The position numbers and the translations under genes were made by a program. The notes under the pieces are model-generated. The model did no database searches. It was not told the DNA's origin and was given only the letters and a program-made list of their open reading frames with translations. DNA of 64,000 bases from Epithemia pelagica (taxonomy: Eukaryota > Protista > Bacillariophyta), in contig OX337234.1 in assembly GCA_946965045.2 (NCBI GenBank), forward strand, positions 1,116,001 through 1,180,000. Direction: 5' to 3'. Below are positions 1-64,000 of the stretch, one piece after another. How positions within the stretch are numbered: position 1 is the first letter of the stretch; the number at the start of each line of letters is the position of its first letter.

Positions 1-929
1 TTTGCCTCCCTGGTTTTCAAAGACTTCAGGAGAGATTCAAATTCATTCAAACACTCCCGCCCATCATTGTACTGGGTTATCAACATGCTGTTGAGGGCCT
101 CAAATTGTACCAAGTACCATTTCTTGTTCCCATCCGTACCCAGCAGAATTGTTGATTGCCCCCATACACTTTCCCTCGAGAAAGCAGCAAGCTGGAGTAA
201 CATTTGGGCCTTATTCATCGGCGTCCTGTCGGTCTTCATCTCGACCAGTGCCATACCGTATGTGTAGAACGATTCCTGAGACCGCTCACAAAGTGCGAGC
301 ATTGATTCCTCCGTAACACATCCGTCAGACTTGCCGTTTGCCACCTTTCGATCGGCCTTGATAGGTGCTAATTTCTTTCCTTTCACGTCTCTTATGCCTA
401 GCTTCTTGCCGTCCACAGCAAGCGCTTGATCCAACTTACCAAAGAGCCATTTCAGTGCCAATGGGGTCCCATCATTTTCCGAAAGTTTTCCTGTTCCTCC
501 CGTCAAAAGTGCTTGCTCCCATTCAAAATTTCCTACAACAGATCCGACTCCGACATTCATGTTGGCGACGGCGTTACGCCAGGAGATCGACAGCCCGGTC
601 AACAGATCGGTTGCAAATTCAGTGTTCGCCTTCGACATGTTTCTGTCATCCGTTTTTGACTCGATCATCATTTTCTCTATGTTTTCAATTTTCCGTTTCA
701 TATCCTCCGAATCATTCGCCTGTTGTTTTTGTTGTTCATTCATTTCCTACACCCAGAGTGAGAACAAAGGTGAAACTGTAAGATCACGAACACAACAGAT
801 AAAACACCACAAGCACAAATTCAAACTCACCTGCTTTTGGGACTCGATCATCATTCCTTCCATGCGTTCAATTCTCCGTTTCATATCCTCCGAATGATTC
901 GCCTGTTGTTTTTGTTGTTCATTCATTTC
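1..929 (-). CDS. Crinkler/CR-type PD-(D/E)xK restriction-endonuclease-fold protein; 5' end missing, 3' end runs off the window (exons 929-831 and 746-<1)
   Basis: Not in the ORF track because it runs off the edge. Manual translation is open from 746 to 1: EMNEQQKQQ...ANGKSDGC...ALVEMKT...AQMLLQLAA, i.e. D..ExK..Q REase motifs. Intron 830-747 is GTGAGT...GTGTAG, phase 0. Confidence 0.7.
751..837 (-). repeat. 87-nt intron-derived sequence identical to 8202-8288
   Basis: Base-by-base match ACCCAGAGTGAGAACAAAGG...CTCACCTGCTTT at both loci. Confidence 0.95.
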
Positions 930-937
930 CTACACAG

Positions 938-2099
938 GACAAGATGATTCTCATTACGATGTTACAAATGCGCGACAATATATGGCCGAATTTGTGCGTC
1001 GAAACGGGGAAGCACGATATGCAGTTAAGAGATTGCATCGTGATTTGAACGATTTGGAAAGAACACGGGGGATGATAGACTTGGCTATTGAAGCCAAGAT
1101 TCTTTCATTTGTATGGCATCCGAATATCAGTAGGTTTTGCATCTCTGCGTTCCCCTGCTTCCCACCTTGAAACAATTTGGTCTCTCATATCAAATCATTT
1201 GTTTTCGTCTCTCCAGTAAAAATGCGTGGAGTTGCTGCAGGCCCAACGCTGAACCCAACTTTCTTTATCGTTATGGATCGTTTGCACGTATCCCTACCCG
1301 AAAAAATGGAAGAATGGGCGCAGATTCAATCGGAACATCAGGGCTCTATTTTTGGAATCGGCTCTAATAAGCCTGAAATGAGGCAATTGCTGCAAGAGCG
1401 TCTAAGGGTGGCGTATGATCTCGCAGCTGCGTTCTCGTACATGCATGACAAGAAGTAAGTGATGATGCTGCTGTACCTCGATCCTCGATATACCATCGGA
1501 ACATATTTTGATCTCAGTGTCTCTCTTTGTAATCAGGCTTGTTTACCGAGATATCAAGCAGGAAAACATTGGTTTTGATGTCCGGGGTGATGTCAAAGTG
1601 TTTGATTTTGGGTTGTGCAAGGGTTTGTTGCCATCAAGAAAGACCAAAGACGTTAATGGTCGAGATTTGTATGGGTTTAACCTGACTTCTCGAACTGGGT
1701 CCGTACCCTACATGGCACCGGAAGTCGCCGAATGTAAACCTTATGATTGCAAAGCAGATGTCTTCTCTTTTGCCATTCTCCTCTGGGAAATGCTGGCCCT
1801 TCGGACAGCGTTCAAAGGATACTCGAGGAAAGAGTTCCTGGATCGCGTTGTCAGACGAAGAGAAAGATTAATAGTAAACCGATTATGGCCATCACTGACA
1901 AGAACAGTGATCAAGGAAGCATGGGACAATGACACACAAAAAAGACCCGACATGAAGGTAGGTTCTGGTTATCTGCTTTGGTGCTTCAATCTGTCTACGG
2001 AATCTCACCACTTTTCTCTTCCTCCAGATCTTGGCCCTAAAGTTGAAAGGTGATCTTGATACTATGTCCTCGTATTCCAAAGCTCGTGATAGAGTCTGA
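938..2099 (+). CDS. TKL-type Ser/Thr/Tyr protein kinase lacking the N-terminal Gly-rich loop (exons ~938-1129, 1217-1454, 1538-1957, ~2028-2099)
   Basis: Motifs YAVK, DLAIEAK, HPNIIKMRG, YRDIKQENIGF, DFG, YMAPE and DVFSF across GT-AG introns. No GxGxxG upstream within the frame. Confidence 0.8.
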
Positions 2100-4015
2100 C
2101 TGACGCGACAAAGATCAGGCGATAGTTGTTCCAGAGGTGGAGAAACGGTGTCATCTTTCAAATAAGTTTTATTTCTGTGCCATTTCCTTTCGCGTTGGCT
2201 CCCGAAGTGGGGTCACGTTCCCACACACTGTTTCTATTTAATTAATGTTCAAACCAGGACCGCTGCCATGCAGGCCGCGAGTACTTCCTGTCAACCACAA
2301 ACTGTTACTGTAACAATACCTCTATACATCCAGGCAATTACAATTCTTGACTTTTCCTGTTTCGACTTGACTGTGTGCGTGCTACCACATTTGCCATCGG
2401 TCTCCATTTGGTCAACGCGCTTGAGAATTGAAACTCCAACTCCCATTCTTCATCTAAAACTGAACCTGTCACTCAACGCAGTGTACGAATACGAAACAAA
2501 CCAGCTCCATCCCATTCATGTGACTTCAAAAGGCAACGTCGACACTCGTGAAGAGCGGGTGTAAGTCTTGTTGGCCAAGCCATCGACAACGCCATTAAAA
2601 ACCTTCGGACATGAGGGAACGCATAGCTCCCTACAGTCTACAGTACTCCCAAAATAGAAGTACTGCCAAATTTTTGCTCAAATGACACGACAGCTGATCA
2701 AGGAGGCTTTTCATACTTCATAGATAAAAGAAGAACTTATATTTTGGGTTAGTTAGGACTTTTGGTCAAGTAGCTGGATGCGATAACACTTTTGAAATGC
2801 CTTGTTGATTCATTGAACATGCTAGAGCAGTAGCTATTGTCCACCCAACGGTGGTGTTCCTACTGGGAACTGTAGTCCCGCTGGTTTTCAACGCGGGACT
2901 AAAAATTGAGTTTCGGGTTTTTCGGCAAAGAGAACATGTCATTTTTTCTCAAATCCTACTTCCAACCAACAACAATGAGACACAGCGTAACGTAACTGCT
3001 GAATACAACCAAAATTGGAAAACCTGGAGAGGTGGCTCTCGCCAGAAGTGATACCGGACCAGAGAGCAAGTCGTGATGAAAATAAATGGAGAAGCAACGT
3101 CGAGCACAGAAACAGGCCAAGTACATGTTGTCCGGCGTTTTGCTGCAAAATCGGCGCAAACATTCACAAGTCAATGGAGGGTTTGTGTTTACTATAGAAG
3201 GCCCAAATCCGGGAAAAGTTTCCGCTTCACGATCATTGGTGGAATCTGCAGGGACGAGACAAACGGGGATATTTGATATTTGTCACAAAACGCCAACAAA
3301 ACCCTCACTCAATAAAAATCGAAAAAGATGTGGGACCTCCAGGCACCGGCTGTTTTGGCTTACTGCCAGGGCGAAGCTCTCCGACCAGTGGCAAGCTGGT
3401 CGATAAGGCACTGCCGCGACGTGAACACGATTGAGAAATTGAGAAGTCGGAATCATATCCCCCAGTTTGCACGCAGCGCAGCATTATCAAAGATCTAGTT
3501 TAAGGAGCATGCTGCAGGATGCAAACGGATATGGTTCGAATTGATGGAATCCATGGGTGATGCGGTTGTCCGACGTTTCCAATTTCCAACTAGGAGTACT
3601 CCTACTGCTAGAGGAGTAAAGCTATGGAGAGGGGGTGGGTAGCTGCCATAACTATGCATCGGAGAAATAAGTTCTTAGATCGCGCGAATCTTCTCCCAAT
3701 CAGATTCATGCATGTTTGACGTGTCGCTCTATTATCTAACGACCACAGCGAAGCAGCAAATTTCCAATTTCCTGCAACTTGCAACGGCATACAGCATAGA
3801 CAGCACGACAAGCCGCTCAACACTCAACAGCACACAGTTGATGACACTTATCCTTGACTATCATCCTTGATTAGAAATGGGAAGTACGTGTCAAGCTTGT
3901 CGTCAAGATCAATCCGAGCCTTGGATGCTTGAACTGTCCTCACAATTTTGTAAAAATCGGCATGGATGTCGCTCGCATTGCCACATCAAGGTAGCTTGAT
4001 TGATTACTCGCAACT

Positions 4016-5544
4016 ATGGATAAACGTGCACAGAAAATCGACGGTTACGACGTTGGACATCTTCTGAAGACGGCAGCCAAGGCAGTGCTAAACAAGACTG
4101 CTGACTCACATGTTTTGGACAAAGAGGCAGAAGATCGAATCCCCAAATTTGATATACAAGGTACGTTGCTACTGATCAGTTTTTTAAAGCTGGACTAATG
4201 CGATCGATTGTTCTCATTGAATCGGTCAATCTTTCCTTCGATTTATTGGACACAGAATTGACCGCTGGAAAGGTTTTGGGAAGGGGAGGTTTTTGCGTCG
4301 TACGTGAAATCACTGAAGTGGTTTTGCATGCGACGGAAGAAGACATCATAGAAGACCAAAAACAGGATGATGAGGATCTTATCCACAATATAATACAGGA
4401 TCGTGGCTTCATGGCGACTCATTACCTTCGTCAGGGTAAAGACTATCGTTATGCCATCAAAGAAGCATCGAAGAAGTCGGCACAGCTCTATGTTAATGCG
4501 GTTGTTGACTTGGCGATCGAGGCCAGGTTTCTTGCGGTTATTCGACATCCAAATATTATAAAGATGAGGGCCATGGCGACAGGTCCAGCATGTCATGGAA
4601 ACTTTTTTATTGTCCTCGACAAATTGTACGACACCCTCTCTGTACGCCTGCGCAAATGGAAAAAGAGATTGAATAAAGGAGTTTTGGCACGCATTGTATG
4701 TGGCGGCAAAAAGGAAATTGAATTTTGGGGAGAGAGATTGACGGTTGGCTACGATCTGTCTTGTGGACTGAGTCATTTGCATGACATGAACATTATCTAT
4801 CGTGACATCAAGCCAGACAACATTGGTTTTGATGTTCGCGGAGATGTCAAGATATTTGATTTCGGCCTTGCTAAGGAATTCAAAAAGAAAGATAGAGGTG
4901 CTGACGGCACTTTCCATCTTACGGCAGAAACTGGAAGTCCTCGATACATGGCGCCAGAGGTGTTTTTGGGCAAGCCGTACAATGAAACCTGTGATGTCTA
5001 CTCCTTTAGCATTTTGCTATGGCAAATACTAAAGGCAGAGGTTCCTTTTGATGAGTATACGGAAAGTATGATAATCAACGATGTTTGCAAGGGTGGCGTC
5101 CGCCCCAAACTGGATCCTTCATGGTCTCAAAATGTTCAGCACTGCTTAATTGCTGGTTGGGCCAGTGAAATTTCAAGGCGTGCGAGCATGGAGCAAATTT
5201 CGGATAAGCTTCGAGAAATCATCATGGTCGAGACCGACGAAGAAGTTGGTGATGACATGGGTTTCTCTCGTAAGAGCGACTGCCGGCATGAGATGATGTG
5301 GAAAGCCATTGAATGGCTCGTTTCCGTCACAAAACTCAACGCTTGCTACTCTGTGGTGTGTAGGCGAGTTTGGCTGCCTTTGGGTATCTCCCTGCAAATT
5401 CCTTCAATAAACGTGCATGGTCGAGGTCGCAGAGCCGACACAGATATTTGTCCCCATGGATTGACGATGATCTTCTTTCGATGGAACAATTTTAGAGAAA
5501 CGTGCATTAGCCATTGCGGAAGAGACGACAGCAGACTTAGATAA
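4016..5544 (+). CDS. TKL-type protein kinase (intron 4161-4255)
   Basis: LGRGGFCVV, YAIK, HPNIIKM, YRDIKPDNIGF, DFGLAKE, YMAPE, DVYSF. Splice DIQ-G|AA-LTAG is in frame. The exact 5' and 3' ends are uncertain. Confidence 0.88.
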
Positions 5545-5575
5545 AAATAGAGACTATGCAATGGAGCAAACTACG

Positions 5576-6433
5576 TTACGGTATTCTGCCCCGACTTGCT
5601 ATCCATACTGTCGTAGCCATAACAGCGACGGCGGCATTGAGAGGTTTGATTTCAGCTAGTAATTGTTGAAAGGTGTTTGCAGGATCACCTTGCTTTCCTG
5701 TCATGATTGCCAAAAACGGAATATTGCTGGTTAGACTGTCTCGGACAGGATCTAGCTCGCCTCCCATCCCTCTCCGAAATCTGGAATCCGTGTGCATTCC
5801 TCCCAGCCATGCGACTGCCGCAGGGCCCATCCACCACAATCTCAAGGCCGGATTCGACTGCACCATGGCATTTCCAGCCGATACAAGACCAAAACTCCAC
5901 AAGCCAGGGTGCCGACTGACACGTTCCAATCCTCGAATGTCACTGGACGATCCCTCCTTGTGTTCGTCTGAAAAATCAAAGGGGCATCTTACTTGGAGAC
6001 TGTATCCAGTTCTTTGAGGAGCTTCTGTCTTTGATGCTATTGCTGATTCCGTAACGTTGTCTTCCATTTTGCTTGATACCATAGCCACAGGAATTTGAAG
6101 CTTGGGCAGCGTCTGCGAAGCAAGTACGAGGCCCACAGAGGCCAATCCCCAAGCTGCAACCAAATTCATGGCGGGAATGGTGGAACCAAATAACGAAGGC
6201 GTCGCGGATTTCAGATTTTTTAGTTTGAAGTACGAATAGCCAATGGAACCCATGGCCACTGTGGATATGAAACCGTACAGTCCGTGGTATTGTTCATCAC
6301 CGAATACTTCTCGTAAATATGTCCGGTTTTCGGATAAAATTGCATTTTCGGCAATGAAGAATGACCAACCGAGACCGCCCCATCTTAATTCATTTGACGT
6401 TAGGAACCGACCAGCCCATGTCGTCATGGTCAT
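5576..6433 (-). CDS. NnrU-domain membrane protein (Z-ISO/NnrU-like)
   Basis: Hydrophobic ORF with ERVSRHPGLWSFGL and GGMHTDSRFRRG motifs resembling the NnrU family. Confidence 0.6.
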   Translation of the reverse strand: MTMTTWAGRFLTSNELRWGGLGWSFFIAENAILSENRTYLREVFGDEQYHGLYGFISTVAMGSIGYSYFKLKNLKSATPSLFGSTIPAMNLVAAWGLASVGLVLASQTLPKLQIPVAMVSSKMEDNVTESAIASKTEAPQRTGYSLQVRCPFDFSDEHKEGSSSDIRGLERVSRHPGLWSFGLVSAGNAMVQSNPALRLWWMGPAAVAWLGGMHTDSRFRRGMGGELDPVRDSLTSNIPFLAIMTGKQGDPANTFQQLLAEIKPLNAAVAVMATTVWIASRGRIP

Positions 6434-6670
6434 GGTACTTCACGCAGTTAGCGGTGGACCTTGGATCTTTTCCTTAACATCATGGCCATGGCGCCATGTC
6501 ATAGACTTGACCTACAGCTTTGACTTGCATGAAATGTGAAAATCATCTACCCTAACTAGAGGGTAGCTCTCTCCCTAAATGGTCGGAAAGGCGGATAGGT
6601 GCAGGTACGTGGTTCTTGCTTCAAAGAAGAACAAAAAAATCCCACAAATCCTTCGTCACTTCAAGAGGCA

Positions 6671-7017
6671 ACCATGATGAGAGAAAAGGGGCTCTCTGGG
6701 CTCAAGTGTTGGCGCTGAGTTTGTCGTCTGTGGAAGGATGGATCGCCCGTAACTTGCAGCATGGATCTCCAGTCCGATCGACCGCCATTCAGATGGCCTC
6801 CTCCGACAGGAACGTCGTCTTGGCTCCGTCCGACAACCCATCAGCGTTTGACTCTTTCAAAATTGGTTATGCCCGAGTGCATCGGTATAGCCGCGAAGAA
6901 GACCCTGAGTGCGAAACTGAGTACGTTATGTGGTATCATGGAAGATCGAAGGAACTGGACGGTGCCAATGAAAATAAGCTTCCCCCTCTTTCGACGGGAC
7001 GGATTGGCTCTGGTTAG
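6671..7017 (+). pseudogene. N-terminal fragment of a plastid-targeted five-bladed beta-propeller (GH43/32/130-like) protein
   Basis: Signal-like ALWAQVLALSLSSVEG|W, then YVMWYHGRS...STGRIG. The ATG at 6671 is out of frame with it, and the ORF stops right after GRIG next to the 3' end of the CR-HNH gene. Confidence 0.4.
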
Positions 7018-7119
7018 CAATCATGCCTGCATTCTAATTCCTAGGGTATAATAATAATTCGCAAAATACGGAAAGTTGAAAAGCATTGTTGATGCGCCAC
7101 TTGCGTGAAACGAGCAATA

Positions 7120-8500
7120 TCACGAGACTGTTCTCCACTGCCCACGTGTTTCATTGTAGTTCCAGAGCAGAAGCTTGTAGATAATTTCATACACATCAAC
7201 AGTCTGCAACTTTTCCTTCCACGATGCCAAACTGGCAAGGTCGTCAACACCTGGAATGGCGGTGACACACACTTTCTCAATTGATCCACCGGGGTTCTGC
7301 TGTTCTTCAAAGAGAAGTTTATGTGTCCGGTTCTTTTCGCAAAATATGTAGATTGGGCCATGAAAATAGCAGTGGCCTTCAGCGTTGGTATCACCAACGT
7401 TTTCAGGCAAGAACGGTCGCCAGGACTCCAAAATCACCCTATCGCGGCACCAAAGTCGGATTGAAATTCGATAGAACTGCTTATGGTCCATATTGATTTC
7501 ATCCGTTGCAACAGGTTCAAGGGCCACTTTTGGTTGAGTTTCGGCTTTTACCGCACTACCCTTTCCCGTACCATCGAAGTTTACATGACCATCTTTCGAC
7601 AGAGCCAGACGATTAAACTCGTGTTTATCAAGCCAAGCGTAGTGTCCCTTGCACTTGGCCCTTGGGAAAATATGAGCACCATCAGCCTTGCTTCGAGCGA
7701 ATGCCCGGTCTGTTTCAATCCGTTGGTACTTGAATACTGTATCGTCCATCCCATAGCTTGTTGCCTTCGACGACAGTTCAATCGCCGAGAGCTCGACATC
7801 CCAAACAGGCGAGTCGTTTGGCGGTTCACCGTCTCGTTGACAGGGAGTGTAGTCACTCGTTTGTACAAGATCAGCGGTAGCTTCGAAAGGTGCGGTTGTG
7901 GAGCGATGGAAACGTCCAAGGCAAGTGACTCCACTTGTCGTGGTGATGTAGTCGTCGACGCTCGTGATAAAGCTGTTGGCACTGCGCTTGTCTTCAAAGA
8001 CGACCGACATCGAAATCAGGCGTTTGTCATCGTCGGTCGAATGATTCTGTACCAGAAAAGAGTCGCCAACATCTTTTCCTTGGGGGTAGTAGCCACCAGC
8101 GTCAATGGCAAGCCGCATTAGCTTGAGGCGCACTCCCCCAATGTTTTTTCCTCGTTCGACCGTGCCCTGAACAAGAAACCAAAAAATCTGCCGCTTCTTC
8201 CACCCAGAGTGAGAACAAAGGTGAAACTGTAAGATCACGAACACAACAGATAAAACACCACAAGCACAAATTCAAACTCACCTGCTTTAATGCATTGCTC
8301 AATTCATTAGCGAACGGGATTGACAATCCGCTTCTCTCAAGCTGTTCGCTTGAGATTCCAAGTAACGTTGATGGTGTGTCAAACCCCTTTTTGAACAACG
8401 TAGATGCCGTTGTGGACGCGACCTTTTTGCGCACACCTTTTCCTTCCAACCATACCTTGAGTTCACTGACATCCTTGAACTCCTCACCGTTGGCACTCAT
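7120..8500 (-). CDS. Crinkler/CR-type protein: SAM-like header exon (8500-8282) plus HNH-nuclease exon (8187-7120), ~428 aa
   Basis: Header MSANGEEFKDVSELKVWLEGKG...LERSGLSIPFANELSNALKQ. Phase-0 intron 8281-8188. C-terminal GAHIFP...NRLALSKDGHVNFDG is an HNH_2-like motif. Confidence 0.72.
8202..8288 (-). repeat. Second copy of the shared 87-nt intron sequence
   Basis: Identical to 751-837. Confidence 0.95.
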
Positions 8501-8956
8501 TGTCGCGCTGTTGGTGTTGTTTGGGTTGTTTGGGTTGTGGCTGCCTCTGTTTGTCGTCGTTTCTTTTGTCTCATCTCTATCTAAGAGAGTGAGTCGTTTG
8601 TGTTGCTGCATGTTTTTCTGGCGTCAGCCATTATTATCAAGCGCAAGGGATCAAAAAATTACATCACCTATACCGAGGGAATGTGGCAAAATGAATCGTG
8701 ACTGCGCAGAATACAGTCTTATTTAAGCCTTTGAACTAAACCCGTTCTTGACCCTTTGGTCTCGCGCGCATGCAGGTCAATCAAAAAGTGATCGCGTGAA
8801 ACTTCCTTCTGGTCGCTGAAAACGCTTCAGCGGTGACATCATCGTGCTGTCTTTATCCCACACTCTATGAGTCAGTCTCTTGTCAAACTCTCTTTGTGAG
8901 ACTTCTCATTCAACATTCAACGAAGGCCTCGTCCTCTTTGAAAGTCAAGTACCAAC

Positions 8957-10186
8957 ATGAAGACCTCCTATCCATTGCACTCCGCGTCCAAGATTGTCCT
9001 ATTATTGGCCTTTCTTGTTTCAAATGCAGTCGTTGAGTCGTTGACTCCATTGACGGCATCGTCTCGAGCGATTCGTTCCTCTTCCGTCTTGTCGGCGACC
9101 ACGGTGGCTGCTCCCAATGGTGCCACGGCATCCAGTGCTGTGGGCGCTCCCTTGTTGGTGAATCGTGTGGCTGTCGTTGGTGCGACGGGCCGGACAGGTC
9201 GCTATGTGGTACAAGAATTGTTGGATCGAGGAGCCCAAGAAGTTGTGGCCTTGGTCCGCTCCCAATCCAAGGCACAAAGTGTGTTTTCGGGGGAAGAAGA
9301 TCCATCCTTTCGATTGGATGACATGAACAACGGCAAACTCAAATTTGTCGAATGCGACCTGACCAATGCCCGGTCCATCGAACAAGCATTGCAGGGCATG
9401 GAGGCGGCCATTTGGTGTGCCACGGGCTTTTCCAGTAACCAAAACAATAGTGTCATGGACAAGGTTCGTAGCTTGGTGGGAATTGCCACCAAACAAAGTA
9501 TTGATTTGGTCGGATTGCCCAAAATTGCCACTATTCTTGAATCGAACAATGCCAATGGAAACAACAAGCAATTGCCCAAGGTTGTCATGTGCAGTTCGGC
9601 CGGTGTGACACGACCGAGCTGGAGTGCCGACAAGAAAAAGCGTTTGGTCGGGGCTGCCGAAATTCCCATTGTACGTTTGAATCCTTTTGGTATTTTGGAT
9701 GTGAAGCGAGAATCGGAAGAAATTCTGCGTCAAACCAAAGTACCCTACTGCATTGTTCGTCCGGCCGGATTGAATGATTCCTGGCCAGCTGGATCTCGTC
9801 CCATTGTTAGCCAGGGCGACGTTGCCGTTGGCCGAATCAATCGCAAGGATGTTGCCAGTCTATTGATTGATATGCTTTCGGAACTGGACTCGGTTGGCAA
9901 AACCTTTGAAGTCATGGCTCTGGCCAACTACCCCAAACCAGCTCCTTCGGCCGTGACCAAATCCTTGCAAGGTTTGGCGTCAGACGACCAAGGAGAATTG
10001 CCCATGGAAACCATTGTTGCCACTTACACGGCCATGCAACAATTGCTCCCCGGTGAAAAGCAAGATTCAGCGGGCCTTGCCATGGGTCAGACCTACGAAC
10101 AACTCGATAACGACCAAACGGGACGATTGGGAAAGCGTGGTCAAGAAGACTTTGAATCGGTCGCACCTAAACCAAGCAACAATTGA
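8957..10186 (+). CDS. Plastid-targeted NAD(P)-binding Rossmann protein (TIC62/NmrA-like atypical SDR)
   Basis: Signal peptide and Ser-rich transit peptide, VVGATGRTG, IVRPAGL, GRINRKDVA. Confidence 0.85.
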   Translation: MKTSYPLHSASKIVLLLAFLVSNAVVESLTPLTASSRAIRSSSVLSATTVAAPNGATASSAVGAPLLVNRVAVVGATGRTGRYVVQELLDRGAQEVVALVRSQSKAQSVFSGEEDPSFRLDDMNNGKLKFVECDLTNARSIEQALQGMEAAIWCATGFSSNQNNSVMDKVRSLVGIATKQSIDLVGLPKIATILESNNANGNNKQLPKVVMCSSAGVTRPSWSADKKKRLVGAAEIPIVRLNPFGILDVKRESEEILRQTKVPYCIVRPAGLNDSWPAGSRPIVSQGDVAVGRINRKDVASLLIDMLSELDSVGKTFEVMALANYPKPAPSAVTKSLQGLASDDQGELPMETIVATYTAMQQLLPGEKQDSAGLAMGQTYEQLDNDQTGRLGKRGQEDFESVAPKPSNN

Positions 10187-10712
10187 AAATGAAATCCTTC
10201 GTCACGAGTTTTTCAAGAGCAACCTTGACTAATCACGAACCTGCCACACAATGCGTTTTCAGCACACAGTACAACACCGATCCGTGTGAACGCGTTCTTC
10301 ATATGTGACGACATTACCGCAGCCACAGTCTCCGGACACCAAAACGACGTTCGGGAAGGGAACACCAAGTATCGAGGAATATGGATAAGAAGGTAATTCT
10401 CTTTCCTTAATGTAAGCTTTATTTTGAACCAATGCCTCTCGCATTTCATTAGCTGCAGAAACTGGCCCTCGCTGTAGAATCAACCCCTCATGTGAACAGC
10501 CAAGCGTCCCCTTCGCTTTGGCAATCAACTCAGTGTTCAATACACCCAAGTTTCGACAAAGCCAGCTTCTGTGGGGAAAAGAAACTGCACACTGACGCTG
10601 CCAGTTAACCTAACGAAACGAACGACAAGCAACCAATACTTGTCATGGACGACCGCATATCATGATCGCCAAGATCGCAATAACGTTTCTTAAACACCCT
10701 CGCACGGCTGAG

Positions 10713-12064
10713 TTACAGAATATTGCAATCCTTGTTTTCTGGGTCCATCATCAGATTCGCGAAATCTAATTTGGGAACACCTTCTTCATCCAACTCCAAT
10801 CCAGGAGCAATGGTTTGGATAATTTCGGCTGGTGGTTGACCGTATTCTTGCACTTGTTGCATCAACTCCACCAATGTGCGAGTAGTGCTTCCCTTGTTGT
10901 CGTTGTCTTGTTCATAGGTTTCCACAATGCGTTGAAAGAGCTGATATTGTGCTTCTCGACTGTCACAGGAGCGCAAAGAAATGGGATACGACACAACATG
11001 AAAAATACAAGGTAAGACAACCAAAAGTGTTACGACATGACTAATGACGACGATGCATACCTGGAATACTCTTCTTGCGACAAGGTTTCCTTGTTTTTAC
11101 GCAGCCAATCTGGAAATTGAAGAGTCACTTGTTTCATGGGCTCGTACATGAGTTCTTTGGACATGAGTTGTTCCATTATACCATCCATCAACGCATCGGC
11201 CGCTGCATCGGAAGTTCCATCCGTGTTGGCTTGTGGTATAGCATTTTGTAATCCCTCCATGAGCTGTTTCAACAACAGTTCATCCTCCTCTCCGAGCTCA
11301 TGGTCATGTTCATCATCGTCATGATTGTCGGCAGTTTGTGGCACTTCGGACATTCCCTTCATGAGACTTGCAATCGCATCCTTCACTTCATTGTTTGTAG
11401 AATTGTCTGGTGAGGATGATGGTGGCTTTGTTTGTGTCTCTTTCTTTTTGGATTCGGACAATCCTGTCGTTTCAGACTCGGTGGATGCCGTTGCAGGCTC
11501 TTGTTGATGTTTCGGTGGTGAAGTGGCTTTGGGGTTTGTGGAATTCTTGTTTCGCTTGGTGGACGAACCTGATTTGCTTGTTTTTGGTGGTGGCATGAAT
11601 TGTTGCATTTCCGAATCCATTTGTTGCAGCATGGATAACATGGCTCCTGGATCTTGTTCGAATTTCATCATTTCCTGCATGAATCCAGCCAACATTTGTT
11701 CCGTGACCGGATCATCATCACTAGTCGTATCCGGTGGCTGTAAGAATGATGGTGGTGATGGCGGTGGTCGTGGTGGACCCATGACAGGTCGGGTGGCGGC
11801 TTGTGTGGGTGTTGTTGTGGAAGAGGGCGGTGAGGTTCCAGACGAGGAAGAAAAAGAAGAAGATTGTTTCTCCTCACGACCGCCATGTCGTTTGTCCTCG
11901 GTTTTGGTTGGAGGTGGAGTGACAGCAGTATCTGGTGGTTTATTTGTACTCGAGGGTGCATAGAGCGAGAGATTGGGCACGGTCGAAGTGTCATGGATTT
12001 TGTTGTCGTCGTCATCGTCATCGTCAGCCAATGCATCGAGCGCTTCATCCAACAGGGAATCCAT
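10713..12064 (-). CDS. PEX19: Peroxin 19 (intron 11060-10960)
   Basis: MDSLLDEAL N-terminus, MEQLMSKELMYEPMK, FPDWL, MQQVQEYGQPP, C-terminal CaaX box CNIL. Confidence 0.93.
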
Positions 12065-12760
12065 GGTCCCAATCGCTAGATTTCGTTCCCAGACACACCC
12101 ACACCAACTGCGAGGTACTGTACAACAGAGCGTTTTACAATGCTCCGTGATTTGGTTTCTTGGTGAATGGGAGACACCACAGCTCGTGGAGAACAATGAA
12201 TGGGCTACTCTCGGTCTTGGTTTGTCGCCGAAGCAGAATCTCCACCATGGTAGAAGACGACGAAAGATACCTTCCTTGGTCGGGAAATTACTGAATTCTA
12301 ACGGAACGGGGGATATTCCACGGGGGAATCACCGTCCAATTTCCCCCGATTCAAACTATCCTTGCTACCTGCGGTGATCATTTCTCGCACAAGCGAGAGC
12401 AAGATATCCAGTACTCCTCTCTAGGAGTACGACATCCATCGAAACTGGAAGAGATGTTTCCAACCAGACTGTGTCATCGACTAGACGAGCAGAGGGAAAT
12501 ACGCTTGTCTGAGTGTTCAGTTCCCTGACGTGATTCCCCAAGCCCAAGGGGCAAGGACACACACGAAATGACTTCGTTTCCGTAGAAAGTTTCGTGCAAA
12601 AAGTTCCTGTCTAGTAGTCGTTAGTACTCCTAACAGGCAAAATCTAGTAGCAAAACAGTAGCATCATGATGAAAACGACAGATAGACACAACACCTCTTG
12701 AAATGCAACAACGGAGCACGGTTTGACGTTGTTGGGGAATGGCAACTGATTCGTTCAACT

Positions 12761-13666
12761 TCATTCGTCCCAAGGATCAATCACAATGGGATTTGGCAAC
12801 GGACCATGATCTTCCCCCATATCCTGGACCGCCAATGGGCGGTGTTGTTGTTGTTGCTGTTGCTGCTGGTGTCGTCGAGCACAGTTGCATTGACACGACT
12901 TCTGGCGTCGTCTAAGATATTCATGGGTGAAATGTATCGCTCGCGTCCAATACTCGGGTGGAATGAGGGAACGAAGTCGTTCATGCAAGGCGGCAACTGT
13001 ACTGTGATAGCCCGGTGCTTGTTCTTGGCTCCGCTTCGAACACGTTCGCATAATGGTTCGTACCACTTGAAGAAGGGGTGGATCATGCAACTCCATGTAC
13101 GCCATGAGTAACCGGACAAAGACAAAGAAGGTTCGTCGTTGCATCTGGAATTCCTGTGGAGTACAGGGATATTGAAAAAAGCTGGGATTCTGATGGTGTT
13201 GGGCATGTTGATCTCTGATTCTGGTCTCCTCATTGGCATTTGGAATTTTGGTGGCGTGAAATTCCAAAGAACAGGATGACGATGATGATGATGACAGAGG
13301 CTTGGAGTCTTCTTGCGCAGAAGACGTGTCGTCCGAGTCTTCTTCAATCAGCGCTCGTCTTGGCTGAGATTGCGTAGCTCGTTCTTGTTCCAAAAGGGAC
13401 ATGGTGTGATGACGGGGAAATTGTTTTGTGACGTAAAATTTCACAAGATCGAAGAAAATGGTCCTTTGATCAAAAGTAAGTATTCTTGTTTGCAAAGATC
13501 GCAAACGATGTTCCAATGTCGATCGACGGATCAATCTTAAAGAACCGACCAAAGAGACTGTAAAAGGGACTGATGACAAAATCAACGGGGGCTCGTCGTC
13601 GTCTCTCCTTTGCTTGCAATGGTCGAGATTGAGATTTGCTTGTGTGTGTTTTTGAGCCCTGGGCAT
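12761..13666 (-). CDS. Diatom-type helical-bundle protein (RST/alpha-alpha-hub-like), paralog of 45134-46045
   Basis: FFQYPC..Q...RTFFVFVRLL...LRSLIPPEYW..A core plus a poly-Q-HRPLAV tail shared with the 45134 ORF. Confidence 0.55.
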   Translation of the reverse strand: MPRAQKHTQANLNLDHCKQRRDDDEPPLILSSVPFTVSLVGSLRLIRRSTLEHRLRSLQTRILTFDQRTIFFDLVKFYVTKQFPRHHTMSLLEQERATQSQPRRALIEEDSDDTSSAQEDSKPLSSSSSSSCSLEFHATKIPNANEETRIRDQHAQHHQNPSFFQYPCTPQEFQMQRRTFFVFVRLLMAYMELHDPPLLQVVRTIMRTCSKRSQEQAPGYHSTVAALHERLRSLIPPEYWTRAIHFTHEYLRRRQKSCQCNCARRHQQQQQQQQHRPLAVQDMGEDHGPLPNPIVIDPWDE

Positions 13667-13866
13667 GAGAAGCGATCCGATTTTGTTGATATCGTGTTGA
13701 CGTTGCGTTGTTGGTTTGCAAAGGATGTGGGACTGGACGCTGCTCTTTTACCGCCCCATACGATGCCGCGTATTAAAATTTGTATTGCCCATTATTGCAT
13801 AATCAACCGTGTGAAACCGGAAGTACATCAAAATGGTCGTAGAATCCCCGAGCTGTACAATAAAAA

Positions 13867-14549
13867 AACCCTCGGTATCAGTGTCCACTGCTTAGCTGTT
13901 TTTTGTCTGTGCCACCTTCACAGGTTCCCATGTGGACACAGACAGCATTTTTCGCTTTTGATGCAAATAGAAATTATCAAATTGCAAATTGGCACGCATG
14001 CCCAGCTGAACTTTTCGACGTTTGAAGCGGACGCAAGCCCAACAAGCGTCCCCTGCGTGGATGACGGTTGGTTGTTGCATAATTCGGGGCAAGCTCACAA
14101 TTCTCTTTTCTTTTGCCAAAGCACATCGTACTTACTGCTTACGAATGTTACTGGCTTTCCAGGTGAGCTTGATCCATTGCCAATTTCCATGTTGTCAATG
14201 ACATCACTCATGCTCACGACCAATTGCCACTTTTGCTTGCTCTGCTCGTGGGAGACGCTACTCATCTGTTAAGTCGCTGGGCAGCTCATTACTCTCATTG
14301 TTCATTCTTGTCGAACAGAAATGACTGGTTTTTGCTGAGCGCCATAACTTTGATTGCATTTAAAAAACTCTATACTCTAGATATTCTTTTGTTTATTTAC
14401 TAGTAGAAGAACGCCAGTGCTTGTCATCCATGAGACTTTTGAGCCTTGTTAATTTGTTGCAGCTTTGTTCTTTGTTGTGAGCACGACGATGACCCTAAGT
14501 TTTGCTATGAAAACACAACAGAACAGCTCTCACAAGCTTGTACCGCTCA
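13867..14549 (+). mobile_element. Left arm of a ~690-bp long inverted repeat (foldback/long-TIR element)
   Basis: Reverse complement of 24880-25570, starting AACCCTCGGTATCAGTG, with scattered substitutions. Confidence 0.85.
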
Positions 14550-14804
14550 CTTTGAGCACTCTGTGTCGACTACCTACCTAGGTAGGATATGATAATTGGT
14601 CAGTAGGGTGTGGCAAGATGGCTTCCCATCTATTTGATGCAAAAACAACATCGTTGAGAAATGATTGAGAATGACGCTATGATGAGAGACGAGAGAGAAT
14701 AATCTATCCTATAGAGCATATGACAGTAGCCAAAGCCAAAAAACAATCAAACAACAAACAATTACGGCAAGGAAAAGATATTCCAGTTGACATCTGGCGG
14801 CTTG

Positions 14805-15525
14805 ACTTAGGATATCTGCTAGCTAGGTGTGATAACGACTTGATAATCGGGGTTAGTTCAGTTGGGTAGCAATGTTAGTCAACCTATCACGTTGGATCGA
14901 CGATGGGGCCCTCGCCTTCGGTCTACGATATAGGTTGACTCCTTTTGTAGACAACAGTTGCTTGCAACTTTTGTGTTTTAGAAAAGAGTGAGATTAATCT
15001 ACATGAAAGTGATTTTCAGGTCTGATCGATCTCCGATCTCAAGGAGAACTTAGCCGCTCCATTTCTCTCTTGAAGAATAGTTCTTCCTTGTTCTTTTTGT
15101 TCTTCATGATTAGATGAGAGTATTCACCTCTCCTGATTGTTTGGGCCTTATGAATGTTCTTTCTAGAAGGTACTTACCTTTGGAACAGGCCTGCTAGATC
15201 ATCTGGAGGTCGATCGTTATCTTTGTGTAATTATCAATTTGAGAGAGAGGATATTACGACTAGAGGTATCGTCCAACTTGCGTTCGTATGAACGGATGTG
15301 TAGGCTCGCGACTTGCATTGTGCATGTATATGAATAATTAGTACATGAATCTTCCTGGACTGCTGGGTGAAGTTACTATTCAGCTAAATCCATCTGTTGT
15401 TCGTCCGTTCAACTGCAACACGAGCGTCTGTCTTACTTCAGGACAGCTGCTTTCCTCTATGTCGTAGCTATGTCATGCTATGTCACACCTAGATCTAATG
15501 GTGCTAGATGTGCTATGTTGTAACT
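14805..15525 (-). repeat. 3' LTR (721 bp)
   Basis: Direct repeat of 23848-24568; only 2 substitutions found by eye. Confidence 0.95.
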
Positions 15526-15534
15526 CTCCCTCTC
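15526..15534 (-). promoter_or_regulatory. Polypurine tract GAGAGGGAG
   Basis: Immediately 5' of the 3' LTR in element orientation. Confidence 0.8.
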
Positions 15535-18500
15535 ATGGAGTGATTGGGCTAGAATTGCGACATGGAAGGTATGATGGTTTACCATCCTTGATTGAGCTTA
15601 CGGCAGCGCTCAAAAAGTTCTCGATTCTGGCATTTAGTAAAGTAATCAGCCTTTTGGTAGCTGTGCTGACCATGCTAACTTTCACGCCGCCGGGGTGGTC
15701 GCCTACATGCTCCCAAAAGAAGTGGAGGTAGGTGTTAAAATGCTTGATCCTTGGAGTTAGGCGCTGCTTCGTTGCAAGGTAAAAGGCTCCACTATTGTCC
15801 TCAAAGACTTCAGAGAAAATAGTGGGCTTCGGGAACGGCAGCTTGAGATTGCCTAGAAGTTCTTCAATCACTCGGCGGGTAGCTATCACACTACGCATGG
15901 CTTGTGAGAGGGCATGGTACTCAGCCTGGAGTGTACTAAGAGCTACCGATGATTGGAGTTGCGAACGCCATATTAGTGGGCATCCACAAAATGTTAGTAT
16001 ATAGCCAGTACGAGACTTAGCACTAACGGGATTGTCTTGGGGTTCGCGTCCATGCAAACCGGCAAAATCAGCATCTACATAGCAATCTAGTTTGAAATCT
16101 GTAGTAGGGGTGAAGATAGTCCCTTTGTCTCTTGTTCGAACTAAGTAGCGCACAATTGTCTTGATGGCGGTAGCGTGTGATTTCTTTGGTGCTGAACTGA
16201 ATCTAGCTACCTGACTAACAGCGAAAGCTATGTCAGGTCTAGTGTTGGTAGCCAGGTATAGGAGCATTCCTACTACGGAGCGATATTCCCAGCTTTCCTT
16301 CATAGGTTCACCGTCTGGGTCGCTGCCTAATCCCAGCTGGGTTGCAGGAGTCCAATTAGGGTTGCAATCTTCTAGTCCTGTAGTTTTAATAATCTTCGCA
16401 ATAAGTCCTTTCTGGGTCATGGTAATAGATTTATTCTCATGACGGATAAAGTTTATTCCGATTAGTCAGTCAGATTTCCTTCTTTCTTGAGAGATAACCC
16501 TTTTTCTTGTAGTCTTTTGATTAGATCGTCTATTAGTTCCATTTTAGGAGCACAGACACCACAGTCGTCTACCCACAGAAAAATGATGATGTTGTCTTTG
16601 TAAAGCAAACACTCGTCATGAGCACTGAGGGTGAATCCGTCTTCCTTTAAAGCCTCTAGTAGGTGGGTATACCATAACCTTGGAGCTGAAGACAGGCCAT
16701 ATAGACTCTTGATGAGTCGCAGGCAGGTCTCTCCAGGTTTGCCAGACCTAAATCCTCTAGGTAAATGAATCCATACAGGTTCATCCAACGTAGCTTGTAC
16801 AAATGCATTGTTAAAATCAATGCAGGCAAGCTCCCATCCTAGGATTAAGCTGATAGTGAGGACAATACGGATTGAGCTCCAGTGAACAACTGGGCTGTAG
16901 TTTTCTTGTTCCGTTTCCTGTAAGTCTCCTCTCACACAATATCTGGCTTTGTGTTTGAGGATCTCACCATCGGGAGTTCTCTTTCGTTTAAATACCCAAG
17001 TTCCTGGTAGAATCCGCGTTTTTGCCTGAGATTTTGGGACCTCTTCCCATGTTCCTTTACCTTCGAGTTCCATAATTTCTTTGTGTGCTGCAACTTTCCA
17101 TTTTTCAATGTCAGCATCTCGCATGGCTTCGTCATAAGAAAGCGTATCTGGATCAGAGAGAGATGCTTTCATGACGGTCAGGAGGTTGCTATGATCTACA
17201 GATGGAGGAGCAGTAGGATGAACGGTAGCCACATTTATTTCTTATACAAGACGAGTGGGCCGTTTAACAGTCCGACCGGAGCGACCGGAAGTGGGTTGAG
17301 TGGATTTGCGAGGACGGGACTCTCTCTGAGGCCGAATCTCCCTCTGAGGAGATGGACCAGGGGAAGGAGTAGTGTTGGGAGAAGGAGAAGGCAAAAGAGG
17401 GGTTGTCGAAGGCGAGGTTTCAGCGACCTGGTCAGTTTTCTCCCTCTGAGGAAGGGGTGTATTGGAAAAGGACATCCGCTTAGGGGATGGTTGATACACC
17501 GGTTCCTCATTGGGAGCTGAAATCGATACGGGTCTGTTGCTTGGTGTCGAACTGGGTGCTGGTGCGCCAATGGGAGTAGCACGGGGATTAGTTAAAGGAA
17601 ACGTGCCAGGAGTGGAACTGGGTTGGGAAGGCGATGGAAGCACGGCAAAAGGACGATGAGTCCCAATTGCATGTGCGACATCGGATTCTCTTTGTGTATA
17701 GGACTGTTGTGCGGCCTCATCTGTAGTAGTAGGCGCTTCAATATTTGGAGCATCGTCGTTGTCGAGATCTATATATTGATAGGAGGAGTCTCCGAACAGT
17801 TTATACCACGTGTCAGTGAAGAAGTCGGGCAATTGTTCATAAGTCATAGCAATTGTACTGAACCAATCGTCGAAAACTACATGGAATTGTGGTGTTATGT
17901 AGCCGGTGTCAGGGTTAAGTACCAGAGGGACCGAACTAGCATGGCGGTTACTTAACCCCATGAGTTGGCAACGTGTAGACCTAGGCTTCCAACGAGGTAG
18001 TTTCTTCCCGTCGGCAATGGATTTCTGTAGGACATAGACTGGGCAGCCCCACACGTGTAGGTCGTGGAACTTTCGTTGTTCCCAACGGACACGTGTAAAT
18101 AAGTCGTGGGGGCTAATCCCTGTGTCAGTACGGGGCACATGATTATGTAGGTACACTGCATGTGATACTGCCATGGGCCATAGCATAGGGTCAGCTAATT
18201 CTGGCCAGTGTATTGCAGCATGGAGCATCATTGTACGAGCAATAGACATAATAGTTTGTATTGCCCGTTCGGCAATGCCAGCATGGTGATGTGCCCCAAC
18301 TCCGGCAAATCTGGAAATTTGAGCGAATGTTCGGAGTGATTGGGTGTAATTCTTAGAGGTAAAGGCTGCTCCATTGTCCGTTAGGTATTGAAGCGGTACT
18401 ACCCCTATTTCTCTACAGAAAAGCTCGAAGGATTCCTTAACACTCAGCGTTTCATGTGTATTTAGGTGGGATTGAAATCCTATCCACGTGTATCCCGAAG

Positions 18501-21500
18501 CGTGGTCTACAAAGATTGCTCCACCTGTATAAAGATCGTTGATTTTTGATTTCCCCTTTGAGTCAAAGCGTCTCCCCTTTGTAGAACACACAAAATGATC
18601 TACTTAGATGCATTGACCTGGATGCAGGTTACCGTCTTTGGTAACCCCTTGTTTGTCTTTGACGATGATCGTTTTCGTCCCTTGTTCGGTTCGTCTGCGT
18701 TGTTTCCCGAATTGACATGCTGCGCACAAGGGTAAGTCGGTGAGTGTGGATGCGAGAGTGTGTAAATGACGCGTTTTCTCTGTTGTTGCCAAAACGCCTG
18801 TTCGCATGAGAAACTGTACCTTGAGAAGATTCATGTGTCCGAGTCGGTAATGCCATTTGAGAAGTTCCTTCTGTGCTGGTGAGAGGTTTGCGTTTTGGTG
18901 TGCGACTTCATTCACAGTACTGTTGAAAGCGAGTGATGTTGTTTGTAAGTGGTCTGAATTGTATCCGTAGGACATTGGAAGATTGTTCTTCGGATTTACC
19001 ATCACATTTACCTCTCGGCGATCAGGGTCGCCTGGAATTCCAGTCAAGGTAAGTGTATAACCGTCCTGAATGATTTTCTCTCCATGGTACTGCTGAAGAA
19101 GATTTTGCGTTGACAACTATCTCACAGAAATTTTTGGTACATGGAATGCAGGAAGTTTCAACATTCGTGGAGCGCCATTCGTGTCCAAAACCGTCCAAAG
19201 GACAGTTCCTCGTCCAACAGCCTTCATTTTATTGGCAATACCTTTTACTTTCAGATCAGGGAAGGGCTTGATCTTTCCAATGAAGTCCTTGGCGTCGTTG
19301 GTAATGGAGATACTCGCTCCGGAGTCCCAGATGATTGGGTACGAGGCTCCTTTTGGCATGGATTCACGAAGAGCCTTTGGATCTTGGAGTGTTGCTCGAA
19401 GAGCCTGTAGGGTGATGTTCTCCCACGGGTGGTGTGTGATGGAGTCAAGGTCAAGATCGTTGATGGAGGCCATCATTGCCATCATGTTGTTTGGATTGAG
19501 GGAGGCTCGGTGATGATGAAATCGTGGTACAGGCCGTGTGGAGCATGGTACGTTTTGGCAATAATAGGGAGTGTTGCTCCTGTTTTCGGTGTTCGATCTC
19601 TGACGGTTGTATCCCGCCAGATGTTGATGGGGATTTCCAGCAGAGATGGGGTGCTGGAAGCGACGAGTGCGAGAACGCAACAAACTTGTCTTTGTCGGCA
19701 TTCGTCGGCTGGTCGGTAGTGTGGAGTCATTATGCTCGGAAGGTGTGTTAGCGAATGGCCCGCGGCTTCGCTTGTGCCTTCGAGGTGAACTCGAGTTGAC
19801 CTTGAATGAAGTGTTCCGCCGTTTTCTCCCTCGCTTCGCGGGTATAATGGTTCGTAAGCTCGTAAGGCCAGCCTGACATAACGATGCCGACCATTCCAAC
19901 AATCTACAACCAAACACAACAATCAACCGAATCGGTGTGGAGAACAAGGAGAAGAAGAAGGACCTTGTAGGGGAGTTGTGGTTGGTGGCAAAGTGGGTTC
20001 GGCGGTTGTTTAGCTGGGCATGAAAGGCATTGACCGAGACGGCGGTCCTTTGGGTGTTATTGGGGCGATTTGGTCCCTTGGCTTTGTTAGAGTTCTTGGA
20101 TTTGGGACTGGATGAGAGGCTGAAACTGAGAAAGATGGCCACCCAACAAGAAATCCATGTAACGATACCAGGCATGCAGCCAGGATGCAGCAAGAAGGAA
20201 AGAGAAATTTCCTTGAATCCGCAGTAAGCTTCATAGACACCATAGTAGAGATGTACCGCGGCACTGTACAGGTGTCCTAGCCCATTTGTAAAGGCGTCCT
20301 TAGATTCCTCGGTAGTGGTTGGAGCTGGGATCAGCCAGAGGATGATCGGTAACAAGACAACAAAATGTAGAAGGGCGACCAAGAAAAGATGCTGAAGAGA
20401 GAAAGTTTCGTCTGAAAGCTCCTCGACTGGCGTGCGCGCCGGTCGTCGTGGGGTACGCACGTGTCCAAAGGTGAAAGGTGCATAGTAGACTTCTACGCAT
20501 TTTCCTACCATTGAGCCTCCTACTGTCTCGTCCACAGTACAGTTGGATCCGTCCGAAGTGTCTTGGGGGTCAGTGTCTCCTTCATTTTGTTGAGAAGTGG
20601 CAGGTTGTGAAGCCTCATCTTCATCATCGTCGAAATCGACATAAGCGAGATGGGCAAAATACTTGGTGACTGCCACTGTCTTGTTCGAGTCGTCATCATC
20701 ATCCGTCTTGTTTTCGGGTTCCGAGGGAACATATCGTTCGCCTAGCGTGCTGGTTGGAACGAAAGAGGAGGATGAGTTGCTTGTTGAGTCATCTGTCATC
20801 GTGCTCTTGTTCTCACGGAATGTTGTGAGTTTTGTTGCAGGAGTGAACTGCATCGCTGATCCAGAGCTGGAGGTGTCCATCGGTTGAAAACAAGGAACCA
20901 TCGGGCCTGGTGGAATGGGCGACATTCCAGGAAAGCAAGATGCTAGTCGAGGGTGATTCGGAATGGGCATTCCATCAACGAAGTATCCCATTGCCCATTC
21001 CTCTTCTTTGACACGTTGGTATGCCTCAGCCACGGTAAGTCTCGGCTCTCGCCAAGCGTTTGCGAACACGGTTTTGGCTGCTCTCTCGTACCTCATCCCA
21101 TCTCTTTTTGCTTGCTCTGCTTCGAGAATGATATGCTGCATTGCATATTTTGTCGATGCAGGGATGCTCAGCCGTCGTCTTGGAGGAGGAGGAGGCGGCG
21201 GAGTCGGATCGTTCGGAGAAAAGGGCAAGGGAGCATTTGGCCGTGGTGGCAGAGGTCGTGCCTGATGGATTGGAGAGATGGCTGGTAGTTTCTTTTCCAG
21301 ACTCGCCAATTGTCCAGCTTGGAGATGCTTGATTGCATCGGTCGATGTGTCCGTGCTTGTTTCAGGAGTTTTGTAAGTGAGATCTGTCTCTTCACTTTCC
21401 ATTTCGTCGTAGTTCTCATTGATTGCTGCTGCTGCTGTGATTTCTTTGTCGTACATGTCCTCGAGAAATCGTTGGGTTGCAGCGTCATTCAATGGATCGA

Positions 21501-23628
21501 GCGGATCGTCATCATGGTTGTTTGTCATCGTGAGATCCATGTCATTCCATTGATCAAAGTATGTTGGTCCGTTGTTCTTGGATGGCTCGAGGACTGGAAA
21601 GGTAGGCTCAAACGTTCCAATGGTACTGGTTCCTGATGAGTCTTCCATATCACTCTCACTGAACTGTTTTTCTTTAATGTTGGCTGAAGTGACACGATCC
21701 GGTGTAACAGCTTGGGGAGTGGTGTTGGAGAAGAGCGAGCTTGAATCTTCATTGGACTTGGTTTCTTCATACCTTTCTTCTTTGCTTTCTTCGTCTTTTT
21801 CAAAGGAGGCCATGAAGGCACAAAGTTCGTATTCCTCATCAGGTGAGTTGTCACAGTGGTCGTAATCGTCGTCCTCTGAGTTGTCTTCACAGAACTCATA
21901 TTCTTCCTTGTCCATTTCTCTGACAATGTCCCTGTCCCAGTAGCGAGAATGGAGGTCGAGTTCTGCTTTCCAGGCCGTTGCGTCAAACTCAAGAACATGA
22001 GCGGATGCTTTATGTTTCTGTTGGTTCTTGTTGTTCTTGGCCATGGATTTGAATCCGACAATATGCTCGCTAGTACGATGCGTGGTGTTCCAGATCTTGC
22101 AAGTGCCGCACCAGAAATATGTTTGGCCGTCTTTGGTACGTTCATCCGGCTGGCCATCTGCAGGCGGAACACGTTTCCATTGGTGAGTAGAATCGTTTTT
22201 CGGTGTGGAAGAAGGCTTGTCCGTTTTGCCTTTGAACTTGTTGTTGCTCTTGTTCTTCCCCTTCTCACGAAAACTGTTCTTGCTCTTACCATACGTTTGC
22301 ATCTGAGGGATGAGGGCATTGGCTTGGTAGCCGATACGGGTCTTGCCACGGCGATTGTTTGTCACTGTCAGGTTCCCGCCATAAGAAACAGGTAAGGCCT
22401 TGCTGTCCTTGTGGGAGCTTCTGGCACTCCATTTGCCTTGCTTGACACTAACAAGGTACCGGTTGTTGGCGATCTCGGAGACGTGCGTGTACAGGAGCTT
22501 GTTGGTGCTCATGTAGGAGTCAGCGACGGAACGATCGAGAAAACGGATGTGTTCTACGGCGTCTTTGACTTTCTTGTTGAGAATCAAGAGGTCAAATTTT
22601 GGAGTTTCCGGTCATTCAGCGGTGAGGATGTTCTTGAGGAGATTCGCGGTGAGGGTGTGGTCATAAAGACCAGCAGCCGAAAGAGGACGTGCCTTGTTTG
22701 CGAAATCAGTGGTAAGTGCGGTAATGTCGTGTCCTGAGTACTGTTGGGGTACCAGACTGCGCATCTCACCCTTTACCAACTCCCAATGTTCGATGGAGTC
22801 GTCCGTAATGATGCGGACGATTACCATAAAGAGGACGGGAAACGAGTTCGCAGAGCGGGATTGGTCCTCTACTTCGCGACGAAAGGTTTTCTCGAGAGAA
22901 TCGAGTAAGTAGTCCTGAGCCGCTGCGTCATTGTTCTGATCGTACTTATCGTATTTTTGGATCTGCACTGCCATCAGGTCCTGGACGCGCTCGTTGGTGA
23001 AACGAGGATGCTCCGTGATGATGTTGATCATCGATGTGGAGTTCTTGGGGTCAGGTAAGTACACAATCGTGTCCATCCCATGTTTGACAAAGTGCCGATT
23101 GAGCTCATCCTGCAATCGCGAGAAATCGCCTTTCTTCTTGTCAAACTTGTCAATAGGTCCAGTTACGCGGTCGATGTACCGCTTGTCTGTTAAGGTACGT
23201 AACTGGAGACTCCTGAGAGGTTCCGTCTTGGCTGAGTCATCTAACTTGGACCAGTCATGTTTCGGTTTTCCTCCAGTCCAAACGACGTACTCGTCACGTC
23301 GGGACTGCACCAGTCCGCCCATGATGGGCTTGTCTGGCATGAAAACGTCCGTGTTTTCTTGTGGATCGTCGTTTGCTGCCATGATTCGTTGCTGTCTCCT
23401 CCTGGATCTCGATACACCAATCAACGGTCTTGTCCGATCTGTTTCTGATGTGGCAGTTCGCGTTGGGTCGGTCTCAGGTGGAACAATTTGCAATGGTCGA
23501 GTGGTCTCTTGCTGGGATTCGCGTTGGGCGTTTGGATCGGCAGTTGGATCACTGTTCGGTGCTTCTAGAGGGTCGACGGTCTCTTGCTGGGGATCTGGAT
23601 TGGAGTTGGTATCACTGTCCGAATTCAA
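15533..23628 (-). pseudogene. Copia gag-pol, disrupted
   Basis: In-frame stops at 22612, 19117, 18604 and 17242, with the frame continuing through each (e.g. GQCI*VDHFVCSTKG). Frameshifts near 16462 and 15660. Zn-knuckle, HHCC, DDE, KARYCVRGD and LWVDD are recognisable. Confidence 0.92.
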
Positions 23629-23835
23629 CCAGTCGAAGCTTCCAAGTCCACTTGAGGTCGGGGAGATGTCGTCCGCTGTTGTGGATTCTTGGTTGGGGCC
23701 TTGATTGGCTCCAGTAGTATTTGCGCGCTTTGGATGCTTGGTAGGGACGACTCAGTGGTAGTCCTCCAAGGTAGTTAACTTCTTGATAAATCGATCGATA
23801 GAGAGAATAGCGTATGGTTTATCAGCCTTGATTTG

Positions 23836-23848
23836 GGCTCAGCAACCA
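23836..23848 (-). promoter_or_regulatory. Primer-binding site TGGTTGCTGAGCC (tRNA-iMet-like)
   Basis: Directly follows the 5' LTR and overlaps its last base. The tRNA identity is an inference. Confidence 0.7.
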
Positions 23849-24568
23849 CTTAGGATATCTGCTAGCTAGGTGTGATAACGACTTGATAATCGGGGTTAGT
23901 TCAGTTGGGTAGCAATGTTAGTCAACCTATCACGTTGGATCGACGATGGGGCCCTCACCTTCGGTCTACGATATAGGTTGACTCCTTTTGTAGACAACAG
24001 TTGCTTGCAACTTTTGTGTTTTAGAAAAGAGTGAGATTAATCTACATGAAAGTGATTTTCAGGTCTGATCGATCTCCGATCTCAAGGAGAACTTAGCCGC
24101 TCCATTTCTCTCTTGAAGAATAGTTCTTCCTTGTTCTTTTTGTTCTTCATGATTAGATGAGAGTATTCACCTCTCCTGATTGTTTGGGCCTTATGAATGT
24201 TCTTTCTAGAAGGTACTTACCTTTGGAACAGGCCTGCTAGATCATCTGGAGGTCGATCGTTATCTTTGTGTAATTCTCAATTTGAGAGAGAGGATATTAC
24301 GACTAGAGGTATCGTCCAACTTGCGTTCGTATGAACGGATGTGTAGGCTCGCGACTTGCATTGTGCATGTATATGAATAATTAGTACATGAATCTTCCTG
24401 GACTGCTGGGTGAAGTTACTATTCAGCTAAATCCATCTGTTGTTCGTCCGTTCAACTGCAACACGAGCGTCTGTCTTACTTCAGGACAGCTGCTTTCCTC
24501 TATGTCGTAGCTATGTCATGCTATGTCACACCTAGATCTAATGGTGCTAGATGTGCTATGTTGTAACT
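23848..24568 (-). repeat. 5' LTR (721 bp)
   Basis: Direct repeat of 14805-15525. Confidence 0.95.
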
Positions 24569-24879
24569 GCTTGTCATCTACTCGTACGAAATGAGACAAA
24601 AGTAAAGGATCATGCAAGAACAATAGGAAAGATAGCTGCAGCAGTGATGCGTGAGAAAAAGGGAAAAGAGACCACAAGATAAGTAATAAGCAGCAATAGA
24701 GAGAAACGGTTCAGTCCAGCATGATCCATCCATTGTTCTCACCTCACCCCCGTCATGGTCAAGCATTTGGCTCGGTTTTGGGTTTTTGTGACAGGTGTCG
24801 AGATGATGATTGATGATGGATGCCCAAATTTGAATCGTGGTGACCCGGCAAGGACAACCACCAACCGTCAACTGTCACT

Positions 24880-25570
24880 TGAGCGGTACAAGCTTGTGAG
24901 AGCTGTTCTGTTGTGTTTTCATAGCAAAACTTAAGGCCATCGTCGTGCTCAAAACAAAGAACAGAGCTCCAACGAATTAACAAGGCTCAAAAGTCTCATG
25001 GATGACAAGCACTGGCGTTATACTACTAGTAAATAAACAAAAGAAGGTCTAGAGTATAGAGTATGTATTTTAATGCAATCAAAGTTATGGGGCTCAGCAA
25101 AAACCAGTCATTTCTGTTCGACAAGAATGAACAGTGGCAAGTAATGAGCTGCCCAGCGACTAAACAGATGAGTAGCGTCTCACACGAGCAGAGCAAACAA
25201 AAGTGGCAAGTGGCAGTGAGCATGACTGATGTCATTGACAACATGGCAATTGGCAATGGATCAAGCTCACCTGGAAAGCCAGTAACATTCGTAAGTACCT
25301 AGTAAGTACGATGTGCTTTGGCAAAAGAAAAGAGAATTGTGAGCCTGCCCTGAATTATGCAACAACCAACCGTCATCCACGCAGGGGACGCTTGTTGGGC
25401 TTGCGTCCGCTTCAAACGTCGAAAAATTCAGCTGGGCATGCGTGCCAATTTGCAATTTGATAATTTCTATTTGCATCAAAAGCGAAAAATGCTGTCTGTG
25501 TCCACATGGGAACCTGTGAAGGTGGCACAGACAAAAAACAGCTAAGCAGTGGACACTGATACCGAGGGTT
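24880..25570 (-). mobile_element. Right arm of the long inverted repeat
   Basis: Ends CACTGATACCGAGGGTT, the reverse complement of 13867 onward. Confidence 0.85.
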
Positions 25571-26393
25571 AGCAGACAAACGAGGAGTAGTAGTATTTCC
25601 TTCTTCTCTACTCGGTAGTATCTAGTACTCGTAGCTACGACGGAGCTGGTACTACAACAAGAGTACGAGTACGCTTAACTTTGAACTCTACACCCTATCT
25701 GCTGTGGCGGTACCAAGTACTTTAGCCAGTACTTGTACTCGTACGAGTACTCTTTACTCGTACAAGTTAATACTCGTACCTAGTACCAACCTTTAAACTT
25801 TAAAGCCCTCCACAAGGGTGGAGGGTTGACAAATAATAATTATTATTAAACGCTACCAACTGTAGATATAGGCCCCACCAGTATTAAGAAAGCTACTGAT
25901 TTTGATTGCGCGTCGGGCTTAATCCACCAAAAAACTTATTCAAAAATAATTGTTCAGTGTTCAGTCGCGCGGAGGATTTCGGTCCAGAAAACTACCGATC
26001 TCTGTATGAGTTTGATGGGTAGCTTCGAGTTCCTCTTTTTCTGCTCTTTAGTTTCTCGAAACAATCGACTTGACTCATTGAAACGATGCCTGAAACACTC
26101 AATATGCTGCGAAAATTTCAGCTCCTTCAATGTATTCAACTTTTGAAAGTTATCATCTTAAGATCTATACGAGTACTCTACGGACGACAGCATCCTGGCA
26201 GAACAGCATATAATGGCGACACACCTGGCGTAGTCATCTTGTTGTCCATACAGTAAGTAAAACAAAAGATCTTGTTACAATGACTACAGCGCTGACGACT
26301 AGAAGTTTATATCGCGGCTACTTCGAACTAGATCGTACATGTCGAGCGCAAATTCCGCGTGAACAAGGAGACGAAACTTTTTTGTCCTCTCGG

Positions 26394-26523
26394 CTAATGG
26401 TCCTCCTCTCGAATCCTGGACATGTGTGCTCCGGAAGCTTCCGTTGGCACACGCTGTGCATCTCCCACATATTCCATGGTGGTCCCAGCAGTAAGCCGGT
26501 AATACGGTTTTCGGTCCCGCGGT
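26394..26523 (-). pseudogene. Orphan C-terminal tail of the alpha-kinase family found at 41-44 kb
   Basis: PRDRKPYYRLTAGTTMEYVG...MSRIREED versus PRDRNSYYRPTAGTTMEHVG...MSRIQEGY (41237-41370). Confidence 0.7.
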
Positions 26524-26636
26524 TCGACAAATCTTATCTCTCTACAACTGCATTGAACGATACAAGGAAAACAAATACAAAGTAACATGGTCATTTTGCT
26601 AGAACCATTTATTGACAAACCATGACATTGTCCTGT

Positions 26637-27480
26637 TTAATCAATTTCTTCAATGGTGGGTCCACCGGCCGGGTCGGCACCAGGGGGAGCTCCGGCACCA
26701 CCCATGTCAGGCATGGGACCTCCAGGCATACCACCAGCTCCGGGCATGCCTCCGGCACCACCCGCCATCTTTTGCAAAATGGGCATGGCCACAGCCTCCA
26801 ATGACTTTTGCTTTTCTTCGTACTCTTCCTTTTCGGCGGTAGGATTCGCGTCCAACCACTTGATGGTATCCTCAATGGCGTCTTCCAAAGCCTTCTTGTC
26901 ATCGGCCGGAATCTTGTCCTTCACTTCGTCTGATCCGATGGAAGACTTGAGACTGTAGCAGTAGTTCTCCAAACCATTCTTGGATTCAATTCGGTTCTTG
27001 TTGGCGTCATCTTCGGCCTTGTATTTCTCGGCCTCGGAAACCATGCGTTCAATTTCGTCTTGCGACAAACGACCCTTGTCGTTGGTAATGGTAATCTTGT
27101 TCTCCTTGCCAGTCGACTTTTCAATGGCGGACACATTCAAGATACCATTGGCATCAATATCAAAAGTCACATCAATCTGGGGTTGTCCACGAGGCATGGG
27201 AGGAATGCCATCCAAGTTGAACTTTCCGAGCAAGTTGTTGTCCTTGGTCATGGAACGTTCTCCCTCAAACACTTGAATCAACACACCAGGTTGGTTATCG
27301 GCATAAGTGGAAAAGGTCTGAGACTTCTTGGCAGGAACAGTGGTGTTACGCTTGATGAGAGTAGTCATGACACCACCGGCAGTTTCCAAACCGAGCGACA
27401 AAGGAGTAACATCCAACAACAACAATTCGGAAAGCTTCTCCGACTTGTCAGCACCGGACAAAATGGCAGCCTGGACAGTA

Positions 27481-27512
<32 letters not shown>

Positions 27513-28780
27513 GGACTTGCAGGGTTCCTTGCCGTTGAAGAATTCGGAAAGGAGCGACTGGATCTTGGGAATACGGGTGGAACCTCCAACCAAGACAACT
27601 TCGTGCACTTGATTCTTGGCAATCTTGGCATCACGCAACACCTTTTCGCAGGGTTCCATGCACTTCTTGAAGTAGTCCATGCACAAGTCCTCGAAACGAG
27701 CACGAGTAATGGTCGAGTTGAAATCAACACCGTCAAAGAGGGAGTCAATTTCAATGTGCGCTTGTGTGGAGGAAGAAAGGGTACGCTTCGCACGTTCGCA
27801 AGCCGTACGGAGACGACGCAAGGCACGTTGGTTCTCGGACATGTCCTTGCGGTGACGGCGCTTAAATTCTTGCAAAAAGTAGTCAACCATGCGGTTGTCG
27901 AAATCTTCTCCACCCAAGTGGGTATCACCGGCAGTAGCCTTGACTTCGAAGATTCCCTCTTCAATAGTCAAGAGAGAAACGTCAAAGGTACCTCCACCAA
28001 GATCAAAAATCAAGACATTCTTTTCGTCTCCCTTTTGGTCCAAACCGTAGGCAATGGCAGCGGCGGTGGGTTCGTTAATGATACGAAGCACGTTGAGACC
28101 AGCAATGGCACCAGCGTCCTTGGTTGCCTGGCGCTGAGAGTCGTTGAAGTAGGCTGGGACAGTGATGACAGCATTCTTGACTTCCTTTCCGAGGTAGGCT
28201 TCGGCAATTTCCTTCATCTTGACCAAGACCATGGAAGAGATTTCTTCCGCCTTGAATTGCTTCTTCTCTCCCTTGTATTCGACCTCAATAATGGGGGTTC
28301 CTCCGGTACCCGAGACCACCGTAAAGGGCCAATGCTTCATGTCGGATTGGACACCCGGGTCCGAGAACTTGCGTCCAATCAAACGCTTGGCATCAAAGAC
28401 AGTGTTGTGAGCGTTCATGGCAGCCTGAGACTTGGCGGCATCTCCAATCAAACGTTCGGTATCCGTAAAGGCCACATAAGAGGGAGTAGTACGGTTACCC
28501 TGGTCATTGGCAATGATTTCGACACGGTCGTTCTGCCACACACCAACACACGAGTACGTAGTACCCAAATCGATACCCACAGATTCTCCGGTTACTGTAA
28601 AATGAAAAAGGCAAGCAAGAAAATGTCAGAAACAAACTTTCACCGCAAAAGATCGCTGTGCCTCGTCGAATCGTCGAGTCACCTGAAAGAGTCATTGCAT
28701 AGCATGCGCACATGCAAGTAATCCGTTCACCAATGCTCATCATCCAGCATTGCTTCGTCTCAGCTGAACTTACCACTCAT
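26637..28780 (-). CDS. HSP70: Cytosolic heat shock protein 70 (7-nt first exon 28780-28774, intron 28773-28595)
   Basis: [32 protein letters not shown] repeats, [15 protein letters not shown]|gtaag...cag|TAACC gives MSVTGES. Confidence 0.97.
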
Positions 28781-29195
28781 GATTTAACTTGCTTGCTTTT
28801 ACTTTGTTCGTAGATCTCTCGGCAACTTGTTGTTCGAAACAAGGTTTGCGAAATTTTATAACACTTGTGTGTGTATTTTTGTTTGTGGCGGCCAGATTCG
28901 TGGCTGGAGTCTCGGAGAGGCCAAACACGCATCCGTCCACGTTGCTCCCGATCGCGTGGACGTACAAACCGTACGGAACTCTACGTACGGTTGGGTTTTG
29001 GGACTGCTGTTTTCCATTCCATTCGTCGACCTTCCTTCAGTCGTACGGATGCTTACAGAAACTGACAGACTGTCCATTGTCCATACTTGTCGCTGTTTGC
29101 AACGAAGTTGCACGACACATGTGCGACCGTCTCACGGGTGGACGGACTGGACGGATTCGACTGGTCTCTACTGAATAGGGGCTGGGTAAGCCGAT

Positions 29196-29908
29196 CGCTT
29201 GCGCTCATGAATGGGAAACAGGAACCGCTTGACAAGACATGCATAGAGAAATCTACAAGCCCATTTTGTACTCTACAAAGTCAATACTGTTTCAGAAGCG
29301 AGTACTCTTTACGTAGTAGTGGATCAAGCTTCACGGAATCATCACACACACACACACCACACCATGAAATACACACATGATGCAATGCACCTCTAGTAGG
29401 AGTATCAACACAAGCTCCTGGCACTTTGTCTATGGGAAAGATAAAAGCATAGTCCACTACTAGTTTAGGCTTCCTGCTTCCTGGGCTTACATACCCCATG
29501 ATGACGCTGTCAAACCTTTGCTTCATCATTGCAGTGGTTGATTGTTCATTGCAATGGTTGATTGTCATGTTTCATGTTGTCATCCTTCCTTTGATGCATT
29601 CCGCCTTCACTTGTGATCTAGGTAGATGGTTTTGGCCATAAAGTTGTAACTGTGGTCGTTCGTACGGCTGGATGGTTTTCTTTTGGTTTTTGGTGTGCTC
29701 ATGGTCGTCTTTTGTGGTGTTGCTCGAAAAGTGAGACGATTCCTGGCTCTTGTGCCAGCAATACAAGGCGTGACCGGCGCGTCTATTTCGAACGATCGAA
29801 GGAGGCTGGCGATATCACCCGGCTGGCGCTTTGGGAAAAAATACGAGACAATTTTTTCCTTTCGGATGACGGACGAACAAAGGTACCCCCCCCCCCCCCA
29901 ATCGCACC
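29196..29908 (+). repeat. ~700-bp dispersed repeat, direct copy at 47516-48195
   Basis: CGCTTGCGCTCATGAATGGG...CCCCAATCGCACC at both loci, with indels. Confidence 0.9.
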
Positions 29909-32900
29909 TAACCTTGCATCGGCTGCTACGGCCGAGGACGGCGGAGGTGGGAACGGTGGAGAAGGCATGAGCGGAAGCGGAACGGGTGCTGCCACGGGCA
30001 GTACTTCCGGCTTCAAGGGGAACGCTCGTGGAACTGGAACTCGGAAGTCGAGCGACGCGCCTGGGACAAGCGCGGGGAATAAGAAACCAGCTCCGAAACC
30101 GGCCCCAGGGGTTGGCAGGACTGGTGGTACTCGTGAAAACACGATGGGAGGAGAGGCAAGCGCTGGAGCGAGAGCTCCGGAGGGACGCGCTGGAGGTGGC
30201 GTAGCTGCGCCAGAGGAACATACGGGAGATGGCGCTGGAGGCGGCGCAAGAGCGCCGGGAGGTGGTGCTTATGGCACTGGAGGCGGCGCACGAGCGCCGA
30301 GAGGCAGCGCCGTAGATGGAGAGGAAGGTGCCGGTGCACCAGAGGACGGCGCGGGAGCGCCTGGTGGTGGAGGAGATGGCGGTGTGGATGCACCGGGTGG
30401 AGGTGCAGGAGCACCGGGCGGAGGCGCAGGAGCACCAGGAGGAGGAGGCTGGCCTGGTGCCCCCGGTGGAGGAGGAGGCGCAGGCGGTGGAGGAGGAGGT
30501 GGACCAGGCGGGCCGGGTGGACCAGCAGTTCCACCGCCACCTTTGTCCGCGGTAGGAATGGCCTTGAGTGTTTGCGGGGCCAATCCGTTCGAGATCTACG
30601 CCTTGGAATACACCGAGCGCTTAAATACGATCCAAGCGTTCGGGAGGATGACGTCGGACGACGTCACACAGTTGGCAGCACGTCTGGAGAAACGTCCGTA
30701 TCCCTACAATGTGTCTATACCCACAAGTGTCGTGAAGAACATCCAGGGCTTATGCTTCTGGGCGGCAAGGGCGCGTCGTCAGGGACGACACATCAATTAC
30801 GGTGAGTTCAACGTCGTTGCTCTGGCCGAAGCTTTGGACGCGATGGAAATTCAAGCGGAGAAAACAAGTTCGCCTGATATCAAGCCTCCGAGCCTCAAGG
30901 AAGAGAACTGGGAAGAATGGGCGCAGGAATTTCAGACGTATCTATCCCACATCCCGGGGAAACAGAAAGCTCCTCTAGACTACGTGATTCGGCCGGATCT
31001 AGAGCCTACCCACGTGTTTGCTAGCACGCGCGAAGAAGATCTGTATAGCTACCCCCTCGGGGGCCCCACTTTTGTGAAGACAATCGGGAAGTCTTTCGTC
31101 TTCTCAGTGATTTGGTGAAGGACCAAGCCTCGACTTGGATTCAGCCCTATCAAGCCTCGCAAAATGGTCGTCGTGCTTGGAATGCTTAAGTCACCCATTT
31201 TGATGGTGGGGGACAGAAGGAGAAGAGGATCTCCCGGGCCGAGGCAACTATTGACTCCTTATACTACAACCATGAGAGGGTTTTTAGTTTTGACTCTTAT
31301 TCGGCTAAGTTACTTAGAGCTTTTCGTACCCAACCGTCACACTCCAGCGCACCAGGTGCGAATCTTGCTCGAGAACATCAAATTCACTACGCCGGAATTT
31401 GCGGTCATCAAGAGTCACGTCCGGGCAAACTACCGGTCCGACCTCCAGGGGGCAATCACTTATATATCACGGGAAGTGTCTGAGATTTTTCCAGCGACTG
31501 TACCAGGACAACGGGGACCGTTTCATTTCCGAATCCGCCTCTCAACAGCAGCCACCGACGAATCGCCCTCGAAATTTTGCTGGACTCAGTCATGACAATG
31601 GTGTGTACTCGTTCTATGGCGTTGATGTGACGAATGTCAATCGCCGCTTCTCCTCCCAGGAAATCCGTCTTCTTGGGCCAACCGGCCAGGCGTACATCTA
31701 TCAAGAGAGGGAACGATTGCGTGGCGGGGCGTCGCCGGGTCGTGGCGGCGGCCGTGGTTTCAGCGGCCGGGGACGAGGTCGTGGTGGTGGTGGTGGCCGG
31801 GGCGTCACGGAGATCCAGACGCAGGATCAATCTGTCATCACTGACATCACGAACGACGGAGAGCGTTCGGCGGCAACGGGGCAAGCTGGAGCGACGACGG
31901 GGACAAGTGACCGGGGTAGCACCAATGGCCGTCGTTTTGGTGGCGGGGCGTACCAAGGAGGCAGCGAAAACCGAGACGTCAGTGCTGTCCACTGTGGGCC
32001 CCAGAGGCGAGTGGGGAAAGTTGAGAAGAGTTGGTTGTTGGATAGTGAAGGCTCAAGAGAAGTGGGGAGGAATGAGATGGATACAATGGCGGATACCTGT
32101 TGTGCCGGGCGAAATTGGATCCTGCTGGAGACGACAGGCATGGAATGTTCCGTGAATGACTTCGCTGGGAATCGAGTCGGCAGTACGTCGGTCCCGGTGG
32201 GAACATGCGCGACCGTCGTGCGAGAGCAAAGTACAGGTGCCGAAGTGCTAGTTATAGGGCACCAAATGCTATGGTTCGGGAACAAGTTAGATAAATCGCT
32301 GCTAAATCAAAACCAGATCCGGCACGCGGGACATGCTGTTTGCGACGACCCTACCCAAGGGGCACGGGAAGGATTCGGCTTTTGGGCCGACGGGCTGCAT
32401 ATTCCCTTCGAGATCCAAGGGACCACTGTCTACTTCGAGTCTCGGGCTCCGGATCAGCAAGAAGTGGAAACGCTACCATCAGTAACAATCACGCGTCAGG
32501 AGCTGTGGGACCCTCAACACGTGAACATTAGCTCGCCCGGCGATAGTCCGTTCATTGAGGCATATGGCGATAGCGCGGCGGATATCGGACATGTGTCGAG
32601 CGTCCTAGAACCAACTGGCATCGCCCGCAAGCTAACTGCAATCCCACGAGTGCGTAAAGTCGAGACTGACCGCCATTCGGCAGTCACACCGGAGCTTCTC
32701 AGTCGCAAATGGAAGATTGGCCTTGACACAGCACGGGCGACCCTCCGAGTGACCACCCAACGTGGTATCCGCACTGCCGTTGCACCAATTACCCGGCGAT
32801 ACCGCGTCGATAACCTGGCTTTACATCGAAACAGACTACAGGGAAATTTCTACACTGATACATTGTTTTCGAAAACGCTATCTTTATCTGGCAACAAGTG

Positions 32901-35900
32901 TGCCCAAGTGTTCACCGATGGACAGTTCTCAGCTGTATACCCGCTGGAAAGTAAGGCACATGTCGGCCAAGCGTTAGCGCGCTTCATGGACGAAATCGGC
33001 ATCCCTGAAACTCTCCATGCTGACTTGGCAGGGGAACAAACCGGTCTGTCTACCTTGTTTAATAAACTCGTTTGGTAACATAGAGTCAACATGCGTTGGT
33101 CCGAAAAGGGAACCGGCAAACAGAACCACAAAGCAGAGAGGGAGATTGGATTACTCAAACAACAATGGCACCGTCGTATGACCGAGTCGAACGTCCCGCG
33201 ACGCCTCTGGGACTACGGTCTCGTCTATGAATCAGGGCTGCTCAGTCGTGTCGCCCGGTGACAAGACGGCCGCTCAGGGGTTGAACGGCTGACTGGCAAC
33301 ACGCCCGACATCTTGGAATGGGTGGATTTTGCGTTTTATGATCTGGTTTGGTATCATAACAACGACAAGGTAGACGCCACAGACGATCAGGTCCATCTCG
33401 GACGGTGGCTTGGAATCGCCCATCGAATTGGATCGGACCTTTGCTACTGGATATTGACGAAGAGTGGAAAAGTCGTGGCTCGTACAACCGTTCAGCATGT
33501 TGTCAAAGATGACCTCGACAAGCCGGAGATTGTTGAAAAAGTTAAGCAATTCGATTTGATTGTTGCGAACAGGTTGGACGCCCGTGATTTCACGGACGAC
33601 AACGGAGGAGGGCCGGGGTTCTTGGAAGACACCCGTATCGAAGAGGAAAAGCGGGGACGGGCAGGACTGGTGCCTGACGATGAAGAATACGGCCGGATGA
33701 TCTGGGAAGACACTCCGGAGGCCGATGACAAGGAACCAGAGTACGACGAGTACGTGGGATCCCAGATTCAAATTAACATAGGAGGCGAGGCATTGGTCGG
33801 GACGGTAATCAAGCGACAGAAAGGATTAGATGGGAAACCAACGGGGAAAAGGCACAGCAACGACACGTGTGCTTACCAAGTGAAATTTCCAAATGGAGTA
33901 GTACAAGAGTTCACGGCGAATACAATCGCTGAGAATATGTTCGCAAGAATCGACGACGAAGGGAAACAACACTTCGTAGTGAAGGAAATTATCGGGCACA
34001 GGAAGAACGGGGACGCGGTGCCGCGTGACGAAGGATTCCATGTCGGCACCAATGGCAATAGACACGCCAAGAAAACGACGAAGGGATGGGAGGTTGCGGT
34101 CGAACTGAGGGATGGAACACAGATGTGGTTGCCGCTCAAAGAGGTGAAAAATGGATACCCCACTGAGTTGGCCAAATATGCAGTCGCACAAGGCCTTGAA
34201 GATGAGCCAGCATTTCATTGGTGGATACCCGCGACTCTCAATCACATGCGACGAATCCTGAAGAAGGTGAAGAAGAAGTACTGGCGTACGACCCACAAGT
34301 ACGGGATTAAACTACCCCACTCCGTAGAAGAGGCCTTGAAGATAGATCAAGCTACGAATACGACGTTTTGGAAAGACGCGATTGAAAAGGAGCTTCGAGT
34401 CGTGAAGGTTGCTTGGGAGACGCGTGAAGACCTAAACTTGGAAGACGTGCGAGCCGGGTGACAACTAATTGGTCACACGGAGATTACTTGTCATATGGTC
34501 TTCGACGTGAAGATGGACCTGACGAGAAAAGCCCGGCTTGTGGCTGGAGGACACCTCACGGACACTCCTAGTAGTTTAACCTATTCCAGTGTCGTTAGCC
34601 GTGATTCGATCCGGGTCGCGTTCCTGTTGGCAGCTTTGAATGGTCTCAAGGTACTGGCATGCGACATCGGCAATGCGTATTTGAACGCTCCGTGTCGCGA
34701 GAAAATTTGGTTCTTGGGAGGACCTGACGTGGGGACTGAGTCCCAAGGAAAAATATGTGTCATGGTCCGTGCCCTATATGGCCTCAAATCGTCTGGGGCG
34801 AGCTGGAGGGCAACGCTGATGGCAACGCTCTACGAGATGGGCTTCGAAGACACTAAGGCCGACCCGTGCGTACTACGTCGTAAGGCAAGGAAGGACACGG
34901 GGGAAGAATACTATGAATTAATTCTAGTCTACGTTGATGACATCCTCTTGGTGAGCCACGATCCCCAACCGGTTCTCGACGAGATCAACAAACATTACAA
35001 AATCAAGGTGGGAAGCATTGGTGAGCCATCGACGTATCTCTGTGCCCAAATTTACAAGCATCACTTACCGGACGGCAACTAGGCCTGGGGCATGTCAAGT
35101 GAAAAATATGTCAACAATGCGATAAAGGTTGTGGAGAACCTTCTTGAAGAAGACGGGGACGGACACCACTTGAAGACAACTGCCAAGGTGCCGGTTGTTA
35201 CATCGTACAAATCCGAACTGGACACTAGTGAAGAATTGGATGCCGACCTTACGTCTCGTTTCCAACAGCTCATCGGAATATTACGCTGGGCGGTTGAGTT
35301 GGGCCGCGTCGATATTTACCTTGAAGTATCCTTGTTGCCGCAGTTTCTGGCGAGTCCAAGAAAAGGCCACCTGGAAGCGGCATATCACATTTTTGCATTT
35401 TTGAAGAAGCATCCAAAACTCAAGCTCGTGTTCGACCCCAAAGATGTTTCCCTTGATGAATCTTGCTTCCATTTGGTTTCGACGGCAGAATGGAAAGAAT
35501 TCTACGGAGACCTGGTGGAAGAAGTTCCGGCAGACATGCCAACTCCGTTGGGGAGACCGGTTCGCATGACTTGCTTCGTCGACGCTGACCATGCCGGGAA
35601 CTTGGTAACCCGTCGGTCCCATTCGGGGGTAATCATCTTCATTCAAAACGCCCCAATTTTGTGGTATTCACGTCGTCAAAATACCGTCGAAACTTCGAGT
35701 TTCGGCAGCGATTTCGTTGCCATGCGCATCGCCAAGGAGACGATTGTTGGCTTGCGGTATAAGATCCGCATGTTCGGAACACCCATCAATCACCCAACCG
35801 ACGTCCTGTGTGACAACCGCGGCGTCGTCAAAAACACGAGCGTCCCTTCCTCCGTACTTAGCAAGCGACACAACGCCATTAATTACCATTCCGTTCGGGA

Positions 35901-36021
35901 GGCTGCGGCCGCTTCGATTGTTTGCGTCGGCAAAGAAGATACCCAAACAAACATCGCCGACTTATCCACTAAGATGCTGCCTCGTGAACGCCGAAATGAG
36001 TTGTTGTCTCAATTCACATAT
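29909..36021 (+). mobile_element. Degenerate Copia (CoDi-like) internal region: gag-PR-IN(chromo-like)-RT-RH, no paired LTRs seen
   Basis: NWEEWAQEFQTYL...PLDYVIR, DTMADTCC, FYTDT, HMVFDVKMDLTRKARLVAGGH, YVDDIL, FVDADHAG. Several stops and frameshifts. Confidence 0.9.
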
Positions 36022-36423
36022 TCCTCTGCTTTCGGATCCTCTGGTCCCCCCTGTGTGGACACACGATCTTGCAGTCCCTCTCAGGCCATTCCTTTAGCTC
36101 AACAAAACCAATCCGTGCGGGCCGGCCGGATTTGGTTTTGGAAAATGTGCCTAAACGCCGTCCTTACGCATTCGCAAAACAAATCCAAAAGACCGCACCT
36201 ATCCCCCATCCTGACCCTCATCCTGACCCCCATCCTCCCCCACTCTTCACTCAGAAAAATTGTATACTAAAACTATTGGGTACTAAGGAAGCGACCTTTT
36301 ATGCAAGAATACCGTTATAGTCGAACGCCCGCCCATCATGTCGAACGCCCGCCCAACATATTCGAAACTGTAGGCTGGCCTCTACACTAGCATAAGTAAA
36401 ACACTATCCCTAATGAATTTCCC

Positions 36424-36471
36424 GGATTTGTTCGAACCAATCCGGGGTCCTGGATTGGTTCGAACAAATCC
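36424..36471. repeat. Perfect 20-bp inverted repeat with 8-nt spacer
   Basis: GGATTTGTTCGAACCAATCC / GGATTGGTTCGAACAAATCC. Confidence 0.9.
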
Positions 36472-36667
36472 AGAAATGCTGTTTTACCCGGATATATGAC
36501 GTAAACGTGACGCAAAATGCTGACGTGCACGCAATCTCGATTTGGTTTTGCGAGCTAAAGGATTGGCCTCACTTGTGATGTTGCGAATCCTTTGATTCGC
36601 CGGGGACGGGTCATTCGGGAATGGATACTACGGGACTGCGGAACGTGACTGTGGAACGTGCATAGTC

Positions 36668-36783
36668 ATCACGTTTACCTCTTATTGTCTTACTGAATTG
36701 AAAGGAGATCCTCGATAATGTGTATTCTAATCTTAGTCTTTTTCTTAACGAAGTGAACTCGCTCTACCGACGTAGATAAGTGA
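36668..36783 (+). repeat. ~120-bp dispersed element upstream of the sulfotransferase; inverted copy at 60292-60413
   Basis: ATCACGTTTAC..CTCTTATTGTCTTACTGAATTGAAAGGAGATCCTCGATA...GATAAGTGA is shared. Confidence 0.9.
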
Positions 36784-36835
36784 AAGGTACCAAGATTATC
36801 ACTTCTTATCAACTCCATCCTCTCCCACAACGACG

Positions 36836-38848
36836 ATGACCAATGGTCCTTCCTTCCGCAGGGTAGTACGAGTGACTCTCGTTTTGCTCGTACTGTCCCA
36901 AATCAGGTACCTCCATCGCAACTTTTTTCCCAACAACAACAACAACAAACAATTGCACGACGTTCACAAAACAACCCCAATGGCAATCAATCAAGGCTCC
37001 CACGGATTGAAAGACGAGAAAGTACAACGAATCGTCAGTTGCACGATGAGTCATAACAGCACCAATCAAACCACTCCGCCATCCTTTTGTATCGACCCAC
37101 GGGATCCAGAATATACTGGCCCAAACCATATGCCACCCTATGTCCTTGAAAGATACAAGCTCTTGTTCTTTACTACGGCTAAAGTGGGCTGTACGCATTG
37201 GAGTTTGCTCTTTATGCGCATGGTGCATAATCGCACCTATGCCATCCAACAAGAAGGTCTAGTTCATGCTCAATCATGGAGCGAACTCAAACTGCTTCGT
37301 CACTATTCGGTAGAGGAAGCGACGCACATGATGACGTCTCCGCTATGGACTCGGGCCATTTTCTTGCGCGATCCCATGGAACGGTTTGTGTCGGCTTATT
37401 TGGACAAGGCAGTGGGCAAGGATCATTACGTGCAACACTTGTGTTGCAGAGGCAATGTCACTTGTCTGGCTCTTTCCAATCAGTCTGCAGAAATTGCATT
37501 TTCTGTAATGAAACGATGTGGTGACGAGCATTGGGTCCCGCAAAGTAACCGCATTTCTAACAAGTACATGCGACAGGTTAATTTTATTGGACGCATGGAA
37601 ACCATGCAACAAGACAGCGAACGATTGTTGAGACGGATTGGAGCCTGGAAACAGTATGGGACACATAGCACCAGTACGACGACGACAAACATCACCATTC
37701 CCTCCAGCGCCAAAACTTCCTACATCGGCACCAACAAACCACGCCATGCCGGTCAGAGTCATGCGACGGGTGCGTCGTCTAAAATGGTCCAGCACATCAC
37801 TCCCAAATTGTATCAAGAACTCCTCGAGTATTATCGGGTGGACTACGAAAACCCGTATTTCAACTTTACCAAACCAAACATGACATGGTCGGAACAATCC
37901 CCCATGAATCAAAGCTTCCACGGACTGAAAGAGGAGAATGTACAACCAAACGACACCAGCACGGCGAGTCACAACAGTACCAACCAAACCACTTCACCAT
38001 CCTTTCGCGTTGACCCATCGGATCAAGAATACACGGGCCAGGCACCCTATGTCTTTGAAAAATACAAGTTCTTGTTCTTTCCTACGGCAAAGGTGGCCTG
38101 TACGCATTGGAAAGTGCTCTTTATGCGCATGGTGCACAATCGCACCTATGCCATCCAACAAGAAGGTCTAGTTCATGCTCAAGCACCAAGGGAACTCAAA
38201 CGGCTTCGTCACTATTCGGTAGAGGAAGCGACGCACATGATGACGTCTCCGCTATGGACTCGGGCCATTTTCTTGCGCGATCCCATGGAACGGTTTGTGT
38301 CGGCTTATTTGGACAAGGCAGTGGGCAAGGATCATTACGTGCAACACATGTGTTGCAGACGCAATGTCACTTGTCTGGCTCTTTCCAATCAGTCGGCAGA
38401 AATTGCATTTTCTGTAATGAAACAATGTGTTGACGTTCATTGGGCCCCGCAAAGTAACCGCATTTCTCACAAGTACATGCGACAGGTTAATTTTATTGGA
38501 CGCATGGAAACCATGCAACAAGACAGCGAACGATTGTTGAGACGGATTGGAGCCTGGAAACAGTATGGGACACATAGCACCAGTACGACGACGACAAACA
38601 TCACCATTCCCTCCAGCGCCAACACTTCCTACATCGGCACCAACAAACCACGCCATGCCGGTCAGAGTCATGCGACGGGTGCGTCGTCTAAAATGGCCAA
38701 GCACATTACTCCCAAATTGTATCAAGAACTCCTCGAGTATTATCGGGTGGACTACGAAAACCCGTATTTCAACTTTACCATACCAAACATGACATGGTTG
38801 GAGGAATCTTTCCAGCAACAGCCGTTGACAAGCCAACTGGAAGTGTGA
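36836..38848 (+). CDS. Type II membrane carbohydrate sulfotransferase (Sulfotransfer_2/HNK-1-ST-like) with two tandem catalytic domains
   Basis: N-terminal TM segment. KVGCTHW, FLRDPMERFVSAY, HWxPQ and YRVDY each occur twice at a 909-nt offset. Confidence 0.88.
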   Translation: MTNGPSFRRVVRVTLVLLVLSQIRYLHRNFFPNNNNNKQLHDVHKTTPMAINQGSHGLKDEKVQRIVSCTMSHNSTNQTTPPSFCIDPRDPEYTGPNHMPPYVLERYKLLFFTTAKVGCTHWSLLFMRMVHNRTYAIQQEGLVHAQSWSELKLLRHYSVEEATHMMTSPLWTRAIFLRDPMERFVSAYLDKAVGKDHYVQHLCCRGNVTCLALSNQSAEIAFSVMKRCGDEHWVPQSNRISNKYMRQVNFIGRMETMQQDSERLLRRIGAWKQYGTHSTSTTTTNITIPSSAKTSYIGTNKPRHAGQSHATGASSKMVQHITPKLYQELLEYYRVDYENPYFNFTKPNMTWSEQSPMNQSFHGLKEENVQPNDTSTASHNSTNQTTSPSFRVDPSDQEYTGQAPYVFEKYKFLFFPTAKVACTHWKVLFMRMVHNRTYAIQQEGLVHAQAPRELKRLRHYSVEEATHMMTSPLWTRAIFLRDPMERFVSAYLDKAVGKDHYVQHMCCRRNVTCLALSNQSAEIAFSVMKQCVDVHWAPQSNRISHKYMRQVNFIGRMETMQQDSERLLRRIGAWKQYGTHSTSTTTTNITIPSSANTSYIGTNKPRHAGQSHATGASSKMAKHITPKLYQELLEYYRVDYENPYFNFTIPNMTWLEESFQQQPLTSQLEV

Positions 38849-39331
38849 CGACTGTAGCAGTTTCGTTGGAGTTACCAGAAGTTTTGGACCATCATACTAG
38901 CCGTTGACAAGCCACCCACTGTAACGGTTTCGTTGGAGTGGCCAGAAACAAAAACAAAAACGAGCCATGCGTAAGAATCACAGAACATAGTAGAAACGAC
39001 AACGAGTTTAGAATCAGTTAAAAGAGATAGTATCCCTTCTCATCGGTCAAAGACTCATTGGTATACTCACTCATACTTAAGAGAGTGCAGATCCGTCGTT
39101 CTCTCTTTTCAAGCAATATTTATTGTGCACTCTTCCTTTGATATCCTTCGTTCCGCTCAACTTTGATCGCTCTGTTGGTAGCAAAACAGGCCTTGCATAG
39201 AAAATTTTGTTAGGGTCATGGCTTTTTGATCGACCGTTTGGCGCTCGTTGTCGGCCACAGACCACAGATGATAACCGACTCTGTCCGTTGATGAAAGGCA
39301 CGCCAAAAGACCACACAGGTGTCTCCCATTC

Positions 39332-40876
39332 ATGTACTGTGAATGTGAATTGGGTTTCACAAAAGAGATGGAATCATTAAACAATAAAGCGCCAGTGGCT
39401 TGGTCGGAGGACCAGGAACCAGTTTCGTCGTGGATCCTTCCTCGTGGAGCCGATTGGATTGTTCGAGAAGTGTGTGCCCAAGAGTTGTTGCGACAAGTCT
39501 TGGACGGTCGATTCTTGGACGCTCCTGCGGCATCCTCGTCCCTACCAGGCAACGACGACAACGAACAAACAACCGAACACGAAGGCGCCGCCGGAATCGA
39601 GGATGCCATTCCCACGGCACGGTCCTTGTCGGCAAATGACTTTTGTACGGTCCGACACTTGATTGCGACGTATCCAGGCATTTGTCGATGTCGGTATGAA
39701 TTTCGATGGGAAGGCGGAGACACACGATATCTCTATCCATTGGCCATGCTTTCCTTGTTGCAACCACCATTGGAACTTATTCATTTAACGTATGAGGCCT
39801 TTCCACAAGCCTTGACCATTGCCGAACCCACCAAGGGTTGTATTCCCTTGCATTACGCCTGCTCCGTCGAAGGCTCGTTGGAACTGGTCTCCTTCTTGTT
39901 GGACCAGAACCCGGAAACGATACGCACCAAACGACTGGATGGAATGATGCCCTTGCATTTGGCGAGTTATTTTCAAGCACCCTCTCCCATTGTCGACTAT
40001 TTGTATGAGCAATATCCCGAGGCGATTGCCATGGTCGATCATGAACAATGGACTCCCCTTCATGCGGCGGCCCGCGGCACGGCCTCGTTGCAAGTCGTGG
40101 AACGATTGTATCAATGGCGGCCCGAATCAGCCTTGGAACTCGACGAAGCCCGACGTACGCCCTTGCATTTGGCCTGTATGAAACGGGGTCATTTCCATGT
40201 GGTGGAACGGCTCTATCAGTGTGAACCGGCCGCCTTGGCCATGCAAGACGTTCACACCTTGACACCCCTCTTTCACGCCGCCAAATGTCAATCGGCACAA
40301 ACCCTCCAATTCTTGCTTCAACAACTCCGGAACGCACAAGAACAAGAACAACAGGTGGAACAGGAGAATGAACCTGCTGTAGAGGCACCTCGCATACCGC
40401 AAAACCCTGAAAGAGCACACATTCCTCTTCCGCAGCTACAGGCCCAACAACAACCTCCACAACAACAATCGCCACAATCCTGGCTTCCACCTTCGGATCA
40501 TTTGGGTGCCACGGTCCTACATTTTGCCGTGGCGGCCAATACACCAGAAGTGGTCGACTATTTGTGTCGGGCCTTTCCTCCGTTGGCCGAAGCATTATGT
40601 ACCGAACGGATGCGATATACCGCCTTGCATGTGGCGTGCTTGTGCGATGCACCCGTTCCCAATGTGCAAGCCTTGTTGCGACATTATCCCGAAACACTCT
40701 TGACCCGCACGGGACAAGGTCATGATTGTTTGCACATTGCCCGCAAAAGCAACGTGTCAGCCCAACTCCGGGACTTGTTGGAACGAGAAATGACCAAGCT
40801 GCGAGCGTCCAAAGAATCGTCGTCGTCGTCTGTAGAGAGAAACAAAAAGGCGTGGAAGGAACAGAGATATACATGA
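39332..40876 (+). CDS. Ankyrin-repeat protein
   Basis: Repeated motifs GCIPLHYAC, MPLHLA, TPLHAAA, TPLHLAC, TVLHFAV, TALHVAC. Confidence 0.88.
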   Translation: MYCECELGFTKEMESLNNKAPVAWSEDQEPVSSWILPRGADWIVREVCAQELLRQVLDGRFLDAPAASSSLPGNDDNEQTTEHEGAAGIEDAIPTARSLSANDFCTVRHLIATYPGICRCRYEFRWEGGDTRYLYPLAMLSLLQPPLELIHLTYEAFPQALTIAEPTKGCIPLHYACSVEGSLELVSFLLDQNPETIRTKRLDGMMPLHLASYFQAPSPIVDYLYEQYPEAIAMVDHEQWTPLHAAARGTASLQVVERLYQWRPESALELDEARRTPLHLACMKRGHFHVVERLYQCEPAALAMQDVHTLTPLFHAAKCQSAQTLQFLLQQLRNAQEQEQQVEQENEPAVEAPRIPQNPERAHIPLPQLQAQQQPPQQQSPQSWLPPSDHLGATVLHFAVAANTPEVVDYLCRAFPPLAEALCTERMRYTALHVACLCDAPVPNVQALLRHYPETLLTRTGQGHDCLHIARKSNVSAQLRDLLEREMTKLRASKESSSSSVERNKKAWKEQRYT

Positions 40877-41236
40877 GGCAAACACGTTGCCGGAAACTTG
40901 GTAGCACTGGTGTACAAGTGTAATTTAGAGGACCAAGGTTCCAGTTTCATGCAAGATGAAAAAGCCCCAAACAAGGCGTTTAGATGATTGTTTCATAGAA
41001 CGGGCTCCATATGTAGGTTTCACAGATCCGAGGCTCCACAACCAAAGGCGACAAAAAACCAACGTAGGTGGCTTTGTCTGTCTTGTCCGTACACGGTGGC
41101 TGGCTTGCCTACAAGAGTATATACAGAGTGTGTGTCATGGTCAGCAATGAAGTGCGATTGGTCTATCTTAGGTTTCCTGCTGAGAAAAAGACGCTCAGGA
41201 AAAACAGGAACTGATGAGCAAGAAGTAACTACCTAC

Positions 41237-42148
41237 TTAGTAGCCCTCTTGAATCCTTGACATGGGAACTCTGGAATTTCTGGTTGGTACGTGTCGTCCA
41301 CCACCGACATGTTCCATGGTAGTCCCCGCTGTAGGTCGATAATACGAGTTTCGATCCCTGGGTTTGCGCCAGTCAGAGCGACAAAATTCGTTGCATTCAT
41401 GATGGGCAAAAAAGGTGGAAATTCCAGCACTTCCCAAATCGGTGGGACCTTATTCCTGGTGGACAGACATGACCACCGGGTCGGTCAACACCACACCATC
41501 CTGGTACACGCCACCCTGCAGATCACAAAGCAAGCATTGGCCATTGGATGAATGGTACGAAAAGTGCGACACTGCTTGCATGACGCGTGCCCAGGGAATG
41601 GAATCGTCCGACCATCCAGTGTTGGAATTGAATTTTTGGTAGTTGGTGATGAAGGGTTCCTGCAAGACCTTTTGACCAGCAAACGAACAACCAGGCCGGA
41701 AGGTCCAAACTTCTGGAAGATTGATTTTGACCATGCGATCAATAAATCTCTTTTCATTCCATTTCGTAATGAGGCGAACAGCCATATTCGAAGCATCAAT
41801 GTCGGCATCATAGAAACTTGCTTCCATCACTCCGCCCGTTTTGAACCACTTGCACACGCACTGTTCGCCAGCTCGATTTCCATGAGTGTATCTTCCCTTG
41901 GCAACATATCGAAACGCTCCTTCCGCAAAGGGATAATCCAAGGCATCGTTTGTGAAGGTCGCTCGCGTTGCGTTGTTGCGGCGTGCCGTTTGAGAAGGAT
42001 CAACACTGTTGTTGTTCGATTCGTGATTACCAGCCACACAACTTGCACAGCGTGATGCGCCTGGGCATTTGTTTACCCTTTGATTATTGCTGTATGAAGA
42101 CCGATGCAAGGAGCGGTTGCATTCGGCGCAGACACGATATGATGGCAT
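41237..42148 (-). pseudogene. Zn-finger plus alpha-kinase (eEF2K/MHCK family) with one in-frame stop at 41452-41450
   Basis: FAEGAFRYVAKG, QEPFI, KFNSNTG, SHFSY, CDLQG, LTDP, then QE*GPTDLG...HECNEFC in the same frame. Confidence 0.85.
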
Positions 42149-42265
42149 GGTAATGGCACAATGGGCATGATCTTATTCCTCGCCAAACGCCGACAGCAAA
42201 TTTGTGCGATCGATGCGGAAACGCGCAGAGGTCGCGGATATACTTTTGGATGACTGCTAACCTTA

Positions 42266-42812
42266 CAAGCTGAGTTCAGAGTTTACATCAACGACGTAGG
42301 CCCCTGTAGAATTTGTACCAGAGGAGTAATCCTCGATAGCGCTTCGCGTTTCTAATGTCCGACACGCGACGTCCTAGTGGTTGCAAGAAATATTTTATTA
42401 CCTTTAGTGTTATGTGTGATTTCTTCCGAACGCTAGATTTTCATCAAAAATTACGAAAAACAGTCGACTGTGTTGACCATGGTGGAGGGTCGGTGGAGGG
42501 CCGTCCCAACCGCGTACCTTGTTGCCGAGCTGTATCAAGGTGCCTAAGGGTGTTATTAGGCCATCACCAATGGGGCAACAAGGTATGCGGTTGGCATCAT
42601 CCCCAATGAAGTGATGATCCGACGCACCCCACGCACGATAGTCTCGTACAAAACGAAGTTTTTCTGGGGGAACGCGAGATTGTCGAGTTTAGGAAGCACT
42701 TTTCACATTAGAGGCATAATTATAAGGGCTATAGTAATTAGATGGCTGGCGTGATATACGTAGATTTCCTACTAAGCGCTACGTCGTTGACATTCGGCTT
42801 GAACTCAGCTTG
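42266..42812. mobile_element. Tc1/mariner-type MITE, TIR CAAGCTGAGTTCA, TA TSD
   Basis: TA|CAAGCTGAGTTCA...TGAACTCAGCTTG|TA; no ORF; inverted sister copy at 46803-47341. Confidence 0.85.
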
Positions 42813-43134
42813 TACCTTACGAGCTACGAGACCATCTCCTGTCTACATCACTCTATCCTAGGAGTAAGAGGAATCAGCAGGTAAATGTAAAGCATCAGCA
42901 TCTTTGTACACATTCTCCTCTATAAAATGTTTTTCCTTAGTTTGAAATGTATGTGAAAGTGTTACAAGGCTCTCTCGTCCGGACATTGTGCTAGATTGGG
43001 ACCTCAATAACACCATGACCTGAACTCTGGACGCAGGGCCACATTGGGTGTTGGACAATGGTAACCTGAAGAATTAAAACGACCAACTTGGAGTTCCTGA
43101 GTTTGCATTTACCAGCTCATCGTGTAGCTACACG

Positions 43135-44124
43135 TCAAGTTACCACAGTAACAGATACTACTACGAATTCGATTGTGTTATATTTGGTGGAGAGAAAGAC
43201 ACTGAAGAAAACCGGGAACCGATGAACAAGGAGTAGCAAATAGCCTTCTCGAATCCTTGACATGGGAGCCCTGGAGCCTTGTGTTGGAACGTGCTGTGCC
43301 GCACCACCCTGCCTCATTGTGGTACCCGCAGTACGTCGGTAAAATGGCTTTGGTTTTTGTGGTGTGATCCAGTTGGAACAGCAAAATTCGTTGCGTTCAT
43401 GATGGGCAAACAAGGTGGAAATTCCAGCACTTGCCAAATCGGTCGAACCAAGACCTGAGTGACGGACATGACGACCGGGTCTGTCAATACCACGCCATCC
43501 TTGTACACGCCACCCTGCAAATCGCAAAGCAAGTACGCTCCGTTCGAAACATGGTAGGAATAATGTGACAGAGGGCTTGCATCACCCGTGCCCAAGGAAA
43601 GGAATCGTCGGACCATCCATTGTTGGAGTTAAACTTTTGATAGTTGGAAATCTAGGGTTCTTGCGCAAGACTTTTTTACCGGCATTTGAACTTCCAGATG
43701 CGAATGTCCAAACTTCTGGGAGGTTGATTCTTACCATACGATCAATCAAATTCTTCTTGTTCCACTCGGTAATCAGATGGACTGCCATTTGGGAAGCGGC
43801 AATGTCGGTTTCAAAAAAGCTTTCTTCGATCATACCACGCTTCTTGAACTACTTGCAGACGCACTTTTCACCCGCTCGATCCCCTTTGGTATATTTACCC
43901 TTGGCAACATATCGAAAGGCTCCTTCTGCAAAGGGATTATTCAAGGCCTCCTCAGAAAAGGACGCTTGCGTCGCATTGTTCCGACGGGCCGTTTGAGAGT
44001 AATCGAGACGGTGAGACTCATGACGAGATGCCATACAACTTGCACAGCGCGATTTATTTACCAGAGCTTTTGTTCCACTGCTTGGAGCTAAAGTAATACC
44101 GATGCAAGTTGCGATGGCATTCAA
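43135..44124 (-). pseudogene. Second Zn-finger alpha-kinase paralog, multiply frameshifted
   Basis: NPFAEGAFRYVAKG, HFSYHVSNGAYLLCDLQG, VLTDPVVMS and HERNEFC are spread over several frames. Confidence 0.85.
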
Positions 44125-45133
44125 CGCACACCCGATAAGAGGGCATGGTGGTGTTTGGTCTAGAGGAAACTGAATTTGTATCTCTCGCCGGTTGTGTTGT
44201 TTGCTTCAACGAAAATGTGAGCGTGGGGGTAGAATTGTCAGTCGAGAAACATCAATCGGTCCCCAGTTGGCCGCGAGTTACGCGCCCCGCGCGTGTTTTC
44301 TGGACAGACAGAGGGACGTCAGTCACATAATAAGGTATTCTCGCACTCGCAGAGCTCGCATGCGGGCTTGGCCGGGTGGGCTCGTCGTCCACGCTCCTGT
44401 TAAACAACCTTGGTGGTTAGATTTTACGGTTAATTCAGGCGCGCAAAGACATCGATTCGTTATTGCCTCGTGATCCATGATTGAAACGGACGGATCGAGG
44501 GCCACTGCAATCATTCCGATGGACGCTTTGCGCGCTCGTCGGCTATTCTTGTTCATTTCCGTCACACTCCTTGCCGTTCGTGTTCCATCGGTTGCGGTCG
44601 TTCCGTGTCCTTGGCGGATGGCAATGGACGTTGCATTGGAGGAGGAAGACGACGAAACTCCACGAAACGTGCAGATGGCGGAAGAAATCAACCGACCAAA
44701 GATGGTCTCGTTTCTTTTGGGGGGCGGGCTTTGCCAAAGTTTTGGATCTTTCGAGAGAAGGCTTCCAATTCCAACACACCCACGCAGTTGCCCGAGCGAA
44801 CGAAACATGCGGACATTGGTGGGTGACGATCAATGACGACTCCCAAAGACTTGCGCCGCCCGTTTTCGAAAACCAAAAATTGACTGAACGAGAGAGATGT
44901 GTGCGCTATTTGTACTGGTCATCGTACCGTGAAGCCTTCCATCCATGTTGGACTTTACAATGCACGGAACAAAAATGGACGTGTGAGGAACACCAACGAC
45001 ACGTCAAGCACACAAGTCTTATTCACTCAAACAAAGTGTTGGATCGACATTCGGAAACTTTTTCAACACTTGTCATAAAAGACTAAACCTTCCTTGACCT
45101 TCAACTCCGGCATTCTCATGTTTCATAAAAGCA

Positions 45134-46045
45134 ATGAGTCTCTATCCACAACATCAATGCGATCTACCAGACAACTATCCTCAATCATCTCCTTGTCCAC
45201 ATCCTTACAAAGATGATGAGCTTTCCAAAATGATCTCAGAGGAGGAAGAAGAAAGGGATCATCGCAGTGACCTCTACGAGTCAAACAGCAGTAGTGCAGC
45301 AACGCAAGAAGATGATCGCAAGCCCTTGTCATCCATCGAAGCTTTTCAATCAAACGTGGAAGATCTTCCACGTCGTTGCAGCGAAGTGACAGCGCATGAA
45401 CAAGAGACCCTCAAGCAACAGTGTAGGCCTCCACGAAACACCACACAGCAGTTGAATCCTCGTCGCCAATCTCGATCCAACAACAACAACAACGTGGACG
45501 ACGACGATCCTCTGTATCGCTACAACTTTTTCTCCTATCCCTGTCATCCACAACAATGGCACAACCAGAAACGGAAATTCCTCATGTTTGTTCGAATTCT
45601 GTTGCGATGTTTGTATGCACGAGATCGTCTCTGTTACCATCGTCTTCGCCGATCTATCTGTCATATTTGGCGTCGTGCCCGCCAAGAACAAAGACGACGA
45701 TCTGCCGAGCAACGTCGTCACTCCTCCACCACTGCCAGTAGTAGCTGGATTATTCCCCCGGACGAAGACGATATGGACGGTAGTAACGAGTCACGAGTGG
45801 TTCAAGTCCTCCTTCAAATGCATCAATGCTTGCAACAAACCTTGACCGAAGAGCAATGGAACATGGGAGTCTTGTACTGGAAGTACTACGTCCATCGAGT
45901 GAAACGTCATCGACAGTTTCAGCGACAACAACAAGAGCAGTACTTGCAGGTCCTCCACCATGGCAGGGAAGATGGTCATCGTCCCTTGGCCGTTGATGAG
46001 GTTCGGAATCCTCCCGTTCTCATTTTGGACACGGACTTGAAGTAG
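45134..46045 (+). CDS. Helical-bundle protein, paralog of 12761-13666
   Basis: FFSYPCHPQQW..QKRKFLMFVRILL and the HRPLAV tail. Confidence 0.55.
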   Translation: MSLYPQHQCDLPDNYPQSSPCPHPYKDDELSKMISEEEEERDHRSDLYESNSSSAATQEDDRKPLSSIEAFQSNVEDLPRRCSEVTAHEQETLKQQCRPPRNTTQQLNPRRQSRSNNNNNVDDDDPLYRYNFFSYPCHPQQWHNQKRKFLMFVRILLRCLYARDRLCYHRLRRSICHIWRRARQEQRRRSAEQRRHSSTTASSSWIIPPDEDDMDGSNESRVVQVLLQMHQCLQQTLTEEQWNMGVLYWKYYVHRVKRHRQFQRQQQEQYLQVLHHGREDGHRPLAVDEVRNPPVLILDTDLK

Positions 46046-46802
46046 ACAAGTAAAACTTGTGTGTGTGTGACGAGGGATCCTTGCTATATGACGTCGGTGG
46101 GATCCACACTCTCAGCATGGGGGCTGAGTTCCTTGCATCCAGGGTGGTGTATTTTATCAATGTACATTATTTTTCGATGGAATTTGTGGAGGTATTCTGT
46201 GTATGGGAGAGAGAAAGATGCACAATGATAGTCAAAAGAGTAGGAAAGCAGACCAAGGGTAGGGTACTGCTTGTTTCAAGCTATAATTCTTTTTGTATAT
46301 TCTCGGGAATTTGTAGTGTTGATTCCAATGGACTCGTTGATGTAACGGGCTACGGCTACATTGCATTCGAATCTCTAATCATTAGGCGACGGCTGCCGGT
46401 AGCGAGACGGACCACCTCTAGAGACCTCGCCTCCACATGGTTCGAGCAAGAAAGGGCATGTGGCTCGGACCAGACAACTACCTCTAGATACTTACGGAGC
46501 CGCAGCGGCTGGAGATACTCCGCATTCCGCCAACGAGGAACCACAGAAATAATCCTCTCCGACATTTTTTTACCCAAACTGGCTGGGTAGAGAGCTGCTC
46601 CGCATTCTGCCAAGCGACACAATACCGTAGTACTTAGGTAGAACTACCAGAATCATCCCTATCCCTTCGCTGTTGTGTATCCAACATTAACATTTTGATT
46701 TTCGATAGACCCATGCCGAGAATACTCGTACGAGTATTGTGGACGTAGACGACGACCAATACACTACAATAGCTTAGGTCGACGTGCTCCCATACTCCCC
46801 TA

Positions 46803-47341
46803 CAAGCTGAGTTCAGACAGAATGTTCCTATTGTAGCGCTCCAGTAGGAAATCTACGCAATACGCGCCAGCCATCTTTGTTTATATAGCCCGTATAATTA
46901 TGCCTCTGTTGTGCAAAGTGCCTCCGAAACTCGACAATCTCGCGTTCCCCCAGAAAAACTTCGTTTTGTACGAGACTATCGTGCGTGGGGTGCGTCCGAT
47001 GATCATGTTATTGTGGATGATGCCGATGCGTTGAACTGTTGCCCCATTGGTGGTGGTCCAACAACACCCTAAGGGAGCTGGATGCAGCTCGGCAACAGTT
47101 CAACAGGTCGGGACGGCCCTCCACCATGGTCAACAATGGACGGTTTTTTCGTAATCTTTTGGACGAAATTCTAGCGTTCGGAAGAAATCACACATTACAA
47201 AACACATAGTAAAATATTTATTTCAGCCACTAGGAAGTCGCTAGTCGGACACTAATAACGCAAAACGCTTTCCAGGATTACTCCTCTGGTACAAATTCTA
47301 CAGGAGTCTACGACAGGAACACACTCCCTGAACTCAGCTTG
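46803..47341. mobile_element. MITE, sister of 42266-42812 in opposite orientation
   Basis: Same TIR and TA flanks. Confidence 0.85.
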
Positions 47342-47515
47342 TACGAGTATCCCTCCGATTGCGGGGGTACCTCCCGTCTGCTGTCCATACGGTTATTCCC
47401 AAATTTTCCAAAAAAATGTAAAAATTATTTCTTTCAAATTTCTTTTGATTTAGCACATTAGTATAACGTCCAAGCCAACTGTAATAACTGGCTTCGCCCT
47501 ATTGTATTGTGTAGC

Positions 47516-48195
47516 CGCTTGCGCTCATGAATGGGAAACAGGAACCGTGAGCCGTGAGACTTGACGAGACATGCACAGAGAAATCTACAAGCCCATTTTG
47601 TACTCTAAAGTCTATACTGTTTCAGAAGCGAGTACTCTTTACGTAGTAGTGGATCAAGCTTCACGGAATCATCACACACACACCATGAAATACACACACA
47701 TGGTGCAACACAAGCTCCTGGCACTTTGTCTATGGGAAAGATAAAAGCATAGTCCACTACTAGTTTAGGCTTCCTGCTTCCTGGGCTTACATACCCCATG
47801 ATGACGCTGTCAAACCTTCGCTTCATCATTGCAGTGGTTGATTGTTCATTGCAGTGGTTCATGTTTCATGTTGTCATCCTTCCTTTGATGTATTCCGCCT
47901 TCACCTGTGATCTAGGTGGATGGTTTTGGCCATAAAGTTGTCACTGTGGTCGTTCGTACGGCTGGATGGTTTTCTTTTGGTTTTTGGTGTGCTCATGGTC
48001 GTCTTTTGTGGTGTTGCTCGAAAAGTGAGACGATTCCTGGCCCTTGTGCCAGCAATACAAGGCGTGACCGGCGCGTCTATTTCGAACGATCGAAGGGAGG
48101 CTGGCGATGTCACCCGGCTGGCGCTTTGGGAAAAAATACGAGACAATTTTTTCCTTTCGGATGACGGACGAACAAAGGTACCCCCCAATCGCACC
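47516..48195 (+). repeat. Second copy of the ~700-bp repeat
   Basis: Matches 29196-29908. Confidence 0.9.
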
Positions 48196-48864
48196 CTTTT
48201 TGTACGAGTACGAATCCGTACAACAACGAGTAGCAAGAAAAAGAGAGTACAGATCAACTTCAATATTCCTGTACAGATTGCTCAAGCGAAATCGATCGTG
48301 CGACTTTCGGATCTCCGTACACTTTGAGTTACTCTCAATCGGAGATGGCTCGTTGTGTAGATGAAATAGTAACGGACTACTATCATTAAGTACGATCCGC
48401 CAAAGCCATGGCAGAATTATGACTGACAGATTGTTCCATGCTGCCAGAACTAAGCCGTTATTTTTCTTACAATATGCCGTGTGACTGAAGAGTCGCACTT
48501 ACCATTCCACAAGAATTAACAAAAAAGGAAAATAAAGTCGGGCTATATTGTCAGAATATTGCCCAAGACGCCTCGACTCACGGGTATTCTACTCTCTTTG
48601 CTATACTAAAGCTCCGCGTCATTGTCAAATTTGGTACGAACGCAGGATGAATCTGCACAAGTCTTCTCAAGCCATTTTCTAAGGCAAAAAAGGTCGCCCC
48701 TTGTGCTTGTGCATCCATTGCCACTGGCATCATCGCTCTTTTGGGTATCTTGTCGGTTCTTGGAATGCCTTGATATCATCAACGCATCCTCTCTCTCATG
48801 TTGTCATAAAATCAGAAACTGTCCAAAGCAAAGGATAACAATCTCTTGTTTGGACACTACAAAA

Positions 48865-51800
48865 ATGAAACTCCTTCTCTCGAACATTATGCTCCCCTTC
48901 AAGTCGTCGTCGAAAACGACGACCTGTCTATCAATGCTTCTGCTTCTCCTCGTCAAGGTCCACGACGCCTCCGCTGAGCTTCCGTTGGGATCGTTTACGA
49001 AACGATCGCATGATTTGCAAGGCGACGTCTTTGCCTTGAGTGATCGTGTATTGGAAGTGCGCAACATGGTCTACGATGGTTTGGGACCTGCCGCCTTCTT
49101 TTGGGCCGACACAAATCCAGTGCCTTCTGCCAATGGCCTTCGATTGGCGGAAGGGATTCCCAGCCGCACTTGTGGCACTCAAGCCTTGCCCGAGGCCAAT
49201 GGCGATACCTTTCGCTTTGAGTTTCCCGAAGGAACAAGTTTGCGTGACTACGTCGGTGGATCGATTGGTGTTTGGTGTGAGACGGCCCGTGCCAATTTTG
49301 GAGAACTCATTATTGATGCCAACATTGACTTGTCTTCGTTGAACACCTTGGCCTTGGGTGAAGGACCGCCCATGGAATGTGGAACCTTGACGATTGGTAC
49401 TTTTACCACGCGTTCTCATGAATTGGCCGGCGAGGTCGTGGCCCTCAGCGATCGCGTCGTCGAAGTTCGCAACCTTGTCTATGATGGGTTGGGACCAGCC
49501 GCCTTTTTCTGGGCCGATACCCGAGCCGTCCCTTCCAGTTTTGGTCTTCGACTGCGCGATGCGTCTCCCAGTCGGAGTTGTGGTACACAAGCCTTGCCCG
49601 AAGTTCGGTCAGGTACGGTTCGCTTTGAATTTCCCGAAGGTCAAACCATTCGTGACTTTGCTGGTGGATCCCTTGGCGTCTGGTGTGAAACGGCCGCCGA
49701 AAACTTTGGAGAAGTGATTCTGACAAGTCCGGCCTTGGGCTTGTTGCCTGTGGCCAATGCTGGCGCTGGTCCGCAAATGGAATGTGCCCAAGTGAGTTTG
49801 GGACGCTTTACGACGCGCGCTCATGATTTGGAAGGTGAAGTAGTGGCCCTCAGTGATCGTGTCATGGAAGTTCGAAGTATGGTTTACGATGGGTTGGGTC
49901 CGGCGGCCTTTTTTTGGGCCGACACATCGGCGACACCCACCTCAAATGGCTTGCGTTTATTGGATACACAACCTGGCAACAGTTGTGGCACGGACGAATT
50001 GCCCGAAGCAAGGACCGAAACCTTTCGATTTGAATTTCCCGATGGAACAACGATTCATGATTATGTGGGAGGTTCAATTGGTGTATGGTGTGAAACCGCC
50101 TCGCAAAACTTTGGAGAAGTCGTCGTGGGGGCCAACCTGCCCCTGTCCACCTTGCCCGTGTCGGCTGAGGGACGGGGACCGGCCTTGGAATGTGGCGAAA
50201 GTGGTGGCACGTCCTTTGCGCCCACACCAGAAGGGTACAATTGCGAAGAACTCAATGATGACTTTCAAATCCGATGGAAGGTGGAAAACGATCAAGTCTT
50301 GATGGAACTCATTGGTCGTATTGAAGACGATGGATACATGGCCTTTGGCGTCAGTGGTAGTGAAACGGAAGCTCTCATGTTGGGTGCCGATCCTGTTGTG
50401 GCCGACTTTTTTGAAGGATCACCCCGGGCTCGTGATTATTACATGAACAATCGAGGTCAGTGTTCCGTTGACACGGGTGTTTGTCCGGATGAAAATGCCT
50501 CCTTCATGAACGATGTCACGTCTGACAGTGTCAGTGGAGAACGCGAACAAGGATTGACCTTGGTCCGATACCAGCGTCCGGCAGCACCGTCCAATGTCAA
50601 TGATCTCTTGACTGGATATACCGTCGATCGAGCCATGAATGTGCAATCGGGAGAGTTGACTACTGTGGTCTGGGCCTTGGGACCGGTCGATGCGGTATCC
50701 GGCAATCCCTTTTTCCATTCCATTGACTTTTCCACAACCTTGATTCAATTCGAGTTTGGACGCAGTGTCGTGGACAATTGTACTCCCCTTCAACCCAAGG
50801 AAGATGACGACGAAGAAATTTTTCCCTTTTTGCGACCCGTCTTGCGGGATACCACAGAAATCAATGCTGTCATTGGTCCTTCCGGAGGTGATCGGGGATA
50901 TGCCTCAATTTCGGGTGGCCGTGCTGCTTGGGGTATTGCGTGGTTCCTTAATGGTAAGTCGCAACGATATTCAATGGGTTTGTCGTTTTGTTGTTTGAGG
51001 ACGTTTTCTCAACTTCATGTGTTGGATGATTCGATTGTTTAGACATTTTGATCCCCGTGGTCGAAATGAGACGAGGAACGACTTATACATTCCGTGTGAA
51101 TGGAGGCGACGACGAAGAATCCCCTTCTCAATATCACCCCTTCTACTTGTCGGACTCCGTCGGGGGAGGATATGTTCAGCAGAGTCCAGAAAATCGACTC
51201 ATGGAGACAGTCTTTGCTGGAATCCAAATTACCAACCAAACCGACGAGGGTGTCTTCGAATTTGAGCCCACCGCCGTGGGTCCCTTGTGTTCCTATGGCG
51301 AGACGGATGCCAGTTCGGAATCATCTACCGGAGGTAAGTGTTACACTAGGACTGGTACCGTCACAATGGACGTGTCATACACGACTTGGAATCTCACACA
51401 AATGCCTCTGCGAAACAGGCTTCCTCGAGTATTTCTCCTCTCTCGATACATCTTGTGCTTCCGACGAGATGATTACCAGTGCTGCTGGAGTATTGGAATT
51501 CACCCCCGACGAAACCACTCCCGATTTGATCTACTACCATTGCGTAACCCACACCAACCTTGGTTGGGAAATACGTGTCATTGATGCTGACGCACCATCC
51601 ATCTTGGACGTGAACTGCGATGCATTCGGCTCTGCTCCAATCCAACTGACCGAGGATCTTACCTTGAATGCGATTGTCGATCCCATTGAGAACACTCTCA
51701 CGGCCGAACTCGTCTACAATGGCATTGGATGGGTGGGAATGGCGTTTACAAACGAACAGCCAGTCATGGTTGGAGCCGAGGCAGTCATTGGGTTGCCGGA

Positions 51801-52821
51801 CGAACCGAACAGTGCTTCCAACCCTGCAAAGTACAATTTGAATCAGCGCTCTGATGCCGGAGTGGTTCGCATGCCGGCAGAGAAACAGACTTTGATCGAT
51901 GCCTCCATTACTCAGGAAAACGGAAAGACGACTTTGAAATTTACCAAACTCTTGTTTGAAGACGGAGAGCATCCCATTTTCTCCGATCGATCCAACACAT
52001 TCTTGTTTGCTCATGGTTCCAGTAACACGCTTGGCTTCCATGCTGGCTTTGGTGGGTTTACTCTCTTACCCAACCAATGCGCTGTCAGGATCGCTGGAGA
52101 ACTCCAAAATGCGCATGCCCTGAACCAGCAAGGCCAAGTCGGTGTGGATGTTGCCGATTTGAACCGTCCGCTATGGGTTGCTCATGGTGCTTGCGCCGCC
52201 ACTGCTTGGGGTATTTTGGTTCCGTTGGCCATTGGAGCCTCCTTGGTTCGAAAGGTCTTTGTCAAAATGGGACTTCCCGAAGGCGCATGGTTCCAGGTTC
52301 ATCGTGCACTCAACATGTTGGCCGCCATTTTGACCTTGATTGCCTTTTCGTTGGCCGTCCGTGCCATCAACAAGGGCAGCCCCGATGACCCCAATCATTT
52401 TGACAGCGAGATTCTGCACCGCCACACTGGACTGGTCATCTTTATTTTGACCATGGCACAAGCAATCAATGGTATTTTGCGTCCCCATGTTCCGCACAAG
52501 GAGACGGAAGAAAAGGAAGACACGAACGATGATGATGATGAAATCGGGGACACGGAGACTCCCGAGAAAGATGAGAGCAAAATGCCTCCGGAACAAAGCA
52601 CCATCGAGGAGAAGGGTCCTGTTCGTTTTGGATGGGAGATTTTCCACCGTCTTCTTGGTTTCACACTTCTCGGGTTTACTTGGTGGCAAGTGCAAGACGG
52701 TTTGGGATTGTTTTCCGAACGTTTTCAGGAAGACAATTTGGACACGGTTTTCTGGATTGTTGTCTCGTGCCTTGCCGGGTCGATTGGAGCGGTGGCAATT
52801 TTCGCGCGTGTTGCGCTTTAA
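48865..52821 (+). CDS. Skeletor/Knickkopf-like multidomain protein: signal-DM13x3-DOMON-cupredoxin-like-DOMON-cytochrome b561 (introns 50954-51042, 51334-51418)
   Basis: Three YDGLGPAAFFW...GVWCE..NFGE repeats; GYMAFG DOMON; HPFY...YYHCVTHTNLG; GWVGMAF DOMON; four TM His motifs (AHG, VHR, HRH, FHR). Both splices are in frame. Confidence 0.82.
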
Positions 52822-53137
52822 AAGGAGTTGTCCATTGACCAGAAGTCCCTTTCTGTGAAACACCACTCAACTTGTCCCCTGATTGAATCCTGATTATTAT
52901 TACAATCAGAGTCAACTCATTATTAGAAGAAGAATATAACCCAACGAGCTTTAGCATAAGGTCAATATAGCGTCAACATTCGACAAAGAACCTCCTGTTG
53001 TTCAAATCCAAATGATCGCGAGACCCAACACCTTTGAAACCTCTAGCGGCAATGACAAGTGGGCGACCAAGAAGAATGAATGACTCGGCCAAACTGGTCC
53101 ATTTGTGAAACGATCCTCAGGGATGCACGACGTTCTT

Positions 53138-54907
53138 TCATGACGTTTTGTAGGTCTTTTGGGTGTTGCTGGATGATTCTGGTTGTATATTGGCCGACGA
53201 CCGTTTCCGTGCCGATATTGTAGACTGTGGGCGAGTGCCCGATGGTTCGTGCCGTCGTTTGGGTACTCCTCGATAGACTTGAATGTGCGCTCGTTCCCAT
53301 GCATCATGCTGATGGTTGGTCATTTGTTCCACCATTTCGGGTGTAATGTCCGCCAAGACATACAAGTCATGGTGCAAGGAGAGTTGAATGTCTTGACCAA
53401 AGTATTGATTCGACGCCGGACAGTTGGGATCGCCCACTTGGGTCCAGTCGAGGGGACACGGAAATTTCGGAGTGGACACCAAGGTCCATTCCACTTGCAA
53501 TTCGTCTCGAGTCCGTTGAAAAAAGTCTCGTTCAAGGTCGGGTTTGCGCCATCGGACAATCCACAACAAGGTTGCTGCCTTCGAATCCCTCTTCCAAAGG
53601 CGACCAACAGTTTCCACCAAGGCTGGAATGGATGTGGGATTGTACAAGATATCGGAGGTCACAATCAAATCGCATTGATTGTAAAGGGACGAAGGTGGAT
53701 TGGTTGCCCAATCCAGTGTTTGGCAATCCACTCGAACGTCAGAGGGTATCGACAATGGACTTGTTGTTGTTGTTGTTGCTGCGAAGGTGGTTGTTGGTGT
53801 GGTAGAGTCAGTGGTGATGCGGGATGTTCGTGTCAATGATGAAGCGTCCCCGTTGTTATCAAACAGGTGGTTTCTGATATTGTGTTGTACATTGTACTGC
53901 AAAAGAGGCAAGGCGGCTTCACAATCCGTCAGGGTAACCTGCAAGGGATGAGATGCGGCTATTGCTTGTGTGGACGCCGCCAAGGCCATTCCCAACCCTC
54001 CCACTCCGGAACCCAATTCCAAGACATGATGAAAGGGAGTCATCACAGTGTCGGAACGGCGTTTGTCATCATCATCATCATCATGACCTAGAATCCAGGA
54101 CCACACCAAGTCCACTTGGCGACCCGAGGATGATTGGTGTTTGCCATTGTGGCCGGAGGATTCATCGGTGGCCGTATCAGCTGCAGTTGTGGCAGCTTGA
54201 AGTACCAATCGAGTCGACGGCCACAACATACCATACGTCCCATCGTCTGTCGTACTGCGGTTTGTGGTGTTGCAGGGTGGTGGATTGCTGGATGCATCAC
54301 TACAACTCAAAGACTTGTTCTCATGCGACCGTCTTTTTGGATCTTGTCTTGTTCTTGTTGTTGTTGCGGCACAGGAATTGGACCGTGACGAGTCAGATGG
54401 TGATGATGATGCGGATGGTAGCGAAAACGTCAATTCCATCACCTTGCCATTGGACAAGGGAATTCGTTCCCACGCACACGACGAAGAAGAAGACGAGGGA
54501 AAGTGGCTCGTTTTGGTGGGCCATCCTTCGTTCTCTGCTTCAGTGGCACTCTCCACCAGACGTTGTGGGTCTTCTTGCCCCTCCACATCCTCTTCTTCCA
54601 AAGCGTCCACCATACTCCCTTGTGTGATTTGATCAATGTTCTTCTCGTCCTTCACTGCTGTATCATGATTTTCGTTGGAGGCTGCTGCTGCTGCAGCTAA
54701 TTGGTCGGATGATGAATCTGGTTCCTCCTCGTTGTCTGATGGTGGTGGTTGCTCCTCATGCATCAATTCCAATTGCAAGACATGTCCTGGTTCCGTGCCT
54801 TCGGGTACCACCACTTCCAATTCCGTCCCTTGTACCACAAAGGTCAAGGTATCCCCCACCGAGGCGGTTGCCGGGACGGGAAGAGACACGGTCCGAGTGG
54901 TTGGCAT
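53138..54907 (-). CDS. Lysine methyltransferase, family 16 (METTL21/EEF2KMT-like)
   Basis: YGMLWPS, VLELGSGVG, LTD, LDW, SDILY. Confidence 0.8.
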   Translation of the reverse strand: MPTTRTVSLPVPATASVGDTLTFVVQGTELEVVVPEGTEPGHVLQLELMHEEQPPPSDNEEEPDSSSDQLAAAAAASNENHDTAVKDEKNIDQITQGSMVDALEEEDVEGQEDPQRLVESATEAENEGWPTKTSHFPSSSSSSCAWERIPLSNGKVMELTFSLPSASSSPSDSSRSNSCAATTTRTRQDPKRRSHENKSLSCSDASSNPPPCNTTNRSTTDDGTYGMLWPSTRLVLQAATTAADTATDESSGHNGKHQSSSGRQVDLVWSWILGHDDDDDDKRRSDTVMTPFHHVLELGSGVGGLGMALAASTQAIAASHPLQVTLTDCEAALPLLQYNVQHNIRNHLFDNNGDASSLTRTSRITTDSTTPTTTFAATTTTTSPLSIPSDVRVDCQTLDWATNPPSSLYNQCDLIVTSDILYNPTSIPALVETVGRLWKRDSKAATLLWIVRWRKPDLERDFFQRTRDELQVEWTLVSTPKFPCPLDWTQVGDPNCPASNQYFGQDIQLSLHHDLYVLADITPEMVEQMTNHQHDAWERAHIQVYRGVPKRRHEPSGTRPQSTISARKRSSANIQPESSSNTQKTYKTS

Positions 54908-55589
54908 GTGTTGAGGTTTAGAGAGAGTATTGCGTGATGACGCCGTGTTCTAGACAAGGGACGGCACTTCGTTAGGGTTCTTCTTTATTCCCCAAAGGAG
55001 TATGACTCATGTCGAAAGGCGTTCCTTGTCCAACAATTTCCCCATGGTCAAAAGTGCCACATGAAACACGACAAAAATTTTGATACATAGCTATGAGACT
55101 ATCCTACCTACCATGTCCGATCGCCTCATTAACTCCTCTAGCATAAGCCCATCCAATCTGAATCTTAGGTACCTCTCTAGAAGAGGGTTCGTAATTCCCA
55201 ATTTCCATGGACAATGATTCAAGACAACGATGAGAAACAGTCTTTCCGCAATCAATCATCAATCTGTGAGCCCAAGGAAATGGAAGTACGGTACTCCATT
55301 TTTGGCACTCCAAATGTTTCTGTTGTTAAAACAGACGCATAGTTTCGTTAACGCCAATAAACGACTGTGCCTATCTACAACGACAAAACAGCCTCACGAT
55401 AAATTTTTGTGGAGAACAACGGAGACACCATCATTACTTACCTTCATCCTTCCATTGTCTCGGAATGGCCATTTGTCTGAATCGAACATTAGGAGATGGG
55501 ACGTGAATAATTTGTGTGGATTCGTTTGGTGGTGCTGCACTACAAGGTTTCGGAGTACCTACCTAGTACAAAAAAATCATCGACTACTA

Positions 55590-56674
<1,085 letters not shown>

Positions 56675-57013
56675 TTAAGCGGTCATTGTCCCCTTCGGAT
56701 CGACGTGACAAACCAACACACAAGCGCCAATGTTCTATGGAACTCCTCAGCGGTATAGAGTGAATCGTTTGAAACATTGGGAAAAGAAGTGCGACCCGTT
56801 CTGGGACTCGTTTTTCCGTCCCAATCCCCAATCAACATTTCCCTCCAATACAACCATGACGACCAGCCGCAAGCTCCACCAACACAGAGTAGGATCACCA
56901 TAGACAATGTTGGTGGAGTGAAGCTCAGCTCAGAAAATGGACGTACAATAGCTGCTTGCAAAGACAAGGTATGGTCGCGTTGATCATAACGAGCATCAAG
57001 TGATTGGAAGAGA

Positions 57014-57235
57014 ATGCTCTCGCTTTCCTCAAAACTCTTCAAGAACGCGGTTGCGAACCAGTCTTCTGCGATATCGGGTGGTTCTGTCGCCAAAGCCTTG
57101 TTTTCGACCAAGAATGGAACTTTCAAATGGTTCAATATACAAAAGGGGTATGGATTTATTGCCCCAGATGATGGATCTGATGATGTTTTTGTGCATCAAA
57201 CCGTAGTCCATGCCAATGGATTCCGTTCTCTTGCC
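57014..57235 (+). pseudogene. Mitochondrial-type cold-shock-domain protein, only the first exon recognisable
   Basis: Transit-like leader, then [12 protein letters not shown] and DVFVHQ (RNP1/RNP2). Donor GTAGGT after GFRSLA. The expected second half of the CSD is absent downstream. Confidence 0.7.
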
Positions 57236-57339
57236 GTAGGTGGCCATCATCGACAGTCTTGTAATTTGTGTGGAGCATCTTGTCTCAATGCTGTTGTTGC
57301 GTTCTTCCATGTTTTCAACTGTTAGCTTTAGAACGGAGC

Positions 57340-58570
57340 ACACAGCGGGTCATCAGCTTGGGCAACCGACGCAGCATAGTGAATTGCAAGAGGAGCTTAG
57401 GGCATTGAAAAAGCTTTTCGTCAAGAAAACCGTAAACGAAGCGAGAGCTGTTAGCTATGCGGAGTACTACGACGAAAAAAATGCTAGAGGGAAGGATCGA
57501 AACCTGGTCTCCAACATCTACAAACGCCACCGACTCCACCCAACTGCGAGCTTATCTTATTCAAGCTCCAAGTGGGTCGGAAAAAGGAGACCGTCAAGCC
57601 ATTTTGGAAGGATATTTTAAGCCGACACGAGCTCCTCCCGGCATGGAATAACGGTTACGAGATCGCACATTTGGGCACGAAAATCCCGGACATTTCAATT
57701 TTCCCTCAACATCTAGAAAAGCCGTCAAAAGGGGACTTTGTTGCCGCGGGAGATTGTAAGGGAAGTACTTGGGATGGGACATCTCATGCAGAATTGGGAC
57801 AGATCATGTCCTACGTACATCGAATGCTTGATACTCAATCGACAAGGCAGCTTGGCTATGGCTTCAAGCGTCTTAGCTTTTGAACATGATATGAAGCTTT
57901 GGCTACAGCTCATGCAAGAAGACACGGGGTATCATCAGCCCCACACTGTGAGCGGATATCCCATGTCCTTCGACCAAACTCTCCGACCGGGAGGGACATG
58001 TCGGGCATTTGGAGCAACCTATCGTGGGGCAGCGGTGGTTGCAAAACTAGATATATGCGGATGCTGCAAGACTTCCAAGCCCGAAAAGGTAATGATACCA
58101 AACGCAGATTTGGTTTGGTGGGCCCCTTTAATTGGAATGGACCTAACTTCGAGTGTCGTCCTGCGGTCTAGTGTGGGTAGGGATGCTCGTCCCTAACCAC
58201 CTTTGTTATGAGTTTGACTGAGGCCTAACCTATCTGTACACAATGAATACCCATCGCTTTTTACGTTGTTTGATGTTATGGATTATTACGCTCTTGACCT
58301 GCCTCCATCGATTGAGAAACTTTTAGCTTCTCTTCACGAATTCCAGTTTGGGCATACCATTGAGAAACTTTTAGCTTCTCTTCACGAATTCCAGTTTGGG
58401 CATACCGACATTGTAGACCACACTGTATTACTTCATTTCATCCGTCCCCCTACCATCTTCTCAACATCACCAAGCATAGAGGTCAAATGGAGCCAAGGCA
58501 AGCAAATTGTCCTGAGGAAGAACTGCCTACACATATATCAAGAGATATATCTGAGAATGAATCAAGATTC
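57340..58570 (+). pseudogene. Degenerate CR-type REase plus protein kinase
   Basis: KIPDISI...GDCK...ELGQIMSYVHRMLDTQSTR REase; RPGGTCRAFGATY..VVAK and LHEFQFGHTDI kinase remnants. Frameshifts and stops. Confidence 0.6.
58311..58406 (+). repeat. Perfect 48-nt tandem duplication
   Basis: ATTGAGAAACTTTTAGCTTCTCTTCACGAATTCCAGTTTGGGCATACC occurs twice. Confidence 0.95.
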
Positions 58571-58752
58571 ATGACAACAGAAATTGGATGAAGCTCTGTC
58601 AATCACAACTATGGAATGTCAGAACAGTTCTGGAATCTGTCGGACCGACGAGAAAGGGCAACTACTCTGGCCTAACCTGCCGAGGTAAACTATGTTGGAG
58701 CATGTTGAGCTACTGTACAGTCTATGTGGACGACGCGAGGAGAGGGGAGTTT

Positions 58753-60246
58753 TTATGGACCTGCAATGCGAGTACTTCCCCTATAGACTTCCTTCGTGCT
58801 CATCAGGAATGTGAAAACTTGGCTTTCAAAGAACCGCCCCTGATATTGCGGGCTTGGCTTTATTGGCCGGTCGCCCATTTTTTGATAATTCAGAATCGCA
58901 AAGCTACTGTTACCAATCACGTAGTGTGGGGTCCCTCCGGGAGTTTTCGGAAAGAATCTGAGTATGTGCTCGTCAAGCTTCGCGATTTCGGTGTTGTTGA
59001 TGGCGCTCGTTAGGACGCACTCAACGAAAGAGTCAACACGAGAATTGAAATATAGGTCAGGTTTTCTTGCTGCCGTCCCAACATTGACAAGCTTTGGGTT
59101 GAACAATCGAGTTTTGAGGTAGGAAACCCCCGAAAGAATGATTAAAAGTTCCAACGTAAGTGCATCTTCAATGGGCCCCCCAAAAGGGTTGTACGGCGTC
59201 CAATCTAGATTTGGAAGAGCGAACTGAAGAAGTTCCTGCACACCTTCGACACCATGCGAGAGCTGATTTTTGAAAGAGTGGCTTGATGATATCTTGGAGA
59301 TGAATTCTTCAAAGAGAAATTCGGATAAGATCTTATTGTTGGCGTCGCAGAAGCCTTTTCGCTTGAGATCATAGAGTAACGTTGGATCCTGGGTTTTATA
59401 CAGTAGTGGACGCACGTCAGTAGATAAAATATCAGGTAGACACCGATCAGCCATGGCCTTGTACTGGTCCTGGCCTTGCAACTCATATGAATGCAAGTAC
59501 TCTAATGTCTGAGCGGTATTGTAGCCTTGCGCAACACGCTTCGTTACCAGAACCTCTGAGAGCCACATTAAGGGATGGATGTGCCCACCGACGTAGTTAC
59601 GTACATGTTCCAAGACCGTACGGAGACTTTCGACATTCGCAGCAGCTGGCCCGCCTACAGCAGCCGCCACACCCGAAAAATAATCCACCACTCCTTCGCG
59701 AACCATCACTTCGTTTGACGACAAGAAGAGGTCAGACGTGTCCACTTTTTGCGTGAACTTTTGACTCATCGTTTGGTACTCGGGCACACCAGCGCCTACC
59801 GTGGTGATCTTGTGGTTCATAGTATTCTTCAGGAGGAGAGTATAAAGTCCTCCTCCCACGTTATCTTGGGTTTCGTCAATGAGAAGCCACACTTGCTTTT
59901 TCTCGTTAGCCAGGGTCTTGACGAAATGGATCACGAGTTCTCGGTTCAGGAATGTCGCGTTCTCAATAAAGTACACAGTCTCGTTTTTAGCCTGTAGAGC
60001 CAATCCGATCAGATTCAATAAGGTTGTTTTCCCCGCGCCCCGGCACCCGTTGATGTGGACGGACACATGGGGGCTAGCGACGTTCAATACTTTTTCAACG
60101 AGCCCTGTCCACTGCACCACAAAGGGACCAAAGCCTACTGCCTTGAACGACTCGTACGTTGCCTGGGGTTTAAAAGAAAACTCTGTGGCGACTCTTTGGA
60201 AGTCTTCGTCAGTCGTCGTCGCACGCGTTGCCGTCGTCATCTTCAA
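58753..60246 (-). CDS. CR-type P-loop NTPase plus REase-fold protein, intact 497 aa
   Basis: Walker A GCRGAGKT, Walker B LLIDE, C-terminal RKPDLYFN...FVEC...LDEHILRF. Confidence 0.7.
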   Translation of the reverse strand: MKMTTATRATTTDEDFQRVATEFSFKPQATYESFKAVGFGPFVVQWTGLVEKVLNVASPHVSVHINGCRGAGKTTLLNLIGLALQAKNETVYFIENATFLNRELVIHFVKTLANEKKQVWLLIDETQDNVGGGLYTLLLKNTMNHKITTVGAGVPEYQTMSQKFTQKVDTSDLFLSSNEVMVREGVVDYFSGVAAAVGGPAAANVESLRTVLEHVRNYVGGHIHPLMWLSEVLVTKRVAQGYNTAQTLEYLHSYELQGQDQYKAMADRCLPDILSTDVRPLLYKTQDPTLLYDLKRKGFCDANNKILSEFLFEEFISKISSSHSFKNQLSHGVEGVQELLQFALPNLDWTPYNPFGGPIEDALTLELLIILSGVSYLKTRLFNPKLVNVGTAARKPDLYFNSRVDSFVECVLTSAINNTEIAKLDEHILRFFPKTPGGTPHYVIGNSSFAILNYQKMGDRPIKPSPQYQGRFFESQVFTFLMSTKEVYRGSTRIAGP

Positions 60247-60291
60247 CTTACTAATTGTCCCTTCGCTTCAAAGCCAGTGGGTCTGATAAAC

Positions 60292-60413
60292 TCACTTATC
60301 GACGTCAGTAGAGCGAGTTCACTTCGTTAAGAAAAAGACTAAGATCAGATTACACACTATCGAGGATCTCCTTTCAATTCAGTAAGACAATAAGAGGTAG
60401 GAGTAAACGTGAT
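60292..60413 (-). repeat. Second copy of the ~120-bp upstream element
   Basis: Reverse complement of 36668-36783 with a few substitutions. Confidence 0.9.
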
Positions 60414-63400
60414 CAGGGTGTGGAAGTCATAAGGCCAAGACTTCCAAAATTCCAACTTTTTCCAACTTTTTTCCTCGAATTTCCCAAGTTAAGTCATATT
60501 ATAGGTTTTTTCCTTACCAACTTATTTGTCAAAGTCTAATTGATGCTTTTCTTCTTCCAACTTGACTAGGATTGATCCAACTTACACAATTACTAGCCCG
60601 AGACAAACTCTCATTATTTCCCACTACTACAATTCTGAAAGTTGTAACTTTCCCCTTGAAGTTAAGTCAAGTTCATTCCGTTCTAGTAGTGACTTGAAGT
60701 CATAAGTTTAATCGAAAGTCACAACACAACGACTAATATCATAAAGTCAAGTTGTAACCTCTCTACATAGTAACTAGTAACTTGCAACTTGCAATCTCCC
60801 AACTCCCAACTCCTTGATTCTATACTCAGTTTTCTCTCGTACAATAAGACTGACATATACCACTTACCATTCTTACTACTTACTACACCCAAACCCAACA
60901 CACAACGACGCACCTCTTTCTGGATGAAGCACATGAATTAGAGACTGCAGTTTGCCATCAATTGAACAACCCTTTCCTGGTGATAGCACATGTCTTTATT
61001 TCCTGTGCTGGATATCGAAGTTGATCCTAATTCACCTTCACTCTCCAGTCTTTCAACGCTTACCCACGCCATGGGCCCCCCAGGGAACAACCAACAAACC
61101 ACTCCATCGAATGAAACTCCCCCATCCTCCCAAGATGCTCAAGCAAGCAACCACCAAGACCCGAGTCCAACAGCAACCAATGATAACCAAAATAACTTAC
61201 CTGCAGGGACAACAGGATCCACTAATGGAACAGAAGCACAAGGTGGTGCTGTTGAATCTCAAGCCGACAATGCAGGGGACAATGCAGAGGAAGGAAAAGT
61301 CTTTTGTTTCTTTCACCCACCCACCCAAAAGATTCTTTTGCAATTTCCAGGGCAGCTATTTTGGGAAAGTTAGATATTTGAACTTCAAGAAGATGACTGA
61401 AACCAGGAAGACGGTTAAGGCAGATAAAACGATTGATCTTGACCGGATGCCTGGTCTATTCAGTTGTTTCCAAACGCTCGACTCAGCTTCCAAAATAGAT
61501 CAGGATGACAACGAACATTACCCAAGCATTGTGAAGAAACTGGTTGTTTGCCCATACTGCTTCCAGAACCCACAGAAAGAGCTCGAAAAGTGTCTTCTTG
61601 GTCTTGGCCAAAATTCCTCCTCGAACATCGGACAACACATGTCAAGATATCACAAGGAAGCACTCGAAGACTCAGCTTCCGTTGCCACCGACCCTACCCA
61701 GCAAACGATGTCATCGTTCACCGGTTCTATGGTGAGCAAGACAGATGCAAAGGTATTGTTTCATCAATCAATCTACCAGTTCGTAAATGATTGTGGGTTT
61801 CCTGCTTCGACGGTAGAGCGAGAATCTTTCAGGGATCTTCTCAAGTGTGCAATCGCCAATGCACCGAAATTAAAAGAAAAGGACTGTGTCATTAGCAACA
61901 AAGCTATCACCAAGATGAGATTACAGTCCTACAACGAATTCATCAAGATCGTCACTGAGCTTGGAGATAACGTCTGACAGGCCTACCACAATCTGTGCAA
62001 CAAACCAATTGCTTTTTGCACCGTGACACATGATATTTGGCAAGGGAACGACAAGGACGTATTGGGAGTTAGTCTAATCTTCACTGACCCCAGGAACTGT
62101 GAGATATACCGTCTTCCTGTTGGTTTATGTTCGACCAAGGGGCATTCTGCTGCTCAAGTGGCCGAGCACACAAAAGACATTCTCAATGCAGCTGGATTCA
62201 CTCAAGCGGATCTGTCGTTGTCGGTCAACGACAACACCAATTCGGCCGTACTTGCTGGAAAGTACATCCTGGGAAATAACACCGGCGGAAAGTGCGACAT
62301 GCACCGTGCGGAGTTAATTTTGAAGCACGCAACCGGTTTGGCCGTGAGGAAGAAAAAAGGCGAGGTAGTAGACAGCAACCCCAAGTTTATGAATATATAC
62401 CAGAAGTTCTTCAAGTTTGCTGCGTGGCTAATGAGTTCCAGGGCAAAACGATGGGATAATCTTCGTGCATGGGCAAAAAAAAATGGGAGGGTGCTGATTG
62501 CCATCCCAATGCCAAACATGACCCGGGTTGGAGGCTGCATGATAATGTTCCATGGCCTCATACGAAACAAATTCGTCATGGATGCATATGTAAACGATAC
62601 ATTTGACAACAAGGATCAACAGTTTATTGATCGATACCCTACAGAAGAAGAATGGCAAGCTCTGTCTGAAATTGAGGGTTTTCTTTCACCTCTCAAAGCT
62701 GTATCAATGACGTTGCAAGTGGACAATCCATCAGCCTCTGCTGGATCCCTCCTTGAAATTTTCAGCAGCAAACACTTCTTGGACACTATGAAAACTATGG
62801 GCGTCCCTGTTTTGAAGTTGACTGGCAATTCTGTTCGTCCATGGGATGCCAAATTAACCATTGAGAAACTCAAAAAAAGCAAACCGTACAGGGGTATTTT
62901 GAAATACCAGGAGCTGACAGAGACAAGCCGATTATTGATTGATTGTGTCCTAGCAGAATATGGAAACTACATGGAAGAAGGGAACGACGAGCATGCAGAA
63001 CATGCCATGTGTGGGCATCCTTTCTTGGCATCCTACGGTCCAAATATCCTGAAGTCGATCAAAGTATATGACGAGGAGTCTATTAAGCGCGTGAGGAAAC
63101 AATTTGTAACAGACGTAGCCAACAAATTCGCAGAACCGAAGCCCCCACCAACAACAGCAACGTCAAACCAAACAGATGCCACCCAACAACAAGACGACAC
63201 GGTGGTCACCGACGATCTTCCAATAGAGGCAGATACAGAACCCGAGGTCCCTGACGCAGTAACAGATGTTATGGATTGTTTTAACATATTCAAGACGCAT
63301 CGGCAAACAAGGGAACAAGAAGATGCTGCGCTCCTAGCAGGAACAGGAGGGACGGATGGGACGGCAGTGGCAGGTCAACAGGCAACACAGCAACGAGCAA

Positions 63401-64000
63401 TGCATTTCAAAAAATGCGATGAACAGTTTGGACGATACCTGGAGTTCTGTGATACTGTTGTGCATAATTCCTGGGCAAATTTGATTAACGAATATCCTAC
63501 AGAGGCATTCCAAAAATTCTCTAAATCTTGGAGCGATCAAGACAAGGCTCAATTCCAATGTGCATGTAGAGAGAACCACTTTCATGCAGTTGGCAAATAC
63601 TTCGATGTCCTGAAATGGTGGTCGACTAACAGAAGCCTGTTTCCTAAGTTGTTCCCAAGTGCACTGGTATGGATCTCAAAACCTGCCACCAACGCATTTC
63701 AAGAAAGAGTCTTTTCTCGTTCCACGTTTATGGACCGCAATCCATTAATGCGTCGGCAACTAGATAAGAACTTTGAGATGCGTACGATGGAAAGTATCAC
63801 ACGGAAAGTGCGTTCGGAGATACTTGAGAACGAGAAAAGTCTCGCGTCGTTCCCAAAAGGGGACAGTAAGCAGAAGTTGGACAAGACAGCAACAGCAAAA
63901 TCAGTTGGTAACTCTTCCTCGTCCCCAGTGGTCATTGACGATAGTTCTGAGAGACAAGCCGAAACGACAACGACGACAATAACACAAGGACAGTCACAGT
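60414..64000 (+). mobile_element. hAT-superfamily DNA transposon (left end and transposase), extends beyond the window
   Basis: Starts CAGGGTGTGGAAGTC with CCAACTT subterminal repeats. BED-like CPYC..HMSRYH, HDIW, VNDN, CDMH, WW..FP and QERVFS motifs. Stop at 61975-61977 and a probable frameshift near 61330; 61978-64000 is open. Confidence 0.88.

Follow-up and report, generated by a model that had tools for sequence, protein, structure and literature searches.

Probable insertion of a copied genomic segment into an intron joins a header exon to a predicted HNH nuclease in a diatom family resembling Crinkler/CR effectors

INTRODUCTION

CR (Crinkler-RHS) proteins are header-plus-toxin modules whose toxin parts include REase and HNH domains, and the available sections of PMC5289972 report them from free-living eukaryotes. 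In Phytophthora, N-terminal and C-terminal parts recombine at the coding motif HVLVVVP, according to the available part of PMC3726527. The word “intron” occurs 0 times in either of these two papers. The sections of PMC11064341 that are available record introns in a few CRN genes and make no claim about recombination, and those of PMC12957317 describe a CRN-like selfish gene that is moved by transposons in animals, with no mention of diatoms. Searches of the literature at the level of titles and the beginnings of abstracts found neither a diatom CR family nor an intron-based CR swap; Zhang et al. 2016 may cover diatom CR proteins. The CR header classes described are Ubl with LXLFLAK, or alpha-helical.

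In classical exon shuffling, as set out by Gilbert and by Patthy, joints lie in introns, phase is kept by splicing, and symmetric phase 0-0 exons can be duplicated. The diatom locus described here, contained in a 64,000-nt stretch of DNA (the window), shares features with both systems. Like Crinkler/CR effectors, its family places a variable N-terminal header on a REase or HNH domain, is multi-copy, reassorts headers and C termini, and belongs to a free-living host. Unlike theirs, whose breakpoint in the available text is the coding HVLVVVP motif, one swap here went through an intron with a borrowed acceptor and brought passenger genes along. As in classical exon shuffling, the joint is nonhomologous and intronic, the phase is kept, and there is a tandem symmetric exon; the differences are that the incoming HNH module has no intron or acceptor of its own and that parents and product seem to coexist. 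This is exon shuffling of the classical kind, unusual in that the acceptor was borrowed. We think it quite probable that a tandem exon-plus-intron unit existed in a single header-REase gene, that a copied 7.27-kb segment entered the first intron, and that the header is consequently spliced to a predicted HNH nuclease, in an arrangement that would be recent, likely polymorphic, and expressed.

RESULTS AND DISCUSSION

Two intron copies fit one interrupted gene

A first-pass annotation of this DNA had proposed that two independent CR nuclease genes share an identical 87-nt sequence, spanning a phase-0 donor and most of an intron, between unrelated exons and ahead of different acceptors. The identity is real, but its exact length is 88 nt (750-837 and 8201-8288). 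On the minus strand it consists of 7 exon nt, the GT donor, and 81 intron nt, and BLASTN, which gave E 1e-42 for the known pair, found no third copy within the window. The splice donors at 830 and 8281 are both GT and both in phase 0, as had been proposed, and phase-0 splicing is seen in run X4 (see below). A second pair of repeats, which the earlier reading had not used, lies at 653-752 and 836-935, 183 nt apart and 90% alike; the coiled-coil exon at 831-929, taken to be unrelated to its counterparts, reproduces the beginning of the REase exon at 90% identity. Joining 836-935 to 8204-8288 yields a sequence that agrees with 653-837 in 175 of 185 nt and shows no difference from it over the first 124 nt (7 exon, 84 intron, and 33 exon nt). 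The joined halves form an intact second exon-plus-intron unit, and the locus would therefore once have been one gene. The missing acceptor bases of the header-side intron lie at 930-935, 7.27 kb away, so its acceptor is not different after all, and what had been read as an intron common to two independent genes is instead two introns of one tandem unit, the first of which has been divided by an insertion of 7.27 kb.

The header-REase gene can be rebuilt without the cost of a single base, in the order header, intron 1, E', intron 2, and exon E with its nuclease (Table 1). On these comparisons the simplest history would be one such gene whose intron 1 was later interrupted by 936-8200. The full product of exon E is P0093 (340 aa), with the motifs SDG at about 332 and EMK at about 248. 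Intron 2 has no special predicted fold (z -0.25). In the window allele E' is separated from its header. It occurs upstream of the intron in X1 and X2 and is uncovered in X4, which is no proof of silence; an X4 contig joins the exon at 746 to yet another upstream sequence.

Table 1. Coordinates of the features of the locus within the window
Feature	Position	Strand	Remarks
Exon E with REase-fold (PD-(D/E)xK) nuclease	3..746	(-)	Extends beyond window edge
Intron 2	747..830	(-)	84 nt, GT..TAG, phase 0, intact
E'	831..929	(-)	99-nt phase 0-0 coiled-coil exon; tandem copy of exon E start (90%)
Stranded end of intron 1	930..935	(-)	Last 6 nt, GTGTAG; left insertion junction 935/936
Inserted genomic segment (putative)	936..8200		7,265 nt (7,268 with shared 3 nt); both ends within coding sequence
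Protein kinase gene, 5' part missing	937..2100	(+)	No Gly-rich loop; longer version present in runs
Second protein kinase gene, passenger	4153..5544	(+)	
NnrU-like gene, passenger	5576..6439	(-)	E 3.6e-5, just under curated cutoff
Headless HNH gene, serving as exon 2	7120..8196	(-)	Predicted ferredoxin-like domain and HNH-fold nuclease
Chimeric intron	8197..8281	(-)	85 nt, phase 0: 81 nt of intron 1 plus 4 nt of donor-locus coding sequence
Right junction	8201..8203	(-)	GTG common to target intron and native HNH gene
Header exon	8282..8500	(-)	73 aa; helical, SAM-like by eye; followed by intron and REase exon in X1/X2 and by HNH in window

The segment within intron 1 and its uninserted counterpart

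The segment sits in intron 1, just ahead of the acceptor, and GTG is present at both junctions as a 3-nt overlap. Because this GTG was already in the donor gene, the overlap may be microhomology; judged from the sequence, it may be that or a 3-nt target duplication. Sequencing runs X1 to X4 come from one study, and one of them may be the source of the window; X5 is a metagenome. Contigs of all four runs (X1-X4) diverge to the left of 936 into different sequence, and in X1 and X2 one contig each continues for more than 1.1 kb past 936 into it. To the right of 8203, two contigs each in X1, X2, and X3 encode, by hand translation, the EFEEWK end of a P0001-type header. The window HNH is 97-99% identical to P0001, P0051, P0053, and P0054, native HNH copies spread over two other long contigs, each with an alpha-helical header and uninterrupted by an intron at the site. 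P0052, an HNH protein without a header, and P0093 are identical to the window's own products, and the contig recorded for each is 808,957 nt long. Comparison of the segment's ends gave terminal repeat values of 16 (inverted) and 12 (direct), within the random range (median 14, 95% 18), and no transposase was found within it. By these matches, the 7,265-nt segment was likely copied from another genomic locus.

In X1 and X2, which are DNA-like, the header exon is followed by the intron, and the contig that holds the intron continues unbroken into exon E. No contig bridging the intron and HNH was seen in X1 or X2, where contigs prove presence and not absence, and the uninserted allele is likely what these two samples carry. 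X4 departs from the window at 7922, and there are several sites at which all four runs disagree with it. Among samples of one organism, the two parental states seem to exist side by side with the product.

Splicing of the header to the HNH exon

With the segment in intron 1, the header is now spliced onto the predicted HNH nuclease. A contig of X4 joins 8282 to 8196, which corresponds to an 85-nt GT-AG splice in phase 0 and in frame; the joint is documented by a single contig, from X4 alone, in which its short side spans 27 letters. The new acceptor, AAG at 8197, is the first AG past the junction and derives from the TGG-AAG codons of the donor locus, and the predicted header-HNH reading frame is 431 aa long. 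An acceptor at 8188 had been proposed earlier; it is one of three further in-frame acceptors (8194, 8188, and 8167), and only 8197 was seen in use. X4 has no recorded run kind. Its contigs pass over five GT-AG introns in the two kinase genes and leave intergenic DNA uncovered, so that it behaves as RNA. In X4, the single run that informs on this point, the header-HNH junction inside the intron keeps the frame after splicing.

Predicted folds of the nucleases and headers

The model of the HNH exon (pLDDT 87.8) comprises a ferredoxin-like domain (aa 2-102) and an HNH-fold nuclease (aa 139-355). It resembles two HNH restriction enzymes, VcaM4I (Z 8.4, rmsd 3.2, 114 aligned) and TagI (Z 6.8), and HNH homologues gave weak HNH_2 matches in Pfam. 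The REase was modelled in the form of its paralogue P0088 (pLDDT 64.7), which matched BpuSI (Z 8.9, rmsd 4.0, 138 aligned), TT1808 (Z 7.7), HsdR (Z 7.1), NucC, and many other REase folds and has a conserved D..ExK motif. For both predicted nucleases these moderate Z values indicate fold, not activity. Foldseek returned no match for the nuclease models at E 0.001, and Pfam named neither window nuclease.

Structure matches thus bear out the REase and HNH labels of the first-pass annotation, but its SAM label for the header found no confirmation: no SAM domain was detected there by phmmer, a 6-row profile, PDB sequence searches, or the structure model, in which the header had pLDDT <60. Pfam models of Crinkler or SAM matched 0 of 22 proteins at E up to 1. 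The labels Ubl-like and SAM-like, as applied to headers here, name patterns judged by eye.

Headers and nucleases are reassorted within the family

A header of at least 35 aa precedes the nuclease module in 36 of 65 HNH-type stored proteins and in 13 of 38 of the REase type, and the two nucleases have four header classes in common. Cross-nuclease header pairs include P0046/P0074 (52%), P0008/P0070 (48%), and P0005/P0068 (43%). A tree of 25 HNH rows, selected so as to exclude near-duplicates, short rows, and headerless ones, has 12 header changes where the least possible is 6. The window HNH groups in it with the copies that carry alpha-helical headers (100/100), apart from older SAM-like-HNH proteins. 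The mixed header classes and the 12 changes mean that shuffling is frequent, and the proposal of a modular family with reassorted headers stands. In the REase paralogues P0067 and P0088, which lie on long contigs, header and nuclease are fused with no intron between them, as they are in the native HNH copies; an intron is therefore not needed for shuffling. By sequence comparison, header/nuclease shuffling is real and Crinkler-like, and the intron would have enabled one swap.

The window header is related to those of P0012, P0017, and P0088, and named homologues come from Bacillariaceae, Cylindrotheca, and Entomoneis. Scans for related loci gave no match, whether with the REase in metagenomes or with the HNH in viral contigs and prokaryote genomes. 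Among 2,130 candidates no REase relative of greater length turned up, which is weak evidence.

Several upstream sequences precede the same intron

It had also been suggested that the intron serves several upstream sequences, and at least five different ones do precede it on the splice-donor side in X1, X2, and X5. They include E', the window's header, one that ends in HVLDHDALKQ (X1 and X2), one that ends in QSQYVSEQ (X1) and has a poly-Gln variant in metagenome X5, and one in X5 that ends in MEEIIEHIIIKQ. Three of these classes are each seen through 30 loose letters, translated by hand; open frames of that length carry little weight, and the sequence ending in HVLDHDALKQ may represent a disruption instead of a header. 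The other preceding sequences part from the window header 5-14 nt before the GT. Among the contigs listed for X1, X2, and X5, all that pass the 3' end of the intron enter REase exon E; a 24-nt intron pattern had 0 matches in metagenome contigs. With five upstream sequences, the intron block has been put to use more often than a single accident would require.

Mechanism and competing explanations

The preferred history could have run as follows. A broken end in the intron would have annealed at GTG, copied 7,265 nt, and been rejoined, as in templated insertion at a DNA break. The spliceosome would then take the first AG past the junction, as it appears to do in X4, and so give the header-HNH frame, and E' and the REase exon of the window allele would have lost their header and promoter. 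Templated insertions by microhomology-mediated break repair (MMBIR; PMC8421209) likewise copy a distant segment whose ends lie in genes, with short microhomology and no element ends; the outcome here differs from those examples in being an expressed in-frame fusion, and the repair pathway is one that we infer. On the other side, the intron-plus-REase block may gain new upstream exons through breaks 5-14 nt ahead of the splice donor, and CAG-rich (poly-Gln) exon ends may help such joins.

The first-pass annotation had gone further and regarded the conserved phase-0 intron as a dedicated exchange cassette; in this view, homologous recombination within it would join any header exon to any nuclease exon. 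In keeping with this, the intron is identical in all X1 and X2 copies, at least four upstream sequences precede it there and one more in X5, the 124-nt perfect block offers a substrate for recombination, and each of the four shared header classes is found on both nucleases. We nevertheless consider a cassette improbable: exon E alone lies downstream of the intron in X1, X2, and X5, the sole HNH case combines a nonhomologous junction and an acceptor taken from coding sequence, and P0067, P0088, and the native HNH copies are fused to their headers with no intron between. Since the native HNH gene has no intron, the acceptor comes from old coding sequence, and only the REase exon lies downstream, the joining of any header to any toxin is not shown by this locus. 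As a landing zone the intron is tolerant; it is no site-specific cassette. No less improbable is a chimera assembled from two loci. Misassembly keeps some weight because the left junction 935/936 is present in the window only; neither junction is bridged by any X1 or X2 contig, and the window departs from all four runs at the sites mentioned above. Both junctions, however, fall at the same base of the same intron with nothing lost, and X4 connects halves from the two loci at an exact GT-AG pair, where the two upstream sequences have only 2 nt in common.

Mobile elements account for the locus less well still. A transposon that carried the segment into the intron, by Pack-MULE, CACTA, or Helitron capture, is very improbable. 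The segment is flanked by a 3-nt duplication, the window is rich in elements, and Helitrons are proposed as a driver of CRN shuffling in the available text of PMC5289972; yet both ends run straight into native coding sequence in the runs, the GTG was already in the donor, end-to-end repeat scores lie within random values, and the segment is without a transposase. An introner, meaning a mobile intron that had entered unrelated genes in separate events, is scarcely credible here. Identical intron copies at several places do recall introners and introner-like elements (PMC3879977, PMC12130899), which are likewise identical at more than one place. Unlike those, the copies here are few, tied to one downstream exon, and moved together with flanking exon sequence: they are always accompanied by one and the same exon downstream and by 5-14 nt of exon sequence upstream, have no terminal repeats and no stable fold, and, in the HNH copy, stand without the intron's own 3' end.

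CONCLUSIONS

By analogy, the diatom family may work like CR proteins, and its members likely act as Crinkler/CR-type nuclease effectors against other cells or invading DNA. A more speculative extension of the insertion history, which we regard as doubtful, is that a CAG-rich exon end, the phase-0 intron, and the nuclease exon together form a splice adaptor that can be used repeatedly in CR-like genes of diatoms. Poly-Gln codons would supply in-frame microhomology on the header side, the intron would absorb inexact joining next to the nuclease, and the process would be driven by breaks that nucleases of the family itself make. If this were true, new header-nuclease pairs would arise fast enough to vary between isolates of one species, and the locus would belong to a polymorphic toxin system that works by exon shuffling in a free-living alga.

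As a rule, exon shuffling is deduced from products that are already old; here it has likely been caught in the act. With the parental genes, the uninserted allele, base-exact junctions, and a spliced transcript all within samples of one organism, the birth of a domain pair becomes directly testable. The locus further suggests that diatoms have a large header-plus-nuclease family, for which no description was found in the literature searched, and that CR diversification has a second route beside the coding breakpoint of Phytophthora.

Sequence differences around the HNH gene and module composition

One contig of sequencing run X1 carries about 950 nt of extra sequence at 6502-6503, with a 2-nt overlap, and this represents another insertion polymorphism. 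Contigs also branch at 6951-7008, which is the 3' flank of the headless, predicted HNH nuclease gene, and at 8620-8649, about 150 nt upstream of the header ATG; both of these short flanks are common to other loci as well. In the HNH proteins, a conserved ferredoxin/ACT-like domain precedes the nuclease, corresponding to amino acids 2-102 of window 7123-8196 (-). The stored HNH-type homolog P0045 contains a coiled-coil unit resembling the exon that lies upstream of the shared phase-0 intron in contigs of the metagenome X5. The REase protein P0107 has two different header classes arranged in tandem.

Other features of the window

The Copia-type retrotransposon lies inside a second element, which has long inverted arms (13867-25570). 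Copia reverse transcriptase, sulfotransferase, ankyrin, and alpha-kinase genes lie between the two direct repeats. The 504-aa ORF may be a third gene in the window resembling those for Crinkler-RHS type (CR) effectors, with an NTPase joined to a REase.

Repeats, mobile elements, and candidate genes in the window
Feature	Position	Strand	Description
Copia-type retrotransposon	14805-24147		LTR identical over at least 300 nt; internal stops
Direct repeat	29196-29891 and 47516-48186		98-100%; copies 18.3 kb apart
Inverted pair	36676-36783 / 60292-60399		108 nt; 23.5 kb apart
Alpha-kinase region	41241-47343		tandem copy of 2 kb (about 75%) and inverted copies
ORF, 504 aa	58753-60267	(-)	STAND/AAA NTPase and C-terminal part showing D..ExC pattern
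hAT transposase	60937-64000

Follow-up and report, generated by a model that had tools for sequence, protein, structure and literature searches.

A 7.3-kb insertion that appears to have given a diatom Crinkler-like header a new nuclease tail

Results

In the window, the 64,000-nucleotide stretch of Epithemia pelagica DNA analysed here (OX337234.1, positions 1,116,001 to 1,180,000), two of the four Crinkler-like (CR-type) stretches, A and B, look like the two halves of one ancestral gene that was split by a 7.3-kb insertion. The insertion likely gave the old header a new HNH tail, spliced in frame, and left the REase tail headless.

The four stretches, on the minus (A, B, and D) and plus (C) strands, lie at about the positions named in an earlier sequence-only reading (Table 1). 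That reading had counted four CR-type genes within 60 kb; all four stretches are present, but they are not independent, as A and B are halves of one gene. Nor does the 60-kb cluster hold as a meaningful unit, and it was rejected as such: A+B and C+D form two clusters 49 kb apart, the latter a convergent gene pair, in a window of which about 37% is transposon by rough boundaries. The source had been taken for a photosynthetic alga, in agreement with named relatives in Bacillariaceae, Grammatophora, and Striatella, which point to a diatom-like source. Rfam gave zero matches in the window.

Table 1. Features of the A+B and C+D clusters, in window coordinates
Feature	Position	Strand	Content
Gene A exon 2	1..746	-	Coiled-coil linker and predicted REase (PD-(D/E)xK-like) tail; continues past the window start; left as an orphan from the ancestral gene
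Gene A intron, GT-AG, 84 nt	747..830	-	Intact copy of the shared intron
Gene A exon, 99 nt, phase 0	831..929	-	Exon 2 start in tandem duplicate, 13/99 differences
Split intron, final 6 nt	930..935	-	Left junction of the inferred insertion
Inferred inserted segment, 7,268 bp	936..8203	-	HNH tail, small gene, NnrU-like gene, kinase 2, 3' part of kinase 1 (5' part missing here)
Gene B exon 2	7120..8196	-	Tail of HNH nuclease type (H175, N195, H204, D208), with homology to that of a Pfam Crinkler protein
Gene B intron	8197..8281	-	First 78 nt of the shared intron, GTG overlap, and acceptor AG just within the insert; spliced in run X4
Gene B exon 1, ATG 8500	8282..8500	-	73-aa header; header type also on REase and REase+kinase tails of relatives
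Cold-shock-domain (CSD) exon	57014..57235	+	Splice 57235->57326 onto gene C, out of frame
Gene C	57354..58094	+	Broken REase (DUF6826-like, PD...DCK...Q) and truncated kinase
Gene D	58753..60240	-	Intact, 495 aa: STAND/AAA+-like NTPase, helical region, and predicted REase-like tail, without header
hAT transposon, multi-copy	60414..64000	+	Adjoins D, which lies outside its left end

A shared intron joins A and B

The partial intron at 8204-8281 and its 6-nt remainder at 930-935 rejoin into an exact copy of the intron of A (84/84, 0 mismatches), so that the preferred reading of 936-8203 is an insertion into a single ancestral gene. GTG is present at both junctions of the insert, for which a 3-bp duplication or microhomology may account. 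The B intron is spliced from 8196 to 8282 in run X4, which is read as RNA on the strength of its GT-AG skips, seen at neighbouring genes as well. The same HNH exon stands under another header ending at this point in P0034, P0083, P0085, and P0086, and the X5 record begins at 8203.

At the other end, the X1, X2, and X4 contigs run through 936 into different sequence, and in these contigs kinase 1 extends on, whereas its 5' part is missing from the window. The left junction at 935/936 comes from the window assembly alone, with no bridging record among the matches listed. The depth of the X1 contig was 192-229 across 936-6500, compared to 105-146 at the ARF gene, the C variants, and the right flank. 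These values are rough, the tool itself cautions against taking depth for copy number, and at 146 the right flank falls in between. Housekeeping genes are found in the insert too, which has no transposon ends.

From these sequences, we infer the following order of events. A 7.3-kb segment beginning at the HNH tail would have been copied at the GTG overlap into intron 1 of a gene with a header and a REase tail; the AG just within the insert would then serve as splice acceptor, yielding the in-frame header-HNH message seen in X4, and the REase tail would stay downstream, headless. An insertion-plus-splice swap resolved to the base was not found in the literature searched. The tail-swapping insertion is the main feature of the locus and is absent from the sequence-only reading.

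The four predicted nuclease tails

For gene B, the metal-finger residues of the HNH are conserved in nearly all family members (H175, 32/32; N195, 32/32; H204, 31/32), and HNH_2 scored just below the cut-off in 2 of the 26 B-family relatives scanned, which together support an HNH-type nuclease as the probable nature of the tail. The HNH half of the proposed SAM+HNH gene (7120-8500) thus stood. The header, proposed as SAM-like, had no SAM match in Pfam or in PDB sequences, with either a 5-sequence profile or its members as query. The B tail aligned with the tail of P0068, a Crinkler-domain protein (PF20147, E 5.8e-19), at 27% over 259 aa (pairwise E 3e-13; database E 3.2e-7).

Gene A is headless and is read in the order of exon 831-929, intron 747-830, and an exon that runs from 746 past the window start, with about 92 C-terminal residues beyond the window as judged by P0100 (340 aa). 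Its site residues are conserved (E89, 15/17; D140, 14/17; E168, 13/17; K170, 13/17; Q180, 14/17), with the remainder mostly gaps, and a REase fold of the pattern E...D...ExK...Q is predicted for the tail. In a model with a pLDDT of 55, the REase-fold rows (BpuSI, TT1808, DUF820, HsdR, and DrdV) scored Z 4.6-5.5, which is within background, and the top row was the mitoribosomal protein mL37, which we take to carry an endonuclease-like fold, an assumption that a search did not confirm. Neither Pfam nor NCBIfam gave a nuclease family for A. The assignment of 1-929 as a REase gene draws on the conserved residues and these weak fold matches, but what lies there is a headless stretch that runs past the window start.

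For gene C, described before as a decayed REase+kinase at 57340-58570, the decay was borne out. Homology to the intact relatives, in which a REase is followed by a kinase with its catalytic loop, covers only 57354-58094, where the match is broken into three and lacks about 26 codons, and the window copy ends before the catalytic loop; none of the eight relatives used matched 58095-58570. An in-frame CSD fusion was ruled out, as the splice runs straight into a stop. The presence of several CR copies, intact and dead, agrees with the birth-and-death turnover proposed earlier.

For gene D, proposed as NTPase+REase at 58753-60246, the NTPase was confirmed and the gene runs from 60240 to 58753. The Walker A lysine is kept in 29 of 33 rows and the Walker B DE in 30 of 33, nSTAND_NTPase5 was found in 29 of 33, and the fold is closest to STAND immune proteins (Z 14.3, rmsd 3.7, 267 aligned), with AAA+ unfoldases and ORC/Cdc6 at most about 2 Z from the top rows. 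These results confirm a P-loop NTPase of AAA+/STAND type. The C-terminal region is a putative REase, though one without the canonical Lys, supported by the predicted order of helices and strands and by a conserved E/D/E (E365, 33/33; D396, 30/33; E408, 31/33); this domain gave no fold match of its own in a fold search that barely covered it. Near 60257, the 5' flank differs among D copies, with three versions (the window, an X4 loose end, and P0101). The hAT transposon starts 174 bp from the ATG of D; D as its cargo was rejected, since D lies outside the left end.

Scans reaching close relatives only gave no match for the intron or gene A in JGI metagenome contigs, for B or D in viral contigs, or for D in prokaryote genomes and plasmids. 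P0040, labelled as a protein of a bacterial MAG on a 1-kb contig, was not accepted as proof of a bacterial copy.

Headers are shared among tail types

Among relatives, 48 headers fell into 22 groups, of which 4 span 2-4 tail families, and the same headers occur on all four tail types. Cross-family header pairs at E<=1e-3 numbered 18, compared to 1 hit in 20 shuffles. The Crinkler-linked tail of B, together with these shared headers, supports CR-type membership, as had been proposed from the architectures; A, C, and D are tied to the CR family through shared headers only, and B also through tail homology. By sequence, the four stretches belong together as Crinkler-like predicted nucleases of a single family whose parts are mixed and matched. 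When the A, C, and D families were compared profile against profile, with shallow profiles, no match emerged (probability at most 0.13%). PF20147 (the ubiquitin-like header with LxLFLAK and HVLVxxP) matched neither the B header nor any scanned ORF of the window, and the headers here matched no Pfam family; ubiquitin-like or Crinkler headers occur on some relatives. Tails are also joined to host genes, namely CSD here and histone H1 in P0005. No terminal repeats (inverted ends) were found at the C-D block, and no self-mobility machinery was seen.

The HNH exon may have moved between species

In the X5 record (organism B), the HNH exon has 31 differences in 1,090 nt (97% identity), compared to 34 in 171 (80%) for an ARF-family exon. 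This contrast suggests horizontal transfer of the HNH exon between organism A and organism B; it comes from X5, a single run, presumed to be RNA, within one study.

Discussion

We consider it somewhat probable that these genes are intracellular CR nuclease cassettes with interchangeable headers, which would spread selfishly when DNA breaks are repaired with copies of them. Among the three functions offered before, selfish spread is favoured by the recent copying, by the way copies enter host genes, and by the likely transfer between species, leaving anti-invader defence as the main rival and inter-clone weapons as the least likely. For this locus, we infer nuclease activity, nuclear action, and selfishness. 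A host-maintained intracellular defence, in which the nucleases would cleave the DNA of invaders or kill infected cells, with header swaps diversifying sensing or regulation, seems on the unlikely side. It would agree with the contigs of X4, the spliced run, which cover A, B, and D but leave the hAT uncovered, and with the STAND-like fold of D, although AAA+ unfoldases and ORC/Cdc6 score near the top STAND rows. The catalytic residues kept across distant diatoms fit host benefit as well as selfishness, and invasive DNA has been proposed as the target of non-secreted plant CR proteins (PMC5289972). Against defence count the fast decay of copies and the damage to, or entry into, host genes (kinase 1 and CSD).

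The same genes could be passive passengers with little function and no role of their own in spread, which ordinary transposon activity and segmental duplication would shuffle within a region rich in repeats. The transposon share of the window, the hAT next to D, the housekeeping genes of the insert, and the CR-like genes of fish that ride hAT/mariner elements (PMC12957317) are in line with this, but D outside the hAT, an insert without transposon ends, and active sites kept in intact, transcribed copies render it improbable. Weapons sent to other clones or to microbes, in the manner of the polymorphic toxins of bacteria, would share the logic of a header plus a variable tail, and the orphan tail and the Crinkler or ubiquitin-like headers of some relatives are in keeping with them. 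However, no hydrophobic signal is evident at the starts of B (0.88) and D (0.12), compared to 2.8-3.6 in three control genes, only 6 of 48 headers reach a hydrophobicity of 2.0, and no immunity-like gene was recognised beside any tail. We know of no delivery route in diatoms, and weapons are very improbable. An effector role in host cells had already been judged unlikely, and the lack of an evident secretion signal agrees.

The preferred reading, selfish intracellular cassettes, can be set beside known systems. It was already known that free-living eukaryotes have CR proteins and that headers and tails recombine (PMC5289972 and PMC3726527). The CR proteins that Zhang et al. (2016) described, summarised in PMC5289972, combine a header with an enzymatic tail (NTPase+REase, REase+kinase, HNH, or REase); the window genes resemble them in predicted tail types, in a free-living eukaryotic host, and in the homology of the B tail to a Pfam Crinkler, but lack the PF20147/LxLFLAK header, D being headerless and the headers here unmatched in Pfam. 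In the CRN proteins of Phytophthora, one header occurs with different tails and one tail with different headers, and the breakpoint is the exonic HVLVVVP motif (PMC3726527), whereas here it is a 3-nt overlap within an intron, the 7.3-kb insert brings neighbouring genes along, a splice acceptor is captured, and the orphan tail remains in place. The Spok meiotic drivers, intracellular and selfish toxin/antidote proteins with nuclease and kinase in one chain (PMC12693581), are like the intact relatives of gene C by architecture alone; the window copy of C is dead, with its kinase active site lost. The fish AACRNL, a Crinkler-like gene read as selfish, is likewise multi-copy with pseudogenes, in a free-living host and near a hAT (PMC12957317), but has an ADP-ribosyltransferase tail and flanking TIRs in place of nuclease tails without enclosing TIRs.

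The locus bears on the role of CR proteins in free-living eukaryotes and on homology-free header/tail exchange, as it presents a swap that is recent and resolved to the base, both of whose products remain in place, along with a new gene that is spliced and a likely cross-species transfer. Diatoms are culturable and non-pathogenic, so that the question of selfishness or defence is testable there.

In bacterial Rhs/CDI systems, a new toxin tip displaces the old tail, which remains downstream as an orphan. Immunity genes and a repeat shell are lacking here, and the joining is completed by splicing, but the displacement by a new tail and the orphan kept downstream are alike. More tentatively, and with considerable doubt, diatoms might hold a eukaryotic counterpart of this tip replacement, in which predicted nuclease tails would make or exploit breaks, be copied with flanking genes into introns, be wired by splicing to a resident header or host exon, and move between species, selfish without transposon ends.

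Genes A and B share an intron

Genes A (REase-like tail) and B (header plus HNH tail) have an intron in common: the first 78 nt of the gene B intron (8281-8204), joined to the 6 nt at 935-930, match the gene A intron at 84/84 positions. On the simplest reading of the sequence, a single ancestral gene would have consisted of a header, an intron, a 99-nt exon, an intron and an REase exon, with 936-8203 inserted into the first intron. The start of this insert coincides with the header/tail boundary of an HNH gene, and in four related proteins (P0034, P0083, P0085, and P0086) the HNH tail of the insert follows another header, which ends at the insert start. The insert ends within kinase 1, the 5' part of which is missing in the window and present in contigs of the sequencing runs X1, X2, and X4, and both junctions read GTG. 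In X1, the depth was 192-229 across 936-6500, compared to 105-146 elsewhere, which fits two copies, although depth does not equal copy number. None of the records listed spanned 935/936, which counts against the insertion model, although contigs drop variants. Overall, the locus anatomy described here is very probably correct.

Compared to X1, X2, and X4, kinase 2 in the window is shorter by 9 nt at 4456 and by 1 nt at 5278, and an X1 contig contains about 950 additional letters at 6502. These differences may reflect decay of a duplicated copy, a strain difference, or an assembly error.

In X4, which is read as RNA from its GT-AG skips, an in-frame splice of gene B joins 8282 to 8196, with 27 letters on its shorter side. 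X4 also carries the gene A tail under two other headers (loose ends at 740, which matches the related protein P0095, and at 748) and contains no joint of the window's own gene A exons. These results indicate that the window's gene A is likely silent. At 8286-8592, X1 and X2 contain a second version, perhaps another header variant, in which the same promoter region and intron are joined and the 305-nt header stretch is missing.

The HNH exon in a second organism

The HNH exon was also found in X5, a run of another study representing organism B (the window's own being organism A), where 1,090 nt show 31 differences; 11 of the 20 differences listed are synonymous, and no more than 22 of about 241 synonymous sites are affected. 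Beyond 8203, the X5 record continues into other sequence, and at 88% no piece of X5 matched the kinase, NnrU-like, or NAD-binding genes. At 80%, X5 gave a single record over 55400-62400, an ARF-family exon in which 34 differences fall within 171 nt. Had organism A contaminated the run, a near-identical ARF contig would be expected in it, and none was found. Because the HNH exon is nearly unchanged whereas the ARF exon has diverged, this one run suggests recent transfer of the HNH exon.

Tails and headers of the four genes

For the gene B tail, 35 of 1,727 candidates matched; H175 and N195 were each conserved in 32/32 aligned rows and H204 in 31/32, and one match, P0068, bears the Pfam Crinkler header. 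For the gene A tail, 14 of 442 candidates matched, with a conserved E...D...ExK...Q pattern and weak fold support.

For gene C (REase plus kinase, broken), the relatives are intact header-REase-kinase proteins (21 matches among 1.84 billion representatives). Homology to them is confined to 57354-58094, in three pieces; a deletion is present and the kinase catalytic loop is absent. An X4 splice (57235 to 57326) joins a cold-shock-domain exon to gene C, and a stop follows immediately. X1 contains several variant copies of gene C, and X4 one whose 5' part differs before 57360.

For gene D, 33 of the 7,995 candidates scored matched, including itself, the others at 37-63% identity. In a good predicted model (pLDDT 88.8), residues 13-319 resemble STAND/AAA+ NTPases (best Z 14.3, rmsd 3.7, 267 aligned). 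The last 170 residues, scarcely probed by the fold search, show an REase-like order with conserved E365, D396, and E408 (496-residue frame numbering) but have no Lys. Upstream of about 60257, the window copy, a second copy (P0101), and an X4 contig diverge. In the relative P0005 the tail is joined behind histone H1. P0005 and P0110 are in-frame fusions of a linker-histone H1 domain and then the NTPase+REase tail, and sister copies carry two other N-termini.

Headers of at least 35 residues were cut from the relatives retrieved. Shorter headers were excluded, as were those whose alignment did not cover the start of the tail and three cluster members of 56 aa that are unrelated. The resulting 48 headers formed 22 groups, four of which cross tail families (A+B+C+D; A+B+C twice; A+B). 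Header pairs across tail families numbered 18, versus 1 match in 20 shuffles. The gene B header type was also found on REase and REase+kinase tails. By a crude test, the N-termini of genes B and D lack the hydrophobic stretch seen in three control genes from the window.

CR-type genes and their possible roles

The sequence-only reading had proposed a cluster of four Crinkler/RHS-type (CR) genes. The CR-type family is real and of a known kind, but the four separate genes reduce to two loci. Zhang et al. 2016 may already include diatom CR proteins and a SAM-like header. Published sources describe CR proteins in free-living eukaryotes, with tail types as here and diverse helical headers (PMC5289972, on Zhang et al. 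2016), header/tail recombination in Phytophthora (PMC3726527), a selfish Crinkler-like gene in fish (PMC12957317), and Spok nuclease+kinase drivers (PMC12693581); the Crinklers in bioRxiv 10.1101/2025.10.10.681168 are those of an oomycete parasite, not of the diatom. Among the best-ranked literature results, none dealt with swapping of CR headers or with CR transfer in diatoms. The features that set this locus apart are a base-exact replacement of the tail, combined with splice capture, and a tail shared across species.

The modular architecture, intron reconstitution, new splice, and variant copies are directly seen. Mechanistically, a break may have been repaired by microhomology-primed templated insertion; the tails would work as nucleases within the cell, possibly cutting their own targets as a candidate step, and their spread would be selfish. 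We lean slightly toward this selfish reading; a role of the proteins in defence appears less likely.

Surrounding sequence

Judged from the named relatives of its genes, which belong to a Bacillariaceae MAG, Grammatophora oceanica, and Striatella unipunctata, the window DNA is eukaryotic and diatom-like. Beside ordinary genes, it contains two Copia elements, an inverted-repeat element, and a hAT, which together occupy about 37% of the window, with rough boundaries.

Features of the window
Feature	Position	Strand	Remarks
Gene B exon 2			HNH-type tail; sequence matches and conserved residues
Gene D	60240-58753	minus	495 aa, intact
ORFs	12761-13747; 45098-46045		No clear Pfam family; appear paralogous by eye
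Copia	13867-25570		LTRs (14805-15525, 23848-24568) 99.7% identical; pol with in-frame stops; nested within element with 680-bp inverted ends (95%)
Second Copia	29196-36270		Decayed; 700-bp segment at left end repeated at 47516-48186 (91%)
108-bp segment	36676-36783; 60292-60399		95%; upstream of tandem-duplicated sulfotransferase gene and of gene D; no Rfam match
Alpha-kinase gene	41182-43998		Has 76% duplicate
Inverted duplicate segment	42264-47343		81%; near alpha-kinase gene
Secreted-type protein	48610-52821		Three DM13 repeats, DOMON domains, cytochrome b561
hAT start	60414		14 bp past 108-bp segment near gene D
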